Virus record (IMG/VR): IMGVR_UViG_3300042914_002678
Strand: one strand, 5' to 3'
Length of the DNA: 64,000 nucleotides
Source of the DNA: a virus
Lineage: Duplodnaviria; Caudoviricetes
Shown piece after piece: positions 1 through 64,000 of the stretch. The notes below the pieces were generated by a model. That model was not told the DNA's origin. It ran no database searches and was given only the letters and a program-made list of their open reading frames with translations. The translations under genes were made by a program, and so were the position numbers. Numbering within the stretch: position 1 is the first letter of the stretch; every line of letters begins with the position of its first letter.

Positions 1-19
1 GCGGTTGAAAAAGTGTCAC

Positions 20-56
20 AAGGGGACTTTACAAGTCCCCTTTTTTCATATATACT
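20..56 (+). promoter_or_regulatory. Sigma70-type promoter with the -35 box inside a stem-loop
   Basis: TTTACA (28-33), 17 bp, TATACT (51-56). A 9-bp stem AAGGGGACT/AGTCCCCTT (20-42) is followed by a T-run, so it could also terminate upstream transcripts. Confidence 0.75.
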
Positions 57-77
57 ACTTTAAGAATATTAAATCCA

Positions 78-494
78 ATGAATCTCAAGGCAGTTTTACT
101 TGCTAGTTTGATTGCATCTCCAATCGCCGCTTTTGCACAACAAACTAATATCTACTCAGTTTGTACAAACTATCAAGAAAACTATACTCCTGGATATTAT
201 GACCAATACGGCAATTATGTTCAGGGTAGGGTGAATACTGAACGATACAATGTTCAGTGCGGAACTGGTACATATTATCGTCCAAATGGTGGGACAGTGT
301 ATCAGTCTCCAGTTTCTGCTCCTGTACCTCAACCTGGATACGGTAGGCGTTATTGCTCTCCTGCAAGAACCACTCTTGGTGGTCTTTTGGGTGGAGGAAT
401 TGCAGCTGCAGTTTCAAAGAAAGATGCTTGGAGTTGGGCAATTCCTTTGGGTGCAGTTCTTGGTAGTGGTGCAGCACAAGCAGGTTGCTATTGA
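78..494 (+). CDS. Secreted/membrane protein with signal peptide and C-terminal glycine-zipper-like region
   Basis: 138 aa. Hydrophobic N-terminus ending ...IAAFA; C-terminus TLGGLLGGGIAAAV...LGAVLGSGAA. Confidence 0.7.
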   Translation: MNLKAVLLASLIASPIAAFAQQTNIYSVCTNYQENYTPGYYDQYGNYVQGRVNTERYNVQCGTGTYYRPNGGTVYQSPVSAPVPQPGYGRRYCSPARTTLGGLLGGGIAAAVSKKDAWSWAIPLGAVLGSGAAQAGCY

Positions 495-519
495 CAACTC
501 TATCTTTTAATATTATACT
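491..519 (+). promoter_or_regulatory. Sigma70-type promoter
   Basis: TTGACA (491-496), 17 bp, TATACT (514-519). Confidence 0.8.
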
Positions 520-588
520 TTTAATAGTCCAAATCAGACGATGACTATAAACTCAAGTCCTACTTTCTAAACTCCACAGGAGAATACA

Positions 589-1533
589 ATGACAAGTTAC
601 ATTCAAGATCCAAAGTTAAAAACTTTGGCAGAAATTGCCGTGTCTCTTGGTAAAATTAAGTTTGCCAAAGGTGCAGTAGGAAAACAATTAAAACTAATTT
701 ATCTAAAAGTTTCACAACTTCGTGTAAGTTCAGACTATCAAAGGTTTATTCAAACTGCTACTCTGAAGAAAGCAAAGCAGTTTAATAACGAACTATGCCA
801 ACCTTTGTTTGTTGCCCTCCGTCCAGATGGTGTCTATGTGATTGTAGACGGACAACACAAAGCAATTATGGCATTTCTGGCAGAACTTCCAGAAGATTTT
901 GAAATCCCATGTTTTGTTTATATTCACGATAAAGATTCAACTCTTTCTGACTGTATTGCAAAGGAAGCAAAACTTTTTGAAGACCTGAATACCACTCGCA
1001 AAAATACAAGCACTCTTGATAAAGTTCGTGCTGGTCTTTCGTATGGTGATGAAGATTCCGTGCAGTTTGAGAACAACTTCATTGCTATTGGTGTTAAAGC
1101 AGAAGGAATCGGGTATAAGAACGGTCCAGAGGTGAATGGATTTGCGAAAGCAGTTGAATCTATCAATAAGTGGAAGATTAGCAACACCAAACAAGCAGTT
1201 GATTTTCTTTATCCCATTTACAACAATCAGTGGGGATGTGATTATATTGATGGGAGCATGATTGGTGGACTTGCTGGCATATTCAACTTGATTGACGCTC
1301 TTGGCAATGGTAAAAAAGCAGATGGTCTCCAAGGTTATCTAAAGAATAACTTTGCCAATGTTTCTAAAGCAAAATGGACTGAAAATACTAGGGGAAACTC
1401 TGATGTTCTGATTGCCAGAAAGATTGTCAAGAAGTATAATGATCTTGTAGAGCAAAATATGATTGATGGTGCCGTGATTGGTGAAGATATGCTCTCAAAC
1501 AACAAACTTGGAAGACTTGATGAAGTTTCATAA
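589..1533 (+). CDS. ParB/sulfiredoxin-superfamily (DGQHR/DndB-like) domain protein
   Basis: 314 aa. YQR motif followed by PLFVA...YVIVDGQHK; RBS GGAG upstream of the ATG. Confidence 0.6.
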   Translation: MTSYIQDPKLKTLAEIAVSLGKIKFAKGAVGKQLKLIYLKVSQLRVSSDYQRFIQTATLKKAKQFNNELCQPLFVALRPDGVYVIVDGQHKAIMAFLAELPEDFEIPCFVYIHDKDSTLSDCIAKEAKLFEDLNTTRKNTSTLDKVRAGLSYGDEDSVQFENNFIAIGVKAEGIGYKNGPEVNGFAKAVESINKWKISNTKQAVDFLYPIYNNQWGCDYIDGSMIGGLAGIFNLIDALGNGKKADGLQGYLKNNFANVSKAKWTENTRGNSDVLIARKIVKKYNDLVEQNMIDGAVIGEDMLSNNKLGRLDEVS

Positions 1534-1536
1534 TCT

Positions 1537-2394
1537 ATGAACAAACCTTTACTTAAATGGGCAGGAAACAAGTATAGGGTCCTGCCCTTTCTTATTCCAC
1601 ATATTGGTTACCCAAAGCGTTATTGTGAACCCTTTGGTGGTAGTCTTGCTGTTGCACTGAATACGCCAGCAGAGCAATACATTCTCAACGATGTGAATAA
1701 AGATTTGGTGGCAATCTACCAGAATCTGGTGAATCCAAATGATGATAATTTTATCAAGTATTGTCAAGAACTATTCACCTCAGAAAATAACACCAGAGAA
1801 GCATACATTGATTTGGTAAAACACTTCAATCAGGCAACAGATTCTGTAGAGAGAGCACGATTATTCATCTATCTAAATCGTCATTGCTTCAATGGTCTGT
1901 CAAGATACAACAAAAAGGGTGACTTTAATGTTCCCTATGGTAGAGAGTTTAAAGATAAAAAAACTGGAGAAAAATACATTCAAAGTGCTTATTTTCCTGA
2001 AGAAGAGATGATGAACTTTAGAATGTATTTTCTCACTAAACAACTGGTAAGGTTCACATCACTTTCTTTTGAAGATCCTTCACTTTATGAAGACCTAGAA
2101 GCGGGAGATGTTGTCTATTTTGACCCACCATATGTTCCTGCTTCAGATACTGCTAACTTTACAAGTTATGCTACTGATGGTTTTACTCACGACCAACAGG
2201 TTCAGTTGGCAAACTTAGCAGAATCTCTTGCTGCCAAAGGTATTAAAGTGATTGTGTCCAATCATAATACACCAGTCACACAAGAACTATACAAAAATGC
2301 TACAATCTATCCTATTCAGGTGACTAGAACTATTGCTGCAAATGGCAATAGTAGGAAGAAAGCAGATGAGTTAATCGCTGTGTATTCTTGTTAG
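1537..2394 (+). CDS. dam: DNA adenine methyltransferase (Dam family, alpha class)
   Basis: KPLLKWAGNK, EPFGG (motif I), DPPY (motif IV), and the SRYNKKGDFNVPYG target-recognition hairpin typical of EcoDam/T4Dam. Confidence 0.93.
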   Translation: MNKPLLKWAGNKYRVLPFLIPHIGYPKRYCEPFGGSLAVALNTPAEQYILNDVNKDLVAIYQNLVNPNDDNFIKYCQELFTSENNTREAYIDLVKHFNQATDSVERARLFIYLNRHCFNGLSRYNKKGDFNVPYGREFKDKKTGEKYIQSAYFPEEEMMNFRMYFLTKQLVRFTSLSFEDPSLYEDLEAGDVVYFDPPYVPASDTANFTSYATDGFTHDQQVQLANLAESLAAKGIKVIVSNHNTPVTQELYKNATIYPIQVTRTIAANGNSRKKADELIAVYSC

Positions 2395-2420
2395 GATCGT
2401 CTAAAGTGTCCTAGTAATGT
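2385..2420 (+). repeat. 36-bp junction repeat, copy 1 (5' end degenerate)
   Basis: TTCTTGTTAGGATCGTCTAAAGTGTCCTAGTAATGT; supplies the dam stop TAG (2392-2394). Confidence 0.9.
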
Positions 2421-2434
2421 AAGCACACAACACA

Positions 2435-2845
2435 ATGGCAACTCGCTCTCGCATCGGTCTTGAACTTTCTGATGGTTCTGTTCTTTCTGTGTATCATCAC
2501 TGGGACGGGATGCCTTCTTGGTTGGGTCGTATTCTCAAAACCCATTACAATAGCAAAGAACTTGTTGCTGAACTGATTGATGGTGGTGATATGAGTTCTG
2601 CCTGGACTAATGCTGGTTGGAATAATGAAACCCGCAAACAAGGTCCACTCTATTATACTGAGCGTGGTGATGAGTTTATTGCTCCTCGTCTTGATAAAGA
2701 TGCTGGTGAGTTTCTGACTAAAGATGCAGAGGAGTATGCCTATCTTTATACTCAAGATGAAGGTTGGTTGTGCTATGATACTTGTGATTGGCGCGATTCT
2801 TACCTTGAGAGCATTGAAATTCCCTCTGGAGCACTTGCTGTCTGA
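2435..2845 (+). CDS. Conserved phage hypothetical protein (HWDG motif)
   Basis: 136 aa. MATRSRIG...SVYHHWDGMP resembles a widespread phage family. Confidence 0.75.
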   Translation: MATRSRIGLELSDGSVLSVYHHWDGMPSWLGRILKTHYNSKELVAELIDGGDMSSAWTNAGWNNETRKQGPLYYTERGDEFIAPRLDKDAGEFLTKDAEEYAYLYTQDEGWLCYDTCDWRDSYLESIEIPSGALAV

Positions 2846-2848
2846 TCT

Positions 2849-3040
2849 ATGAAAACTTCTACTGCTCTTGGTGTTGTCTTCTTTGCAATCGTCATTGTTG
2901 TTGTTTCTGTTTTATTTGAAGCATGGTTGCTTGGACTGATTCTGTCTTGGTTTAATGTATCCTTGACCTTCTGGCAGAACCTTGCTATTGTGGTTCTTGC
3001 TAATATGATTTTCAAAAACTCTGGGGGTTCTTCCAAATGA
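2849..3040 (+). CDS. Small membrane protein
   Basis: 63 aa, two hydrophobic segments. Confidence 0.65.
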   Translation: MKTSTALGVVFFAIVIVVVSVLFEAWLLGLILSWFNVSLTFWQNLAIVVLANMIFKNSGGSSK

Positions 3041-3195
3041 ATCGCAAGTACATCGCCGTATTTGCAATAGGTTTTCTTGCCATTATTGGTTGGAATATCT
3101 TTCTAGTTCAACGCGATGATCGAATGTATGATGCTTACTATCGCACAAAAGCGATAGAAAACCTCAAACAACCTCCTAGTAATCAAATTAGGTGA
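3037..3195 (+). CDS. Small membrane protein (not in ORF track)
   Basis: 52 aa MNRKYIAVFAIGFLAIIGWNIFL...; ATGA overlap with the upstream gene. Confidence 0.65.
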   Translation: MNRKYIAVFAIGFLAIIGWNIFLVQRDDRMYDAYYRTKAIENLKQPPSNQIR

Positions 3196-3284
3196 TTTAC
3201 TTTCTTCTCATCTCTGCAGCATTTGGATGGTTCTTCTTCGTACTATTCTCCAAACACTTTGACTACCTAGATAAACGCAAATGA
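3192..3284 (+). CDS. Very small hydrophobic protein (not in ORF track)
   Basis: 30 aa, GTG start, MIYFLLISAAFGWFFFVLFSKHFDYLDKRK; 4-nt overlaps at both ends. Confidence 0.5.
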   Translation: MIYFLLISAAFGWFFFVLFSKHFDYLDKRK

Positions 3285-3418
3285 TTTCTAAACTCCTTCG
3301 TGAACTGATTATGAACGCTGAACGTGAAAAGATTGCCCGTGAGTTCTGGGAAGAGATTGAACGTGAAGCAGCAAAACTTGAGATTCCTGTAGACTACTAC
3401 CTCGCGGAGTTTTATTGA
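3281..3418 (+). CDS. Small hypothetical protein (not in ORF track)
   Basis: 45 aa ending AAKLEIPVDYYLAEFY; coupled overlaps at both ends. Confidence 0.6.
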   Translation: MISKLLRELIMNAEREKIAREFWEEIEREAAKLEIPVDYYLAEFY

Positions 3419-3540
3419 TGACTTTTATTCTTGGAGTTGGAGTTGGTGTTCTCATCACAGTGGGATTTGCACTTCTATCTGTTGCATCCGATGCTGATGA
3501 TGTGATTGGCAAAGATGACGAAAACTACTACAATAAATAA
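3418..3540 (+). CDS. Small membrane protein (not in ORF track)
   Basis: 40 aa MTFILGVGVGVLITVGFALL...; TGATG overlap. Confidence 0.55.
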   Translation: MTFILGVGVGVLITVGFALLSVASDADDVIGKDDENYYNK

Positions 3541-3574
3541 TAATGCCTGCGTTGGGTGCAATCTTCACAGGTAG

Positions 3575-3600
3575 AGGAGGGGCAGAGATGCTCCTTTTCT
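3575..3600 (+). terminator. Hairpin with GAGA (GNRA) loop and T-run upstream of the endonuclease
   Basis: AGGAGGGGCA-GAGA-TGCTCCTTTT (stem includes G-U pairs). Confidence 0.55.
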
Positions 3601-3602
3601 TG

Positions 3603-3610
3603 TATAAATA
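3603..3610 (+). promoter_or_regulatory. T4-type late promoter
   Basis: Exact TATAAATA, 25 nt before ATG 3636. Confidence 0.7.
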
Positions 3611-3635
3611 CTATTGCACCCAACAAAGAGCAGTT

Positions 3636-4337
3636 ATGACTAACAAAGGCAAAATTTATTGTGCCCATTGTATTTTTACTGGAAAGAAATACATAGGACA
3701 AACAAAACAAAAATTACTTTGCGATAGAATAGCAACTCATTTTGCAGATGCTAATAAAAATCATAGTAATGGTAAGTTTCAAAGAGCACTAAAAAAATAT
3801 GGAAGAAGTGGATTTATATGGGGAGTAATTGAAGAGTGTGATTTTGATACGTTAAATGATAAAGAAATCTATTGGATTGCAGAATACAAAACTGTAGAAA
3901 AGGGATATAATCTGTCTCCTGGTGGTGGGCAACCTCCAGAATATTTTTCTAAAGAATATTTGGTAGAAGAACCAAGTGGCAATAGAAAAGAAATTAAGAA
4001 TCTTTCGCAATATTCTAGGGAAAATAACTTAAATGCCGCACATATGCACGAAACACTTTATGGTAAAAGGTTGCACCATAAAGGATATAAACTTATACCA
4101 AGAACTGATGTAGAAATTGAAAGATATGAAAATGAAAGAAGTATAAGAGAGGATACTAGTAGAAAAGGAGCGCCTGGAGAAAAAAATGGTAGAGCGATAC
4201 TTGATTGGGACAAAGTTAATGAAATAAGAAAATTACATAATACCAAGAAATATAAAAATCAAGAAATATCAAATATGTTTGGAATTAAAAAAGTAACATT
4301 AGAAAAAATAGTCTCCAATAAACTGTGGACAGTTTAG
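3636..4337 (+). CDS. Free-standing GIY-YIG homing endonuclease (seg-like) with C-terminal HTH/NUMOD-like domains
   Basis: KIYCAH...KKYIGQT, LNDKEIYWI, GYNLSPGG; C-terminal GEKNGRAIL...EISNMFGI. Start moved from 3543 to the ATG after the late promoter. Confidence 0.88.
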   Translation: MTNKGKIYCAHCIFTGKKYIGQTKQKLLCDRIATHFADANKNHSNGKFQRALKKYGRSGFIWGVIEECDFDTLNDKEIYWIAEYKTVEKGYNLSPGGGQPPEYFSKEYLVEEPSGNRKEIKNLSQYSRENNLNAAHMHETLYGKRLHHKGYKLIPRTDVEIERYENERSIREDTSRKGAPGEKNGRAILDWDKVNEIRKLHNTKKYKNQEISNMFGIKKVTLEKIVSNKLWTV

Positions 4338-4377
4338 AAACCGAACACTTGACTTTTGCCCATAAAACTTTTATGAT
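4320..4377 (+). promoter_or_regulatory. Sigma70 promoter preceded by a GGACAGTT-type dyad motif
   Basis: AAACTGT-GG-ACAGTTT palindrome (4320-4335); TTGACT (4349-4354), 17 bp, TATGAT (4372-4377). Confidence 0.7.
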
Positions 4378-4392
4378 GTATCTGTTAAACAA

Positions 4393-4641
4393 ATGAGGTT
4401 AATGGCACAAAAGTTTCTCTATATCTTGGACTATTTCGTTCCACAGTTTCAATCGGAATATGGTGGATTGCTCAACGTAATCGCAGAAAATGATGAAGAA
4501 TGTTTTGATGTTGTTGTTGAATGGGATAATGAAACCTGGACAGAATACTACAGCAAACTACGAGAAAACATTGTAAAAGCACAACGCTTTCCTCTTCTTG
4601 AAAACGAAGAATCCCGAGTTGTTGAATCTTTTACCACCTGA
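4393..4641 (+). CDS. Hypothetical protein
   Basis: 82 aa ORF after the promoter; the true start may be the ATG at 4402. Confidence 0.7.
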   Translation: MRLMAQKFLYILDYFVPQFQSEYGGLLNVIAENDEECFDVVVEWDNETWTEYYSKLRENIVKAQRFPLLENEESRVVESFTT

Positions 4642-4802
4642 TGATTGAAACTTCAATAAATCGTCTTGAGTTTAACTTAAAACAGCAGTATCAAGAACGT
4701 ATTACTCATCTTCAGCAAAAGATTACGGAGCAACAACATGAAATCTTGCGACTCCAAGAGCAAATCAAATACATGTCAAAAGACAGATTTTACGATTGCT
4801 GA
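4641..4802 (+). CDS. Small coiled-coil protein (not in ORF track)
   Basis: 53 aa MIETSINRLEFNLKQQYQERITHLQQKITEQ...; TGATG overlap. Confidence 0.65.
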   Translation: MIETSINRLEFNLKQQYQERITHLQQKITEQQHEILRLQEQIKYMSKDRFYDC

Positions 4803-5073
4803 GTTTCCGCATCATCCGCCCGAAGGTTATAGTTATGAGTTTGAAGAGTTCAAGCGTGGTGTGGTCGCTGTTTGGTTGCGTTGCCATCGTAAGTTTGACT
4901 ACAATAATGGTGCCACAACTCGTACCATTTGGGGATTCTATAAATCCAAAACCAGAGAATACTTCGCCCCAGTCAATAGTAAGACCATCGGTGCTTGTGT
5001 AAATATCAAGGACACGCGGAACTATACCGCGATGCCGATTAAACTTTCACCACTAGAACTTGCATTTGTATGA
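4738..5073 (+). CDS. Hypothetical protein (start uncertain)
   Basis: 111-aa ORF. The first 18 codons overlap the upstream gene; there is an in-frame ACG at 4792. Confidence 0.65.
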   Translation: MKSCDSKSKSNTCQKTDFTIAEFPHHPPEGYSYEFEEFKRGVVAVWLRCHRKFDYNNGATTRTIWGFYKSKTREYFAPVNSKTIGACVNIKDTRNYTAMPIKLSPLELAFV

Positions 5074-5333
5074 CCTACGAACCACAAGTCAATGATTATG
5101 TAAAATGGACAAAAGGAGTTGAGGGTTGGGTTTACTTTAAGGATAAAGAATACATTACCATTGAGTATAGTGTTCGTCCTAAAGATGAAGTCAACCTTGA
5201 GTGCTGCCCTATCCATAAGAATGAGAGATTACTTGTGATTTGTTATAATGAGCAATGGAAAGAGTTGGAGTACATTACGTCACGAAAATCAATCTATGAA
5301 GAAACAGAAAAATGCTTGGCGATTGCTTGCTAA
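5070..5333 (+). CDS. Hypothetical protein
   Basis: 87 aa; ATGA overlap. Confidence 0.7.
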   Translation: MTYEPQVNDYVKWTKGVEGWVYFKDKEYITIEYSVRPKDEVNLECCPIHKNERLLVICYNEQWKELEYITSRKSIYEETEKCLAIAC

Positions 5334-5553
5334 AGCACTGGGAGAAAAAGCAAGTAAATGTGATAAAGAGGCGGATAGGGTTGCACTTATCCGCCTTGTG
5401 ATGTTTCTGTCTATTCTTATTACCAACTGTTTCATTGTTGCTAATGCTATCAGGCATTGGAATGATAAAACAGAAATCTATTTGATTATTGATGAGAATT
5501 ATGTGCCAAATAGTGGAGTATTAAAGTTAGGATCGTCTAAAGTGTCACTATAA
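5296..5553 (+). CDS. Small membrane protein
   Basis: MKKQKNAWRLLAKALGEK... with one TM segment; reads into repeat copy 2, which supplies its stop. Confidence 0.65.
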   Translation: MKKQKNAWRLLAKALGEKASKCDKEADRVALIRLVMFLSILITNCFIVANAIRHWNDKTEIYLIIDENYVPNSGVLKLGSSKVSL

Positions 5554-5556
5554 TGT
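5521..5556 (+). repeat. 36-bp junction repeat, copy 2
   Basis: TTAAAGTTAGGATCGTCTAAAGTGTCACTATAATGT. Confidence 0.95.
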
Positions 5557-5569
5557 AAGCACAGAATCT

Positions 5570-5704
5570 ATGGACTGCTACGACGACATCCAAATTGAAG
5601 AATTGCAAAACTTTGATTTCGTTGGAGAAGATTTGATTGATTTGATTGAAGAAAACAACGATTTCAACATCAAAGATTACATCAACGGCAACTACGATTA
5701 CTGA
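5570..5704 (+). CDS. Very acidic small protein (not in ORF track)
   Basis: 44 aa, 14 D/E versus 1 K. Confidence 0.6.
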   Translation: MDCYDDIQIEELQNFDFVGEDLIDLIEENNDFNIKDYINGNYDY

Positions 5705-5727
5705 GTGACAGTTTCCAAACTGTCCAC
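5705..5727. promoter_or_regulatory. Dyad motif GTGACAGTT-TCCA-AACTGTCCAC
   Basis: Imperfect inverted repeat in an intergenic position; the right arm matches the AAA(C/G)TGTCC block of the 36-bp repeat. Confidence 0.6.
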
Positions 5728-5768
5728 TAAATCACCCACACACCTCTTTAATCCTTTATTATTCTCAA

Positions 5769-5969
5769 ATGACTGAACACATCCCTAACGTGCTGTCTCA
5801 CATTCAAGAACTGAAAGAAACCTGGCGTCGTCAAGATTTCACGTTCACTAAACAGCAACAAGAAGAATACGATCTCTTGCTTGCTACTCGCCGCGAACGT
5901 GTTAAGCAATTCTATGCTGAGGGTCGCGTCTTTAAGGGTTCCTATAAAGCAAAGGAAGAGGACATCTAA
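5769..5969 (+). CDS. Hypothetical protein
   Basis: 66 aa ORF. Confidence 0.7.
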   Translation: MTEHIPNVLSHIQELKETWRRQDFTFTKQQQEEYDLLLATRRERVKQFYAEGRVFKGSYKAKEEDI

Positions 5970-5998
5970 ATACTAAAAAGTAGTGTTTAGATACTAAA

Positions 5999-6646
5999 AT
6001 GAAAACCTTTCAGGAGTTTATGTCTCTTTGTGAAGCATCTGATGCTGATACTGCAAAGCAACTTGGTTGGGGTGGTGGTGCATCTGTCACCCGCCAAGGT
6101 GAAGGTGGTAGAGTAGGAAGAGAGCGCAAAAAGTCTACTCCTGAAAGACGCAGAGTAAAACACGTTGGTGGTGGTAAAACTGAACCTGTAGATTACAAAC
6201 CACGCAAAGATATTGGTCAACAAAGACAACGTTCTGAGCGTGAACAACAACCAACACAAGAGCGTGGAAGTGCTAGAGAAAGACAACTAGCAGCAGCAAA
6301 AGAAGAAAGAAGAAAAGCAGCACAAGCAAGAGCAGCAGCAAAGAAAGGTGGTGGAGAAACACCTACAGCAGCAAAACCAAAAGCAAAAGAAGTAGCAAAG
6401 ACTGCTACTAAGTTACTTGCAACCAAGAAAGAAAAGAAACCAGTAAGTCCTGACTACAAACCAGCAAAAGCATCTGGTTTGTCTGCAAAAGAAAGAAACA
6501 AGCAGACTAGAGAAGGTGAAAGAATGTTGAGAGGTATAATGAAACAGCAAGAAACTGAGAAGTATAAGAAAGCAACTGGAGAATCGCCAAAAGGTAAAGC
6601 AAAGACCAAGATTCTCGCTCACGTTGAAAAGAGAATGGCAAATTGA
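5999..6646 (+). CDS. Basic low-complexity protein, candidate internal head protein
   Basis: 215 aa, K/R/A/E-rich. N-terminus MKTFQEF resembles the T4 capsid-targeting sequence; late-type TAAATA at 5967-5972. Confidence 0.6.
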   Translation: MKTFQEFMSLCEASDADTAKQLGWGGGASVTRQGEGGRVGRERKKSTPERRRVKHVGGGKTEPVDYKPRKDIGQQRQRSEREQQPTQERGSARERQLAAAKEERRKAAQARAAAKKGGGETPTAAKPKAKEVAKTATKLLATKKEKKPVSPDYKPAKASGLSAKERNKQTREGERMLRGIMKQQETEKYKKATGESPKGKAKTKILAHVEKRMAN

Positions 6647-6653
6647 GTTGCCA

Positions 6654-6689
6654 TTAAAGTTAGGATCGCTCAAAGTGTCCTAGTAGTAT
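6654..6689 (+). repeat. 36-bp junction repeat, copy 3
   Basis: TTAAAGTTAGGATCGCTCAAAGTGTCCTAGTAGTAT; ATG at 6688. Confidence 0.95.
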
Positions 6690-6909
6690 GACTGATGCCT
6701 TCGCTATGGACCGAATTGAAATCCAACGCAAACTCTATGATGCTCGCAATGAGTATCTGAAGGCAAAGAAGTCTATGGAGTTTTGGAAACGTGAAATCTC
6801 CTTCCTGAAAGAGTGTGAAGACAACCTCAAAAAAGGTCGCACTGGAGATTGGTTATTTGATGAAATGTTTGGCGATACTCCTATTGCTGAAGAAGTCTAC
6901 GGCGGTTGA
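6688..6909 (+). CDS. Hypothetical protein
   Basis: 73 aa; the ATG overlaps the end of the repeat (alternative ATG at 6706). Confidence 0.65.
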   Translation: MTDAFAMDRIEIQRKLYDARNEYLKAKKSMEFWKREISFLKECEDNLKKGRTGDWLFDEMFGDTPIAEEVYGG

Positions 6910-6920
6910 TTGACTGCTAC

Positions 6921-6953
6921 TAGCACCCTCTAGAATCGCCTAGAAGGGTGCTA
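6921..6953. other. Intergenic hairpin
   Basis: TAGCACCCT-CTAG-AATCGC-CTAG-A-AGGGTGCTA, 13-bp stem with a single bulge. Confidence 0.55.
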
Positions 6954-6986
6954 TTCTTGTCTTTAGATACCAAACCACTGAGAACA

Positions 6987-7184
6987 ATGAGTTACATTCA
7001 AATCCCTGATTTTGTGTTTGATAGCATCATCAACAACCTACAAAGAGGTTATGCTGTGTGTGATGCAGTAGACCATAACTCTGAAGAAATAGAGAAGTCA
7101 CCATCCTATGCAACTGGGTACAGTCGTGCTACAATAGCAAGTGTACTTGAAGACCTGAAGCGATACAAACAAACTGTGAATTAA
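6987..7184 (+). CDS. Hypothetical protein
   Basis: MSYIQIPDF...; the stop TAA is supplied by repeat copy 4. Confidence 0.65.
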   Translation: MSYIQIPDFVFDSIINNLQRGYAVCDAVDHNSEEIEKSPSYATGYSRATIASVLEDLKRYKQTVN

Positions 7185-7216
7185 AGTTAGGATCGTCCAA
7201 ACTGTCCCAATACTAG
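7181..7216 (+). repeat. 36-bp junction repeat, copy 4
   Basis: TTAAAGTTAGGATCGTCCAAACTGTCCCAATACTAG. Confidence 0.95.
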
Positions 7217-7228
7217 ATGATGATACCA

Positions 7229-8461
7229 ATGCAAATCCAACTCCGCCCCCATCAAGAACGTGGTGTTGCTGCTATGCAGAAGCACAACAAAGGTCAAATC
7301 ATTGTGCCTACTGGTGGCGGCAAGACTCTCAAGATGATCTATGATGCTCTGCGACAGTTGCAGTCTGAAACTCCGCAGACCATTGTTGTAGTTGCTCCGC
7401 GTATTTTGCTTGCTGAGCAACTCTCTTCTGAGTTTCTTGAGTTCATCACTAATGCTAAAGTCTTCCACGTCCACAGTGGAGAAACTCACCACGAATCTTC
7501 TACTCGCCCTCAAGAGATTCGCAACTGGGTTGAGCGCAATGCTGGCAATCATCGCCTGATTGTAACCACCTACAACTCTCTGTCGCGTCTTCAAGTGGCA
7601 GAGATTGATGTGGATACGATCTACTTTGATGAGGCACATAACTCTGTTCAGCGTCACTTTTTCCCTGCAACTGAGCACTTCTCTGCTAACGCAAAGCGTT
7701 GCTACTTCTTTACCGCAACTCCAAAGCATAGTCTTGCTGTTGGCAAACCTGGGATGAATGATGCTGCTGTTTATGGTCAGGTCATCTGCAAAGTTCCTGC
7801 TCCTGAGTTGGTTGAAGGTGGTTACATTGTGCCCCCTAAAGTCATCGTCAAGCAACTTGCTATGGTGACTGGAAAGCAGACCAACTTTGACCGCGACGCG
7901 GAGAATCTGCTGGAAACGATTGACGACAACAAAGTCGGCAAGATTCTGATTTGTGCTAAGGCAACCAAGCAGATTGTCTCCCTGGTGTCTGAAACTGATT
8001 TCTGCACTCAACTAGAGTTTCGCGGATACTCTTGGATGTATATTACTGCCAAGACTGGAGCAGTCATTGATGGTCGCAAAGTGAACCGTGAGGTATTCTT
8101 TGACACCCTATCTGCCTGGGGCAAAGACAACTCCAAGAAGTTTGTGGTTCTGCATCATAGCATCCTCGCAGAAGGCATCAACGTCAGCGGTCTGGAAGCA
8201 GTGCTGTTTCTTCGCAACATGGACTTCATCGGTATCTCCCAGACCATTGGACGTTGCATCCGTTTGCATCACGATGATGCCAAAGGTATGCGCGATGGAC
8301 GTATTGAACCTGGCAACCTGAGTCAGTATAGCAAATCGTTCGGTCTTGTGTGCATCCCTGTCTACAGCAAGGTTGGTATTGCTACTGCCCGCAGTGTTCA
8401 GTCGGTTGTTGACACTATCTTCCAGAAGGGCGAACCTGCCATCTCTGTGGTGAGGCGGTGA
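7229..8461 (+). CDS. SF2 DEAH-box helicase (ResIII-like)
   Basis: LRPHQ (Q motif), PTGGGKT (Walker A), DEAH, TATP, QTIGR.IR. Start may instead be 7217. Confidence 0.9.
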   Translation: MQIQLRPHQERGVAAMQKHNKGQIIVPTGGGKTLKMIYDALRQLQSETPQTIVVVAPRILLAEQLSSEFLEFITNAKVFHVHSGETHHESSTRPQEIRNWVERNAGNHRLIVTTYNSLSRLQVAEIDVDTIYFDEAHNSVQRHFFPATEHFSANAKRCYFFTATPKHSLAVGKPGMNDAAVYGQVICKVPAPELVEGGYIVPPKVIVKQLAMVTGKQTNFDRDAENLLETIDDNKVGKILICAKATKQIVSLVSETDFCTQLEFRGYSWMYITAKTGAVIDGRKVNREVFFDTLSAWGKDNSKKFVVLHHSILAEGINVSGLEAVLFLRNMDFIGISQTIGRCIRLHHDDAKGMRDGRIEPGNLSQYSKSFGLVCIPVYSKVGIATARSVQSVVDTIFQKGEPAISVVRR

Positions 8462-8579
8462 GTCTCACCCGAGACTCAAGTGCTGGTCATGGGTCAAACC
8501 CTGATTTTTTTGCAATTCTACCTGGAGGGTGTCATAGGTTATCCTCCGCAACCAAATCAACGATTTTTTTGAAAGTATA

Positions 8580-8756
8580 ATGAAAGAAGGATTTACAATG
8601 TTCAAAGACACCTATGCTGCTGTTCCTTATGGTAATCAACTGATGGTCATTCACAACGGAGAGCAACTCAAAGTGTGCAGGACCGAAGCATCAGCTAGAA
8701 AGTTCATTGATGACCACAAAAAAGGTAAATCAATGGCAAAACTTCCTGTCAATTAA
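8580..8756 (+). CDS. Small hypothetical protein (not in ORF track)
   Basis: 58 aa MKEGFTMFKDTYAAVPYGNQLMVIHNG...; stop supplied by repeat copy 5. Confidence 0.65.
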   Translation: MKEGFTMFKDTYAAVPYGNQLMVIHNGEQLKVCRTEASARKFIDDHKKGKSMAKLPVN

Positions 8757-8788
8757 AGTTAGGATCGTCTAAAGTGTTCCCATAGAGT
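8753..8788 (+). repeat. 36-bp junction repeat, copy 5
   Basis: TTAAAGTTAGGATCGTCTAAAGTGTTCCCATAGAGT. Confidence 0.95.
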
Positions 8789-8801
8789 GAGTGCTCCCAC
8801 A

Positions 8802-9542
8802 ATGCAACAAGTAATCAAGCAACTGATTGAGGATTGTACCTCTCATCTTCCTAAAGCATTGCGATGGTACACTGATGTCAACCAACCGATTAAGGTGATT
8901 GATGATACCCTCAGTGAGGTCATCCACGCATACTGCCACAACACAAGATGTGGTGGTTCTGGTGGTGGTGGATGGGACCACGTTGATAATGGCGAAGACA
9001 AGAATAGTTCGCACATTCAATCCTACATCTGCCCTGATTGTGGTAAGAAAGTAGTATTCTTTGCTGAGCAATGCCCCTCTTGTGGTAGTACAAAGCGCGG
9101 TAAGATTCCTCACGATGGACGTTGGGGAATCAGTGCATCTTCTCACTTTAAGTGGTATGATGAACTAAAAGAATACCGACTCCAACTGATTGAACCTCTG
9201 ACAGATGATGCTTCTTGTCGTCAGTTTCGCCTGCGTTATTGGGTGCTTGCTAAAGACTCTGAGCACCTGAATCTTTATGCAAAAGCACAACTAGAGAGTC
9301 CAAAGTCTAATCACATCAACTTCCAACCATTGAAGGTTGATTTCTACCTGAGTCGCCCTATTCTCAAGTATGATGGTGTACTCACCATCCACGATGATCG
9401 TACTCAATTTGAGTTTGATTTCTTTGATTTGGATAACCAAACTCCTGAAGAAATCCCTGTAGAGTATGCTGGTGCAAACTCCCAAACTGTGGTAGAATCT
9501 AAGAAACTTGGCAAGGAGCGTGGAGAATGGGTGAGGAACTAA
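8802..9542 (+). CDS. Putative restriction endonuclease (PD-(D/E)xK-like) with CxxC..CxxC zinc ribbon
   Basis: GWD-HVDNG-EDK fits a D...ExK site; CPDC...CPSC; overlaps the start of a methyltransferase gene. In-frame GTG at 8787 lies in the repeat. Confidence 0.5.
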   Translation: MQQVIKQLIEDCTSHLPKALRWYTDVNQPIKVIDDTLSEVIHAYCHNTRCGGSGGGGWDHVDNGEDKNSSHIQSYICPDCGKKVVFFAEQCPSCGSTKRGKIPHDGRWGISASSHFKWYDELKEYRLQLIEPLTDDASCRQFRLRYWVLAKDSEHLNLYAKAQLESPKSNHINFQPLKVDFYLSRPILKYDGVLTIHDDRTQFEFDFFDLDNQTPEEIPVEYAGANSQTVVESKKLGKERGEWVRN

Positions 9543-10450
9543 TTTACAAGAATCAAGACTGTATTGAGTTCCTCCAGTCCCTAGAAAGTAGGTCTGTAGA
9601 TTTAATCTGTACAGACCCACCTTACTATCGTGTTGTCAACGATGAGTGGGACAATCAGTGGTTCACTATAGACCAATACTACGAATGGTGTGAGCAGTGG
9701 ATTACTGAGTTGGGTAGAGTTGCCAAGTGGGGATGTAGTTTCTGGTTGTTTGGTTTCCCACAACAACTCTGCAATCTTCTGCCTGTGATTGAACGTGCTG
9801 GATTCACATTCCGTCAGCAGATTGTAGTGAACAAAGGGATGCAAGCAGTTGCAGGTAGAACAAGTGATAAACTTAAAATGTTTCCTACTGCCACCGAATC
9901 TATCTTCTTCTTTCACTATGAAGCAAGAGATTACATCCGTGATTTACTACAGGCAGAGCGTAAAAGATTGGGGTGGAAAGGTTGCGACGTGAATGGATTT
10001 CTTGGTAAAGCAACAACAGGTGGTGGCACATTTGCTTGCATTGCATCCGAAAAGAAACCACGGGAGCATAGAGTCTACCCTACCAGAGATGATTGGACTA
10101 AGTTACAAGAAGTAATGAATCTTCCTGAGTATGATGAACTGGTCTACACATTTAATTTACAGCGAGGTCTGACAGATGTGTGGGATGACATCAACTTCTA
10201 TGACCGCAAAGTTGAGAAGTTCCATAGCACACAGAAACCTATTCCGTTAATGGAAAGGTTAGTGCTTACTTCATCCAAACCAGGGCAAACAGTTCTTGAC
10301 ATTTTTGGTGGATCAGGTTCTACTGGTGTTGCTTGCAAAATGCACGGAAGAAAGTTCGTTGGTTGTGAAGTTGATGAGACATACTATCAGAAGTCACTGC
10401 AAAGAATTGAAAGCACAGAAAAACAGTCAACTCCTATTGATTTCTTCTGA
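9527..10450 (+). CDS. Beta-class amino (N6A/N4C) DNA methyltransferase with internal insertion
   Basis: DLICTDPPY at the N-terminus; HSTQKP and LDIFGGSGS at the C-terminus. Confidence 0.9.
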   Translation: MGEELIYKNQDCIEFLQSLESRSVDLICTDPPYYRVVNDEWDNQWFTIDQYYEWCEQWITELGRVAKWGCSFWLFGFPQQLCNLLPVIERAGFTFRQQIVVNKGMQAVAGRTSDKLKMFPTATESIFFFHYEARDYIRDLLQAERKRLGWKGCDVNGFLGKATTGGGTFACIASEKKPREHRVYPTRDDWTKLQEVMNLPEYDELVYTFNLQRGLTDVWDDINFYDRKVEKFHSTQKPIPLMERLVLTSSKPGQTVLDIFGGSGSTGVACKMHGRKFVGCEVDETYYQKSLQRIESTEKQSTPIDFF

Positions 10451-10451
10451 A

Positions 10452-10487
10452 TTAAAGTTAGGATCGTCCAAACTGTCCCAATAGTAT
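10452..10487 (+). repeat. 36-bp junction repeat, copy 6
   Basis: TTAAAGTTAGGATCGTCCAAACTGTCCCAATAGTAT; starts 1 nt after the MTase stop. Confidence 0.95.
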
Positions 10488-10500
10488 GAGCAAGCAACCA

Positions 10501-11409
10501 ATGCAGAACAAGCACCTAGAGCATCCTGAAGATGAGATCCTGACGGGCAATCTGTCAGTTCTGGATTGGTTCTCTGAGGTAGATTCTACCATCAGCATCA
10601 AGATGGATGGTGCGCCTGCTATCGTTTGGGGAACTAATCCTCAGAATGGTAAGTTCTTTGTTTGCACGAAAGCAGCATTTAACAAGAAAAAGATTCGCCT
10701 TTGCTATAACGAGGATGACATCTTCACTCATTTCGGTGGACAACCTCGTGTAACTCAAATCCTCATTTTCTGCCTGGATTTTCTGCCTCGCACTAAGCAA
10801 GTGCTGCAAGGTGATTGGATTGGTTTTGGTAGTGGGTTGGATACATTTACTCCCAATACAATTACCTACAAGTTCCCTGCACCAGTTCGTCAGGACATTA
10901 TCATTGCTCCGCATACAATCTACAGCGGTTCTGATGACATCCGTGAGATGATTGCTGCTCCTCTGCAATCCAAACTCATTAGCACTAAGCATTGCCTGTT
11001 TGTGCAACCTGAAGTGGAACTGAACCCTTATCGTGAAGATTTGGAGGATGTGTGTAAGTTTGCCAAGCAAATGAGCACTCTGTGTGAGTTTGTGACGCCG
11101 AACAAAGCAACACAAATCAAAAAAGAGATTAACGCTTGCATCAGGGAGCAAATCCCCGTGAATGAAAATGAAATTGCAGAAAAATGCGATTGTGACATCA
11201 ACCTGATTCGTTTGTGGAAACTCGTTGCATCTATCAAGGAAGATTTGTTCCTGTTCATTCACGAGAAGGATGAGATTGAGTGTTACATTCACGATGTGCA
11301 ATCCTTCCACGAAGGTTATTGTATCACCAACAAACACGGCATTTATAAAGTCGTTGATCGTGAAGTATTCTCTCATGCCAACTTCACCATCGCTAAGAAT
11401 TGGGGTTGA
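10501..11409 (+). CDS. Conserved phage protein (HLEHPED), possible ligase-type nucleotidyltransferase fold
   Basis: SIKMDGAP (KxDG), EGYCI and YKVVDR resemble ligase motifs I, IV and V. Upstream in-frame ATG at 10486. Confidence 0.55.
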   Translation: MQNKHLEHPEDEILTGNLSVLDWFSEVDSTISIKMDGAPAIVWGTNPQNGKFFVCTKAAFNKKKIRLCYNEDDIFTHFGGQPRVTQILIFCLDFLPRTKQVLQGDWIGFGSGLDTFTPNTITYKFPAPVRQDIIIAPHTIYSGSDDIREMIAAPLQSKLISTKHCLFVQPEVELNPYREDLEDVCKFAKQMSTLCEFVTPNKATQIKKEINACIREQIPVNENEIAEKCDCDINLIRLWKLVASIKEDLFLFIHEKDEIECYIHDVQSFHEGYCITNKHGIYKVVDREVFSHANFTIAKNWG

Positions 11410-11410
11410 A

Positions 11411-11446
11411 TTAAAGTTAGGATCGTCCAAAGTGTTCTAGTAGTAT
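11411..11446 (+). repeat. 36-bp junction repeat, copy 7
   Basis: TTAAAGTTAGGATCGTCCAAAGTGTTCTAGTAGTAT. Confidence 0.95.
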
Positions 11447-11879
11447 GACAACCACAACTTTCGCAGAATACGCTGCACAAGCAGAAGCAAAACAAAACAT
11501 TGCTAATGCTGTTCTAGCACATACTTACGCATTGTGTGAAGCATTGCGTCAAAACTACATCGACTATTCTATTCGTAGTCATCAACTTCGCACTTCTGAT
11601 GTAGAGTATCATGATGCACAGATTGCTAAACTTAAGCAAGGAACTTGTGATTATGATTTCTACCCCGAGACTGGTAGAAAGTATCATAAAGTTATTCTGA
11701 ACGCTGCTGGATCTCGTTCGGTTCATTGTTTCATTGACAAGCAAACTGGTGAGGTTTATAAGTCTGCCAGTTGGAAGTCTCCTGCCAAAGGTGTACGTTA
11801 TGACCTGCGAATCATAGAGCAACGTGAATGGTTGCTTGAACATGCAGATTGGGCAGGTGCCTATCTTTACCAGCGTTGA
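11445..11879 (+). CDS. Conserved phage hypothetical protein
   Basis: 144 aa with the SVHCFID..TGEVYKSASWKSPAK motif; its only Met is the ATG at the end of the repeat. Confidence 0.75.
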   Translation: MTTTTFAEYAAQAEAKQNIANAVLAHTYALCEALRQNYIDYSIRSHQLRTSDVEYHDAQIAKLKQGTCDYDFYPETGRKYHKVILNAAGSRSVHCFIDKQTGEVYKSASWKSPAKGVRYDLRIIEQREWLLEHADWAGAYLYQR

Positions 11880-12145
11880 TGTATCTTCAAACCCAAATCT
11901 TTTCCTTAATGGCTGACTACCAACAAGAAATTAAAGACCTAACAGTAACACGTTCCCTGCGTCTGCTGCGTGATGGTTTCAAGAGTGATTTTGCGACCTT
12001 TGCTTATGCTGATGAGAGAATGAACACTCTTTTGCAACAACTAGCAGCAGAGTTTGTTGATGCCAACATTCCGATTGTTGATGAGGATGTTGAGGTTGAC
12101 TTGGCACTGATGCTGATGGAATCTGTTGACATTATTGCACGATGA
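11879..12145 (+). CDS. Hypothetical protein
   Basis: TGATG-coupled start; acidic. Confidence 0.65.
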   Translation: MYLQTQIFSLMADYQQEIKDLTVTRSLRLLRDGFKSDFATFAYADERMNTLLQQLAAEFVDANIPIVDEDVEVDLALMLMESVDIIAR

Positions 12146-12396
12146 CTTACTCCAACCTCTCAAAGATTCGTCCTAAATTGAGGACACAAGGCAACATCAC
12201 TGGTAACTTTGGACGTGCTAAATCTAAGGCAGGTTCTCCACTCAATGACATTGGTGGTGATGGTAACATAGGAGCAACACAAGATGAATACCTAAACCGT
12301 CTTTATTATGCTTTTGATAACACTACCGAACCTAAACTTCGTCAGTTCATTTATCAGGAAATCCGTAAAATCCACATCCAAAGAGGCACCTGGTAA
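12142..12396 (+). CDS. Hypothetical protein
   Basis: 84 aa; ATGA overlap. Confidence 0.7.
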   Translation: MTYSNLSKIRPKLRTQGNITGNFGRAKSKAGSPLNDIGGDGNIGATQDEYLNRLYYAFDNTTEPKLRQFIYQEIRKIHIQRGTW

Positions 12397-12412
12397 TGCA
12401 AATCCTCTTGAA

Positions 12413-12448
12413 TTAAAGTTAGGATCGTCCAAAGTGTCCTAGTAGTAT
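12413..12448 (+). repeat. 36-bp junction repeat, copy 8 (consensus)
   Basis: TTAAAGTTAGGATCGTCCAAAGTGTCCTAGTAGTAT. Confidence 0.95.
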
Positions 12449-12689
12449 GAGCAACACTAACATCGTTTCCGAAATCTACTCCTACCACACGAATTGGAAG
12501 GAAGGTAAAGTCAACCAGATGTGGATTGAGCAGTCTGGTGATGAATACAAAGGTTATTCCTATGTCGCTGTTGCACACAATCCCCGCAATGGTAAGACGA
12601 TGGAAATGTCCAACCCTCGCACATCTTACCAGGAAACTCTAAACTGGGTTCGTGGTTGGTGTGGAACTTTCTGTGTTCTTCCTGCCTGA
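12447..12689 (+). CDS. Hypothetical protein
   Basis: 80 aa; ATG from the repeat. Confidence 0.7.
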   Translation: MSNTNIVSEIYSYHTNWKEGKVNQMWIEQSGDEYKGYSYVAVAHNPRNGKTMEMSNPRTSYQETLNWVRGWCGTFCVLPA

Positions 12690-12695
12690 TTGATT

Positions 12696-13022
12696 ATGAC
12701 TATCCTAGCAACTGACATTCTCCTGCTACTCAACAAAGTACAGCAACTTGGTGCCACTTATAACATCAATCAGAATGATGATGGGTTTATTGTAGAAATC
12801 CGTTATAACTGGTGGGATGATAATGAATGGTATTCCAATAAACTTTTCATCACAAATGAGAGTGAATCTACTTGGCAAGAAGGTGATTATGAGTTTAGCA
12901 ACATGATGACTATTCTTGATGAGAAACTAGAAGAGCAAAGGCAAAAAGAAGAAAAGGCACAAAAGCGTAAAGAACTCATCAATTCTCTCACACCTGAACA
13001 GCGCGAACTTCTAGGAGTTTAA
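12696..13022 (+). CDS. Hypothetical protein with C-terminal coiled coil
   Basis: Ends ...AQKRKELINSLTPEQRELLGV. Confidence 0.7.
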   Translation: MTILATDILLLLNKVQQLGATYNINQNDDGFIVEIRYNWWDDNEWYSNKLFITNESESTWQEGDYEFSNMMTILDEKLEEQRQKEEKAQKRKELINSLTPEQRELLGV

Positions 13023-13025
13023 GTA

Positions 13026-13187
13026 ATGAAAAACTATCGCGTTCGAGTTGAAACCTATGATGGATGTGTGACCATTTGGTATGAGAAATCCAAGGCAAAG
13101 ACTGCGGACAAACTTATACTCAATCGCGTCTACAATCAACTCTGTGGTCTAAACATCAAAGAAATCTCTGTTAATCCTTCTGTATGA
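13026..13187 (+). CDS. Small hypothetical protein (not in ORF track)
   Basis: 53 aa MKNYRVRVETYDGCVTIWYEKS... Confidence 0.6.
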   Translation: MKNYRVRVETYDGCVTIWYEKSKAKTADKLILNRVYNQLCGLNIKEISVNPSV

Positions 13188-13327
13188 AATACGTTGTTGA
13201 ACTCTACATTGGTGGCAAAGTCTTCAAGGAAGAAGTGTATGCTACCAACCCAAAAGATGCGCGTGAAACTGCCATTGCTCGCAATCCTACCGCAAAAGTT
13301 GTTGGTGTCAACGTAAGTTTCAAGTAA
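13184..13327 (+). CDS. Small hypothetical protein (not in ORF track)
   Basis: 47 aa MKYVVELYIGGKVFKEEVYA...; ATGA overlap; its stop abuts repeat copy 9. Confidence 0.65.
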   Translation: MKYVVELYIGGKVFKEEVYATNPKDARETAIARNPTAKVVGVNVSFK

Positions 13328-13363
13328 TTAAAGTTAGGATCGTCGAAAGTGTCCTAGTAGTAT
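13328..13363 (+). repeat. 36-bp junction repeat, copy 9
   Basis: TTAAAGTTAGGATCGTCGAAAGTGTCCTAGTAGTAT. Confidence 0.95.
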
Positions 13364-13532
13364 GAGCAAAACATTCACCGTCCGTTTCGTATCCGATGCC
13401 CTGGATTCTCCAGAATACATTGGACCTTTCTACTCTGAAGATGAGGCACAAGATTATGCTGATGATCGCAACAGTTCTTTAGCATTATCTGGTATTCCTT
13501 CCTCTGTTGCTTGTTACTCTGTTGTTGACTGA
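13362..13532 (+). CDS. Small hypothetical protein (not in ORF track)
   Basis: 56 aa MSKTFTVRFVSDALDSPEYIGPFYSEDEA...; only Met is from the repeat. Confidence 0.6.
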   Translation: MSKTFTVRFVSDALDSPEYIGPFYSEDEAQDYADDRNSSLALSGIPSSVACYSVVD

Positions 13533-13534
13533 TT

Positions 13535-13771
13535 ATGAGAACTCTTACACTCCAAGTCACCGAAGTTACATTTGATTTTGATGACGAAGATTTCACCGTA
13601 GAAGAACAACAATCGGTCATCAATTCTGTTGTTGGTAATGTCTTTGAGGTTGAAGTTGATGATGACGATGATGATGAAGCAATCGCAGATGTGTTAGTTG
13701 AAGAGGTGACAGATTACACTGGTTGGTGTGTTTTTTCCCTTGATTTTGTCCACGTTCTGAATACTCATTGA
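13535..13771 (+). CDS. Highly acidic small protein
   Basis: 78 aa, 22 D/E versus 1 R and 0 K. Confidence 0.7.
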   Translation: MRTLTLQVTEVTFDFDDEDFTVEEQQSVINSVVGNVFEVEVDDDDDDEAIADVLVEEVTDYTGWCVFSLDFVHVLNTH

Positions 13772-13772
13772 A

Positions 13773-13913
13773 ATGAGAATTGCTCTTTTGATTGCTACTC
13801 TTGCACTCGGTCTTAAAGTAGGTTTAGCAGCACATGCTACCGTGAATGTGTATCAAGAACAGCAAGCAGAAAAGTTCTGCCAAATTGACCCTAACTATTG
13901 CAACGCAAAATGA
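13773..13913 (+). CDS. Small secreted/membrane protein (not in ORF track)
   Basis: 46 aa MRIALLIATLALGLKVGLAAHA... Confidence 0.55.
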   Translation: MRIALLIATLALGLKVGLAAHATVNVYQEQQAEKFCQIDPNYCNAK

Positions 13914-14122
13914 CTCTTTCCTCTGACCAACTTTCCAAACTTGTTCAACTTTATGCTGAGCGAGTTGTTGATAGCATGGATGTGCGCGATTTGTGTGCAT
14001 TTGCCATTGATACAATTTGTGACAACATGCACGACTATAATGAGTCTGAATTGATGGAAGAATTGTCACACTATTATGAAGAAGATGAACTCAACGAACT
14101 GGTTGAATCTGTAAAGGATTAA
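13910..14122 (+). CDS. Acidic small protein
   Basis: 70 aa from the ATGA overlap, 19 D/E; stop supplied by repeat copy 10. Confidence 0.7.
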   Translation: MTLSSDQLSKLVQLYAERVVDSMDVRDLCAFAIDTICDNMHDYNESELMEELSHYYEEDELNELVESVKD

Positions 14123-14154
14123 AGTTAGGATCGTCCAAAGTGTTCTAGTAGTAT
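14119..14154 (+). repeat. 36-bp junction repeat, copy 10
   Basis: TTAAAGTTAGGATCGTCCAAAGTGTTCTAGTAGTAT. Confidence 0.95.
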
Positions 14155-14169
14155 CAGCACCGAACCACA

Positions 14170-14760
14170 ATGAGCAAACTAACAACGAATGAGGTTTATG
14201 GCAAACTGAAAGTAACTGATTTCAGTGTATTTGAGAAACCTGGAAAGAACAAAGGTGCTCGTGGGCAACTGTTAGAAATTGCCCTTGGAGTTCCTAACTC
14301 TTCTGACCTGCAAGATCTGGAAGATGGAGAGATTAAGACTTTCACGATTGGTGAAAGCATTGCAGCAACACAGTTGAAGCATTGTTTGTCTGAAATCATC
14401 GAAGATTCTGTATCTTTTGAGAATAGCAAAGTCGGGCAGAAACTGAAGCAAACTCTTTATGTTGGTTTCACCCGTAGCAATGATTATGTCGGTTGTGCTG
14501 TACTGAATGAAGAAACTGATCCTCAGCACTATAACGAATTGCGTGAGGATTATGAGTTCATTTGTAACAGCATCCGCACACTTTTCAATGCTGGCAAAGA
14601 ACTTTCTACCATCACTGGACCTCACGGATTGCTGCAGATTCGCACCAAAGCATCTAAAACCAACGGTCGCTATGTACCTCTGACCTTTGCAGGTGTGACC
14701 CTGAAGGATAAAGGAATGGCATTTTATTTGTGTGGACAATTCGGACGCAATCTGTTCTGA
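14170..14760 (+). CDS. MutH/Sau3AI-family endonuclease
   Basis: NKGARGQLLEIALGVPNSSDLQDLEDGEIKT matches the MutH pattern KG..G.LLE..LG...S...D....E.KT. Confidence 0.8.
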   Translation: MSKLTTNEVYGKLKVTDFSVFEKPGKNKGARGQLLEIALGVPNSSDLQDLEDGEIKTFTIGESIAATQLKHCLSEIIEDSVSFENSKVGQKLKQTLYVGFTRSNDYVGCAVLNEETDPQHYNELREDYEFICNSIRTLFNAGKELSTITGPHGLLQIRTKASKTNGRYVPLTFAGVTLKDKGMAFYLCGQFGRNLF

Positions 14761-14761
14761 A

Positions 14762-14797
14762 TTAAAGTTAGGATCGTCTAAAGTGTCCTAGTAGTAT
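14762..14797 (+). repeat. 36-bp junction repeat, copy 11
   Basis: TTAAAGTTAGGATCGTCTAAAGTGTCCTAGTAGTAT; starts 1 nt after the nuclease stop. Confidence 0.95.
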
Positions 14798-14963
14798 GAG
14801 CATCACACTTGACCTTGAAATGGCATCCGAACTAATCGGATTTATGAATGACTTTCCTGTTGCAGATTTGAATGATTGTGTAGACTTCATCTGTGACAAG
14901 TTTGACATCTCTGCATCTGATGAGTTGATTGATGCTATCGCTGACTTTTTCTTTGCTAACTGA
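14796..14963 (+). CDS. Acidic small protein (not in ORF track)
   Basis: 55 aa, 13 D/E versus 1 K. Confidence 0.6.
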   Translation: MSITLDLEMASELIGFMNDFPVADLNDCVDFICDKFDISASDELIDAIADFFFAN

Positions 14964-14969
14964 TAACAA

Positions 14970-15152
14970 ATGACACACTACAATCCTTATGTTCAAAACC
15001 TGATTGAGATGGGTTATGATGAGCAAGACTGCCGTAATGTTGCTGCAGTTGGTGAAACAAACGTAACCTATCCGCGTACCATTCACTGCCGCACATTTGC
15101 AACTGAAAGTGAATACAAGGAAGCACTTGCTGATTTCATCAATGGAATGTAA
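14970..15152 (+). CDS. Hypothetical protein
   Basis: 60 aa MTHYNPYVQNLIEMGYDE... Confidence 0.65.
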   Translation: MTHYNPYVQNLIEMGYDEQDCRNVAAVGETNVTYPRTIHCRTFATESEYKEALADFINGM

Positions 15153-15304
15153 TGAGTCGCAAAACTTTAACATTCAAGTCACCTTGTAAAGTGAAGACAA
15201 TTCTTCTCATTTTCATTGTTGCGTTTATACTTTCACCAGGAGTTCGTAACACTACCTCAAGCACATTGCACACTGTAGCAGACATTATTTCAACCAATGA
15301 TTGA
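15152..15304 (+). CDS. Small membrane protein (not in ORF track)
   Basis: 50 aa with one TM segment; TAATG overlap. Confidence 0.6.
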   Translation: MSRKTLTFKSPCKVKTILLIFIVAFILSPGVRNTTSSTLHTVADIISTND

Positions 15305-15437
15305 AACTCAATTCTTTATTCTTGATGCTGAACAATTCCAAGAATACACACAATTAGCAGATGAGGTTGGTGTTACATTAGACTATTATTTGTCTGAGTT
15401 TTGTGATGTCGAAGGACCAACCATTACTAGCAATTAA
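15297..15437 (+). CDS. Small acidic protein (not in ORF track)
   Basis: 46 aa ...ADEVGVTLDYYLSEF...; stop supplied by repeat copy 12. Confidence 0.6.
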   Translation: MIETQFFILDAEQFQEYTQLADEVGVTLDYYLSEFCDVEGPTITSN

Positions 15438-15469
15438 AGTTAGGATCGTCGAAAGTGTCCTAGTAGTAT
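15434..15469 (+). repeat. 36-bp junction repeat, copy 12
   Basis: TTAAAGTTAGGATCGTCGAAAGTGTCCTAGTAGTAT. Confidence 0.95.
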
Positions 15470-15668
15470 GAGCAACACTTCAATCAACTACAATCTCATC
15501 AAGCAACAACTTGGCACTGTTGTGATTGATAGCAACTGGAAAGAATACGTCGTTTCTGATTATAAGATTGGATGCGATGCTTACCAACTCTGGAACAAAG
15601 AAGAGCAGCAGTATTATTATACTGACTACAATGCCTTCAATGCACTTTTCACTCAAATCTCTGGTTGA
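15468..15668 (+). CDS. Hypothetical protein
   Basis: 66 aa; only Met is from the repeat. Confidence 0.65.
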   Translation: MSNTSINYNLIKQQLGTVVIDSNWKEYVVSDYKIGCDAYQLWNKEEQQYYYTDYNAFNALFTQISG

Positions 15669-15685
15669 TTTCTAACACAAACACA

Positions 15686-15868
15686 ATGACTCAAACTGAC
15701 ATCAACAATGCAATCAATGCTGCATTTGATAATCTTTTCTCACTGAATGAGCAGTTGTTTGATTATTGGTATTGGGAACTTCACAAGACTAATGATTACC
15801 CAATCTCTGAGCGTTGGAATGAACAAACACTGTATCAGATGGAGAAGGATGTGATGATGAACTCCTGA
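15686..15868 (+). CDS. Hypothetical protein
   Basis: MTQTDINN...; ATG preferred over the track's TTG at 15665. Confidence 0.55.
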   Translation: MTQTDINNAINAAFDNLFSLNEQLFDYWYWELHKTNDYPISERWNEQTLYQMEKDVMMNS

Positions 15869-15873
15869 GGCAA

Positions 15874-15909
15874 TTAAAGTTAGGATCGCCCAAAGTGTCC
15901 TAGTAGTAT
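15874..15909 (+). repeat. 36-bp junction repeat, copy 13
   Basis: TTAAAGTTAGGATCGCCCAAAGTGTCCTAGTAGTAT. Confidence 0.95.
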
Positions 15910-15930
15910 AAGCACAACCACAAAACCACA

Positions 15931-16242
15931 ATGCGAGTCATCGAAAAGCAAATGAATGATGCAATCTCTCAAGAGATTGATTGGAAGAAAGATAACACTG
16001 AAGTTATCAACATTGAAGGTGTATCTTTTGTCTATCTGTATAACAATCTGATTGCAATGGTTGCTGATACTTGGTTGGAATTGTTTGATGGCGGACATAA
16101 GACTGCAACCACCAAGTCTCGCCTTAATGCTATTCTCCAAGCACATGGAAATGGAGAGTACATTTTCCAGAAAAACTTTGAGTGGATTGTTTATACCAAT
16201 CAAACCAATGTTCCTTTCAACAATGGTATCAAACTGAACTGA
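15931..16242 (+). CDS. Conserved phage hypothetical protein
   Basis: 103 aa; contains GGHKTATTKSRLNAIL. Confidence 0.75.
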   Translation: MRVIEKQMNDAISQEIDWKKDNTEVINIEGVSFVYLYNNLIAMVADTWLELFDGGHKTATTKSRLNAILQAHGNGEYIFQKNFEWIVYTNQTNVPFNNGIKLN

Positions 16243-16249
16243 TAATACA

Positions 16250-16399
16250 ATGACAAAATCGTTCAAAAAGTTCATCTGGAAAGACTCTAACTCTGACCAA
16301 ACAAAAGTTATCATAGCAAGGTCAGAATACTCAGCAAGGAAACAAAACTTTGGCAATCTTGCTGGTTATCTTTACTCTCACTCTGTTCCTCTTAAATGA
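16250..16399 (+). CDS. Small hypothetical protein (not in ORF track)
   Basis: 49 aa MTKSFKKFIWKDS... Confidence 0.5.
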   Translation: MTKSFKKFIWKDSNSDQTKVIIARSEYSARKQNFGNLAGYLYSHSVPLK

Positions 16400-16533
16400 C
16401 ATTCACGATTCGCTATTTCACTCCTTATCAGCAACAGTGGAGGACGCAAAGTTTCTCTACATTAGAAGAGGCAGAACGCATGGTTGAGTTTTACAAATCG
16501 TGTGGAAGTCCTGCTGAATTGGTCAACAACTAA
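16396..16533 (+). CDS. Small hypothetical protein (not in ORF track)
   Basis: 45 aa ...QWRTQSFSTLEEAERMVEFYKSCGSPA; ATGA overlap. Confidence 0.65.
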   Translation: MTFTIRYFTPYQQQWRTQSFSTLEEAERMVEFYKSCGSPAELVNN

Positions 16534-16541
16534 CTCTCTCA

Positions 16542-16778
16542 ATGTTACTCTCCAAGTCTTCATTCAACGACCAAAAAGTTCTTCCTTTCATTGTTAAGAA
16601 AGAAGCAAAAAGAACTGAAGATGGTGTCTACTCTCTACACCTATTCTCCCGAATTGTGATGACTAAGGAAGGGAAGAAGTATAGGTATCTACCTCTTAAG
16701 TTTGAAGGTGAGTTAGCAATGTTCCGTAAAAGAAGGGATGCAGAAGATTATGCAAGGTACAGATTAGCACTTGATTGA
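16542..16778 (+). CDS. Hypothetical protein
   Basis: 78 aa ORF. Confidence 0.65.
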   Translation: MLLSKSSFNDQKVLPFIVKKEAKRTEDGVYSLHLFSRIVMTKEGKKYRYLPLKFEGELAMFRKRRDAEDYARYRLALD

Positions 16779-16838
16779 ATACACATAGGGAGCAATCATC
16801 AGCATCCTTTTTTTATGCTTATTTGAGTGATTTATAGT

Positions 16839-16877
16839 AAAAAAACAATAAAAAACGATTAAAAATGTATTAAAAAA
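16839..16877. other. Four phased A-tracts
   Basis: A5-A7 runs start at 16839, 16850, 16861 and 16872 (11-bp period). Confidence 0.7.
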
Positions 16878-16898
16878 TGTATTTGAGTGTTGTAAATC

Positions 16899-16953
16899 AT
16901 TCTCAATAAGTTATAGTTTATTGAGAATCATTAGGGGTTATTATTGAGAATGA
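16899..16953. repeat. Three copies of TTATTGAGAAT (one inverted)
   Basis: ATTCTCAATAA 16899-16909 (inverted); TTATTGAGAAT 16918-16928 and 16941-16951. Confidence 0.8.
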
Positions 16954-16969
16954 GGAGGGCATTTATGAC

Positions 16970-17027
16970 CAATTAAATGTGCTCAGACCTTGTGTTTATA
17001 GTCAATTAAATGTGCTCAGACCTTGTG
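16970..17027 (+). repeat. Perfect 25-bp direct repeat pair
   Basis: CAATTAAATGTGCTCAGACCTTGTG at 16970-16994 and 17003-17027. Confidence 0.9.
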
Positions 17028-17039
17028 ATCTTAGCGTGC

Positions 17040-17068
17040 ATGATAACACGACCCCGCAAAAATGTCAA
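17040..17068 (-). promoter_or_regulatory. Minus-strand sigma70-type promoter
   Basis: The reverse complement reads TTGACA, 17 bp, TATCAT. Confidence 0.6.
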
Positions 17069-17142
17069 GACCCCCCGCGTTCTCAAATCCCCACAATCCC
17101 CCCGCACAAATACCCCACCCCATCATAAATACACCCTAGGAC

Positions 17143-17171
17143 TTGACACAAACACCAGAGCATCTTACAAT
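17143..17171 (+). promoter_or_regulatory. Sigma70-type promoter
   Basis: TTGACA (17143-17148), 17 bp, TACAAT (17166-17171). Confidence 0.75.
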
Positions 17172-17198
17172 ACCTCTATACACATTCGGAGCGTACTT

Positions 17199-17372
17199 AT
17201 GTCAGTTGCTTATCAGACAGCACAGAAGCAGCGTTATAGAATCACTCTGGATCTATCAGTGTTCGGTGACTTCGACCCACACCAGATTGACTGGGAGAAG
17301 TTATTCAAGTTGGAACCTGCAGAGAAGTGTGATGCCTACGTTGAGGACCTAAGTGTACCTGACCGCTGGTGA
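17199..17372 (+). CDS. Small hypothetical protein
   Basis: MSVAYQTAQKQRYRITLDL...; ATG after the promoter and GGAG. Confidence 0.65.
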   Translation: MSVAYQTAQKQRYRITLDLSVFGDFDPHQIDWEKLFKLEPAEKCDAYVEDLSVPDRW

Positions 17373-17384
17373 TGTGTAGGGGAA

Positions 17385-17420
17385 TTAAAGTTAGGATCGT
17401 CCAAAGTGTCCTAGTAGTAT
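17385..17420 (+). repeat. 36-bp junction repeat, copy 14 (consensus)
   Basis: TTAAAGTTAGGATCGTCCAAAGTGTCCTAGTAGTAT. Confidence 0.95.
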
Positions 17421-17595
17421 GAGCACTCCTACCCGCTACAACTTCCAGACTGGGCAATACGAACCACTGCCCGATTATCTACTCAATTCCCCCAATTATC
17501 ACGGGGACTTTGATGACAACTGGACCGCTGATGATTATGATCGTCGCCGTGCGGAACGTGATGGTTGGACCTCTCAAGTTTGGGACGGTCGCTGA
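17419..17595 (+). CDS. Small hypothetical protein (not in ORF track)
   Basis: 58 aa MSTPTRYNFQTGQYE...; only Met is from the repeat. Confidence 0.55.
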   Translation: MSTPTRYNFQTGQYEPLPDYLLNSPNYHGDFDDNWTADDYDRRRAERDGWTSQVWDGR

Positions 17596-17636
17596 CTCTA
17601 ACTCTTTCGTCCTTAATTAACACTCACTCTTCAAAA

Positions 17637-17888
17637 ATGACTGTCACTTATCAGCGTAATCTACTCTCCACTGAGTATAACGGTTGGGAGAATTATGAGA
17701 CCTGGAATGTTGCTCTCTGGATTAACAATGATGAGGGTTTGTATCACCTCGCTATGGAAGTTGGCAACTACGTTGACTTCATTGATCTGCTGAATGATCA
17801 GGGTATTGTTAGCACTCCTGACGGGGTTAAGTATAACGACCCCGGGGTAAATGTGGTCCAATTGAATAGCGATGTGTTCGACCTCTGA
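17637..17888 (+). CDS. Conserved phage hypothetical protein
   Basis: YNGWENYETWNVALWINND motif. Confidence 0.75.
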   Translation: MTVTYQRNLLSTEYNGWENYETWNVALWINNDEGLYHLAMEVGNYVDFIDLLNDQGIVSTPDGVKYNDPGVNVVQLNSDVFDL

Positions 17889-17924
17889 TTAACACATAAG
17901 ACACACACAGTTATTAACACTCTC

Positions 17925-18089
17925 ATGCGTTACATTCCACAGTCTAAGTATTCGTTTGATGAGATCTGTAAGCAATGCTCAGATGCCATCAATCGTCCTT
18001 CAAGTGTGAACATCAAACCCATCACAGTTTCTTATGATGAGGTGCGTAAGTTTTACCACTACAGCAACTCTCTGCTAGTCGCACGGTAA
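17925..18089 (+). CDS. Small hypothetical protein (not in ORF track)
   Basis: 54 aa MRYIPQSKYSFDEICKQC... Confidence 0.5.
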   Translation: MRYIPQSKYSFDEICKQCSDAINRPSSVNIKPITVSYDEVRKFYHYSNSLLVAR

Positions 18090-18167
18090 GCATCACACAA
18101 GGGAATAAGATGCGCCCTATAAAGACACTTACTTGACACACAGTTTCTTACACTTTTCTTCTTTATT

Positions 18168-18308
18168 ATGACCAAGCAAGTTCTCACCTCTCTGCTTGCC
18201 CAAGGTAACACTGGCACTGAGATTCTGTCCATTCTGGATGCAATCGTTGCTGAGCAATCCTCTGAGCAGGGTTATAACGAACCCACTGCAGATAGCATCG
18301 AGTTCTGA
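18168..18308 (+). CDS. Small hypothetical protein (not in ORF track)
   Basis: 46 aa MTKQVLTSLLAQGNTGTEILSILDAI... Confidence 0.6.
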   Translation: MTKQVLTSLLAQGNTGTEILSILDAIVAEQSSEQGYNEPTADSIEF

Positions 18309-18318
18309 TACTAACTGT

Positions 18319-18358
18319 GTGCCCCTTGGTTGACACTGAGGGGCACTTATGTTATTAT
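18319..18358 (+). promoter_or_regulatory. Stem-loop promoter with TTGACA forming the loop
   Basis: GTGCCCCTTGG-TTGACA-CTGAGGGGCAC; 17 bp to TATTAT (18353-18358), with extended TGn. Confidence 0.75.
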
Positions 18359-18505
18359 GCGTTAATGTAGTCGTTTGGCAGTTAATTGCGGGCGGTTGTT
18401 ATAGGCGCGTGGCGGCGTTGCGTTATAAAAAACCCAAACTACCCTAACCTACAGAGGTGACAAAACGCGAACGATATATCAATCTCAAAAAAATTTTCCG
18501 GAAGT

Positions 18506-18664
18506 ATGATTAGTCTTAAAAACCCCCGCAGATATACACGGAGGGCACCATATTGGAATTTTTGGAAGGTTGTATTGGCGGGATGGATGATTCGTTATCC
18601 ACGCCCCTTTTTTGTTGCACTAGGATTTTGTGTGGTTGTGATATATAATGCGGTATCAAAATAA
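18506..18664 (+). CDS. Small membrane protein (not in ORF track)
   Basis: 52 aa ...PYWNFWKVVLAGWMIRYP... Confidence 0.6.
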   Translation: MISLKNPRRYTRRAPYWNFWKVVLAGWMIRYPRPFFVALGFCVVVIYNAVSK

Positions 18665-18696
18665 GATCGAAAGAAAAAATTCCGGAGATATTTTTT

Positions 18697-18897
18697 ATGA
18701 CTCATAACGAAAAAATATATCACATCTATGCAAAGGATAAGTGTATCTTTCATTCTCTGAGAGAGGAAGAGTTTGATACAACATGGAATACTTTGAAGAA
18801 TCTTGTTGGTCTAATGAAAACTGATTATAGTGAAAGTGATTTAAGTTATGAGGAACTCTTAGTAAACAAGAAGGTGGTTGGCGATTCTTCTTATTGA
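18697..18897 (+). CDS. Hypothetical protein
   Basis: 66 aa ORF. Confidence 0.7.
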   Translation: MTHNEKIYHIYAKDKCIFHSLREEEFDTTWNTLKNLVGLMKTDYSESDLSYEELLVNKKVVGDSSY

Positions 18898-18947
18898 CAA
18901 ACACATATATAGACTGTTAAAATTGAACTTGATGGTTGATTTAACTT

Positions 18948-19715
18948 ATGGCAAAAGGATTTACTGTTAAAGCTACTGCACCAAAACCCAAAGAAGTCGA
19001 ATGGGATATTGATGCAATTAAAGAAAGAATGAAAGGTAAGAGTATTGTATTCTGTCTTCCTGGACGTGGATGCTCTTTTATTTTTCTGAAGAACTTTGTA
19101 CAACTGTGCTTTGATATGGTACAGAATGGTATGAGTATTCAGATTTCTCAAGATTATTCTTCTATGGTTAACTTTGCACGATGCAAATGTCTTGGTGCAA
19201 ATGTTCTTCGTGGACCAAAGCAAATTCCTTGGGATGGTAAACTGCAGTATGATTATCAACTTTGGATTGACTCGGATATTGTCTTTGACACTAACAAGTT
19301 CTGGCAACTCTGTGATCTTGCTCTGAGTGAGGATGGTACAGAACGTGAAGTTGTTGCTGGTTGGTATGCTACAGAGGATGGACACACAACTTCTGTCGCA
19401 CACTGGTTAGAGGAAGATGATTTCCGCAAGAATGGTGGAGTGATGAATCATGAAACCGTTGATTCTATTCAAAAGCGTAGAAAGCCCTTCACAGTGGATT
19501 ACACTGGATTTGGTTGGGTACTGATTAAGAAAGGAGTATTTGAGAATCTCGAATATCCTTGGTTTGCTCCTAAGATGCAAGTATTTGAATCTGGGAACGT
19601 ACAGGATATGTGTGGTGAGGATGTTTCATTCTGTCTTGATGCTAAAGAAGCAGGCTTTGAGATTTGGTGCGATCCTCGCATTCGTGTTGGACACGAAAAA
19701 ACCCGTATTATTTGA
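18948..19715 (+). CDS. GT-A fold glycosyltransferase-like protein
   Basis: QLWIDSDIVF (DxD), VDYTGFG, GEDVSFC, terminal VGHEK. Promoter TTGACA 18894-18899 and TAAAAT 18918-18923. Confidence 0.7.
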   Translation: MAKGFTVKATAPKPKEVEWDIDAIKERMKGKSIVFCLPGRGCSFIFLKNFVQLCFDMVQNGMSIQISQDYSSMVNFARCKCLGANVLRGPKQIPWDGKLQYDYQLWIDSDIVFDTNKFWQLCDLALSEDGTEREVVAGWYATEDGHTTSVAHWLEEDDFRKNGGVMNHETVDSIQKRRKPFTVDYTGFGWVLIKKGVFENLEYPWFAPKMQVFESGNVQDMCGEDVSFCLDAKEAGFEIWCDPRIRVGHEKTRII

Positions 19716-19728
19716 TTAGGAGATTATT

Positions 19729-19869
19729 ATGGCAAAGGGCGGATCTAATAAAGTACTTTTTCAACCTGGAGCACCAAAGAAAACTCGCCAAGGACGCTCC
19801 CCTCGCACATTACTGAGTCCAACTTCTCGTAATGGACGCAAGAAAAAATATCGCGGTCAAGGCAAATAA
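19729..19869 (+). CDS. Small basic protein (not in ORF track)
   Basis: 46 aa ending RNGRKKKYRGQGK; AGGAG RBS. Confidence 0.75.
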   Translation: MAKGGSNKVLFQPGAPKKTRQGRSPRTLLSPTSRNGRKKKYRGQGK

Positions 19870-19876
19870 TATAGAT

Positions 19877-19903
19877 AAAGCAGGAAGCAATTCCTGCTTT
19901 TTT
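19877..19903 (+). terminator. Rho-independent terminator
   Basis: AAAGCAGGAA-GCAA-TTCCTGCTTT followed by a T-run. Confidence 0.85.
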
Positions 19904-19913
19904 ATTAGGTGTT

Positions 19914-20609
19914 ATGGCATATTTAAATCACAATCTTCCAACGATTACTTGTTACATACGTAATGAGTTTTTATATAATCATAAAAAAGGGCACGGTGAG
20001 GTAACTTTATGCGACGTACACTCCGTAGCGTCCTTAGAGAAGCACGTACCCCTCTTTGAAGCGTTTTTAGAGAATGGGGTTAACTGGACTCGTAGACCCA
20101 TTCATGCATTTTGCTGGAAACCAGATGCACCTGTTCCGAAATTAGAAGAGTGTATGTGGTGGGATTGCTTTTCTCCTTATGTTGATGTTCAAATTCGTTC
20201 AAGACTAGCAGGACTACGTGCTGAATTAGTCAATTATAAAGGAGAAAAGAATGAGGGAACTTATTTGTTTACTCTTGATTGGTCATGGGAATCAAAATCT
20301 ACATTGAATACTAATTTCAGTGAAACACCAGAGCATAAATGTGCTCATTTTTTCAAGATGGATAATGGAAATTTCTATGCATACCCTAATAATAAGATAT
20401 TATGGTATGATGATGCATGGATTCGCAATAGAATTACCAAAAATCCAGGATATGAAATTGATTTAACCGAATATTCCGTCGAAAATCGTCGCAAAATCGA
20501 AACATCTGATGATTTTATGTACGAAATCAAAGAAATTCGGGATAGCAACCCCGTAAAAAGTTCTGATTTAACAAATCAGGAGCAAAAAAATGACCAAAAA
20601 AGTCGATAA
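19914..20609 (+). CDS. Conserved hypothetical protein
   Basis: 231 aa ORF. Confidence 0.75.
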   Translation: MAYLNHNLPTITCYIRNEFLYNHKKGHGEVTLCDVHSVASLEKHVPLFEAFLENGVNWTRRPIHAFCWKPDAPVPKLEECMWWDCFSPYVDVQIRSRLAGLRAELVNYKGEKNEGTYLFTLDWSWESKSTLNTNFSETPEHKCAHFFKMDNGNFYAYPNNKILWYDDAWIRNRITKNPGYEIDLTEYSVENRRKIETSDDFMYEIKEIRDSNPVKSSDLTNQEQKNDQKSR

Positions 20610-20844
20610 AGATGAAAATTTTATGAAAAATCAGTGGGGAACTGAGTTTTTATCATCAGAATATGGTTGGGAACAGAAAATCAACAAGCAGAGAATGCTT
20701 CGTGAGATTTCAAACGATGATCTAACACCAAAAAAGCATGATTTTTTCCATCAAAACGAAATTCACTCAAAAATTCGTAATGATGAAGACTATGATGACT
20801 GGGAATATGGCACTGAACCACTCTATGAATCAAAAAATCCTTAA
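20590..20844 (+). CDS. Hypothetical protein
   Basis: 84 aa; AGGAG RBS at 20578-20582. Confidence 0.7.
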   Translation: MTKKVDKDENFMKNQWGTEFLSSEYGWEQKINKQRMLREISNDDLTPKKHDFFHQNEIHSKIRNDEDYDDWEYGTEPLYESKNP

Positions 20845-20850
20845 TAAATA
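20843..20850 (+). promoter_or_regulatory. Late promoter-like motif (NATAAATA)
   Basis: AATAAATA before gp25. Similar motifs precede gp8 (35908), gp13 (45721), gp14 (46594), gp15 (49170), the fibre gene (50651), gp18 (60747), gp19 (63044, TAAATA) and gp20 (63659). Confidence 0.7.
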
Positions 20851-20870
20851 AGGTAGAATTGTAATATTCA

Positions 20871-21272
20871 ATGCCTGTAGAAAGGGTAAGTAAAGGTTTT
20901 AGGGATGTTAGTATGACTTTTCAGAGCAATCCTCTGAATGGTGACTTGATTGCGCTTAAAAATGAAAATGCGATTGCAAGATCAATCCGAAACATTGTAT
21001 TTACCCTTCCTGGTGAGAAATTTTTTAATCCAGACTTTGGATCTAGAATTTCCAGAACACTTTTCGAAAATGTTGATGATATTTCTGCATCGATTATTGT
21101 TGATGAAATTAGACAGTCAATTATAAATTATGAACCAAGAGTTAGATTGATTGATGTTCAGTCTTTTCCTGATTATGACAATAATGCTTTTGACGTAACA
21201 ATCATCTATGAAGTTATAGGAATAGATGCTTTACCTCAAGAATTACAGTTTGTATTGCAACCAACTAGGTAA
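20871..21272 (+). CDS. gp25: Baseplate wedge subunit gp25
   Basis: SIRNIVFTLPGEKFFNPDFGS...INYEPRV. Confidence 0.9.
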   Translation: MPVERVSKGFRDVSMTFQSNPLNGDLIALKNENAIARSIRNIVFTLPGEKFFNPDFGSRISRTLFENVDDISASIIVDEIRQSIINYEPRVRLIDVQSFPDYDNNAFDVTIIYEVIGIDALPQELQFVLQPTR

Positions 21273-21274
21273 AA

Positions 21275-23335
21275 ATGCCATTAGTCAATTTTTCTAATCT
21301 GGATTTTGACCAGATTAAATCTACACTTAAAGATTATTTAAAGTCAAACTCCAATTTCACGGACTATGACTTTGAGGGGTCTAACCTCTCAACAATTCTT
21401 GATGTTTTGGCATACAACACCTATATTACTTCATATAATGCAAACATGGTTGCAAATGAAGTTTTTATTGATAGTGCAACTCTGAGAGAGAATGTTGTAA
21501 GTCTTGCAAGAAATATTGGATACGTACCAAGATCTAGAAAAGCAGCAAGAGCAACGATTAGTTTTTTTGTAGACACAACTAATCTGACTACTGCTCCACC
21601 AGCATCAATTACTCTCCACAAAGGTATTGTTGCAACAACATCTGGTGCTTTTGGTAATCAATCTCTTATATTCTCTATTCTTGAGGACATCACAGTTCCA
21701 GTCTTTAATAATATTGCATCGTTCGATGAAGTAGAAATTCACCAAGGATCTTTACTATCTTCAAACTTTACATATAGTGCAAGAAATGTAAATCAGAGAT
21801 TTGTTCTGCCAAACTCTGGGGTTGATACTGAGTTAATTTCAGTATCAGTTAAAACAAATGAGAATTCAACAAACTCTGTAAAATACTCTCTTCAAGATAG
21901 TCTATTCACAGTTAAGTCTGATTCCAATGTATATTATATCCAAGAGATAGAAGATGAGAGATATGAATTACTTTTTGGTGATGGTGTTTTTGGTAAGAAA
22001 TTAGAAGAAGGAAATTATATTACAGCAAATTATATTGTTTCTGATGGTGATAGTGGAAATGGCGTGAGTCAATTTTCTTTTGCTGGAAGACTAACATATA
22101 CAAGAAACTCAATAACATATCCTATTGAATCGGGAATTTCTTTAGTATCTACAGGTCTCATTTCATCTGGTGGAGAAAACATTGAATCTGTGGATTCAAT
22201 TAAAAAGTATGCTCCAAAGATATATGCATCTCAAAATAGAGCACTAACTGCAGATGATTATGAAAGTCTGATACCAACAAAAATTTACCCAGAAACTGAA
22301 TCAATTTCTGTTTTTGGTGGAGAAGAACTAATACCACCTCAGTATGGAAAAGTATTCATTAGTATCAAGCCAAGGTTTGGTGATTTCCTACCAAACTTAA
22401 TTAAAGAGAATATTAAATTAAAACTCAAAAAATATGCAGTTGCAGGTATAGTGCCTGAAATTTTAGATCTCAAGTATCTTTATCTTGAAGTGAATTCGAA
22501 GATCTATTACAATACTAATTCCGCACCATCTGCAGAAGCAGTTTCTTCAATGGTTCAAAGTAATGCAACTAAGTATGCAGAATCTTCAGAATTAAACAGA
22601 TATGGTGCTAGATTTAAGTATAGTAAATTTTTAAAAATTATTGATGACAGCCACGAATCAGTGACTTCGAATATAACAACTATTCAGATGAGACGTGATC
22701 TTAGAGTTGTTTTAAATTCTTTTGCAGAATATCAAATTGGATTTGGAAATGAATTCCATATTCGCAGTATAAATGGATACAATATTAAAACAACTGCATT
22801 TAGAATATCTGATGTTCAGCAAGATGTATATCTATCAGATGTTCCAAATAGTGATAGAGTGACGGGATCACTTTTCTTCTTCACATTGCCTTCTGAAAAT
22901 TCTACAACTCCAACAATTATAAAAAGAAATGTTGGTAATATTGACTATAAAAGGGGAATAGTGACGATTAATCCTGTCAATATCCAGGCAGGAAAAATAA
23001 AGGATGGTCAAACAATTATTGAGATATCTGCAGTACCTCATTCAAATGATGTAGTCGGATTACAGGATTTATATTTGCAACTAGATATAAGTAACAGCAA
23101 TTTTGAAATGGTGGTGGATAGTATTTCTTCAGGACTAGATCCTTCAGCATCCAATTATATAACTTCTTCTAGTTATGCAAATGGGTCTCTAGTTCGCTCT
23201 ACTGGAGAAATCGGTGCTGTATCAGCAAATGTAGTTGTATCAACTACAACTGGAAGTGCAACAAATCCAAGTACAACCACAGTTACCTCCACAACAGGAG
23301 TAACTAATACATTCACCACTGGGTCATCCTATTAA
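21275..23335 (+). CDS. gp6: Baseplate wedge subunit gp6
   Basis: LDFDQIK...DYDFEGS...LDVLAYNT; QNRALTADDY; S/T-rich C-terminal tail. Confidence 0.92.
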   Translation: MPLVNFSNLDFDQIKSTLKDYLKSNSNFTDYDFEGSNLSTILDVLAYNTYITSYNANMVANEVFIDSATLRENVVSLARNIGYVPRSRKAARATISFFVDTTNLTTAPPASITLHKGIVATTSGAFGNQSLIFSILEDITVPVFNNIASFDEVEIHQGSLLSSNFTYSARNVNQRFVLPNSGVDTELISVSVKTNENSTNSVKYSLQDSLFTVKSDSNVYYIQEIEDERYELLFGDGVFGKKLEEGNYITANYIVSDGDSGNGVSQFSFAGRLTYTRNSITYPIESGISLVSTGLISSGGENIESVDSIKKYAPKIYASQNRALTADDYESLIPTKIYPETESISVFGGEELIPPQYGKVFISIKPRFGDFLPNLIKENIKLKLKKYAVAGIVPEILDLKYLYLEVNSKIYYNTNSAPSAEAVSSMVQSNATKYAESSELNRYGARFKYSKFLKIIDDSHESVTSNITTIQMRRDLRVVLNSFAEYQIGFGNEFHIRSINGYNIKTTAFRISDVQQDVYLSDVPNSDRVTGSLFFFTLPSENSTTPTIIKRNVGNIDYKRGIVTINPVNIQAGKIKDGQTIIEISAVPHSNDVVGLQDLYLQLDISNSNFEMVVDSISSGLDPSASNYITSSSYANGSLVRSTGEIGAVSANVVVSTTTGSATNPSTTTVTSTTGVTNTFTTGSSY

Positions 23336-23353
23336 TAAAAGTAAGATAGTAAA

Positions 23354-26300
23354 ATGATAGAAAAAAGAATTCAGTTTCAGAACGTTGTTCAGAATCAACT
23401 TCCAGAATATGTAAAGGAAGAGTTTCCATTAATATCTGAATTTTTGAAGCAATATTATCTTGCTCAAGAGTTTCAGGGTGCTCCAGTAGATCTTATTCAG
23501 AATATTGATCAATACATTAAACTAGATGAAACGACAAATCTTACAGGAAGTGTAATATTAAAAACTAACTTAGATTATGCAGATGAAACTATTGAAGTTG
23601 ATTTAATCCAGTCACCATCCGGAACAAATGGGTTTCCAGATTCTTACGGTCTTATCAAAATTAATGATGAGATAATAACATACACTGGTAAAACTTCTAC
23701 ATCTTTTACTGGATGTATTAGAGGATTTTGTGGGATAACTTCTTATGTATCGGAGAGTAATCCAGAACAACTGACCTTTTCTTCATCCAATGCAGATTTA
23801 CACACAGGTAGTGTATATGGAACAAATAGTGAATTAATTACAGAGGGTGATAAAATTGAAAATTTAAGTAATCTTTTCTTAAATGAATTTCTTAAAAAGA
23901 CAAAGAATCAAATATTACCAGGATTTGGTAATAGAAATTTAGATAAAGATCTGGATCAGAATCTCTTTATTAAACAATCCAAAGATTTTTATTCTAGCAA
24001 GGGAACAGATCGTTCTTTTGAAATTCTATTCAAAGCATTATATAATGAAAATGTAGAGATTGTAAGACCGAGTAATTATCTCTTTACCCCGTCAAATGCA
24101 AATTATAGAATAACTAATGACCTAGTTGTAGAAAGCATTTCTGGCGATCCAACTCAGTTGGAAAATTCATTTTTATTCCAAGATGAATATGGTTCATCTT
24201 TCTCCAAAGCATATGCTCCTATTACTAATATTGAAAAAATAGATTCTGGCGTAGGAAAGACTTTTTATAAACTCAGTTATGATGCTGGATATAACAGAGA
24301 TATTATTGTAGATGGATCATTATATGGTGGATTTAAGGTACACCCCAAAACAAGAATAATCGGTAGAGTATCTGCAGGTGCAACAGTACTTGATGTAGAC
24401 TCTACTGTAGGATTTGGAACATCTGGAGAACTTACTGTAAAGTATAACGATAGAACCACAGGTACAATATCGTATACGTCAAAGTCTCTTACACAGTTCT
24501 ATGGATGCTCTGGAATAAGCAAATCAATTCTAGATGCGGAAGAAGTTGGAATTAATACTTATGCTTATGGAAGGTATTATACTTTCGAAAATGTTGGGTC
24601 ATCATCAACGGTAAGAACGGAAAATATTGTCACTCTGAGAATTAATTCAGTTCTTTCGAATTTTGAATACGAAGAAAAGTCTAATTATTATACACCAAAA
24701 GATACATCTATTATAAAAACTTTAGGTTCTTCTGCTAAAGATTTTATATCTAAAAATTGGTTCTATAATGTTTCTTCTATTCATGAAGTTACAAAAAATG
24801 GATTAGTACTATTGAATGTCGCAGACAACACTTATGGCATAACTTTAAAAACTGAACACTATTTTAGAGAAGGTGATATTATTTCTATCATTGAAGGTGA
24901 TGTTGAAAGAGAAACTGCAGTAATTAAAACAGTAACATCTAAAACTTCTTTCCAAGCATCTCTGGGAAGCAGATTTACTTTATCGGCTACTCAAGATTAT
25001 AAAGTAAAAAGAAGAATACTGAAAGCACAATCAAATACTTTTAAATTAACCAACTACTCATCTAACGTTCAAAACGTATATACAAGTCTTCCAAGCACAG
25101 GAGATAAAGCCACTAAGATTTTAGTATCTTCTCCATCTCTACCATATTACAATGGGCAACCAACAGATGTTTCTGATAGATCTGTTGTTTTCTCTGGAAC
25201 ATTTTCTGCAAACAGCAATGGAACACAATTCACCATAAGAAATCATAATTTCTACACTGGAGATGCGGTCTATTATATTCCAGAAAAAGTAGATACTCAA
25301 TACACCAATCTTTCGGGAATAAGTAGTGCAGGTCTTACTGTAAATTCGAGTATATTCAATGATGATAATTTTGTCATTACTGGAATAGTTAACGGAGAGG
25401 AAGTTTTTAATAGAGTTCCTGAGAATGAAAGACTGTATTTTATTAAAAAAATTGATAGAGATACAATTAAGCTTGCTAGAAGCAGAGATGACATTTTTAA
25501 TTCAAAATTCATTGATATAAAAAATAATAAGACAGTAACTAATAATAAATTTGTACCTTACAATTTCAAATTAAAAACTTTAGAACCACAAAAAATACTC
25601 AGAGAAGTCTCAGAACCAATTGTTGATGGCAAATTTTACGAAACAGAACCAGGTTTTAATGGAATCCTAATAAATGGTGTAGAAATTTTAAATTATAAAT
25701 CAACTGATCTTGTAAAATATGGAAAAATTGAAGAGGTTGAAGTAGTTTCTCCTGGAACTGATTATGATATTATTAATCCCCCAGTAATTGATATCAATGA
25801 CCGTGTTGGTACTGGTGCAACTGGATATGTTGCAGTTTCTGGATCCCTTGATGAAATAAGAATTATTAATCCTGGATTTGATTTTAAAGAAATTCCTGAT
25901 GTAAACATAACTGGTGGCAATGGAACTGGTGCTCTAGTTTCAGTTAATATGAAACTCATTGAGCATTCATTGGATTTCTTCTCGGATGCTGGATCTGCAA
26001 GAATTTCAATAGGAGCATCTAATTCTACAATTGGATTTACAACATATCATAGATTTAGAAATGCTGAAAGAGTAATATACTTAACAGATGGACAATCTGC
26101 AGTTGGTGGAATCGCCACAGGTGCTTCTTATTATGTTTCTGTTGTCAATCAATCAACAGTAAAACTACATCAAACACAATCTGATGCTATATCTGGTATA
26201 AACACAGTAACACTAACATCATTTGGTGTTGGAAAACATCACTTAAAATCCTTTAACAATAAATCAATACTTGAATCAATTAATGTAATTGATGGTGGTT

Positions 26301-29300
26301 CTGGATATGCAAACAAGCAAAGATCTGTAAGTTCATCTTCGGGAATAAGCACATCTCTTGGACAAATAACCATAAGAAATCACGGTTACAACTCTGGAGA
26401 AATTTTAAGATATGTTGGAGTATTAACCAGTACAGATTCTCCTATTGGTGGAATATCAACAAATACTGATTACTACGTAACAAAGGTTGATAGTGATACA
26501 TTTAAGCTATCTTCTGTTGGTTTAGCAACCGATAATATTGACTTTAACTATCGCACAAAACAATATGTAAAACTAACTTCGGTTGGTAGCGGAATTCATT
26601 TATTCAATTATCCACCAATATCTGTAACAATTTCTGGAGGAGAACAGGTTCCAGCAGTCATCCAACCTATTTTTAGAGGAAGTATTGATTCTATACATCT
26701 AACAAATAATGGAGTTGGTTATGGTTCTTCAGAGATTATTAACCTCGATAGACAACCAGTAATAACTCTAAAGAGTGGAAAAAATGCTCAGTTATATCCA
26801 ATAGTTAATAATGGAAAAATAACAGAAGTATTAGTATCAAATTCTGGAGTACAATATAATTCTCCACCAGACTTAATTATTGAAGGTGATGGAATTGGAG
26901 CTGTAGTAACCCCTGTGATGAATGGTTCTACACTAGAGTCCGTCAAAGTTATCGAAAGTGGTGCTGGATATACTCAGTCTAGAACTACTATTAGAGTATC
27001 TTTTTCAGGTAACGGAGCATCGTTTAAAGCAAAAATTCAAACTTGGAGAGTAAATCTATTCCAAAAGTACTTTAACACTTTTACAAATGATGATGGAATT
27101 ATACATGAAGGTATTAGTGGAAATTACGGATTACAATATTCGCATTTGTATGTCCCAAGAAAACTGAGAGAAACCGTTTATTCAGTAGATCAGGATGGAC
27201 AAATTCTCTATGGACAAAAAGATTTACCATTCATCAATAATAAAGAGTCTTCCCCAATAAACCATTCTCCAATAATTGGTTGGGCATATGATGGTCACCC
27301 AATATACGGACCATATGGATATGTAACAAAATCGGGCGGTATCGTATCTCAAATGAAGTCCGGTTACGTTGAAGAATCTTCTAAAAAAGAAAATAGACCA
27401 CCAATTGGAGATGGAGAGGGGCAATTCCCTGCAGGTTTCTTCGTTGAGGATTTTACATATAAAAAGTCGATAGATGAAACTGTTCTAGACGAAAATAATG
27501 GAAGATTCTGTGTAACTCCAGAATTTCCAAAAGGCACTTATGCATATTTTGCAACTGTTAATTCCTTATCTGTAGATGCTTCCCCACCTTTCCTAAACTA
27601 TAAGAGACCAACTTTTCCATATTTAATCGGTAATAGTTTTAGAGGAGTTCCTAATAAGTTCAATTACAGATATGATTCCAACCAAGACAATTATGATCTA
27701 AACTCAAATAAGTGGTTTAGAAATACCGATCCATATAATTTACTCGGTATAAACTATGATTATGATTATATTTCTCTACCAAATAAGTTAACCCAAACTG
27801 TAGACGTAACTGCAGTATCTCCGGGATTTGTAGATACTGTGGGAATAGTTACTGGTGGAAATAATTATAAGATTAATGACAATGTAGTTTTTAATAATAC
27901 TGGAACTGAAGGTGATGGTGCTATTGCAAGAGTAAGTAGAATACTCGGAAAACCCGTTACTAGTGTTAGTGTAGCAACTACAACTATTTTTAATGTAAGT
28001 ATAGTTCCTTCAGACAATAAGGGAAATTATACAGTCATTTGCGATAATCCACATAACTTTGAAAAGTTTGATACTGTAAATGTTCTTGGATTGTCAACAA
28101 CTTCTTCCAAGATAGAAGGCACATATAGAATTGGTATCGGTTCTACAGCACTATTCTCTGTCATAGGACTTGGTACAACATCTCCTGGCATTGCAACAGT
28201 TGGTGCAACTGGAGTGGTTACTTATTTTAGCGTATCTGGAAGATTTGATAATGTTAGAGAGAATGATATACTTGGAATTGGAACAGAAAAAATAAAGGTA
28301 CTTAATGTTGAACCTAGATTCTCTAGAATAAGGGTTTTAAGGGCAGTTGATGGTACTGTTGGATCTTCACATTCAGAAACAACAGTAATTTATGATGACC
28401 CAAGAAGGTTTACAATTAATGCAGGGTTCAGTACAACATACAACTATAAAGAAAATAGACAAATATATTTTAATCCAATAGAATCTGTTGGATTGGGAAC
28501 TCTTGCTGGAGTTGGTATTGGAACTACAATCTCTCTGGCAAATCCAGGAACAGGTATAACTCAGATTTTCATTCCAACAAAATCAATTTATATCAAAAAC
28601 CATAATCTCAATACAGGAGATCAAGTAACTTATTCTGCAAACAATGGTAGTGGTCTCATTGTATTGGAATCTGGTGGAGTTGGTATTGGAACAACTCTAG
28701 CAGATCAGCAAACTTTATTTGTTGCAAAACTCAGTGAAGATTTGATTGGTCTGGCAACAGTTAGAGTTGGATTAGGAACGACTGGAACATTTGTTGGAAT
28801 TGCAAGCACACTAAGATCATCCACAACACTGTTCTTTACTGGTGTTGGTACTGGGGTATATCATAGCCTTAAGACAAATTATTCAGTTATAACTGGAGAG
28901 GTTAATAGAAACATTGTTACAGTTTCTACCGCTCAAACACACGGATTAACAACCGGTCATGATGTTTTTGTGGATATAAATCCTTCGATAGCATCTACAT
29001 TTACTGTCAAATATAATGACTTTAATAGAAGAGTGATAATAAATCCACAATCATTCGATGCGACTGGAATTAATACATTAACAAATTCAATAACAATTAA
29101 CAATCACGGATTTAAAACAGGACAAAAAGTTCTACACACATCATCTGCACCAGCTGGTGGTCTAGTAAATCAGAACGAATATTTTGTTGTAAAGGTTGAT
29201 AACAACAATTTTAAACTGTCCACAAGTTATTATAATTCAACTCAACTAAAACCATCAATCGTTGGCATTTCTAGCACATCTTTTGGTGTTATCTCTCCAG

Positions 29301-32300
29301 TCAATCCACCAATAGAAGTTTATAGAGATTCTACTGTAACTTTTGACTTAACAGATTCTTCACTATCATATCCAAATCAAGGAACAATTTATCCAGCTTT
29401 TGAACTGAATTTTTATCTAGATGAAAACTTTACTAGAAGATATGATAAGAATTTTGATAGTTCCACATTTGAAGTTCAAAAAACTGGCACTGTTGGTGTA
29501 GATACTTTTGCGAAAGTAACGTTATCCGTTAATAGCGATACTCCTTCAGTTTTATATTATAGATTAGAACCACTGTCAGATGCACCATCAGTCAAACAGC
29601 AAGTATGCATTGATGATGAAGTATTGTTCAACAATAGAATTATACCTAAGGTTAGTGTTTATAATGGAAAACATAACATTACCATTGCTTCCACAAATTC
29701 ATTCACATACACATTAAAAGACTATCCTGAGCAGGGTTCTTATATTTCAACAACCTCTTCTGCGGTTCTTAGATATGAAACTGATTGTGTACACGCATAT
29801 GGTCCTATTACTGAAATTGAAATAAAGAATGGTGGAAGAAACTATTATTCTCTTCCAGGAATTTCATCAGTTAATAGTGGAATTGGATCTGGAGCTATTC
29901 TAGAAGTTTCTAGTAAGTCTATCGGCAAAATTAAGAACCTAAAGATTAAAAATATCGGTTTTGATTTTCCATCAGATAACACTTTAAGACCAAGCACGGC
30001 TCTTCCACAGATTGTAAAAATTGATCCTCTTTCTTCATTTGAATCGGTTGGTGTAACTTCATTTGGAAAGGGATATACTTCACCACCAAAACTATTAGTA
30101 TTTGATGGAAAAACTAAAGAACTAATGTCCGATGTTGATTTGAAGTATACTCTTGGTAATAATCAACTAACAATATTAAAGAATACATACGGAATCAACA
30201 AAGTAAAACCAACAATTCTACCTATCCAAAATTCCAATGGGGTGGGGATTGGTAGCATCCGTTATAATTCTGCGACAAAGGATGTTGCGGTAACTCTTGC
30301 CGTTGGATTTAGCACCGCAGATTCATTCCCATTTGCTGTTGGTGATAGGGTATTAATTGAAAATGTTAGTGTTGGCGTCGGATCAACCGGTAAAGGTTTC
30401 AACTCAGAAAATTATAATTACAATTTATTCGTTCTTACTTCTGTAGATGAAAATAGAGGAGGAATAGGATCGGTAACATACAGCTTATCTGGATTCGTTA
30501 ATGATGGTGAAATAGTTGGATTATTCAACGATGCAAAATCATCTGGACGTATTATTCCGGAAAAACATTTCCCAATATTTAATCCAGTATTAAAAACTAA
30601 TAATTACTCTGTTGGAGAAACTGTAAGGTCACTATCATCATCTTTCACCGGAAAGGTTGAAAGTTGGGATCCAAAAAATACAATCTTAAAAGTTTCATCA
30701 AAAGAAACATTTAAGAGAGGAGAAATACTGGAAGGTTTATCATCAAAAACTCAAGGTATAGGTTCTTCAGTATCAAACTTCGATTCGCACTTAGATTATT
30801 CTGCAGAATCTAAAGTTTTTGGTGGATGGCAAAATAATTCTGGATTCCTAAATGATAACTTACAGAGAGTTCAAGATAGTTTCTACTATCAGAATTTCTC
30901 ATATTCACTAAAATCAAGAGTAGATTATGACACTTGGAATGAAGTTGTTGGTTCTCTAAACCACACTCTAGGATTTAAAAAATTCTCCGACTATCAATTA
31001 GAATCGTTACCACGGAATTCTGGTTCTGTTGGTTTATCTACAGACATTGGATATTTTGAAGTTATTAGTGATTTAGTTGGATTCGGAAATTTGAACTGCG
31101 TATATGACTTTGATAACGTCAGAGAAAATTCAATCAACATTAATGGCAAAACTGTGTCTGATGAAATTATATTTGCGAATAGAATATTGACAGATTATGA
31201 AGAATCTGTAGGAAACCGTGTTCTATCGATTGATGATTTGTCCTCCCAGTTTAACAGTAATCCAAGATCAACAGCATTTAGTGTTGTCAATACGTTTAAT
31301 CTTTCTGATATAAGAGCTCAAAAATATATTACTTTTGTCACTGACAAGAGATTTACGGCTCAAAGACAATTATTGCTGGTAGATTTAATTCACGATGGTT
31401 CATTTGCATATATCAACCAATATGGAAGAATAGAAACTCAGTATGATCAAGGTTCATTTGATTTTTCAATATCAGGAACTGAAGGGCAATTACTGTTCTA
31501 TCCTGTAAAATCTTCTGTCAATGATTACAATATTACCTGCCTCTCTTATAATCTTGATGATAATTTATTGAGTACTGGATCAACTAGTATTGGCAACATT
31601 GCTATTGTAGATACTGATAGTATTGCTCTTAGGGCTGGAGTTTCTACAACTATTGTTTCTATAGCAAATACTTATAGTTCACTTAAAGTTCTTGTTCAGA
31701 TCACTCCTGATATTAACTATAATGAATTTGAATTTGAAGAGCTTAATATTGTTCATGATGGAACAAACATTGAATTGCTAGAGTATGGTCAACTGACAAC
31801 TGTTCAAACTCCATTTGCTGCACCTGGACTTGGAACATATTATCCATATTACAGTGGTTCCAACGTAAATGTAGACTTCATACCATCTGCTGGAGTTGGT
31901 GTTGGAACGACTGGTGTAATAAACACCATCCTTGTTGGTATTGCAAACTCAGATTACAGTGGAATTGGAACTGTTAATATGAGACATGCAAGACTTGAAG
32001 CAAGAACTACAACAATTCCATCTTCTGGATCCCCTGGAATACACACAATTGGTCAATATGAAGATTCTTATGATGCTGCTTACTTTATAGTTCAAGTAGC
32101 AGACACAACAAATAATAACTATCAGATGTCTGAAGTGATTGTAGTTGATGATTATATTGCTTCGCTAGGAACTGGTGAAACATATGATACAGAGTTTGGC
32201 GTCATTGAAACTTCTTCTGGATTAGGAACTATAGGTACAAGAGTTTCTGCTGCGGGAACTGTTGAACTCATATTTACGCCAAACCCAAGCATTGATACTC

Positions 32301-35300
32301 AAGTCAAAGTGTATATGAACGCACTTAGACACGAAGATCAAAGTAGAGATGGAATTGATTTCAACAATGGAACGATTGAAACATTCTTCAGCGATTATAC
32401 TGGAACAGATAGAGACATCAAGAGATCTTTTGAATTAAAGCATAAGAATTTCCAAATATTTGAAAGATATTTTGTAGGTAGTGCATCAAGTGTCGTAAAT
32501 GTCTCTGAAAACACTATCGTAATACCAAATCACTTCTTCGTAAGTGGTGAAAATGTTGTTTATTATTGTGCTGGAGCAGGAACAACTCAGGCAATTGGAA
32601 TTGGAACAACAACACTATCTGGAGTTGGTTCTACTGACAGACTAACACCAGGAATTACAACTAGTTTGTATGTTGTTAAAGTAGACAATAACAAAATTAA
32701 ACTTGCTACAAGTGCCGAAAAAGCACTCAAAATTGTTCCTGAGACTTTAGATATTACTAGCGTTGGAATTGGAACGTCTCATAGATTTGTATCCACTAAC
32801 CAAAATCCAAAAGTAATAATCTCTCTAGACAATATTATTCAATCTCCAGTAACAAATACTGATATTACTACAACATTGGCACAGTCTGTTTCTCCAATAG
32901 ATGATGTTATCAAATTTAGTGGAATTACATCATTCTTTGGGTCTGATTTAATCAAGATTAATAACGAAATCTTAAAGATTGAATCGATTGGTATTGGTAG
33001 CACAAATACAATCAGAGTTCGTAGAAACTGGTTAGGAACACCTTTAGTTGGACACTCAACTGGAGATACTGTAACCAAGGTTGTTGGAAACTATAACATT
33101 GTAGATAATACCTTGACATTTAGTGAGGCTCCTTATGGAAATACTCCATTAGCAGCAAGTACAAATCCTCCAGATGAGAGGGACTGGATTGGTATATCAA
33201 CATCTTCATATTTTGCGGGTAGAACTTTCCTCCGTTCTGGAGTAAAAAATACTGTCGATGAAACTTACACACAAAACTATATTTTTGATGATATATCATC
33301 AGGTTTTGATGGAACAAATAGAACATTTACTCTCACGTCAAATGGTTCAAATGTAACAGGAATAACAACTAATACGGTAATTCTTATTAACGATGTTTTC
33401 CAGGGAAGAGGTGCTATTTTTGATTACTCCATAATAGAAAATGCTGGCATTTCATCAATAACTTTCGTCGGTTCAGCAGTTTCTGTTACATCGGATATAA
33501 ACACCTCAAATGTACCTATTGGTGGAATAATTGTTTCTGTAGGATCAACAGAAGGATTTGGATATCAACCTCTTGTTTCTGCAGGGGGAACTGCTGTAGT
33601 ATCCGCTTCAGGAACAATTCAATCAATTAGTATTGGAAATAGCGGATCTGGTTACAGAGCAGATACCTCTTATGAGATACTTACTGACGTTTCTTCACCA
33701 ATTGGATCGGGATCTACACAAATTTACATAAACAATAAGAATAGTGTATTTGCATTACTAAATCTTCTAAACAGTGGCAGTAACTGTACGATAGGGATTG
33801 GAACTTTTAATATTCCTACTACTATCGTTTCGGTTGCCTCCACATACGTCAATATTGGCATAGGAAGTACTGGTTCTTATGCAATACCTTCTGGAACCCA
33901 AGTTAGTGTTAAAATTTTAAATCCACAAATTGGGGTAGTTAATGTCAGTGTTGGTGAAAGTTCTGTTGGGGTTGGAACAATCACCCATATTGGATTTGCA
34001 ACGGTGATTGCTGGTAGTATTTCAACCTCCGTAACAATAACAAACCCAGGATCTGGTTATACATCAACAAATCAACCATTTGTATTAGTGGATGATCCAG
34101 ATTCATATTCAAACATGCCATTAATTTACAGTTCAACTTCATCTGGAGTTGGTACTGGTGCAAAAATTGACATTGTTGTTGGACAAGGTTCAAGTGTAAT
34201 TGATTTTGAAATCACCAATACTGGATATGCATTCGAAAATGGAGATGTTTTAACAGTTCCTTTTGGAGGATTGACTGGAATTCCAACAACTTCTGGATTT
34301 AATGAGTTCCAAGTAACTGTTCAAAGAGTCTTTACTGACGAATTTACTGGATGGACTTTAGGAGAACTAGAAATATTTGATAATTTTGACGAATTATTCG
34401 ATGGTGAAACAACTGCATTCCAGTTGACAAAAGATGGAATAGTCAAGTCTATTGTTGCAGGTAAAGGTTCTAATATTGATGTTCAGGATGTAATCCTCGT
34501 TTTCATCAATGATATTCTTCAGGTTCCAGGAAAAGGATATGTATTTACTGGTGGAAGTATCATTACATTTACAGAAGCACCAAAAGTTGGTGATACTTCA
34601 AAAATTCTATTCTATAAGGGAACGGGAAGTATTGATGTAACTTCAAGAGAAGTTATTGAAACGGTAAAACCAGGTGATGAATTAACTATAGGGTATGATC
34701 CTTCGATAGGACAGCAACCATATCTTCAAGAAGACCCAAGAACGGTAACTTCAGTAACATCAACTGATTCTGTTGATACAATACCATATTTTGGTCCAGG
34801 AAATACTGAAGATGAGACATTGCTAAGACCTGTCATTTGGTGCAGACAAACTGAAGATAAGATTATCAACGGAAAAGAAGTTGGTAAAGATAGAGAACTC
34901 TATGAACCAAATATCAATCCAGTTGCATACATCACAAAATCTGTTGGTATTGGGTCTACGACAATTTATGTTGATAATGTAAGACCATTCTTTAATGCAC
35001 AAAATGAAAGTGCAGTTTCAATTACATTCCAAAATAATGTAAGATTGATATCTCAAGATTCTAGAGTTGGTGCATCAGCGACTGCAATTGTATCTTCTGC
35101 AGGAACAATAACTTCTATTGTAATTAATGATGGTGGAAGTGGATACACTTCGAATCCTACCGTAAGCATTGGAAATACTCTTCAGTCTATTGGAATTGGA
35201 ACAACCGCAATTGCAACATCTTCAATAACCGCAGGTATTGTAACTACTATTATATTAACTAATGCAGGAACTGGATATACACAAACTAATCCACCACAAG

Positions 35301-35905
35301 TATTAATATCTCCACCAACATTAATTATGGAAACAAATAGTGTTTCATCTTATTCTGGAGATTCTGGAATAATTGTTGGATTTGGAACAACCACTCAAGC
35401 ATCTTTGGATAAATTTATTTTTGATTTGATTATTCCCCAAGATTCATTCTTCAGAAATGTGTCGTATGTTGGAACTGCAATTACACTAAGCGAAATTGGC
35501 GTCAATGATTATTTTGTAGTGAATAATTCAAACATTGGAGTTGCTTCTACAGCAATAACATCAAAAGATATTGGTGGAAATACTATTGGAATAGGAACTA
35601 GATTTGTTGATAATGTTTATCAAGTAGATTCTGTCAATACAGTACAATCTTCTGTGATAGGAATTGGACTAACTTATGTTAGAAGAGTTTCCGTAAGAAT
35701 AGTTGGCGCAGGAATCACTAATTATGGAATTGTTACATCTTCAAATTATTTTGGAGAGTTTAGTTGGGGTAAAATTTCCCTGGAAAGTAGATCTGAGTCA
35801 AATATTTTCAATTTCTATGGTGATTCAGGAATTTCTGGTATTTCTACATCAGCTATCGTACAAAGAACAAAACCACTTAAATACACAAATTACTTGGAAA
35901 TTTGA
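23354..35905 (+). CDS. gp7: Giant baseplate wedge protein (gp7-like) with YHYH-like domain and many beta-repeat modules
   Basis: 4183 aa between gp6 and gp8. N-terminal QLPEYV..EFP..EFLKQYY; FYSSKGTDRSFEILF; IIGWAYDGHPIYGPYG; HTLGFKKF. Confidence 0.75.
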   Translation: MIEKRIQFQNVVQNQLPEYVKEEFPLISEFLKQYYLAQEFQGAPVDLIQNIDQYIKLDETTNLTGSVILKTNLDYADETIEVDLIQSPSGTNGFPDSYGLIKINDEIITYTGKTSTSFTGCIRGFCGITSYVSESNPEQLTFSSSNADLHTGSVYGTNSELITEGDKIENLSNLFLNEFLKKTKNQILPGFGNRNLDKDLDQNLFIKQSKDFYSSKGTDRSFEILFKALYNENVEIVRPSNYLFTPSNANYRITNDLVVESISGDPTQLENSFLFQDEYGSSFSKAYAPITNIEKIDSGVGKTFYKLSYDAGYNRDIIVDGSLYGGFKVHPKTRIIGRVSAGATVLDVDSTVGFGTSGELTVKYNDRTTGTISYTSKSLTQFYGCSGISKSILDAEEVGINTYAYGRYYTFENVGSSSTVRTENIVTLRINSVLSNFEYEEKSNYYTPKDTSIIKTLGSSAKDFISKNWFYNVSSIHEVTKNGLVLLNVADNTYGITLKTEHYFREGDIISIIEGDVERETAVIKTVTSKTSFQASLGSRFTLSATQDYKVKRRILKAQSNTFKLTNYSSNVQNVYTSLPSTGDKATKILVSSPSLPYYNGQPTDVSDRSVVFSGTFSANSNGTQFTIRNHNFYTGDAVYYIPEKVDTQYTNLSGISSAGLTVNSSIFNDDNFVITGIVNGEEVFNRVPENERLYFIKKIDRDTIKLARSRDDIFNSKFIDIKNNKTVTNNKFVPYNFKLKTLEPQKILREVSEPIVDGKFYETEPGFNGILINGVEILNYKSTDLVKYGKIEEVEVVSPGTDYDIINPPVIDINDRVGTGATGYVAVSGSLDEIRIINPGFDFKEIPDVNITGGNGTGALVSVNMKLIEHSLDFFSDAGSARISIGASNSTIGFTTYHRFRNAERVIYLTDGQSAVGGIATGASYYVSVVNQSTVKLHQTQSDAISGINTVTLTSFGVGKHHLKSFNNKSILESINVIDGGSGYANKQRSVSSSSGISTSLGQITIRNHGYNSGEILRYVGVLTSTDSPIGGISTNTDYYVTKVDSDTFKLSSVGLATDNIDFNYRTKQYVKLTSVGSGIHLFNYPPISVTISGGEQVPAVIQPIFRGSIDSIHLTNNGVGYGSSEIINLDRQPVITLKSGKNAQLYPIVNNGKITEVLVSNSGVQYNSPPDLIIEGDGIGAVVTPVMNGSTLESVKVIESGAGYTQSRTTIRVSFSGNGASFKAKIQTWRVNLFQKYFNTFTNDDGIIHEGISGNYGLQYSHLYVPRKLRETVYSVDQDGQILYGQKDLPFINNKESSPINHSPIIGWAYDGHPIYGPYGYVTKSGGIVSQMKSGYVEESSKKENRPPIGDGEGQFPAGFFVEDFTYKKSIDETVLDENNGRFCVTPEFPKGTYAYFATVNSLSVDASPPFLNYKRPTFPYLIGNSFRGVPNKFNYRYDSNQDNYDLNSNKWFRNTDPYNLLGINYDYDYISLPNKLTQTVDVTAVSPGFVDTVGIVTGGNNYKINDNVVFNNTGTEGDGAIARVSRILGKPVTSVSVATTTIFNVSIVPSDNKGNYTVICDNPHNFEKFDTVNVLGLSTTSSKIEGTYRIGIGSTALFSVIGLGTTSPGIATVGATGVVTYFSVSGRFDNVRENDILGIGTEKIKVLNVEPRFSRIRVLRAVDGTVGSSHSETTVIYDDPRRFTINAGFSTTYNYKENRQIYFNPIESVGLGTLAGVGIGTTISLANPGTGITQIFIPTKSIYIKNHNLNTGDQVTYSANNGSGLIVLESGGVGIGTTLADQQTLFVAKLSEDLIGLATVRVGLGTTGTFVGIASTLRSSTTLFFTGVGTGVYHSLKTNYSVITGEVNRNIVTVSTAQTHGLTTGHDVFVDINPSIASTFTVKYNDFNRRVIINPQSFDATGINTLTNSITINNHGFKTGQKVLHTSSAPAGGLVNQNEYFVVKVDNNNFKLSTSYYNSTQLKPSIVGISSTSFGVISPVNPPIEVYRDSTVTFDLTDSSLSYPNQGTIYPAFELNFYLDENFTRRYDKNFDSSTFEVQKTGTVGVDTFAKVTLSVNSDTPSVLYYRLEPLSDAPSVKQQVCIDDEVLFNNRIIPKVSVYNGKHNITIASTNSFTYTLKDYPEQGSYISTTSSAVLRYETDCVHAYGPITEIEIKNGGRNYYSLPGISSVNSGIGSGAILEVSSKSIGKIKNLKIKNIGFDFPSDNTLRPSTALPQIVKIDPLSSFESVGVTSFGKGYTSPPKLLVFDGKTKELMSDVDLKYTLGNNQLTILKNTYGINKVKPTILPIQNSNGVGIGSIRYNSATKDVAVTLAVGFSTADSFPFAVGDRVLIENVSVGVGSTGKGFNSENYNYNLFVLTSVDENRGGIGSVTYSLSGFVNDGEIVGLFNDAKSSGRIIPEKHFPIFNPVLKTNNYSVGETVRSLSSSFTGKVESWDPKNTILKVSSKETFKRGEILEGLSSKTQGIGSSVSNFDSHLDYSAESKVFGGWQNNSGFLNDNLQRVQDSFYYQNFSYSLKSRVDYDTWNEVVGSLNHTLGFKKFSDYQLESLPRNSGSVGLSTDIGYFEVISDLVGFGNLNCVYDFDNVRENSININGKTVSDEIIFANRILTDYEESVGNRVLSIDDLSSQFNSNPRSTAFSVVNTFNLSDIRAQKYITFVTDKRFTAQRQLLLVDLIHDGSFAYINQYGRIETQYDQGSFDFSISGTEGQLLFYPVKSSVNDYNITCLSYNLDDNLLSTGSTSIGNIAIVDTDSIALRAGVSTTIVSIANTYSSLKVLVQITPDINYNEFEFEELNIVHDGTNIELLEYGQLTTVQTPFAAPGLGTYYPYYSGSNVNVDFIPSAGVGVGTTGVINTILVGIANSDYSGIGTVNMRHARLEARTTTIPSSGSPGIHTIGQYEDSYDAAYFIVQVADTTNNNYQMSEVIVVDDYIASLGTGETYDTEFGVIETSSGLGTIGTRVSAAGTVELIFTPNPSIDTQVKVYMNALRHEDQSRDGIDFNNGTIETFFSDYTGTDRDIKRSFELKHKNFQIFERYFVGSASSVVNVSENTIVIPNHFFVSGENVVYYCAGAGTTQAIGIGTTTLSGVGSTDRLTPGITTSLYVVKVDNNKIKLATSAEKALKIVPETLDITSVGIGTSHRFVSTNQNPKVIISLDNIIQSPVTNTDITTTLAQSVSPIDDVIKFSGITSFFGSDLIKINNEILKIESIGIGSTNTIRVRRNWLGTPLVGHSTGDTVTKVVGNYNIVDNTLTFSEAPYGNTPLAASTNPPDERDWIGISTSSYFAGRTFLRSGVKNTVDETYTQNYIFDDISSGFDGTNRTFTLTSNGSNVTGITTNTVILINDVFQGRGAIFDYSIIENAGISSITFVGSAVSVTSDINTSNVPIGGIIVSVGSTEGFGYQPLVSAGGTAVVSASGTIQSISIGNSGSGYRADTSYEILTDVSSPIGSGSTQIYINNKNSVFALLNLLNSGSNCTIGIGTFNIPTTIVSVASTYVNIGIGSTGSYAIPSGTQVSVKILNPQIGVVNVSVGESSVGVGTITHIGFATVIAGSISTSVTITNPGSGYTSTNQPFVLVDDPDSYSNMPLIYSSTSSGVGTGAKIDIVVGQGSSVIDFEITNTGYAFENGDVLTVPFGGLTGIPTTSGFNEFQVTVQRVFTDEFTGWTLGELEIFDNFDELFDGETTAFQLTKDGIVKSIVAGKGSNIDVQDVILVFINDILQVPGKGYVFTGGSIITFTEAPKVGDTSKILFYKGTGSIDVTSREVIETVKPGDELTIGYDPSIGQQPYLQEDPRTVTSVTSTDSVDTIPYFGPGNTEDETLLRPVIWCRQTEDKIINGKEVGKDRELYEPNINPVAYITKSVGIGSTTIYVDNVRPFFNAQNESAVSITFQNNVRLISQDSRVGASATAIVSSAGTITSIVINDGGSGYTSNPTVSIGNTLQSIGIGTTAIATSSITAGIVTTIILTNAGTGYTQTNPPQVLISPPTLIMETNSVSSYSGDSGIIVGFGTTTQASLDKFIFDLIIPQDSFFRNVSYVGTAITLSEIGVNDYFVVNNSNIGVASTAITSKDIGGNTIGIGTRFVDNVYQVDSVNTVQSSVIGIGLTYVRRVSVRIVGAGITNYGIVTSSNYFGEFSWGKISLESRSESNIFNFYGDSGISGISTSAIVQRTKPLKYTNYLEI

Positions 35906-35933
35906 ATAATAAATAGATAAAAAACTCCGTCAA

Positions 35934-37478
35934 ATGGCTGCAATTATAACTGACCAAATTAGAATATTAAATGCGAAAAACTTTGTCTCGGATGTTGGTG
36001 TCAATACTTATTATTCTTTTATAGGACTTCCTAATCCTACAGATTATCAATCCAACTGGGATTCGAATCCACCAGCACCAAAAGACAATTTTGACCAAGA
36101 GAATGATTATTGGGATACAATGATTGCTTTGAAGAAAATTAATTCTTCAGACGTAAGACAAGTTGTTCAGAAAAGAATTTGGAGTTCTGGCACAACATAC
36201 GATTATTATAGACACGATTATAGTAGAACAAATACTGCGAAAATTTCTGGAGCAACCAATTTATATTCATCAAATTACTTTGTAATTAACGACGATTACC
36301 AGGTTTATATTTGTTTGCAGAATGGAACTGATCCAGACAACCCAAATGGGAGACCATCACTTGACCAACCAAACTTTACAGACTTAGAACCAAGAGCTGC
36401 TGGAACTAGTGGTGATGGATATGTTTGGAAGTATCTTTATACGATCAAACCAAGTGAGGTAGTTAAATTTGAAACTGCAGACTTTATTCCAGTTCCTTCA
36501 GATTGGTTAACGGGGACAAATAATGCTGCAGTTAGAGATAATGCAGTCGATGGATCAATTAAAATTGTAGTCGTTACTGATAGAGGAGTTGGTCTTGGAA
36601 CTGCAAACGTAACTTATACACGAGTACCAATTAAGGGTGATGGTATTGGTGCAGAATGCACTATTACAATCAATAATGATTCAAAAGTTGATTCAGTTAC
36701 AATATCAAGTCAAGGTTCTGGATATACTTATGCTAATGTCGATTTAGTGGCAGGTGGAGTTCCAACAGGAACAACAATACCAAAATTTGATGTTATCATT
36801 CCACCTAAAGGAGGACATGGCGCAGATATTTACAGAGAACTTGGTGCGTATAATGTTCTTCTATATTCCAGAATAGAAAATGACAACGAAAATCCTGATT
36901 TTATAACAGGAAATCAAATAGCAAGAGTTGGAATAGTTCAGAATCCGGAACAATCTGCAGGTACAACATTATCTGCCGACAAAGTTAGTGCCGTATATGC
37001 ACTTAGATTAACTGGCGCAGGTTATAGTTCTGCAACATTTACTGCAGATTCATACGTAACACAAACTATTGCAACTGGAACAACGGCTGTCGGTAGAGTT
37101 GTAAACTATGACCAAACAACAGGAGTCCTAAAGTATTGGCAAGATAGAAGTCTTGCAGGATTTAATACAGTAGGTACAGCACAAACTTTACCAAAATATG
37201 GATTTGAACTTAAAGAGTTTACATCATCTCCAGGAATTGGTGGAAATATAACAATCATTCCATCATCTGGTTCAAACTTGGCAATAGATACATCATTTAC
37301 TGGTATCAGTACTGTAATAAATAATAGAACATACTATCTTGGTCAAACTTTTGTTAGTGGTGTTGCTGGTCCAGAAGTAAGAAAACATTCTGGAAATGTT
37401 ATTTACGTCGATAACAGACCATCAATAACAAGATCATCCAATCAAAAAGAAGATATTAAAGTCATTTTGCAGTTCTAA
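35934..37478 (+). CDS. gp8: Baseplate wedge subunit gp8
   Basis: MAAIITDQIRILNAKNF; DGYVWKYLYTI; C-terminal YVDNRPSITRSSNQKEDIKVILQF. Confidence 0.9.
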   Translation: MAAIITDQIRILNAKNFVSDVGVNTYYSFIGLPNPTDYQSNWDSNPPAPKDNFDQENDYWDTMIALKKINSSDVRQVVQKRIWSSGTTYDYYRHDYSRTNTAKISGATNLYSSNYFVINDDYQVYICLQNGTDPDNPNGRPSLDQPNFTDLEPRAAGTSGDGYVWKYLYTIKPSEVVKFETADFIPVPSDWLTGTNNAAVRDNAVDGSIKIVVVTDRGVGLGTANVTYTRVPIKGDGIGAECTITINNDSKVDSVTISSQGSGYTYANVDLVAGGVPTGTTIPKFDVIIPPKGGHGADIYRELGAYNVLLYSRIENDNENPDFITGNQIARVGIVQNPEQSAGTTLSADKVSAVYALRLTGAGYSSATFTADSYVTQTIATGTTAVGRVVNYDQTTGVLKYWQDRSLAGFNTVGTAQTLPKYGFELKEFTSSPGIGGNITIIPSSGSNLAIDTSFTGISTVINNRTYYLGQTFVSGVAGPEVRKHSGNVIYVDNRPSITRSSNQKEDIKVILQF

Positions 37479-37484
37479 AGAATT

Positions 37485-40400
37485 ATGTCTCAGCAAACGA
37501 ATCTCAACGTAGCTCCCTATTTTGACGATTATGATCCAGCAAGTGATTATCATAAAGTCCTCTTCAAACCAGGATATCCTGTTCAGGCAAGAGAATTAAC
37601 AACCTTACAGTCAATACTGCAAAATCAAATTGAAAGGTTTGGTCGTCATTTATTCAAAGAAGGTGCCAAGGTAATACCAGGAAATACTTTATATAATTCA
37701 AAATATCCTTGTATTCAATTGAATACAACTTATCAGGGTGTTCCTGTCGCGGCTTATGCGGACCAATTAGTAGGAACAAAGATTACTGGCCAATCTTCGG
37801 GAATTTCTGCTTTTGTTGATAAAATTTTACTACCTCAAGATTCGGAAAGAGGCGTTTTAACGTTATATATCAATTATTTAAATTCTAGCACCACAAATAA
37901 TTCATCAGAAACTTTTTTTGATGGAGAACTTCTTACTTGCAGTGCTACACTAACTTCAGGTTTATTGGGAAATACTTCCATTACATCAGGAAGTCCTTTT
38001 GCAATAACTATAGAAAATAATGCTGCTGCAATTGGATGTGCTTATTCAATTCAAGATGGTGTTTATTTTGTACGTGGAAATTTTGTTAATGTACAAAAAG
38101 AAACTTTAATTCTTGATCAATATTCAAACACTCCAAATTATAGAGTTGGTTTATATGTCCAAGAGGATATTGTAAATGCAAATATTGACGAAACTTTAAA
38201 TGACAATTCTCAAGGATTTAACAACTATTCAGCTCCTGGTGCAGATAGACTTAAAATATCTTTAAGACTATTTAAAAAATCTTTGGATGATAATAATGAC
38301 AATAATTTTGTAGAACTAGCCAGCCTGAGAAATGGAAAAATAAGTTCTGTTTATGAAAGGGGTGATTTAGGGGGAGGTCCTGGATATAATGAAGTTATTG
38401 ATCTTCTTGCTAGTAGAACTTATGCAGAATCTGGAGACTATTTTGTAAAGCCATTTGATATAAATTTAGTAGATTCTTTAAATGATGATGTTGGAAATAG
38501 AGGTTTATTTCAAACAGGACAACTAACTTATAACGGATCTGTCCCATCTGACGATTTAGCAGTTTATCAGATCTCTTCAGGTAGAGCATTTATTCGTGGT
38601 TACGATTGCAACGTTCCAAATCAAACTTTTCTTGATGTAGATAAACCAAGAACAACAAAAACTTTAAAAGACCAATCTATAATTTATAATACAGGACCAA
38701 CATTAAAACTCAATAGAGTATATGGAAGTCCAATTTTAGGAATTGGAAATACTTATGCGTTAAGCTTAAGAGATCAAAGAAGAGCATCTGGAATAGCAAC
38801 TGTAGGAAAGGAAATTGGTGTTGCTAGGGTTTATGATTGTAGATTAGAGTCTGGTTCTTATAGTGCGTCTAATGCAAATACTAACCAGTGGAATATTTCC
38901 TTATATGATGTTCAAACTTTTACAGATCTTACTTTAAATTCTGCAGTAGATTTATCTGTACCAACTTATGTAAAGGGTGCTAATAGTGGTGCAACAGGAT
39001 TCATAAGATATGATGTTTCTTCTGGAGTAGCAGTAACTGTATACAATACTACTGGAGAATTTATTCCAAATGAGTCTTTAATTTTTGATGGAATTGGTAA
39101 TGGAAGAATTGCAATTGCAGTTACAACATATTCCATATCTGATGTAAAATCTGTCCATGGAACTAACGACGGAATTGTGGGTGTTGGATCTACTTTCCTC
39201 GGAGATGTAATTCAATCAATAGGATATAATGTTGGTATTGCTACAATTAGTGCAGCAGGTGGTGGAATTAGCACAGTAAGAAGTTCAAATCAAGATTTTC
39301 CAGGAACTATTGTAAGAAAAAATAATCTAGTACAATATACCAACCCAGCAAGTCCAAATATTAATTATGCTAAAGTAGTTAGTGTTGGTGCTACATCTAT
39401 TGTTATTGAAGCAGTAACTAATGTTACTGGGGTTGTATCAGGTGATCTCCCAACCTCTCAGTTAAATGTTACAGACTTTAAGATTTTGGCAACAAAACTT
39501 GAAAGATCTACCGATAATACTTTATATACAAGATTACCAAAAGTAAATATTGCATCTGTAGATTTAACTAATGCACAATTAACCATTAGGAAGACTTTTA
39601 CAGTTAATATTTCTGGAAATCAACTTTCCTCTCCAGTCAATGCAGGAACAAATGAGACTTTCTTAGGATTTGATGAAGAGAGATATTCTTTAATCAGATC
39701 AGATGGAACAACAGAAGAATTGACGGCAGATAAATTTGCGTTCCTACTTGGAGGTTCCCAATTACAAATTTATAATTTGGGCAGTAATGATACTGGTGCA
39801 ACATTAACAGCAACTCTAAGAAAAATTAAACCTAAAGCAAAGGAAAAAATTAAAAATAGAGTTAATAGCATTACCATCACAAAATCAAAATATTCTGCTT
39901 CTGGAATTGGTTCTACAACATTAAATGATGGTTTATCTTATGGAAACTATCCTTTTGGAACTAGAGTTCAGGATGAGATTTTGTCATTGAATGTTCCCGA
40001 CATCATTGAAATTCACGGAATTTTTGAATCAACTAGTGCTTCGGATAACGCAACTGCTCCAAGAGTAGTTTTATCTTCAATTATAAGCGAATCAACAACA
40101 ACATCTGAACTTATAGTAGGAGAACTTATAAAAGGACAAACAAGTGGTGCCGTTGCCATAGTTGCAGAAAAACTCACAGATTCTCAAATCTCTTTTGTTT
40201 ATAAAAACCAAGGTGGATATAGATTTAAGGAAGGAGAAACCCTGACATTTGCAGAATCAAATGTTACCGCAACTGCTCTCACAATAGATTCTCCAAGTTT
40301 TGATATATCACACAATTATACTTTTAAAACTGGTCAGCAAGACACATATTATGGATATGGTTCTCTGATAAGAAATGAACAATCGCAAGAGCCATCCAAA

Positions 40401-43400
40401 AAGTTAAAAGTATATTTCTCCAATGGATACTTTGATGCAACCGATGATGGAGATATTACAACTGTAGAATCATATAAGCAGTTTAATTATAGTAAAGATA
40501 TTTTATCAGTTGGAAATGTTTCTCCAAAAGACACTATTGATATTAGACCAAGAGTGTCGCAATTTAATGTTCAAGAAAATGCTCGCTCTCCTTTAGAGTT
40601 CTATGGAAGAACATTTAATCCATCTCTTGGATCTGCCAAAAATATTTTGGCATCTGATGAAACAATACTGACAACATTTTCATATTATCAGGGAAGAATT
40701 GATAGAATTTTCTTAACAAGAGAAGGGGTTTTCCAAGTTAAATATGGACAACCTTCTGATAAACCAGAAATGCCGGTTTCTGTTGACGAGGCACTTGAAA
40801 TAGCAACAATAACTTTCCCACCATATCTTTATAGAACAGAGCAAGCATCAATCAAATATCTTGAGCATAAAAGATATAGAATGGTTGATATTAAGCAACT
40901 CGAAACCAGAATCAGAAATTTAGAGTATTATACAACTTTATCTCTACTTGAAACAAATACTGCAAACTTGTTTATTCCAGATGCAGATGGCTTTAATAGA
41001 TTTAAATCTGGATTCCTTGTTGATAATTTCTCATCATTTATTTCTCAAGAAACAAATTATGGAATTAAAAATAGTATAGATTTAACAAATAAAGAACTTA
41101 GACCAGCTCACTATACAAATTCAATAGATTTGATTTTTGGTCCAGTATCAAATACAAGTCCAACTGAGTTCAGTCCTATTGAAGGGGTTAATATAAGAAA
41201 ATCTAATGATGTCATTACTCTCGATTATGCTGAAGTTGAATGGTTGAAGCATTCGTATGGAACTAGACTTGAAAGTGTAACTCCTTTCTTGGTCAATTTC
41301 TGGGAAGGAACATTAGAATTAACCCCAGAATCAGATACTTGGGTTGATACTACAAGATTAGAAGCTAGAATTATTGAAACTGAGGGTAACTATGCTCAAA
41401 CTGTAAATGATTTAGCTAGAACCGACAATTTAGACCCCCAGACAGGTTTTGCTCCTGTTGTTTGGGGTGCTTGGGTTGCAAACTGGACAGGTGCAACTCA
41501 AATTGTAAGAAGTACAACACAAACCAATGAATGGCGTGGTGGAGATGGTTGGGCTGAGCAAATAACTAGACTCAATACATTTGAAGAAACTAGAGAGGCT
41601 GGAAGTGAATCTAGAACTGGAACTCAAATAGTTGTTACTGAACAATTTGATAGAACATCAGTTGGTGATAGAGTCGTAAGTAGAGAGCTCATACCATTTA
41701 TGAGATCCAGAAATATTGAATTCTTTGCTAGAAAAGTAAAACCATTAACCAGAGTCTATCCATTCTTTAATGGTGTGGATATGTCAAGGTTCTGTGTACC
41801 AAAACTTCTAGAAGTTTCTATGGTATCTGGAACTTTCCAAGTTGGAGAAACAGTATCGGGAACAGTCATTACAACAGGATTAAATCCACAATTATTCGAT
41901 AGAGTTCCAAGAATATCATTTAGACTTGCACAAGCAAATCATAGGGAAGGACCATATGATTCTCCAACAAGAATTTATAGATTAAATCCATATGACAGTG
42001 CTAATCAACCTTTACCTTCAACATATTCTTCTACTTCAACAATTCTAAATGTTGATACATATTCTCTAGCTGCTCAAGTTTTAGGACAATTTAGTGGATA
42101 TATTGATATTGGTATGTCTTTAGTGGGTCAAACCAGTGGTGCCAGAGCAACAATTACCAATAACAGATTAATATCAGACTTATCTGCAGTTGTTGCTGGA
42201 AGTCTTTTTGTTCCAAATCCAAACTGTGTAAATCATCCAAGATTTGCTGTTGGAGATATTCCTTTCAGACTTATTAGCGATTCAAATAATAATGTAGATC
42301 TTTCAACTACTATAGCAGAAAGAAATTTCTCTGCTTCTGGAACTCACGAAACCGTACAAGAAAACATCATTTCTGTAAGAAATGCAAATGTTCAAGTTCA
42401 AACAGCAAGACAGGATAGAGGAATTACAAGATCTCTTGGCACAAGGCTTGCATCAAGTGAAATTATTAGCAGAAACTTCTGGACTTGGGCTGTTGGTGGT
42501 GGAGGAGGTGATCCACTAGCACAAACATTCTTTATAAATGAAACCACAGGAATTTTTGTCACCAAATGCGATTTCTTCTTTGGAACTAAAGATGACATGG
42601 ATATTCCACTCATGTTCTCTATAAGACCAGTTGTAAATGGATTCCCAACTCAAGAGATGCTTCCATTCTCTGTGATTGTTGTTGATCCAGATCAAATTAA
42701 TACATCTAGTGATGGATCAGTAGCAACTACAATCGAATTTGATGCACCTGTTTATCTTGAAAGTGGAAGAGAATATGCTTTAATCCTTGATTCACAATCC
42801 ACAAAGTACAATGTTTTCATCTCAAGAGTTGGGGAAAATGATTTAATAACTGATGAATTTGTTGCACAACAACCATATCTTGGATCTCTCTTAAAATCGC
42901 AAAATGGGTCAACATGGGAACCAAGTCAGTGGGATGATCTCAAATTTACTTTGTATAGAGCAGATTTTGTTGAGTCTGGATCTGTCGAGTTGTACAATCC
43001 ACAACTTAGAGAAGGAAACGGTCAAATACCAACTCTTCTCCCAGATGCTCTCACTCCAAATTCAAGAAGAATTAGAGTTGGATTAGGAACAACTCTTGCT
43101 GATTCTGGATATGTACTTGGAAATACTTTCTCACAATTAGGAACATATGGCACCGGCAATTTAGTTGGTGTTGCTGGTTCAGCGACTGGTTCTCTAACTG
43201 TTTCCAATGCTGGTATTGGATATACACCTTCAATTTCTGGATATACTTTCCCTGGCGTAAATCTTGTTACTTTGACAGGAAATGGAAGAGGTGCAACAGC
43301 AGAGGTTAGTATTTCTAATGGTGTCGCTATTGCTGCTACTATTACAAATGGTGGATCAGGATATCAAATTGGAGATGTTTTGGGGATTACAACTATAGGT

Positions 43401-44939
43401 ATTGCATCTATCGGAAGAGATGCAAGATTTACAGTAGTTTCTATTGGAACAACAAGTGAACTAATTTTAGATAACGTCCAAGGAAACTTTTTAACTGGTG
43501 CTGGATATACAATGATGTATACCAACAGCTCTGGTATAGTTACAACTTTAAATTATTCTAGAGGAGGTAATGTAACTCCAACATCAATAGTGGTTGAAAA
43601 TGATGGACTTCACATTAAAGTCAATCATAAAAACCATGGAATGTATGCTCCAGAAAACTTTGTAGAAATAAAAGGTGTCCTTTCCGATATAGTTCCAACA
43701 AGATTAACAGCGCAATATGACGCAACTTCAACAGGACCAATTGCAATTCAAGATCCAACAAACTTTGGAACATTTGAAAATGTTGGTGTTGGAACTACAA
43801 ATACGGGATATGTATTAATTGAAAATGAAATCATCGAATACACATCAGTTTCTGGAAGCAACCTTGGAGGAAATATTGTAAGGGGAATTAATCCCCGCAC
43901 ATACCCAGTAGGAACTCCTGTTTACAAATATGAACTTGGTGGAGTTAATCTTTCTAGGATAAACAAAGTCCATAGTTTGTCTGATGCAACGGTATCGAAT
44001 CCTATTACGTTCGATTCATACCATCTAAAATTAGATATGGAAGCACTTAATGTAAATAATGACGATAGAAGTGATGATGTTGGATATCCAGCTCTATATC
44101 TAAATCAAACTAAGTCTGCTGGTGGTTATAACATCAGAGCATCTCAAAATATGCCATTTGAGATTATAACCCCTATGGTACAAAATGTTACTGTTAGTGG
44201 AACCAATTTGAGTGGAGAAATCAAGACGACTACTGGTAAGAGTATGAGTGGTAATGAGATACCGTTTGTAGATAATGGTTTTGAACCAATAACTATCAAT
44301 GAACCAAATTATTTGGATACTCCAAGAATTATAGCATCGGACATTAACGAATCAAATAGACTTCTTGGAAATAAATCCTTGAACATGAGACTTTTACTGA
44401 ATACAACTGATAGTAGAATTACTCCAATTATTGATGCACAAAGAATAAATGTCATTACAACTTCAAATAGAGTCAATGACATTATTGAAAACTATGCAAC
44501 AGATAGAAGAGTAAATGGGTTTACTTCAGATCCAACAGCTTGTCAGTATATTTCTAAAGAGATTCTTTTAGAAAATTCAGCATCTTCTATCAAGATTTTG
44601 GTTGCTGCTCATGTAAATGTAAATTCTGATATTAGAGCATTCTATGCAATTGGAAATGAACCAGGATTTAATCCAATATTTGCACCATTCCCAGGTTATT
44701 CAAACTTGGATGTTAGAAATAGGATTATTGCTGCAGAAAACAACAATGGAGAACCAGATGTATTTGTTTCAAAAACAAATTCATATGGATTTGGAAATGA
44801 TGTTGAATTCAAAGAATATACGTTTAGCATAGATCAGTTACCACCATTTAGAACATATAGAGTTAAGTTGATTTTAACATCAACAAGTCAAGTATATGTT
44901 CCAAGACTTAAAGACTTAAGAGTAATTGCTCTTGCATAA
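37485..44939 (+). CDS. Large virion structural protein (VrlC-like)
   Basis: 2484 aa. NLNVAPYFDDYD...KVLFKPGYPVQARELT, APGADRLK, DPLAQTF, VPRLKDLRVIALA. Confidence 0.8.
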   Translation: MSQQTNLNVAPYFDDYDPASDYHKVLFKPGYPVQARELTTLQSILQNQIERFGRHLFKEGAKVIPGNTLYNSKYPCIQLNTTYQGVPVAAYADQLVGTKITGQSSGISAFVDKILLPQDSERGVLTLYINYLNSSTTNNSSETFFDGELLTCSATLTSGLLGNTSITSGSPFAITIENNAAAIGCAYSIQDGVYFVRGNFVNVQKETLILDQYSNTPNYRVGLYVQEDIVNANIDETLNDNSQGFNNYSAPGADRLKISLRLFKKSLDDNNDNNFVELASLRNGKISSVYERGDLGGGPGYNEVIDLLASRTYAESGDYFVKPFDINLVDSLNDDVGNRGLFQTGQLTYNGSVPSDDLAVYQISSGRAFIRGYDCNVPNQTFLDVDKPRTTKTLKDQSIIYNTGPTLKLNRVYGSPILGIGNTYALSLRDQRRASGIATVGKEIGVARVYDCRLESGSYSASNANTNQWNISLYDVQTFTDLTLNSAVDLSVPTYVKGANSGATGFIRYDVSSGVAVTVYNTTGEFIPNESLIFDGIGNGRIAIAVTTYSISDVKSVHGTNDGIVGVGSTFLGDVIQSIGYNVGIATISAAGGGISTVRSSNQDFPGTIVRKNNLVQYTNPASPNINYAKVVSVGATSIVIEAVTNVTGVVSGDLPTSQLNVTDFKILATKLERSTDNTLYTRLPKVNIASVDLTNAQLTIRKTFTVNISGNQLSSPVNAGTNETFLGFDEERYSLIRSDGTTEELTADKFAFLLGGSQLQIYNLGSNDTGATLTATLRKIKPKAKEKIKNRVNSITITKSKYSASGIGSTTLNDGLSYGNYPFGTRVQDEILSLNVPDIIEIHGIFESTSASDNATAPRVVLSSIISESTTTSELIVGELIKGQTSGAVAIVAEKLTDSQISFVYKNQGGYRFKEGETLTFAESNVTATALTIDSPSFDISHNYTFKTGQQDTYYGYGSLIRNEQSQEPSKKLKVYFSNGYFDATDDGDITTVESYKQFNYSKDILSVGNVSPKDTIDIRPRVSQFNVQENARSPLEFYGRTFNPSLGSAKNILASDETILTTFSYYQGRIDRIFLTREGVFQVKYGQPSDKPEMPVSVDEALEIATITFPPYLYRTEQASIKYLEHKRYRMVDIKQLETRIRNLEYYTTLSLLETNTANLFIPDADGFNRFKSGFLVDNFSSFISQETNYGIKNSIDLTNKELRPAHYTNSIDLIFGPVSNTSPTEFSPIEGVNIRKSNDVITLDYAEVEWLKHSYGTRLESVTPFLVNFWEGTLELTPESDTWVDTTRLEARIIETEGNYAQTVNDLARTDNLDPQTGFAPVVWGAWVANWTGATQIVRSTTQTNEWRGGDGWAEQITRLNTFEETREAGSESRTGTQIVVTEQFDRTSVGDRVVSRELIPFMRSRNIEFFARKVKPLTRVYPFFNGVDMSRFCVPKLLEVSMVSGTFQVGETVSGTVITTGLNPQLFDRVPRISFRLAQANHREGPYDSPTRIYRLNPYDSANQPLPSTYSSTSTILNVDTYSLAAQVLGQFSGYIDIGMSLVGQTSGARATITNNRLISDLSAVVAGSLFVPNPNCVNHPRFAVGDIPFRLISDSNNNVDLSTTIAERNFSASGTHETVQENIISVRNANVQVQTARQDRGITRSLGTRLASSEIISRNFWTWAVGGGGGDPLAQTFFINETTGIFVTKCDFFFGTKDDMDIPLMFSIRPVVNGFPTQEMLPFSVIVVDPDQINTSSDGSVATTIEFDAPVYLESGREYALILDSQSTKYNVFISRVGENDLITDEFVAQQPYLGSLLKSQNGSTWEPSQWDDLKFTLYRADFVESGSVELYNPQLREGNGQIPTLLPDALTPNSRRIRVGLGTTLADSGYVLGNTFSQLGTYGTGNLVGVAGSATGSLTVSNAGIGYTPSISGYTFPGVNLVTLTGNGRGATAEVSISNGVAIAATITNGGSGYQIGDVLGITTIGIASIGRDARFTVVSIGTTSELILDNVQGNFLTGAGYTMMYTNSSGIVTTLNYSRGGNVTPTSIVVENDGLHIKVNHKNHGMYAPENFVEIKGVLSDIVPTRLTAQYDATSTGPIAIQDPTNFGTFENVGVGTTNTGYVLIENEIIEYTSVSGSNLGGNIVRGINPRTYPVGTPVYKYELGGVNLSRINKVHSLSDATVSNPITFDSYHLKLDMEALNVNNDDRSDDVGYPALYLNQTKSAGGYNIRASQNMPFEIITPMVQNVTVSGTNLSGEIKTTTGKSMSGNEIPFVDNGFEPITINEPNYLDTPRIIASDINESNRLLGNKSLNMRLLLNTTDSRITPIIDAQRINVITTSNRVNDIIENYATDRRVNGFTSDPTACQYISKEILLENSASSIKILVAAHVNVNSDIRAFYAIGNEPGFNPIFAPFPGYSNLDVRNRIIAAENNNGEPDVFVSKTNSYGFGNDVEFKEYTFSIDQLPPFRTYRVKLILTSTSQVYVPRLKDLRVIALA

Positions 44940-44940
44940 T

Positions 44941-45174
44941 ATGGAAAAACACGGAGTTGAAGGATATTCGGATCTCGCAAGAGATCCGGATACAAATTGC
45001 ATATTAAATGTAAATCGTTCTGAATATGAGCAGTATATTGCTAGAAGAGTAGCAAAAAATGAAAAGAATCAAAAGGTACAAACAATTGAACAAGAAGTTG
45101 CTAGTATGAAAGGTGATATTGATGAGATAAAATCACTACTAAAGGAGTTGTTAAATGGATCCCGACAAAATTGA
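44941..45174 (+). CDS. Small coiled-coil hypothetical protein
   Basis: VEGYSDLARDPDTNCILN...EIKSLLKELL. Confidence 0.75.
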   Translation: MEKHGVEGYSDLARDPDTNCILNVNRSEYEQYIARRVAKNEKNQKVQTIEQEVASMKGDIDEIKSLLKELLNGSRQN

Positions 45175-45346
45175 GCTAGAAAATTTGAGCAAGAGTTTTG
45201 AATTCTTTAAAGTTTCTGCAGAAATAGATAATATAGATGATATTGACCAATTAAGACTTATAGCAAAGTCTTATTATAAATTATATCTCAAACAACAGGA
45301 AGTTGTATCAACACTAGGCTTAATGGGAGTATCAGATGGCGAGTAA
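45155..45346 (+). CDS. Hypothetical protein
   Basis: 63 aa ORF. Confidence 0.7.
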   Translation: MDPDKIELENLSKSFEFFKVSAEIDNIDDIDQLRLIAKSYYKLYLKQQEVVSTLGLMGVSDGE

Positions 45347-45725
45347 GACAATCACATTTGACCCAAATGCTGGAGTTCCAGTTGGAGCAAACCTTACTAT
45401 ACATACAGGTGCAGATTTTGTAACTAATTTTACAGTACAGAACACTTCAAATTCTGCATTTAATCTTACAGGATATACTGGATCGGCAGCAATGTCTAAA
45501 AGTGTTTCTATTGGTGCAACACTTGGAATAACAACTTCATTTGCAGTTGGGTTTACTAGTGCATATGCTGGTAAATTTAAAGTTTCTTTGGGTTCCACTC
45601 AAACTAGATCATTAAAAGAGGGTAGATATGTATATAACATATTAGTGAGTTCAGGTTCAACTGTTTATAATTTGGTAAACGGTAATGTTTTAGTTATTGC
45701 AGGGATAACTACAGCGCCATCATAA
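45336..45725 (+). CDS. Virion structural protein (beta-sandwich)
   Basis: 129 aa. NLTIHTGADF...NLTGYTGSA...GRYVYNILV. Confidence 0.7.
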   Translation: MASKTITFDPNAGVPVGANLTIHTGADFVTNFTVQNTSNSAFNLTGYTGSAAMSKSVSIGATLGITTSFAVGFTSAYAGKFKVSLGSTQTRSLKEGRYVYNILVSSGSTVYNLVNGNVLVIAGITTAPS

Positions 45726-45749
45726 ATATTCTCAAGGGAGAAACTGTAA

Positions 45750-46595
45750 ATGGCACAACCATCAAGTAGGGCAGACCTAATAAATTATTGCAAAAGACAA
45801 CTGGGAGCACCGGTTTTAGAAATCAACGTTGCAGATGAACAAGTTGAGGACTTAGTAGATGATGCTTTGCAATATTTTCACGAAAGACACTTTGATGGTG
45901 TTGGACAAGTATTTTTAAAATATCAAATAACTCAAGATGATATTGATAGGGGAAGAGCACCTAGAGATAATACAACTGCAGGAATTGTAACGTCTACTGC
46001 ATCTGCTACTATAAATGGTTCTTCAGTATCATTTTCATACAAAGAAAATAGTAATTTCTTACAAATACCACCAGCAGTAATTGGTATTACCAAAATATAT
46101 CACTTTGATGGAACTAATACTACAACAAATAATATGTTTAGTATTAAGTATCAATTATTTCTGAATGATATTTACTATTGGGGTTCAACTGAAATACTAA
46201 CTTATGCAATGACAAAGACATATCTAGAAGACTTAGATTTTCTTTTGACTACACAGAAACAAATTAGATTCAATCAAAGGCAGGATAGATTATATTTGGA
46301 CATTGATTGGGGAAGTGTTAATGTTGGAGATTACATCATCATTGATTGTTACAGAACATTGGATCCAAATGATTATTCAAGGGTTTGGAATGATTCCTTC
46401 CTAAAGAAATATCTAACTTCTCTGATTAAAAGACAGTGGGGACAGAATCTTATCAAATTCCAAGGAGTTAAACTTCCTGGTGGAGTTGAATTAAATGGTA
46501 GACAAATTTATGATGATGCACAAAGAGAATTAGATATTATTGCAGAGAAAATGTCATCTACTTATGAACTACCACCATTAGATATGATTGGTTAA
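45750..46595 (+). CDS. gp13: Neck protein gp13
   Basis: YCKRQLGAPVLEINVADEQVED; QWGQNLIKFQGVKLPGGVELNG. Confidence 0.93.
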   Translation: MAQPSSRADLINYCKRQLGAPVLEINVADEQVEDLVDDALQYFHERHFDGVGQVFLKYQITQDDIDRGRAPRDNTTAGIVTSTASATINGSSVSFSYKENSNFLQIPPAVIGITKIYHFDGTNTTTNNMFSIKYQLFLNDIYYWGSTEILTYAMTKTYLEDLDFLLTTQKQIRFNQRQDRLYLDIDWGSVNVGDYIIIDCYRTLDPNDYSRVWNDSFLKKYLTSLIKRQWGQNLIKFQGVKLPGGVELNGRQIYDDAQRELDIIAEKMSSTYELPPLDMIG

Positions 46596-46600
46596 TAAAT

Positions 46601-49174
46601 ATGCTTAATCCTTTTTTTCAACAAGGTTCAAGATCTGAACAAAACTTAATTCAGGATTTAATCAACGAACAGTTGAGAATGTATGGCGTTGAAATATATT
46701 ATCTACCAAGAAAATACTTAACTCAAAAAACAGTACTCAGAGAAGTAATTGAATCCAAATTTGACGATTCGTATCCAATAGAAGCATACCTAGAAAATTA
46801 TGAGGGTTATGCAGATAACACAACTTTATTATCTAAATTTGGTATTCAATCTACTCAAGAACTTACAGTAATAATATCGCAAGAGAGATTTGAAACGTAC
46901 ATATCTCCTCTGATTAAAAATGAAACTAATATTAAGTTATCGACGAGACCAAAAGAAGGAGACTTAATATATTTTCCCTTGGGAGATAGATTATTTGAGA
47001 TAAAATTTGTTGAACACGAAAAACCTTTCTATCAACTACAAAAAAATTACGTATATACTCTCAAGTGTGAGTTGTTTAGATATGAAGATGAAGTCATTGA
47101 TACTGGCATATCTGAGATTGATGATGTTTTAGAGCCAATCGATGGTTCAGATGGATCCGAATTTATAATTGGACCAATACAAACTTTAACTCTCGTTGGA
47201 GTTGGGATTACAGCAACTGCATTGACATCTCTTGTTGATGGTGCTATTAGAAGCATAACAGTAACAAATAGAGGTGGTGGATACAAGAGCGCACCTACTG
47301 TTGCAATATCATCAGCACCCAATGGCGGAATAACAGCAACTGCTGTAGCAGAAATGATAGGTGGAATTGTTGTATGTACTGATAATGTAAGTCCAGATTC
47401 TAAGTCAGTTCAATCTGTAAGGATTATTAATCCAGGTATGGGATACACCAGTAGACCTGGAATTAGATTTATTGGCGGCGGCGGATCCGGTGCTGCAGCA
47501 ACTGTTGGAATAGCAACAACAGGGTCTGTAGGTATTGTCACAGTAACCTCAGGAGGTTCTGGTTATACAACTGCACCAACAGTAACTTTCTCAACACCAA
47601 AACACGTTGGAGCTGCTGCCACTGCAATTATTGATACTACAGTTGGTACTGGTGGTAGTGTTTTATCTGCTGTTATTAGTCAAGGATCCTCAGCATACCT
47701 ATTCCCAGGAGGAACAACTGGTGGAGTATTTTATAGAGTCGCTCCATCAATTGTCTTTAGTTTGCCTTCTGGATCAGGAAATTCTGCTATAGCAACGGCA
47801 ACAATGGGAGATTATAACACAACTGGAGGAACTGTTGCTAATATAGCGATTACATCTGAAGGTAAGTTTTATGATCCAAATAATCCCCCAGTTGTTACAA
47901 TATCTTCTCCAGGAATAAGTTTTGCTAGTGCAACAGTTGATATTGGATATGGATTAAATGGAACTTCAATTAATCCATCACTAGTTGCATTTACAACAAC
48001 AGGTAGAGCATATACAACTGCCCCAGTGGTATCCATTTCAACTGGAGGAATATATGGAAATGATGCTCCAACACAAATCGCCGTTGGTATTGCAACTATT
48101 GATCCAATAACTGGTATAGTAACTGCTGTTGGATTTAACTCAACTACAGATCCATGGTGCGTTGGTACTGGTGCAACTATTGGATTTGGATATACCGTTG
48201 CACCAAGAATTACATTTTCTGGAAGTCCATCTCCAGTCACAGCAACCGCAACCGCAACAGTTGGAGTTGCTGGCACAATAACATCAATTTCTATAGGAAA
48301 TAGTGGATTCGGATATAGTGCTGGTTCAGTGGCTACTGTTAGCATAGCATCTCCAAGTGGAACAAATGAAGCATTTAGAGCACTAGGATTTACTACAATC
48401 AGATTTAATTCCGTTATTAGCACAGGAACAATTGCAGTTGGTTCTACCGCAATCACTGGTATTGGAACGACTAATATCTTAGTTGGAGATAGAGTAAGAT
48501 TATCAGTCGGTTATGATCAACCATATAATTTCATATCAACCAACGCATATGTTTCTCAGATTGGTATAAACACAATATACATGTCAACTGCGGCAACTAA
48601 TGTTGGAATAGCAACATCCGCGTTTGAATTTGGTATTGATCAGTGTGGAATTGTAACAGGTATAGGCATCACTTATGGTGGGGGTGGATACTTAACACCA
48701 CCAACTGTAACAATATCAAATGAGGTTTCTGATAAAAATTATATATCTGTTGCGGTAGGAATAAGAACCGCAACTGGAATATCAACCATCAATTCTGCAG
48801 GAGTTGTTACAGCAATCTATATTACTGACCCAGGAGAAGGATATATAATACCACCAACAGTATCATTCTCTTCACCATCCTTAACTTCTTCAGGAAACTT
48901 TATATTCAATGAAATTATTACTGGTTCCACAAGCGGAACTACTGCAAGGGTTAGATCATGGAATTCTGTTACGAGCACTCTTGAAGTTTCAAATGCTAGT
49001 GGTTCTTTCCTAATTGGAGAGAATATTGTTGGCACAGAATCTGGAGCTTCTCACCAATTAAGGAAATTCAATACAGACACGCCAAAGGATGGATATTCGG
49101 ATAATTCCCAAATAGAACTTGAGGCAGACTTAATTGTTGATTTTAGTGAATCAAACCCATTTGGTATGCCATAA
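46601..49174 (+). CDS. gp14: Neck protein gp14 with a large internal insertion of beta-repeat modules
   Basis: gp14 N-terminus (LINEQLRMYG, RPKEGDLIYFP) and C-terminus (DFSESNPFG) flank about 600 aa of GGSGYxxAPTV-type repeats. Confidence 0.85.
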   Translation: MLNPFFQQGSRSEQNLIQDLINEQLRMYGVEIYYLPRKYLTQKTVLREVIESKFDDSYPIEAYLENYEGYADNTTLLSKFGIQSTQELTVIISQERFETYISPLIKNETNIKLSTRPKEGDLIYFPLGDRLFEIKFVEHEKPFYQLQKNYVYTLKCELFRYEDEVIDTGISEIDDVLEPIDGSDGSEFIIGPIQTLTLVGVGITATALTSLVDGAIRSITVTNRGGGYKSAPTVAISSAPNGGITATAVAEMIGGIVVCTDNVSPDSKSVQSVRIINPGMGYTSRPGIRFIGGGGSGAAATVGIATTGSVGIVTVTSGGSGYTTAPTVTFSTPKHVGAAATAIIDTTVGTGGSVLSAVISQGSSAYLFPGGTTGGVFYRVAPSIVFSLPSGSGNSAIATATMGDYNTTGGTVANIAITSEGKFYDPNNPPVVTISSPGISFASATVDIGYGLNGTSINPSLVAFTTTGRAYTTAPVVSISTGGIYGNDAPTQIAVGIATIDPITGIVTAVGFNSTTDPWCVGTGATIGFGYTVAPRITFSGSPSPVTATATATVGVAGTITSISIGNSGFGYSAGSVATVSIASPSGTNEAFRALGFTTIRFNSVISTGTIAVGSTAITGIGTTNILVGDRVRLSVGYDQPYNFISTNAYVSQIGINTIYMSTAATNVGIATSAFEFGIDQCGIVTGIGITYGGGGYLTPPTVTISNEVSDKNYISVAVGIRTATGISTINSAGVVTAIYITDPGEGYIIPPTVSFSSPSLTSSGNFIFNEIITGSTSGTTARVRSWNSVTSTLEVSNASGSFLIGENIVGTESGASHQLRKFNTDTPKDGYSDNSQIELEADLIVDFSESNPFGMP

Positions 49175-49218
49175 ATAATTTTTATTAGAATCAAATAATA
49201 TCATAAAGGAATCTAGAT

Positions 49219-50220
49219 ATGTTTGAATATTTTTACAACGAAATTTTGAGAAAGACTGTCATTTCATTTGGCACGTTATTTAATAATATTAATATCAAAC
49301 ATACAAATTCTTCGGGGGATGTTGTAAGTGTTATCAAGGTTCCTCTGGCATATGGACCCACTCAAAAGTTTCTTGCTAGATTAAATCAATCACCAGATTT
49401 AAACAAAAGTGTTGCAATGACATTACCAAGAATGTCATTCGAATTTACTGGTCTAACTTATGATCCATCTAGAAAAGTTACAACAACTCAGCAGTTTACA
49501 GTAAAGGATCCAAATAACGGGACAGAAACAAAAAAAGCATATATGCCAGTTCCTTATAATATGCAATTTGAACTAAGCATTATGGCAAAATTAAATGATG
49601 ATGCTTTGCAAATAGTCGAACAAATATTGCCATATTTTCAACCATCATACAATCTAACAGTTGAATTGGTGGATTCTATCAATGAAAAAAGAGATATACC
49701 AATCATATTAGAAAATGTAACTTTTCAAGATGATTATGAAGGCGATTTCACAACAAGAAGAGTTCTTCTTTATACACTAAGATTTACTGCAAAGACGTAT
49801 CTATTTGGTCCTGTTACAAGTGCTACAAAGGATATCATCAAAACTACAAAAATCAGTTACCTCACTGGCACAGATACCTCAAATACAACAAGGGAGGTTG
49901 TTTATACAGCAACTCCACGAGCAATCAAAAATTATACGGGCATTGTCGTCACAACTTTATCAAAAGATATTTCAACAACAGATACTATAATTAATGTTGA
50001 GAATGCATCATCAATCTCTACAAAAACATATCTCGATATTGGCGGCGAGGAAGTATATGTAACCTTAAAATCGGGCAATGCACTGACTGTTAAGAGAGGG
50101 CAAGATGGAACTACAGTTACTTCTCATCTAAGAGGCGAAGATGTTAAATCAATAACAACTGCAGATAATGCATTGATTGAAGAAGGAGATGACTTTGGAT
50201 TTAGTGGTTCGATAGGATGA
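49219..50220 (+). CDS. gp15: Tail sheath stabiliser/terminator gp15
   Basis: MFEYFYNEILRKTVISFGTLFN; VPLAYGPTQKFLARL; LPRMSFE. Confidence 0.92.
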   Translation: MFEYFYNEILRKTVISFGTLFNNINIKHTNSSGDVVSVIKVPLAYGPTQKFLARLNQSPDLNKSVAMTLPRMSFEFTGLTYDPSRKVTTTQQFTVKDPNNGTETKKAYMPVPYNMQFELSIMAKLNDDALQIVEQILPYFQPSYNLTVELVDSINEKRDIPIILENVTFQDDYEGDFTTRRVLLYTLRFTAKTYLFGPVTSATKDIIKTTKISYLTGTDTSNTTREVVYTATPRAIKNYTGIVVTTLSKDISTTDTIINVENASSISTKTYLDIGGEEVYVTLKSGNALTVKRGQDGTTVTSHLRGEDVKSITTADNALIEEGDDFGFSGSIG

Positions 50221-50639
50221 AAATGACTAAAAAATTTGATGGATTGAATGATGCCTTTAATATTGAAGGTGAAATAGTGTCAAAAGACACTGAGATTGAA
50301 AAGATTGAGAAGATAAAGTCTTCGGTTGAAGATGTAAAAAAAGATTATGAATACACTAGAGGAAATTTGTATTCTTTGATAGAAAAGGGACAAGAAGCGA
50401 TTAACGGTATTCTTGAACTTGCCCAAGAAAGTGAGATGCCAAGAGCGTATGAAGTTGCTGGACAATTGATTAAAAATGTGGCAGATGCAACTGATAAATT
50501 GATGGACTTACAGAAGAAGTTGAAAGACGTTGAGGAAGACAAAACAAAAGGTCCAACCAATGTCACAAATGCATTATTTGTTGGTTCGACTGCAGATTTG
50601 GCAAAATTGCTAAAGAATCAAAACTTGAAAAATGAGTGA
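50217..50639 (+). CDS. gp16: Terminase small subunit gp16
   Basis: DYEYTRGNLYSLIEKGQEAI; PRAYEVAGQLIK; TNVTNALFVGST. Confidence 0.93.
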   Translation: MKMTKKFDGLNDAFNIEGEIVSKDTEIEKIEKIKSSVEDVKKDYEYTRGNLYSLIEKGQEAINGILELAQESEMPRAYEVAGQLIKNVADATDKLMDLQKKLKDVEEDKTKGPTNVTNALFVGSTADLAKLLKNQNLKNE

Positions 50640-50689
50640 TTTTTTAGTAAAATAAATACATTTATATATGGACAATGGAGCAATAATAG

Positions 50690-53600
50690 GTGCCACTAGT
50701 AAAACCTTCGGAGTTTTTTGATGACAAGAATAAAAAAAGTTCTCTCGATTCTGTTAAAGAGAACTTAAATAGTGCTGCACCTGAAAAATTAGAAACTATA
50801 TCTGAAGCATACGATTCATTTAAAACAAATTTAAACCAGATTCAAAAGTTATCAAATTTTACTGAGACATTAGATAATTTTAAAGTTGGTCTTGAAAGGG
50901 TTGATTCATTATCAGATGCTGTTGAACAGATAAAAGCAGAGATTCAAGATTTTGCTAAGAAAGAAGATCTTGAAGAGTCTATAATGTCTCAACTTTTCTT
51001 TATAGAAGAGTCACTTAAGACAACTCAAAGTAAAATTAAGACATTAAATTCAAAAACTTTATTCAACATAAAAGAAGAATTTGATAGTCTTTCTTCAGTA
51101 GTAGAGAATTTTATATCTACTGAAGTTCCACTGTACAAAAAATTAATTACAGAGTCAGAAACTAGAGTTGATGATAGATTTTCTGCATACAAAGAATCTG
51201 TAGCATCAAAAGTAGATGATCTAAGTAATCAGATATCCAAAAAGTTTGAAAACATAGCAAAGACTCTTACTGGAATAAATGAGGACAGTTTAGATTCTAT
51301 TAGAGAAAATATATCTCTAGTTGAAGATAAAGTAGATTTTGTTTTAGAGAGAGAACTTCCCAAATATAAGAAAATATTTGCAGAAACAGAATTAAAAACT
51401 GAAGAAAGACTGCTAGAGACTGAAAATAAAATTAAAGAGCAGTCTGAAAATTTTGAATATCTTTATCTCTCCAAGATTGAAAGTCTTAGAGAAGACTTTG
51501 ATACATTTGTTGGTACAGAAATACCCAAATTTAAAAATACTCTGGTAGAGTTTAAATTAAACGCTGAAGATAATACAAATCAGGTATTAGAAAAATTAGA
51601 CGTTAATATCAAAATCATAAAAGAAAGTTTTGATATTTTCAAAAAGTCCGTAGAAGACAAAAATACAGAAGCAAATGAAGCACTAGAAAAGAACATTTCT
51701 TCTGTAGAAAACTTTATCAATGAGTCTAAGAAAGAAATTTCATCTCTAACAAAAACATACGAGAATCTTTATAAGGATTTTAAGAATAGAGAAATCCACG
51801 AAAATAAAAAGTTAGAAGAATATTCTTCTAAGATAGAAGGATTTTCTCAAAAAATTTCTGACTTAGAAAATTCCGTATCAGATCAATTTATTGATATTAA
51901 AGAAGATTTTGATTCTAAGTCTTCAGATTACTATACAACAGTAAAGTCTAGAGTAGAAGATTTTGAAAAATCTATTCTAGAAAAAGTTAGTGATATTGAA
52001 ATCAACTTCATCAGAAATGAGAGTCATATTCAAGGAATAAAAGAGTCATTACAAGATACACTATCAAGAATTCAACTTGATGTTATTGAAAGAAATAACA
52101 AAAAGATAACAGAAAAGATTGAGTACTTAGAATCAATACTTGATACTTTCAATGAAAAAACAATTTTAAGTGAGGGAACTTCTTTACTAACAGGAACTCC
52201 TGAAACCAAAACAAAAGATCCACTTACACCTTTAGATAAAAATTTCGTAACTTTTGATGACCTATCAAATCATTATAGGCAGTTTATCAATAGGGTTCAA
52301 ATTCAACTTGCATCCATTGGTGGCGGTGGTGCTGGATTCATCAAAGATCTCGATGATGTATCATTTGACCAGACAGTTGGTGACAATCAACTTCTTATTT
52401 ACAATCAAGCAAATTCAAAATGGGTTGGCATCGCTAGCACCGCTGTTGGTGGAAACATTGGTATTCAATCAGCAGGAACTTTAATCAAAGATAGCGTAAG
52501 AGTTTTAAACTTCATCGGACTGGGCAATACATTCTCAGTAAATGGAGATACTGTTGATATAAGCATATCGGCAGGTGCTGGGGGAACTTGGGCATTAACT
52601 TCTGCTGGCATCCACACAACTAAAAGTGTAGGTATTGCAACTACTTCAGCAAAAACGGGAGTTTCTTTATATGTTGTTGGTGATGCTGAAATTGCCGGCA
52701 ACATTTCAGTTGCAGGTACAATAACCTATGAGGATGTAACCAATGTAGATTCTATTGGATTAATAACTGCAAGATCTGGAATCAATGTTATTTCCGGTGG
52801 AATTAATGCAGTTGGAGTCATCAGCGCGACTTCTTTTAATGGCAATTTAACTGGTAATGTAACAGGTAACGCCGACACTGCTACTTATGCATCATTATCT
52901 GGTGTAGCAACTTATTCAAGTGTAACGGGAATATCTACCAATGTTATTGGAGGCATAGCATCTGTTACCCAACTGAATGTCTCTGGAATATCTACGTTCA
53001 ATAGTGATGTAAAGTTTAATAATAATATTTTACACACAGGTATTGCTACATTTGGTTCGTCTAATGGTATTGGCACAGTTACAGTTGGAGTTGGTAGTAC
53101 CGCTCTTTACGTAGATGGTGATGCAAGAATAGTTGGAGTTCTCACAGTTGGTAGAGCATCTGTAACCATTGATGGTGATAACAATACTATCACTGCAGGT
53201 ATTGTTACCATTACAAATTCAACAATTGTTCTTGGTGATAACATTACTTTAAGTGGAAATGCTGCAGGTATTAACTCCGCACCAAATGTATTGTATGTTG
53301 CTAAGGATGGTAATGATTCCAACAATGGTGTTTCTATTGATAATGCATTCCTAACAATATCTGCTGCCGTTGGCGCTGCATCATCAGGAACGATCGTTAA
53401 AGTTCTTGCAGGAAACTATCTTGAGAACAACCCAATTGAAGTTCCTGCCTTTGTTTCTGTCGTAGGTAATGATCTAAAAACAGTAACAGTAAGTCCAAAC
53501 AATGCAACCAAAGATATTTTCCACGTAAGAAAAGGTTGCTACCTTGCAAATATGACTTTTACAAATCATATTGCACCAGCAGCTGCTATCGGATTCCCAA

Positions 53601-54688
53601 CTACAGAGATAGCAACTAATGTTGGTGGAGGTAAGTGGGAAAGTCCATATATTCAAAACTGCACAAGTAATACAACAACTGGAACAGGACTTCGTATTGA
53701 TGGAAACCAAGCGGAAGGTCTCAAGTCAATTGTTTGCGATAGTTATACTCAATATAATCAAGGAGGAGTCGGCGTTGCTATAACAAACGGTGGATATGCT
53801 CAACTTGTTAGTGTCTTTACTATTTGTTGTGATGTTGGTATTAGTTGCCACAAGGGAGCACAATGTTCATTGACAAATAGTAATACCTCGTTTGGAACAA
53901 AGGGTTTAGTTTCCGATGGAGTAAGTGATTTGCAGTTTACTGGTGTTGTTACATCTTCTGCCTCTGCTGGACAAGACACAGTAACAGTTGCACTAACAAC
54001 GACTACAAGACCTTACGACGGACAAGTAATGTTCTTTGGTTCTCTTTACTATACTGTAGAGTCAATAACAGTTACAAACGGAGGAAGTGGTTACTTAACG
54101 ACTCCTTCTGTTACCGTAGATTCTCCTACTGGACCAAATGGACAAACAGCAACAGCATTTGCAACTTTAAATGGTGGTTCTGTAGAATCAATTACTATAA
54201 TTTCAAGTGGAAGTCAATATGCAACAACACCTTCCGTAACTATTTCTGCTCCAGATAGTGGAGTAACGGCTGTAGCAGTAGCAAATGTTTCTCCGATATA
54301 TTACACAATAAATAGTTCAACCCCAGTAACCGCTGGTATCACCACATTAACTCTTGAACAAAATTTAAACAATACAATTGGTGTGGGTTCTACAGCATAT
54401 TTCTACCAAGTAAGTAGAATTAGTGCAAGTTCACATACATTTGAATATGTTGGATCAGGTAATGATATTACCGCAGCAACACCATTAACAGGTGGTGTTC
54501 CAATTCAAGAAAATGAAGTTGTTGAAACAAATGGTGGCGTTGTAATTTACACAAGCACCGATCAATCAGGAAACTTTAGAATTGGTGATGGATTACAAAT
54601 AAATCAAAACACCGGTACAATTAGTGGAAGAGCTTTTACAAGAAGTTTATTTACAGAAATGACACCATTTATTTTAGCACTAAGTTAA
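50690..54688 (+). CDS. Long fibre-like protein: coiled coil, fibre repeats and a beta-helix (pectin-lyase-like) domain
   Basis: 1332 aa, GTG start. About 480-aa heptad-rich N-terminus; NVLYVAKDGNDSNNG...AFLTISAAV...VLAGNY.E motif. Confidence 0.65.
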   Translation: MPLVKPSEFFDDKNKKSSLDSVKENLNSAAPEKLETISEAYDSFKTNLNQIQKLSNFTETLDNFKVGLERVDSLSDAVEQIKAEIQDFAKKEDLEESIMSQLFFIEESLKTTQSKIKTLNSKTLFNIKEEFDSLSSVVENFISTEVPLYKKLITESETRVDDRFSAYKESVASKVDDLSNQISKKFENIAKTLTGINEDSLDSIRENISLVEDKVDFVLERELPKYKKIFAETELKTEERLLETENKIKEQSENFEYLYLSKIESLREDFDTFVGTEIPKFKNTLVEFKLNAEDNTNQVLEKLDVNIKIIKESFDIFKKSVEDKNTEANEALEKNISSVENFINESKKEISSLTKTYENLYKDFKNREIHENKKLEEYSSKIEGFSQKISDLENSVSDQFIDIKEDFDSKSSDYYTTVKSRVEDFEKSILEKVSDIEINFIRNESHIQGIKESLQDTLSRIQLDVIERNNKKITEKIEYLESILDTFNEKTILSEGTSLLTGTPETKTKDPLTPLDKNFVTFDDLSNHYRQFINRVQIQLASIGGGGAGFIKDLDDVSFDQTVGDNQLLIYNQANSKWVGIASTAVGGNIGIQSAGTLIKDSVRVLNFIGLGNTFSVNGDTVDISISAGAGGTWALTSAGIHTTKSVGIATTSAKTGVSLYVVGDAEIAGNISVAGTITYEDVTNVDSIGLITARSGINVISGGINAVGVISATSFNGNLTGNVTGNADTATYASLSGVATYSSVTGISTNVIGGIASVTQLNVSGISTFNSDVKFNNNILHTGIATFGSSNGIGTVTVGVGSTALYVDGDARIVGVLTVGRASVTIDGDNNTITAGIVTITNSTIVLGDNITLSGNAAGINSAPNVLYVAKDGNDSNNGVSIDNAFLTISAAVGAASSGTIVKVLAGNYLENNPIEVPAFVSVVGNDLKTVTVSPNNATKDIFHVRKGCYLANMTFTNHIAPAAAIGFPTTEIATNVGGGKWESPYIQNCTSNTTTGTGLRIDGNQAEGLKSIVCDSYTQYNQGGVGVAITNGGYAQLVSVFTICCDVGISCHKGAQCSLTNSNTSFGTKGLVSDGVSDLQFTGVVTSSASAGQDTVTVALTTTTRPYDGQVMFFGSLYYTVESITVTNGGSGYLTTPSVTVDSPTGPNGQTATAFATLNGGSVESITIISSGSQYATTPSVTISAPDSGVTAVAVANVSPIYYTINSSTPVTAGITTLTLEQNLNNTIGVGSTAYFYQVSRISASSHTFEYVGSGNDITAATPLTGGVPIQENEVVETNGGVVIYTSTDQSGNFRIGDGLQINQNTGTISGRAFTRSLFTEMTPFILALS

Positions 54689-54689
54689 T

Positions 54690-55025
54690 ATGGCACAACT
54701 AGCACTTAATAGATTTCAGACAGAAACCTTAGAAGTAACCACAGGAATTCAAACAGCATATACAGCTCCTACTGGTTATACATCAATTATTCTATATGCA
54801 CATATAACGAATATTGGAGCAAGTGATGCGACAGTAACTATGTCCCATAAAAGAAGCACTACCAGTACAGAACTTATTAAAAATGGAACAGTTCCTGTAA
54901 ATGATGCTTTTATTCCCTTAGATGGGAAATTGGTTTTAGAAACCAACGATTCAATTGTTATTTCAGGAAGTGCTAATAACACTTTAAAACTTATTCTAAG
55001 CATTTTAGAGACTGCCAATGCCTAA
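54690..55025 (+). CDS. Small virion-associated beta protein
   Basis: 111 aa ORF in the late operon. Confidence 0.65.
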   Translation: MAQLALNRFQTETLEVTTGIQTAYTAPTGYTSIILYAHITNIGASDATVTMSHKRSTTSTELIKNGTVPVNDAFIPLDGKLVLETNDSIVISGSANNTLKLILSILETANA

Positions 55026-55263
55026 ACTAGTCAGTCAAAAAAACTTAAGGAAACCTGCAGTATCTGGATATGTTCTTTCCAGTAGCACCGTAGGTATTCA
55101 GACTTGGGTTGATAATAAATCTGTAGGCATATCAAGTGATGGGACTTCAATAGGAACCGCATCAACTATCAACTTCAGTGGTGCTACTGTTTCAATTTCT
55201 GCAGGCATTGCCTCAGTTGCTATTGCAGGTGGTTTAAACGTTTATAGTATCATAGGTTTATGA
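55018..55263 (+). CDS. Small hypothetical protein (fibre-like motif)
   Basis: 81 aa ORF in the late operon. Confidence 0.55.
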   Translation: MPKLVSQKNLRKPAVSGYVLSSSTVGIQTWVDNKSVGISSDGTSIGTASTINFSGATVSISAGIASVAIAGGLNVYSIIGL

Positions 55264-55415
55264 AAACCTTTAAAGAGTTTCAAGAAGAGTGGACGAATAA
55301 ATATAAAAAGAGTATTGACTGCTCAAATCCAAAAGGATTTTCTCAACGTGCCCACTGCGCGGCAAGAAGAAAAAGAGCAAGAGGTGAAGAAACAACATCA
55401 AAACCAGTTGAATGA
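55260..55415 (+). CDS. Small basic Cys-containing protein with CTS-like N-terminus (not in ORF track)
   Basis: 51 aa MKTFKEFQEEWTNKYKKSIDCSNPKGFSQRAHCAARRKR...; ATGA overlaps at both ends. Confidence 0.7.
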   Translation: MKTFKEFQEEWTNKYKKSIDCSNPKGFSQRAHCAARRKRARGEETTSKPVE

Positions 55416-57082
55416 AGTATCAAAAATTTTCCCACAAAACACCACATCTAAAAGGGAAACAACATCAGTTGGATCCCAATCTAGATTTAAAACAATTAGT
55501 ACATCATGCTACGGTTCAATATGTTGACCGTGACGCAGATGGCGATGTGGATGTTTATGATAATCCAAAGAAAAAAACTCCAGATGAAAATCCTGTAGAT
55601 ATTAATGTTGGCGCAGTATCTAAGAAATTAATTGCAAAGCAAAAGGGAGAGATTAAGCATACCAAAAGAGGTATGGCTTACGAGGGAAGTTTACATAAGT
55701 GGTTTAAGTCTTCTAGTTCAAAAGATGGAAAACCTGGTTGGGTTAATGTTGTAACTGGTGGAACTTGTGCAAGTGACGAACCGGGAGAGGGAACACCTAA
55801 GTGTGTTTCTTCTGCAAAAAGAGCAAGTATGACAGATGCAGAACGTCGCTCTGCAGCAAGAAGAAAAAAAGAGGCAGATCCTGGACAGCAGCAAAAATCC
55901 GGAGCAGCAAAACCAACTTACGTCTCAACCGATAGTCCTAAAAAAATGAAAGAAGAAAAAGAAGAAAGAAGATATTGTACTAAGTGTAAAAAGAAAGAGA
56001 CTCGCAGCGAGTGCTCTTATGGTCCTCAAGTTTGGGACAAATATTCCATTGCTTCTATCGTTCCAGCGAATGAAGAAAGGGACCACGAACATTCTATGGC
56101 TCGTTCAGAACTTTCTACAATTATGAACGCTGCGAAGAGATTGAAGAAGAAAATGGGTAAGGGTGAAGGAAATATTGAAGCGTGGGTTCAATCAAAAATC
56201 ACCAAAGCAGCAGACTACTTAGATTCTGCAGCAGATTATATCGATAGTGGTGAACATGACGTTGATGAAGAATGTTGGTCTGGATATAAGCAAGTGGGAA
56301 TGAAAAAGAAAGGTAAAAAAATTGTTCCCAATTGTGTTCCAGAAGAAACTGTTGGTGAAGAGAAAGACGTTAAAGGTAAAGGAAGTGGTAAGAAAGATGC
56401 TTGCTACAATAAAGTAAAATCAAGATATGATGTTTGGCCATCTGCATATGCTTCTGGGGCACTTGTAAAGTGTCGTAAAGTTGGTGCTGCTAACTGGGGC
56501 AACAAATCGGAGTCTGTATCTATAGAAGATGCAAATGGCAATCTTTATGCAGAGTTTGTGGATATTATTAAACCAGAACCATTAAAACCAACTGAAGGTA
56601 TTGGAAGCGAACTAGTTGGGGAAGCAGTTCGTATTCCAGCAAAAACGGGAAATATAATTCTTGTGACTCTAATTTGGAGAGCAAAATATTATATGATTAA
56701 AATGTTCTTCCCACAAGTAACCAAACCAAATAGAAAGGAAGTTCAGGATCAAATTGAAAAGGTATATCCTGGAGCAAAAGTTCAGTCTTATTATATTTCC
56801 GATATCAAACCAGGTGAACAGTTCTTACAAACTGAAGGTGCTGCTTGGACTCGTAAAGAGGGGCAGAATAAAGAAGGTGGTTTGAACGAGAAAGGTCGCA
56901 AATCATATGAGAGAGAAAATCCCGGAAGTGACCTTAAGGCACCATCCAAAAAAGTTGGTAATAAGCGTCGTGCATCATTTTGTGCAAGAATGTCTGGTAT
57001 GAAGAAAAAACTAACTTCAGCAAAAACTGCCAACGATCCAAATAGCAGAATAAATAAGTCATTAAGAGCTTGGAACTGCTGA
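55412..57082 (+). CDS. Modular basic protein, candidate head-internal/accessory virion protein
   Basis: 556 aa; a series of short basic Cys-pair modules separated by acidic linkers. Confidence 0.7.
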   Translation: MKYQKFSHKTPHLKGKQHQLDPNLDLKQLVHHATVQYVDRDADGDVDVYDNPKKKTPDENPVDINVGAVSKKLIAKQKGEIKHTKRGMAYEGSLHKWFKSSSSKDGKPGWVNVVTGGTCASDEPGEGTPKCVSSAKRASMTDAERRSAARRKKEADPGQQQKSGAAKPTYVSTDSPKKMKEEKEERRYCTKCKKKETRSECSYGPQVWDKYSIASIVPANEERDHEHSMARSELSTIMNAAKRLKKKMGKGEGNIEAWVQSKITKAADYLDSAADYIDSGEHDVDEECWSGYKQVGMKKKGKKIVPNCVPEETVGEEKDVKGKGSGKKDACYNKVKSRYDVWPSAYASGALVKCRKVGAANWGNKSESVSIEDANGNLYAEFVDIIKPEPLKPTEGIGSELVGEAVRIPAKTGNIILVTLIWRAKYYMIKMFFPQVTKPNRKEVQDQIEKVYPGAKVQSYYISDIKPGEQFLQTEGAAWTRKEGQNKEGGLNEKGRKSYERENPGSDLKAPSKKVGNKRRASFCARMSGMKKKLTSAKTANDPNSRINKSLRAWNC

Positions 57083-57083
57083 T

Positions 57084-57395
57084 ATGAAATCTTTTAAGCA
57101 ATTCTTATCAGAGAGTATAACTATCAACGGAGATTTTAATGGAACTCTAAACGTTGGTGGCATGTCTCATCCAGAACAAGCGCAGGAATCTTTTTTTGCT
57201 GATGTTGTATGGGAGGGTAGACTTTACCGTTTAGAGGTAGAAGGTAAAATGCTTTCTAAAAATGAACTAGCTGAACAAATCCAAGGAGAATATCCTGGAG
57301 CCATTGTTCATAATGTTTATCCTTCTCAAGAAAACACTTCAAAAATTAAAAACGCACATAGATATCAGCCAGAAAGATTAACGTGGAGTGATTGA
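57084..57395 (+). CDS. Hypothetical protein with CTS-like N-terminus
   Basis: 103 aa MKSFKQFLSE... Confidence 0.7.
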   Translation: MKSFKQFLSESITINGDFNGTLNVGGMSHPEQAQESFFADVVWEGRLYRLEVEGKMLSKNELAEQIQGEYPGAIVHNVYPSQENTSKIKNAHRYQPERLTWSD

Positions 57396-57398
57396 TTT

Positions 57399-58829
57399 AT
57401 GGCTCAGTGGAATATAACTACACAAGATTATTTAAATCAAGAAAGATCATTATTTGAAGTTGTAGGTGTTGCCTCAAGTGATGGACAAATAATTAGTCAC
57501 CAAAATCCATTTCCAGTCACTGGAACTGTGGGTATTTCATCGGAAACTGTTGTAACGATTAATCCAGATACAAATGCGGTTGATGCATTTGGTAGAAGTA
57601 GAGTTTCTGAACCATTTACTCTTGGTGACTACAAGCACTTATATGCTATTGACCCAAACTTTTTAGATAGTGTTTCTGGTACTGGTTCAACAGTAACATT
57701 TAAAATAAATCAAGCAGCAGCAAGATTGCAAACTGGTATTGGATCTACTGCATTTAGTATTCACCAAACGAAGTTTTATCATCACTATCAACCAGGAAAA
57801 GGACAACTAATTTTTAGTTCTTTTAACTTCTATGCTCCTCAACAAAATGCAACTAAAAGAACTGGATATTTTGATGATAGAGACGGAATTTATTTTGAAC
57901 AGGTTGGACTTAATACTTCTGATGGAATAAATCCTGGTATTGGAACAAACAATTGGGTAATCAGAACTTTTGTAAGTGGAATTGCAACAGAAACAAGAAT
58001 TCCACAATCGGAATGGAATAAAGACAAATGTGATGGAACAGGTACTTCTGGGTTCAATTTAGATATTACAAAAACTCAACTTGCATTTATAGATTTTCAG
58101 TGGTTAGGTGTTGGTAGAGTTCGTTGTGGATTTGCTCATAATGGACAACTCATCACCGCACACGAATTCAACCATTCCAACTATCAGACCACAGTTTATA
58201 TTGCAAATCCAAACCTACCAGTTCGTTGCGAACTCCGAAATACTGGTGTAGGTATTGGGGCATCATTCGATCAGATTTGTTCTTCTGTGATGTCAGAAGG
58301 TGGATATGTAGAAAGTGGTATTGACTTTGCTTATACAATGACTACTACAAGAACCACACCAACACCAGCAGGGACAGAACTTCCTTTGGTTGCCATTCGT
58401 CTCAAAAATATTTTTCAGGGATATCCAAATAGAATATCAGTTAAATTGAATAATATTTCATTATTCTGTGAAACAAATAGTATTGTGTATAAAGTTATAA
58501 AACTTCCAAGTTCTGCTTATTTAAGTAATGCAGGAACTTTAACTTGGACTTCTGCTTCTGATAATAGTGGTGTTGAGTTTTGTATTGATGCGACAACTTA
58601 TTTTAATGGTGATGTTTTTGCGTCTGGTTATGTTCCTTCTGGCGCATCACAAAACTCACTTTCACCAGTTGCTTCTGGAACATTAAGTCAGGCAAAGAAA
58701 AATATTATTGTTCAAAATATAGATTCAACAAACTCTGAAATTTATGTGCTTGTTGTAAGAACTATTACTACTACAGGTAACGCTACTGCTAACGTCGCTG
58801 CTGCTCTTCAATGGAGAGAAATTTATTAA
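57399..58829 (+). CDS. Conserved virion structural protein (beta-rich)
   Basis: 476 aa. DAFGRSRVSEPFTLGDY; HHYQPGKGQ; DFQWLGVGRVRCGF. Confidence 0.7.
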   Translation: MAQWNITTQDYLNQERSLFEVVGVASSDGQIISHQNPFPVTGTVGISSETVVTINPDTNAVDAFGRSRVSEPFTLGDYKHLYAIDPNFLDSVSGTGSTVTFKINQAAARLQTGIGSTAFSIHQTKFYHHYQPGKGQLIFSSFNFYAPQQNATKRTGYFDDRDGIYFEQVGLNTSDGINPGIGTNNWVIRTFVSGIATETRIPQSEWNKDKCDGTGTSGFNLDITKTQLAFIDFQWLGVGRVRCGFAHNGQLITAHEFNHSNYQTTVYIANPNLPVRCELRNTGVGIGASFDQICSSVMSEGGYVESGIDFAYTMTTTRTTPTPAGTELPLVAIRLKNIFQGYPNRISVKLNNISLFCETNSIVYKVIKLPSSAYLSNAGTLTWTSASDNSGVEFCIDATTYFNGDVFASGYVPSGASQNSLSPVASGTLSQAKKNIIVQNIDSTNSEIYVLVVRTITTTGNATANVAAALQWREIY

Positions 58830-58832
58830 AAT

Positions 58833-60479
58833 ATGACTGATAGTGTATATCTTGGTAATCCAAATTTAAAAAAGGCTAATACTCCTATTGAGTTTACAGA
58901 AGAACAAATTCTTGAGTTTGTTAAGTGTAAAGACGATCCAGTTTACTTTGCAAATAACTATATCAAAATTGTTTCTCTTGATGAGGGATTAACTCAGTTT
59001 CATCCATATCACTTCCAAGAAAAATTAATCAACAATTTCCATACCAATAGATTTAATATTTGTAAGATGCCGCGTCAGACTGGTAAGTCTACAACTGTGG
59101 TTTCCTATCTTCTTCACTACCTCATTTTTAATGATAGTGTGAATATTGGTATCTTGGCAAACAAAGCGGCTACTGCAAGAGAACTATTAAGTAGGTTAGC
59201 AACTGCTTACGAAAACCTACCAAAATGGATGCAGCAAGGTATTATATCTTGGAATAAAGGTAACATCGAATTAGAAAATGGATCAAAGATTCTGGCTGCT
59301 TCTACGTCTGCAAGTGCTGTCCGAGGCATGTCGTTCAATATCCTCTTCTTGGACGAATTCGCTTTCGTTCCAAACCATATCGCAGATTCCTTCTTTGCAT
59401 CTGTTTATCCTACTATTACTTCTGGTAAAAGCACGAAAGTAATTATTGTTTCAACCCCACATGGTATGAATCATTTCTACCGAATGTGGCATGATGCTGA
59501 AAAGGGTAGAAATGAATATGTACCAACAGATGTTCACTGGTCAGAAGTCCCTGGAAGAGATGAGGAATGGAAAAAGCAAACGATAGCGAACACCTCAGAA
59601 CAGCAATTTAAGATTGAGTTTGAGTGTGAATTCCTTGGATCTGTTGATACATTGATTGCGCCAAGCAAACTCAAAAGTTTCATTTATGACGCTCCAATTC
59701 AGAGGAATGCTGGATTAGATGTATATGAACAGGTAAAAGAAAACCACGACTACGTAATCACTGTTGACGTTGCTAGAGGAGTGAGTGAAGATTACTCTGC
59801 ATTTATCGTTGTTGATATAACTTCTTTCCCCCATTCAGTTGTTGCAAAATATAGAAACAATGAAATAAAACCAATGCTATTTCCAAATGTAATATACGAA
59901 GTAGCAAAGAACTATAATGGTGCATATATTCTCTGTGAGGTCAACGATATTGGGGACCAGGTAGCGTCATTGCTGCATTATGACCTAGAGTATCAAAACG
60001 TCTTAATGTGCTCAATGAGGGGGCGTGCAGGGCAGATTGTGGGGCAAGGATTTTCTGGGAAGAAAACTCAACTTGGCGTTAAGATGTCCAAGACTGTAAA
60101 AAAAGTTGGTGCCCTCAATCTCAAAACTATGATTGAGAGTGACAAATTGCTTTTCAAGGATTATGAAATAATTTCCGAACTTACGACTTTCATTTCAAAG
60201 CACAACTCATTTGAAGCAGAGGAGGGTTGTAATGATGACCTTGCAATGTGTCTGGTAATTTATGCTTGGTTGGTTGCACAAGACTACTTCAAAGAACTAA
60301 CTGACCAAGATATTAGAAAACGTTTATATGAAGAACAAAAGAACCAAATAGAACAAGATATGTCACCATTTGGATTTATTGTGGATGGTACAGATACGAC
60401 AAGTTTTGTTGACGTTGATGGAGACAGATGGTTTACTGATGAGTATGGTGATATGGCATATATGTGGGAGTATCAGTGA
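58833..60479 (+). CDS. gp17: Terminase large subunit gp17
   Basis: PRQTGKST (Walker A), LFLDEFAF (Walker B), VDVARG, DDLAM. Confidence 0.96.
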   Translation: MTDSVYLGNPNLKKANTPIEFTEEQILEFVKCKDDPVYFANNYIKIVSLDEGLTQFHPYHFQEKLINNFHTNRFNICKMPRQTGKSTTVVSYLLHYLIFNDSVNIGILANKAATARELLSRLATAYENLPKWMQQGIISWNKGNIELENGSKILAASTSASAVRGMSFNILFLDEFAFVPNHIADSFFASVYPTITSGKSTKVIIVSTPHGMNHFYRMWHDAEKGRNEYVPTDVHWSEVPGRDEEWKKQTIANTSEQQFKIEFECEFLGSVDTLIAPSKLKSFIYDAPIQRNAGLDVYEQVKENHDYVITVDVARGVSEDYSAFIVVDITSFPHSVVAKYRNNEIKPMLFPNVIYEVAKNYNGAYILCEVNDIGDQVASLLHYDLEYQNVLMCSMRGRAGQIVGQGFSGKKTQLGVKMSKTVKKVGALNLKTMIESDKLLFKDYEIISELTTFISKHNSFEAEEGCNDDLAMCLVIYAWLVAQDYFKELTDQDIRKRLYEEQKNQIEQDMSPFGFIVDGTDTTSFVDVDGDRWFTDEYGDMAYMWEYQ

Positions 60480-60706
60480 TGGAATTAGACAAGCAAATAA
60501 AACTTGGTCATTTATTGCTTGCTGATAGAAAATGTAGAGTTTGTGGTGAGGTAAAAAATTTAATTGAAGACTTTTATAGAACAAGAAAAGATAGAGGACC
60601 AGTTGCATCATCGTATTCTTATGAATGTAAAGACTGCACGATAAAGCGTGTTGTGGGAAGAATAACCACTAAAATTTTTGATAGATGGGAATATCCTGAC
60701 TGGTAA
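60479..60706 (+). CDS. Small zinc-finger-like protein
   Basis: CRVC...CKDC; TGATG overlap with gp17. Confidence 0.7.
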   Translation: MELDKQIKLGHLLLADRKCRVCGEVKNLIEDFYRTRKDRGPVASSYSYECKDCTIKRVVGRITTKIFDRWEYPDW

Positions 60707-60789
60707 ATTATTCACGTCATCTTTCCCCTCTGTAAAGTAACTTTTTAATAAATATTTTTTAGATAAACTGAGACTTCACGGAGAAAAAC

Positions 60790-63033
60790 ATGGCGACTCC
60801 TCAATTATCTCCAGGCGTACTCGTCAGAGAGGTTGATTTAACAGTAGGAAGAGCTGATAATGTTTTAGATAATATTGGTGCCATTGCTGGACCATTTGAA
60901 ATTGGACCTGTTAACGAACCTATTGATATTAGTACTGAGGCAGATCTTATCAACGTATTTGGTAAGCCAATCTCAACAGATACCCAGTACGAATACTGGA
61001 TGAGCGCAGCATCATACCTCTCATATGGAGGAGTTCTTAAAGTTGTTAGAGTTGCTGGAAGTACTCTGGCAAATGCAAACGCTGGTGTTAATGCAGCGAG
61101 TGCAACATTAACGGGTAATGGTCGTATTGATAACTACGACGATTACATGAACAATCACGTTGATGCAACCAACTTTACATATGCAGCAAAAAACCCAGGA
61201 AGCTGGGCAAATGGATTAAAAGTTTGCTTCATTGATGACAAGGCAGACCAGATAATCGGTATTGGAACAACCAATCTCGCTGAAGCAGGTGCAACCGTAG
61301 GTGCAGGTATCACAGCACCTCTCGTCAATGTGGTTGTACCATCAGTTGCAACTGGAACTACTGCATTCTTTAATGGATACCTGAAAGGAATTATTACTGG
61401 AGTTTCTACAGATACTGTAAGTGGAAATAGCAAAATTGATGTTAAGATTGTTTCTAGAGTAGAAACTTCTGGGGCGGGCGTAACAGAGACGACAATTAAT
61501 TATTCAGAAGGAACTGCATTTGCAGCATTCGATACTGCAGACACACTAACCTTTGTTAATAATGTTGGTGTTAATACCGGACTTTCTGCTACTACACCAT
61601 ATACTCCAACTTCAGTTTCTGATTGGTATGACAATCAAACTTTAGGTCTTAACAATGCTTCAATCTTCTGGAAAGAAATTGCAGCAAAACCAACTTCCAA
61701 CGTCTATGCAACTGATAGACAGGGTAAGAATGATGCATTACACATTGTTATCGTAGATGACAATGGAACAGTTTCTGGAATTAAAGGCAACATTCTTGAG
61801 AAGCATGTTAGCATCTCTAAGGCAAATGATGCAGTTTCTAGCGTAAACTCCCCACAAAAAATCTGGTACGAACAGTATCTTGCAGATTTCTCCCAGTATA
61901 TCTACGCTGGTAGCAATCCTTCAGCAGCAATTGATACGTATCATAATACAGTTCCAGTTGCTACTGGATTTACAACGTATTCTGGCGTTAAGTCTGCATC
62001 CTTCACCCCAATTGCATTGGGAGACCGTCTGTGGGGACAAGATGCTCAAGGAGTAACTTTCTCGGCAATCGGAAACGTATCATATACTCTTGCAGCAGGA
62101 GTTGATTATTCTGCAAATGGTGGAATGAAGGCAGAACTTTCTGACCTAATCACCGCATACGGATACTTCCAAAACAAAGATGAGATCCAAGTAGATTATT
62201 TAATCATGGGTCCTGGTCTGACTTCTGAAGGCGAATCTCAAGCAAAGGCAAACTACCTAATCTCTCTTGCAGGCGCAAGAAAAGATTGTGTTGCAACTAT
62301 TGGACCTCACAGAGGAAATCTGGTAAATGTTACAAACACAACAACCCAGACAAATAATCTAATTAACTTCTTTAGCCCACTTGCATCTTCATCATACGCA
62401 ATATTTGATAGTGGATATAAGTATACCTATGATAGATTCAACAACAGATTTGTCTACATTCCTTGTAATGCTGACGTTGCTGGTCTGATGACTAGAACAA
62501 ATGTTGTTGCTTATCCTTGGTTCTCACCTGCAGGACAGCAAAGAGGAATCTTAAACAACACCATTAAACTAGCATACAATCCAACCAAAGCACAAAGAGA
62601 CAAACTTTATCCACTGAGAATTAACTCAATTGTTACTCAACCTGGAATTGGAACTCTTCTCTTTGGTGACAAAACGGCTTTAGGTTATGCATCTGCGTTT
62701 GATAGAATCAACGTTCGTCGTTTGTTCCTGACCATTGAGCAAGCACTCGAAAGAGCTGCACAAGCTCAACTCTTCGAACTGAACGACGAATTGACACGAG
62801 CGAACTTCAGAAACATCGTTGAACCATATCTCCGCGATGTTCAGGCAAAGAGGGGTCTATATGGATTCCTAGTTGTTTGTGATACAACAAACAACACTCC
62901 TGATGTTATTGATAACAATGAATTCCGTGCAGATATCTTCTTAAAACCAACGAAGTCAATTAACTTCGTAACTCTCACGTTCGTTGCCACACGCACTGGA
63001 GTAAGTTTTGATGAAGTAGTTGGTAGAGTTTGA
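60790..63033 (+). CDS. gp18: Tail sheath protein gp18
   Basis: SPGVLVREVDLT; WFSPAGQQRG; DRINVRRLF; KPTKSINFVTLTFVA. Confidence 0.96.
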   Translation: MATPQLSPGVLVREVDLTVGRADNVLDNIGAIAGPFEIGPVNEPIDISTEADLINVFGKPISTDTQYEYWMSAASYLSYGGVLKVVRVAGSTLANANAGVNAASATLTGNGRIDNYDDYMNNHVDATNFTYAAKNPGSWANGLKVCFIDDKADQIIGIGTTNLAEAGATVGAGITAPLVNVVVPSVATGTTAFFNGYLKGIITGVSTDTVSGNSKIDVKIVSRVETSGAGVTETTINYSEGTAFAAFDTADTLTFVNNVGVNTGLSATTPYTPTSVSDWYDNQTLGLNNASIFWKEIAAKPTSNVYATDRQGKNDALHIVIVDDNGTVSGIKGNILEKHVSISKANDAVSSVNSPQKIWYEQYLADFSQYIYAGSNPSAAIDTYHNTVPVATGFTTYSGVKSASFTPIALGDRLWGQDAQGVTFSAIGNVSYTLAAGVDYSANGGMKAELSDLITAYGYFQNKDEIQVDYLIMGPGLTSEGESQAKANYLISLAGARKDCVATIGPHRGNLVNVTNTTTQTNNLINFFSPLASSSYAIFDSGYKYTYDRFNNRFVYIPCNADVAGLMTRTNVVAYPWFSPAGQQRGILNNTIKLAYNPTKAQRDKLYPLRINSIVTQPGIGTLLFGDKTALGYASAFDRINVRRLFLTIEQALERAAQAQLFELNDELTRANFRNIVEPYLRDVQAKRGLYGFLVVCDTTNNTPDVIDNNEFRADIFLKPTKSINFVTLTFVATRTGVSFDEVVGRV

Positions 63034-63069
63034 TTCGTTAATCTAAATAACTAAAGGAGGACAAAAATC

Positions 63070-63660
63070 ATGGCATCAACAAGAGAAAACAAGACAATTT
63101 CTCAGTTTAAGTCTGCACTTGTTGGGGGCGGCGCTCGCCCCAATCTATTTGAAGTAGAGATGACCACTCTACCCAATGGAATTAATTGGGATGCAGAAAA
63201 TTTTAGATTTATGTGCAAGGCAGCTGCGCTTCCTGCTCAGAATGTTGCATCAATCGATGTCCCATTCCGTGGAAGAATTTTCAAGGTTGCTGGAGACAGA
63301 ACAATTGATACCTGGACTGTAACGATCATCAATGATGAAGGATTCCTTCTCAGAAATGCTTTTGAAGAATGGTCCAACCTAATTGCAGATCTCGGAACAA
63401 ACATTGGTGCAACTGATCCAAGTGCATATATGACAAATGCAACTGTTTATCAGTTGGGTAGAGGTTCATCTGCAAGCAGTCAGGATAATTCAGGGAACGC
63501 AAATGCTGTTCTAAAGCAGTATGAGTTTGTTGATATTTTCCCAACCAATGTATCACAAATTGATCTTTCATATGATTCTTCAGACACAATTGAAGAATTC
63601 ACGGTTGAATTCCAAGTTCAGTCATTCACAACAACCGGTGCTGGCGGTCCAAACGGATAA
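63070..63660 (+). CDS. gp19: Tail tube protein gp19
   Basis: GGGARPNLFEV; KVAGDRT.D.WTVTIIND; TIEEFTVEFQ. Confidence 0.95.
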   Translation: MASTRENKTISQFKSALVGGGARPNLFEVEMTTLPNGINWDAENFRFMCKAAALPAQNVASIDVPFRGRIFKVAGDRTIDTWTVTIINDEGFLLRNAFEEWSNLIADLGTNIGATDPSAYMTNATVYQLGRGSSASSQDNSGNANAVLKQYEFVDIFPTNVSQIDLSYDSSDTIEEFTVEFQVQSFTTTGAGGPNG

Positions 63661-63696
63661 TAAATAGTAGAAAGGTTAAACTTAAAATAATAAATT

Positions 63697-64000
63697 ATGG
63701 CAAAATTATTTGGGTTCTCTATTGAGGACACTGAGTCACTATCACCCACTGCCGTTTCCCCCATCCCATCTAATAATGAGGATGGGGTTGAACATTATGC
63801 AAGCAGTGGGTTTTTTGGTTCTTATGTAGACTTAGAAGGAGTCTATAGAACAGAATTCGAATTAATTAAAAGATATAGAGAAATGGCACTGCATCCAGAG
63901 GTGGATAGTGCTATCGAAGATATTGTGAATGAAGCAATCGTATCTGATACTAATGATACTCCTGTTTCGATTGAGTTATCTAACCTAAATGCTAGTGATG
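63697..64000 (+). CDS. gp20: Portal vertex protein gp20 (5' partial)
   Basis: MAKLFGFSI...ELIKRYREMALHPEVDSAIEDIVNEAI; runs off the window. Confidence 0.93.
   Translation, partial: MAKLFGFSIEDTESLSPTAVSPIPSNNEDGVEHYASSGFFGSYVDLEGVYRTEFELIKRYREMALHPEVDSAIEDIVNEAIVSDTNDTPVSIELSNLNASD

Follow-up and report, generated by a model that had tools for sequence, protein, structure and literature searches.

A junction module tied to start codons heads accessory gene units in one sub-clade of T4-like cyanophages

The gene-junction repeat described here is the local version of a family-wide module that sits ahead of small accessory-gene units in one sub-clade of T4-like cyanophages (Kyanoviridae). We propose, with a probability of about 0.6, that the family constitutes a non-canonical promoter/start module with an operator-like block, which doubles as a passive recombination handle. 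In the accessory region of 'ORFanage' type, which has the Dam/helicase genes on one side and the baseplate genes on the other, the module would switch expression on, or on again, at every small unit.

Results

Anatomy of the repeat in the window

The window, i.e. the whole 64-kb stretch of viral DNA that was analysed, contains 14 copies of the repeat, all on the + strand and between 2385 and 17420 (Table 1), in agreement with the number, the shared strand and the start coordinates given in a preliminary description of the sequence. That description was also right in stating that all 14 copies are identical at positions 6-15, that this identity covers positions 1-15 in 13 copies (the exception is the copy at 2385), that every copy lies at a gene junction, and that none occurs in the virion region (17421-64000). 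The invariant 10-mer GTTAGGATCG occurs 14 times versus 0.06 expected in shuffled sequence, and 10 copies carry at most three mismatches to the 36-mer consensus, for which the expectation is 0. A profile search with nhmmer on both strands of the 64 kb returned exactly the 14 copies (E 1e-13 to 1e-18) and nothing further above noise. The repeat had been defined as a 36-bp unit; the conserved unit stands but not its length, as conservation begins with an A at position 0 and runs on as far as RAGCA (positions 37-41), and an additional weaker A/T signal is found at positions -12 to -8. The motif occupies the entire intergenic gap between neighbouring genes. In the family core, RAGCA comes after TATAGT/TAGTRT, and the lineage-specific block precedes AAAGTGTCC. 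The module consists of five successive parts: an A/T-rich 5' edge, in which the upstream gene ends; a 10-12-bp block that is nearly uniform per genome and different among lineages; the conserved core AAAGTGTCC followed by TATAGT/TAGTRT; a CA-rich, G-poor stretch; and a start codon, which stands at the constant position 35, near position 50, or in both places.

Table 1. Copies of the repeat and other features of the window (ATG-35, ATG at motif position 35)
Feature	Coordinates	Strand	Remarks
Dam-type (D12 class) adenine methylase	1537..2394	+	immediately 5' of array
Copy 1	2385..2420	+	most divergent 5' edge (TTCTT); ATG-35 absent; next gene from 2435 (motif position 51) behind CA-rich leader
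Sigma-70-type promoter, canonical (TTGACT-17-TATGAT)	4349..4377	+	
Copy 2	5521..5556	+	ATG-35 absent; next gene from 5570 (position 50)
Palindromic box with CCAAACTGTCCAC, degenerate relative of the motif core	5707..5740	+	5' of gene 5769
Copy 3	6654..6689	+	ATG-35 (6688) plus in-frame ATG 6 codons later
Copy 4	7181..7216	+	precedes UvsW-like helicase (ATG 7217)
Copy 5	8753..8788	+	GTG at 35, ATG at 50; heads unit of zinc-ribbon protein and N6/N4 methylase
Copy 6	10452..10487	+	ATG-35 (10486), in-frame ATG-50; gene for DUF6267 protein
Copy 7	11411..11446	+	ATG-35 (11445) sole plausible start; DUF7717/phrog_818 profile aligned from residue 3
Copy 8	12413..12448	+	identical to consensus; ATG-35 (12447) sole early start
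Copy 9	13328..13363	+	ATG-35 (13362)
Copy 10	14119..14154	+	ATC at 35; MutH-like gene starts 14170 (position 52)
MutH-family endonuclease, distant homologue	14170..14760	+	one-gene unit, copies 10-11
Copy 11	14762..14797	+	ATG-35 (14796); opens w14796-w14970 unit
Copy 12	15434..15469	+	ATG-35 (15468)
Copy 13	15874..15909	+	ATA at 35; next gene from 15931 (position 58)
Copy 14	17385..17420	+	identical to consensus; final array copy; ATG-35 (17419)

The gene functions ascribed earlier to the units were borne out in part. The MutH-like label rests on distant homology (NCBIfam NF003458, E 1.4e-11) and lies far under the family cut-off. For a supposed restriction-modification-like pair, the N6/N4 methylase was confirmed but its partner resolved only as the adjoining zinc-ribbon protein, and no ligase-like gene was found.

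Distribution of the family

The motif family comprises 642 distinct copies of 98 block types in more than 240 loci, totals that are lower bounds (at least 600 distinct copies; more than 240 uncultured viral contigs). Among cultured Synechococcus phages, the motif is present in S-SM2 (7 copies) and SynMITS9220M01 (several), where annotated CDS starts coincide with the motif-embedded ATG. All 11 copies of a complete 284-kb relative fall on one strand within a single 13.5-kb stretch, and the reversed-pattern control in that genome gave zero matches. The block-type purity of the arrays is 97.8%; 14 copies with a foreign block resemble imported cassettes.

Linkage to start and stop codons

The position of ATG-35 is tied to the reading frame that follows, since 381 of 410 copies with this codon (93%) open at least 40 codons in frame, versus 0 and 14 for the other two frames. 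A further ATG in the same frame stands precisely at codon 6 in 43% of the 382 ATG-35 copies that open 40 codons or more, compared with a background of 2.5% for any one codon. Where ATG-35 is missing, GTG-35 is near-absent (4 of 200 copies). One third of the copies have their start codon at a variable distance of 49-83 nt from the motif start, and ATG-35 is the sole start codon in roughly one quarter of all copies. The choice can differ between relatives at one junction: copy 3 has counterparts with ATA at position 35 that use the second ATG as start, and copy 10 has counterparts with ATG at position 35. On the upstream side, stops of the preceding genes fall at motif positions -4 to +5, all three reading frames are closed in 71% of copies, and the Dam gene ends within copy 1, its TAG being positions 8-10. 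No Shine-Dalgarno sequence lies next to the ATG, which is preceded by TATAGT in the case of ATG-35 and by G-poor, CA-rich sequence in the case of ATG-50. The AGGA of the window-type block is 22 nt upstream of the ATG and is missing in other block types. Downstream of the motif, the sequence is G-poor and CA-rich, coding or not.

Promoter-like features

The earlier proposal of an expression signal is likely in view of a motif that fills the gap, of gene starts at set distances from it and of a 12-kb array with no strong canonical promoter and no strong terminator on its strand. In a scan with the sigma-70 consensus, no motif copy reaches 9/12 while ordinary promoters elsewhere score 10-11, and the + strand from 5.5 to 17.4 kb has no match at 10/12. 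The canonical promoter upstream of this interval (Table 1) indicates that the phage also employs ordinary host-type promoters. Between 5.4 and 18.3 kb, no strong terminator was found on the array strand, so that read-through RNA probably also crosses the junctions. By conservation, the best hexamer is T31 A32 ... T36, with yTG at 8-10 leaving a 17-bp spacer, and the best promoter-like reading of the motif is yTG(8-10)-17 bp-TAGTRT(31-36). RNA-library contigs, all from one RNA run, are short and broken at the repeat; one of 151 nt spans copy 14, beginning 13 nt upstream of it.

This promoter geometry is contradictory. A -10 element at 31-36 would place the transcription start near 41-44, and hence ATG-35 outside the RNA that the module itself initiates, but roughly one copy in four offers no other start. 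Genes with ATG-35 only would be served either by read-through RNA or by transcription starting at or before position 35 through unusual recognition.

Gene-content change at the motifs

The repeat had also been proposed as a recombination site, and gene order in about 45 related contigs supports this in part. Some breaks fall exactly at motifs, and motif-to-motif cassettes account for 18 of 85 distinct indel states, several being translocations. Compared with L045, L039 and L127, the window has gained the 440-bp unit 15434-15873 exactly from one motif to the next; the zinc-ribbon/methylase unit (8753-10451) is missing entire, motif to motif, in L134, L132 and L124; and the f30/f38 and Dam cassettes behave likewise, the Dam gene lying within a motif-bounded cassette at a different site in L126 and L121. 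The w14796-w14970 unit is translocated to another motif site in L131, and the site of copy 9 holds a translocated cassette in L131 and L041. However, ORF indels at motif-free junctions form the most numerous single class (33 of 85 states), and motif junctions gather 55% of indel states versus 43% of junctions, an enrichment of about 1.3-fold, counted on states that are not independent. In 99%-identical strains, the two latest events involve no motif-motif exchange; in a strain of 99.4% identity, the UvsW-like helicase gene gives way to an HNH endonuclease gene from motif position 7 of copy 4 onwards. The motif is not the principal place at which gene content changes.

Motif divergence is about 10% versus 15-30% for adjoining genes. 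The copies evolve in concert: the differences per 34 positions amount to 3.05 between paralogues within a genome, 3.45 at the same junction across genomes and 4.43 at other junctions; the within-genome similarity was reached in 0 of 2000 permutations. Direct repeats of about 40-55 bp, together with vigorous phage homologous recombination, suggest that the copies also serve as passive crossover points. The underlying process would be gene conversion or homologous recombination, in line with what has been suggested for PeSLs (see below); it would yield motif-to-motif deletions, insertions and translocations, and would keep the copies similar.

Discussion

The arrangement reported here leads us to infer promoter activity, a trans-acting factor and a recombination mechanism for a module whose anatomy, distribution, start-codon linkage, cassette-type rearrangements and concerted evolution can be read directly from the genomes. 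A more specific version of the promoter reading, tentative and on balance doubtful, is that the module represents a third promoter class of T4-like cyanophages besides the host-type early and TATAAATA-type late ones, with a lineage-specific phage factor reading the variable block.

An alternative, rather unlikely in our opinion, is that the module acts on RNA. A few ordinary promoters would drive the whole region as long polycistronic transcripts, and the motif would serve as a signal for translation (re)initiation, as a translational operator or as a processing site, arresting incoming ribosomes whatever their frame and letting the next gene start. It might be bound by a phage protein, for instance RegA, or be cut to produce short-leader mRNAs; the start-associated sequences (SAS) known from mycobacteriophages of Cluster K would be an analogue. 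Start codons at fixed positions within or just past the motif, its three-frame stops, the downstream base composition irrespective of coding, plausible read-through of a terminator-free array and the RNA-library contig across copy 14 are all consistent with such a role. RegA (PF01818) is encoded in the three motif-bearing genomes tested, but as it is present in cyanophages in general, it does not discriminate. The variable start distance in one third of the copies rules out the conserved part as a fixed ribosome-binding site, and the absence of a Shine-Dalgarno sequence by the ATG, of a conserved RNA fold, of covariation and of an Rfam family for the motif also speaks against action on RNA. 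Moreover, a block that differs between lineages and copies that keep strictly to one region suit DNA-binding specificity better.

Such specificity could also belong to sites for a phage DNA-binding protein in another role (repressor/operator shut-off array or nucleoid-like organiser), with promoters located elsewhere. This would account for the lineage-specific block, for the type-pure arrays and for the recurrence of the core part AAASTGTCC in palindromic boxes beside ordinary promoters (4318-4333 and 5707-5725) as well as 5' of sigma-70-type promoters in S-RIM8 and S-SM1. We regard it as improbable, given that 12 kb offer no alternative promoter candidates and that a mere binding array would not have to be tied so strictly to start codons and to a single strand.

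A dedicated system that mobilises the cassettes had been put forward from the sequence, and is very improbable; in it, a phage enzyme would recognise the repeat and excise, capture or reorder the units. Tyrosine and serine recombinases (PF00589, PF00239) are absent from G001, SynMITS9220M01 and S-SM2 (two complete cultured isolates and one genome rated 100% complete by CheckV; controls positive in 14/14 and 12/14 genomes), and no recombinase domain occurs among the array ORFs. As stated from the outset, the repeat lacks an attC-like fold, its folding energy being in no excess and inverted repeats not being conserved in it, and although motif-bounded indels and translocations occur, the biggest single indel class avoids the motif. 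In a variant of this idea, the MutH-like nuclease would nick GATC in the motif with a timing set by Dam. GATC is present in the window-type and ACTTGGATCC-type blocks, the array is flanked by the Dam gene and contains the distant MutH homologue, 11 of 15 loci bearing a MutH-like gene have GATC-type blocks, and GATC outside the motif is depleted in the array (15 sites versus about 54 expected for the whole array). Yet the MutH-like gene is coupled with non-GATC blocks in 4 loci, and in most lineages the blocks lack GATC and the MutH-like gene is missing, although the arrays and the shuffling are the same. The likeness to integron attC/attI arrays is limited to a series of unrelated gene units with a repeated site between them; the module has neither integrase nor folded attC, and, unlike attC/attI, its repeat stands with a start codon at the 5' end of each unit, so that units apparently carry their own expression signal.

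Among promoters, those of the T4 middle class combine a MotA box at -30 with a sigma-70 -10 element, an arrangement that substitutes a phage factor for -35 recognition. The module matches it only if transcription starts at about 43, with the block at about -30 and TAGTRT as a TAnnnT -10 element. It differs by an unrelated box sequence, a conserved spacer and an in-frame ATG overlapping the putative -10 element. A search for MotA (PF09114) gave no match in G001, W01 and W06, the control genomes being equally without match. A variant of T4 middle promoters, PmSL, has been described (PMC4122927).

Among the closest known systems are the PeSLs (promoter-early stem-loops) of the T4-type phages RB49/phi1, T4/PST and KVP40/nt-1 (Arbiol 2010, PMC2839356; Comeau 2014, PMC4122927), which the module resembles in its mode of working and which are likewise dense, co-oriented, highly conserved regulatory repeats in hyperplastic accessory regions of T4-like myoviruses. 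Both lie immediately 5' of small ORFs, are scarce in virion modules (14/14 in 2385-17420 and none in 17421-64000 for the window, 11/11 within 13.5 kb of the 284-kb genome) and have the upstream stop codon in an A/T-rich 5' part. Insertions, deletions, replacements and displacements that distinguish relatives are linked with PeSLs and, in part, with the module; in both, recombination would rely on ordinary homology without a dedicated enzyme. The module lacks the PeSL stem-loop and -35 layout, as noted previously: it has neither stem-loop/terminator nor sigma-70 consensus hexamers, no stable stem-loop stands out against random windows of the region (motif, -5.1 versus -5.8 kcal/mol; upstream 55 nt, -7.6 versus -8.3 kcal/mol), and a 5-bp TAGGA/TCCTA pairing is not preserved among motif variants. 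Unlike in PeSLs, its start codon is embedded or fixed about 15 nt past the repeat without Shine-Dalgarno, its block is lineage-specific, and its copies are restricted to a single 13-15-kb stretch. Promoter activity and mini-circles have been experimentally demonstrated for PeSLs, while promoter activity is here only presumed. In cyanophage S-PM2, dense PeSLs were explicitly not found (PMC4503421).

The SAS and extended SAS (ESAS) of Cluster K mycobacteriophages (Pope 2011, PMC3203893) share with the module an asymmetric, one-orientation organisation confined to the non-structural part of the genome, a tight linkage to ATG starts of unrelated genes, a conserved core plus an upstream element of sub-lineage-specific consensus, and a function that is putative in both. 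Their authors view the upstream elements as protein binding sites of differing specificity (PMC3203893). SAS are 13 bp long with a Shine-Dalgarno core 3-7 bp ahead of the start, whereas the module core is -10-like and devoid of Shine-Dalgarno; ESAS are inverted repeats, which the upstream block of the module is not clearly; and host and virus group are unrelated. Repeated intergenic sequences conserved in sequence and position are also known from halovirus HF2 (Russ 2021, PMC8707807), where genus-wide repeats of 29-58 bp were shown to be promoters and coexist with very long read-through transcripts (PMC8707807). This archaeal virus uses promoters of TATA/BRE type, has no sequence relation to the module and provides no evidence of cassette shuffling.

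To conclude, the non-canonical promoter/start module that we favour would, if it is indeed a third promoter class, have several consequences for this sub-clade of cyanophages. Its transcripts would be leaderless or very-short-leader mRNAs, or a nested start pair would serve read-through and own transcripts. In function, it would take the place of the MotA/AsiA middle mode, which cyanophages are not known to have. Finally, the specificity block would co-evolve with its factor and tag imported cassettes for compatibility.

A gene-junction repeat confined to one array

The 10-mer GTTAGGATCG occurs 14 times in the window, on the + strand only, whereas 0.06 occurrences are expected from shuffles, and 10 copies of the 36-mer are found with three mismatches or fewer where none is expected. 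A profile built from the 14 copies recovered only those 14 in the 64 kb (E values of 1e-13 to 1e-18), the next matches being noise. This confirms the 14 same-strand copies that the preliminary description had placed between 2385 and 17420, and their claimed location at gene junctions also stands, since every copy lies between ORFs of the same strand. Conservation exceeds the 36 bp, with an invariant A at position 0 (counted within the motif) and RAGCA at positions 37-41, and 100 distinct copies from relatives reveal an additional A/T signal at -12 to -8.

The window comes from a T4-like cyanomyovirus encoding gp6-like baseplate proteins, a tail sheath and a terminase, genes that share about 73% DNA identity with the Synechococcus phages S-SM2 and Bellamy, and the same DNA is present in many lake-water metagenomes. 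The array is located between the Dam methylase and baseplate genes. In S-PM2, the corresponding Dam gene opens its region, and the array region presumably equates to the 'ORFanage' described in that phage (PMC4503421). Apart from the genes identified in the table, the array contains small ORFs without match in family searches.

Features of the array and its surroundings (window coordinates)
Feature	Position	Details
Indel with the GIY-YIG homing endonuclease gene	3452-4401	
AAACTGT/ACAGTTT palindromes	4318-4333, 5707-5725	
Ordinary promoter	4349	TTGACT-17-TATGAT
Repeat copy 4	7181-7216	
UvsW-like helicase gene		
Methylase unit	8753-10451	1699 bp
N6/N4 methylase gene and the gene before it	8787-10450	
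Genes for DUF6267, DUF7717 and DUF7326 proteins		
Distant MutH-family homologue	14170-14760	Single-gene unit; NCBIfam NF003458, E 1.4e-11
440-bp unit	15434-15873	
49-codon ORF	16250-16399	Polymorphic over 16243-16402
Ordinary promoter	17143	TTGACA-17-TACAAT

Stops and nested starts within the module

Stop codons of upstream genes cluster at motif positions -4 to +5, and only about 6% of upstream ORFs enter the core, the conserved part that comes after the 10-12-bp lineage-specific block. Between positions 1 and 38, 71% of copies have a stop in each of the three frames (TAA at 2-4, TAG at 31-33 and TRA at 36-38). The frame of the ATG at 35-37 (ATG-35) stays open for at least 40 codons in 381 of 410 copies, against 0 and 14 for the other frames. 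In the gene at 11445, alignments to the phrog_818 and DUF7717 profiles begin at residues 3-6, so that ATG-35 is a genuine start codon.

Copies without ATG-35 carry GTA or ATA at this place and almost never GTG (4/200), and their genes start 49-83 nt into the module, behind a leader poor in G and rich in CA, and most commonly at positions 50-53. Among the 382 ATG-35 copies with an open frame of 40 codons or more, a second in-frame ATG is found exactly at codon 6 (position 50, ATG-50) in 43%, compared with a per-codon background of 2.5%, and at codons 4-10 in 61%. Positions 41-49 are G-poor even where they are coding. The nested ATG pair, 15 nt apart, is seen across unrelated genes; motif positions 50-52 lie, for example, at window 10501 and 8802. 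No hairpin, excess folding energy, covariation or Rfam match was detected in the motif; an RNA hairpin or a known RNA family was rejected on the folding energy and the Rfam search.

A probable reiterated promoter/operator and start module

The module exactly fills every intergenic gap, on one strand and ahead of each unit, and is more conserved than the flanking genes. On the basis of these sequence features, it is most likely a reiterated promoter/operator combined with a start module. No good sigma-70 promoter was found on the array strand from 5.5 to 17.4 kb, nor any strong terminator between 5.4 and 18.3 kb; TATAAATA-like late signals and ordinary promoters are present around the array and in relatives.

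Conservation favours T31 A32 ... T36 as the -10 element, preceded by yTG at positions 8-10 at a spacing of 17 bp. It would direct an RNA start near positions 41-44 and leave a 7-9-nt leader to ATG-50, a predicted geometry that fits about three quarters of the copies. About one quarter, five of them in the window, has no start codon besides ATG-35, and here the contradiction is real, since ATG-35 would fall outside the module's own RNA. Two options could reconcile these features. Genes with ATG-35 only might be translated from read-through RNA of upstream units, which is possible because terminators are lacking in the interval searched; as added support, ATG-35 is missing from the first two copies of the arrays of the window and of two relatives' genomes (G001 and G003), and from the first SynMITS9220M01 copy. 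Alternatively, RNA might start at positions 30-35 through a non-standard recognition mode; purines at these positions are all more than 96% conserved. The reads examined came from three DNA runs and an RNA run (X24), and the X24 contigs are uninformative on start sites because they are short, partly from relatives and broken at the repeat.

RegA is encoded in motif-bearing genomes, which makes a role as translational operator possible. MotA was not found in the motif-bearing genomes searched, the control genomes being silent too. As an alternative -10, TAGGAT (positions 8-13) with a start at A20 is ruled out by lineage comparison, because this block gives way to unrelated sequence in other lineages that retain the rest. 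The core presumably resembles the SP6 promoter; a T7-like promoter is very unlikely, no PF00940 polymerase being detected in complete genomes by a search whose control was silent too.

The AAACTGT/ACAGTTT palindromes of the window adjoin ordinary promoters, and in the loci of S-SM1 and S-RIM8 (L257 and L258), AAAGTGTCCACTAT is followed about 17 nt downstream by a TTGATT-17-TACTAT promoter. Given this proximity, the first half of the motif core may be an older and wider protein-binding box.

Lineage-specific blocks across the family

About 33 uncultured viral contigs carry the exact window-type block, each with 2-14 copies on the same strand. Remoter relatives with the same gene order carry a module of equal length at the same junctions, in which positions 3-13 are swapped (e.g. 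GTTACTCACC or CTGGGGCC) and positions 14-42 kept. A core-only search matched at least 120 stretches, and all loci collected hold at least 642 distinct copies and at least 98 block types. Among cultured marine phages, S-SM2 has seven copies and SynMITS9220M01, like it grown on marine Synechococcus, several; S-B05 shows one weak match (80% identical), and the core pattern is absent from Syn9, S-PM2, S-CRM01 and P-HM2. GenBank CDS starts of the cultured phages coincide with the embedded ATG. One complete genome of 284 kb has every one of its 11 copies within a single 13.5-kb stretch on one strand, and the reversed pattern used as control gave zero matches.

The window-type lineage shows 95-100% conservation of the block versus 70-85% identity of the flanking genes, and block variants are genome-wide, such as GTTATGATCG at six junctions of one contig or ACTTGGATCG at three of another. 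Paralogues of the same genome differ at 3.05 of 34 positions versus 3.45 of 34 for orthologous junctions between genomes, and foreign blocks occur in only 14 of 643 copies (99 loci), block-type purity within arrays being about 98%. This purity and the likeness of paralogues point to gene conversion between the copies, to their co-evolution with a trans-acting factor, or to both processes. The few copies with a foreign block resemble cassettes that were imported recently along with their own module. Lone examples in otherwise pure arrays (oriented loci L039:9461, L127:4103, L119:9223, L217:7950 and L198:7317) are candidates for recent cassette imports or inter-lineage crossovers; the L119 copy is the last of its array and precedes the homologue of window gene w17637.

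Rearrangements at the repeats and elsewhere

Gene order in the array is broadly conserved across about 45 related loci, and the proposal that it breaks at the repeats holds in part: motif-to-motif indels and a translocation are observed, but 38 of the 85 distinct indel states lie at motif-free junctions. The other 47 fall at motif junctions (18 motif-to-motif), the motif being present at 43% of junctions. The 440-bp unit is absent from L045, L039 and L127, where alignment blocks overlap by exactly one motif, and the methylase unit from L134, L132 and L124. Units of the ORF families f30 and f38 are present or absent between genes w9527 and w10486, a Dam-containing cassette occupies a different motif site in L126 and L121, and the w14796-w14970 unit is found at the 13328 site in L131. 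The motif is absent from both ends in 42 of 80 replacement states, and two small genes are exchanged without it.

Recent changes between 99%-identical strains consist of the loss of the 49-codon ORF and the replacement of copy 4 from its 7th base, together with the helicase's first codons, by an HNH endonuclease gene. The reliable structural variants in population reads are an indel of the GIY-YIG gene (3452/3512 to 4401), the same ORF loss and the replacement from 7186; read joints between motif copies rest on sides of at most 31 letters and may reflect misplacement between copies that look alike.

No tyrosine or serine recombinase was found in three motif-bearing genomes, in a search where positive controls matched, and the dedicated recombination system initially suggested is thus not supported. 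Taken together, the motif-to-motif events, the motif-free plasticity and this lack of recombinase suggest that the repeats serve as crossover points, neither needed for the plasticity of the region nor dominant in it. Crossovers would rely on ordinary homology, through recombination or gene conversion, a mechanism also proposed for the promoter-early stem-loops (PeSLs) of T4-type phages.

Several local changes were also recorded. The HNH insertion (L068:2975-3560 in window orientation, matching window 7186-7238) is carried by a strain 99.4% identical upstream; its gene is equipped with a hairpin-embedded TATAAATA signal and, downstream, with a TTGACT promoter of its own, and the helicase past it falls to 92.6% identity, a drop that looks like a homing co-conversion tract. 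Lake metagenome contigs are polymorphic for the GIY-YIG gene and the 49-codon ORF, neither of which is repeat-bounded, and the ORF polymorphism is also found in the 99.9%-identical contig L103. The N6/N4 methylase is retained while, in relatives, the gene before it is replaced by at least four other unrelated families (f50, f79, f114 and f141), as if a partner module were swapped.

GATC sites and the MutH-like gene

GATC is found inside window-type and ACTTGGATCC-type blocks. The NF003458 alignment of the MutH-like protein is full-length (residues 17-195 to 32-216 of 223 profile positions); only NCBIfam matched, a PDB sequence search and Pfam giving nothing, and the single-sequence fold is unusable (mean pLDDT of 34). 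The gene mostly accompanies GATC-type arrays, and many lineages have neither a GATC block nor the gene. A strict link (9/9 versus 0/11 at the syntenic slot) is rejected, as four loci elsewhere break the rule. A nick-stimulated mechanism involving the MutH-like protein and GATC is a side hypothesis of low probability.

This protein corresponds to phrog_15364, is stand-alone and has 807 metagenome homologues (E <= 1e-5), some named MutH by JGI and all at least 82% identical among the 120 matches listed; its gene sits beside the phage Dam methylase. Short palindromes are avoided in the whole window (GGCC, 2 versus 71 expected; AGCT, 0.18-fold; CATG, 0.25-fold), and the array is depleted of GATC outside the repeats (15 versus about 54 expected for the entire array), unlike the remaining part of the window, which is near expectation.

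Relation to known repeats and significance

Functionally, the module parallels the PeSLs known from T4-type coliphages and vibriophages (PMC2839356, PMC4122927), but lacks their defining stem-loop and sigma-70 consensus. It shows three features that PeSLs do not have: a lineage-specific block, stops in all three frames and a start codon embedded in the repeat. Its logic also resembles that of the start-associated sequences (SAS/ESAS) of Cluster K mycobacteriophages (PMC3203893) and of the promoter-bearing intergenic repeats of halovirus HF2 (PMC8707807). The single cyanophage study that searched for PeSLs reported no dense array in S-PM2 (PMC4503421). No account of the element was found in the searchable literature on the motif, on cyanophage PeSLs or on leaderless cyanophage mRNAs.

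T4-like cyanophages rank with the most abundant viruses of lakes and oceans and are not known to use MotA/AsiA in timing the expression of their many uncharacterized accessory genes. In a defined sub-clade with cultured members, the module delineates a compact regulon of 10-14 units. This makes it possible to test directly which factor or polymerase form reads the module, where its RNA starts and which of the two nested start codons serves. The module likewise carries over to cyanophages the PeSL idea that regulatory repeats are handles for modular exchange, with the caveat that these handles account for only a minority of gene-content changes. Finally, the 98% purity of arrays and the rare foreign-block cassettes offer a natural system for contrasting concerted evolution of a cis-element with its co-evolution with a trans-factor.
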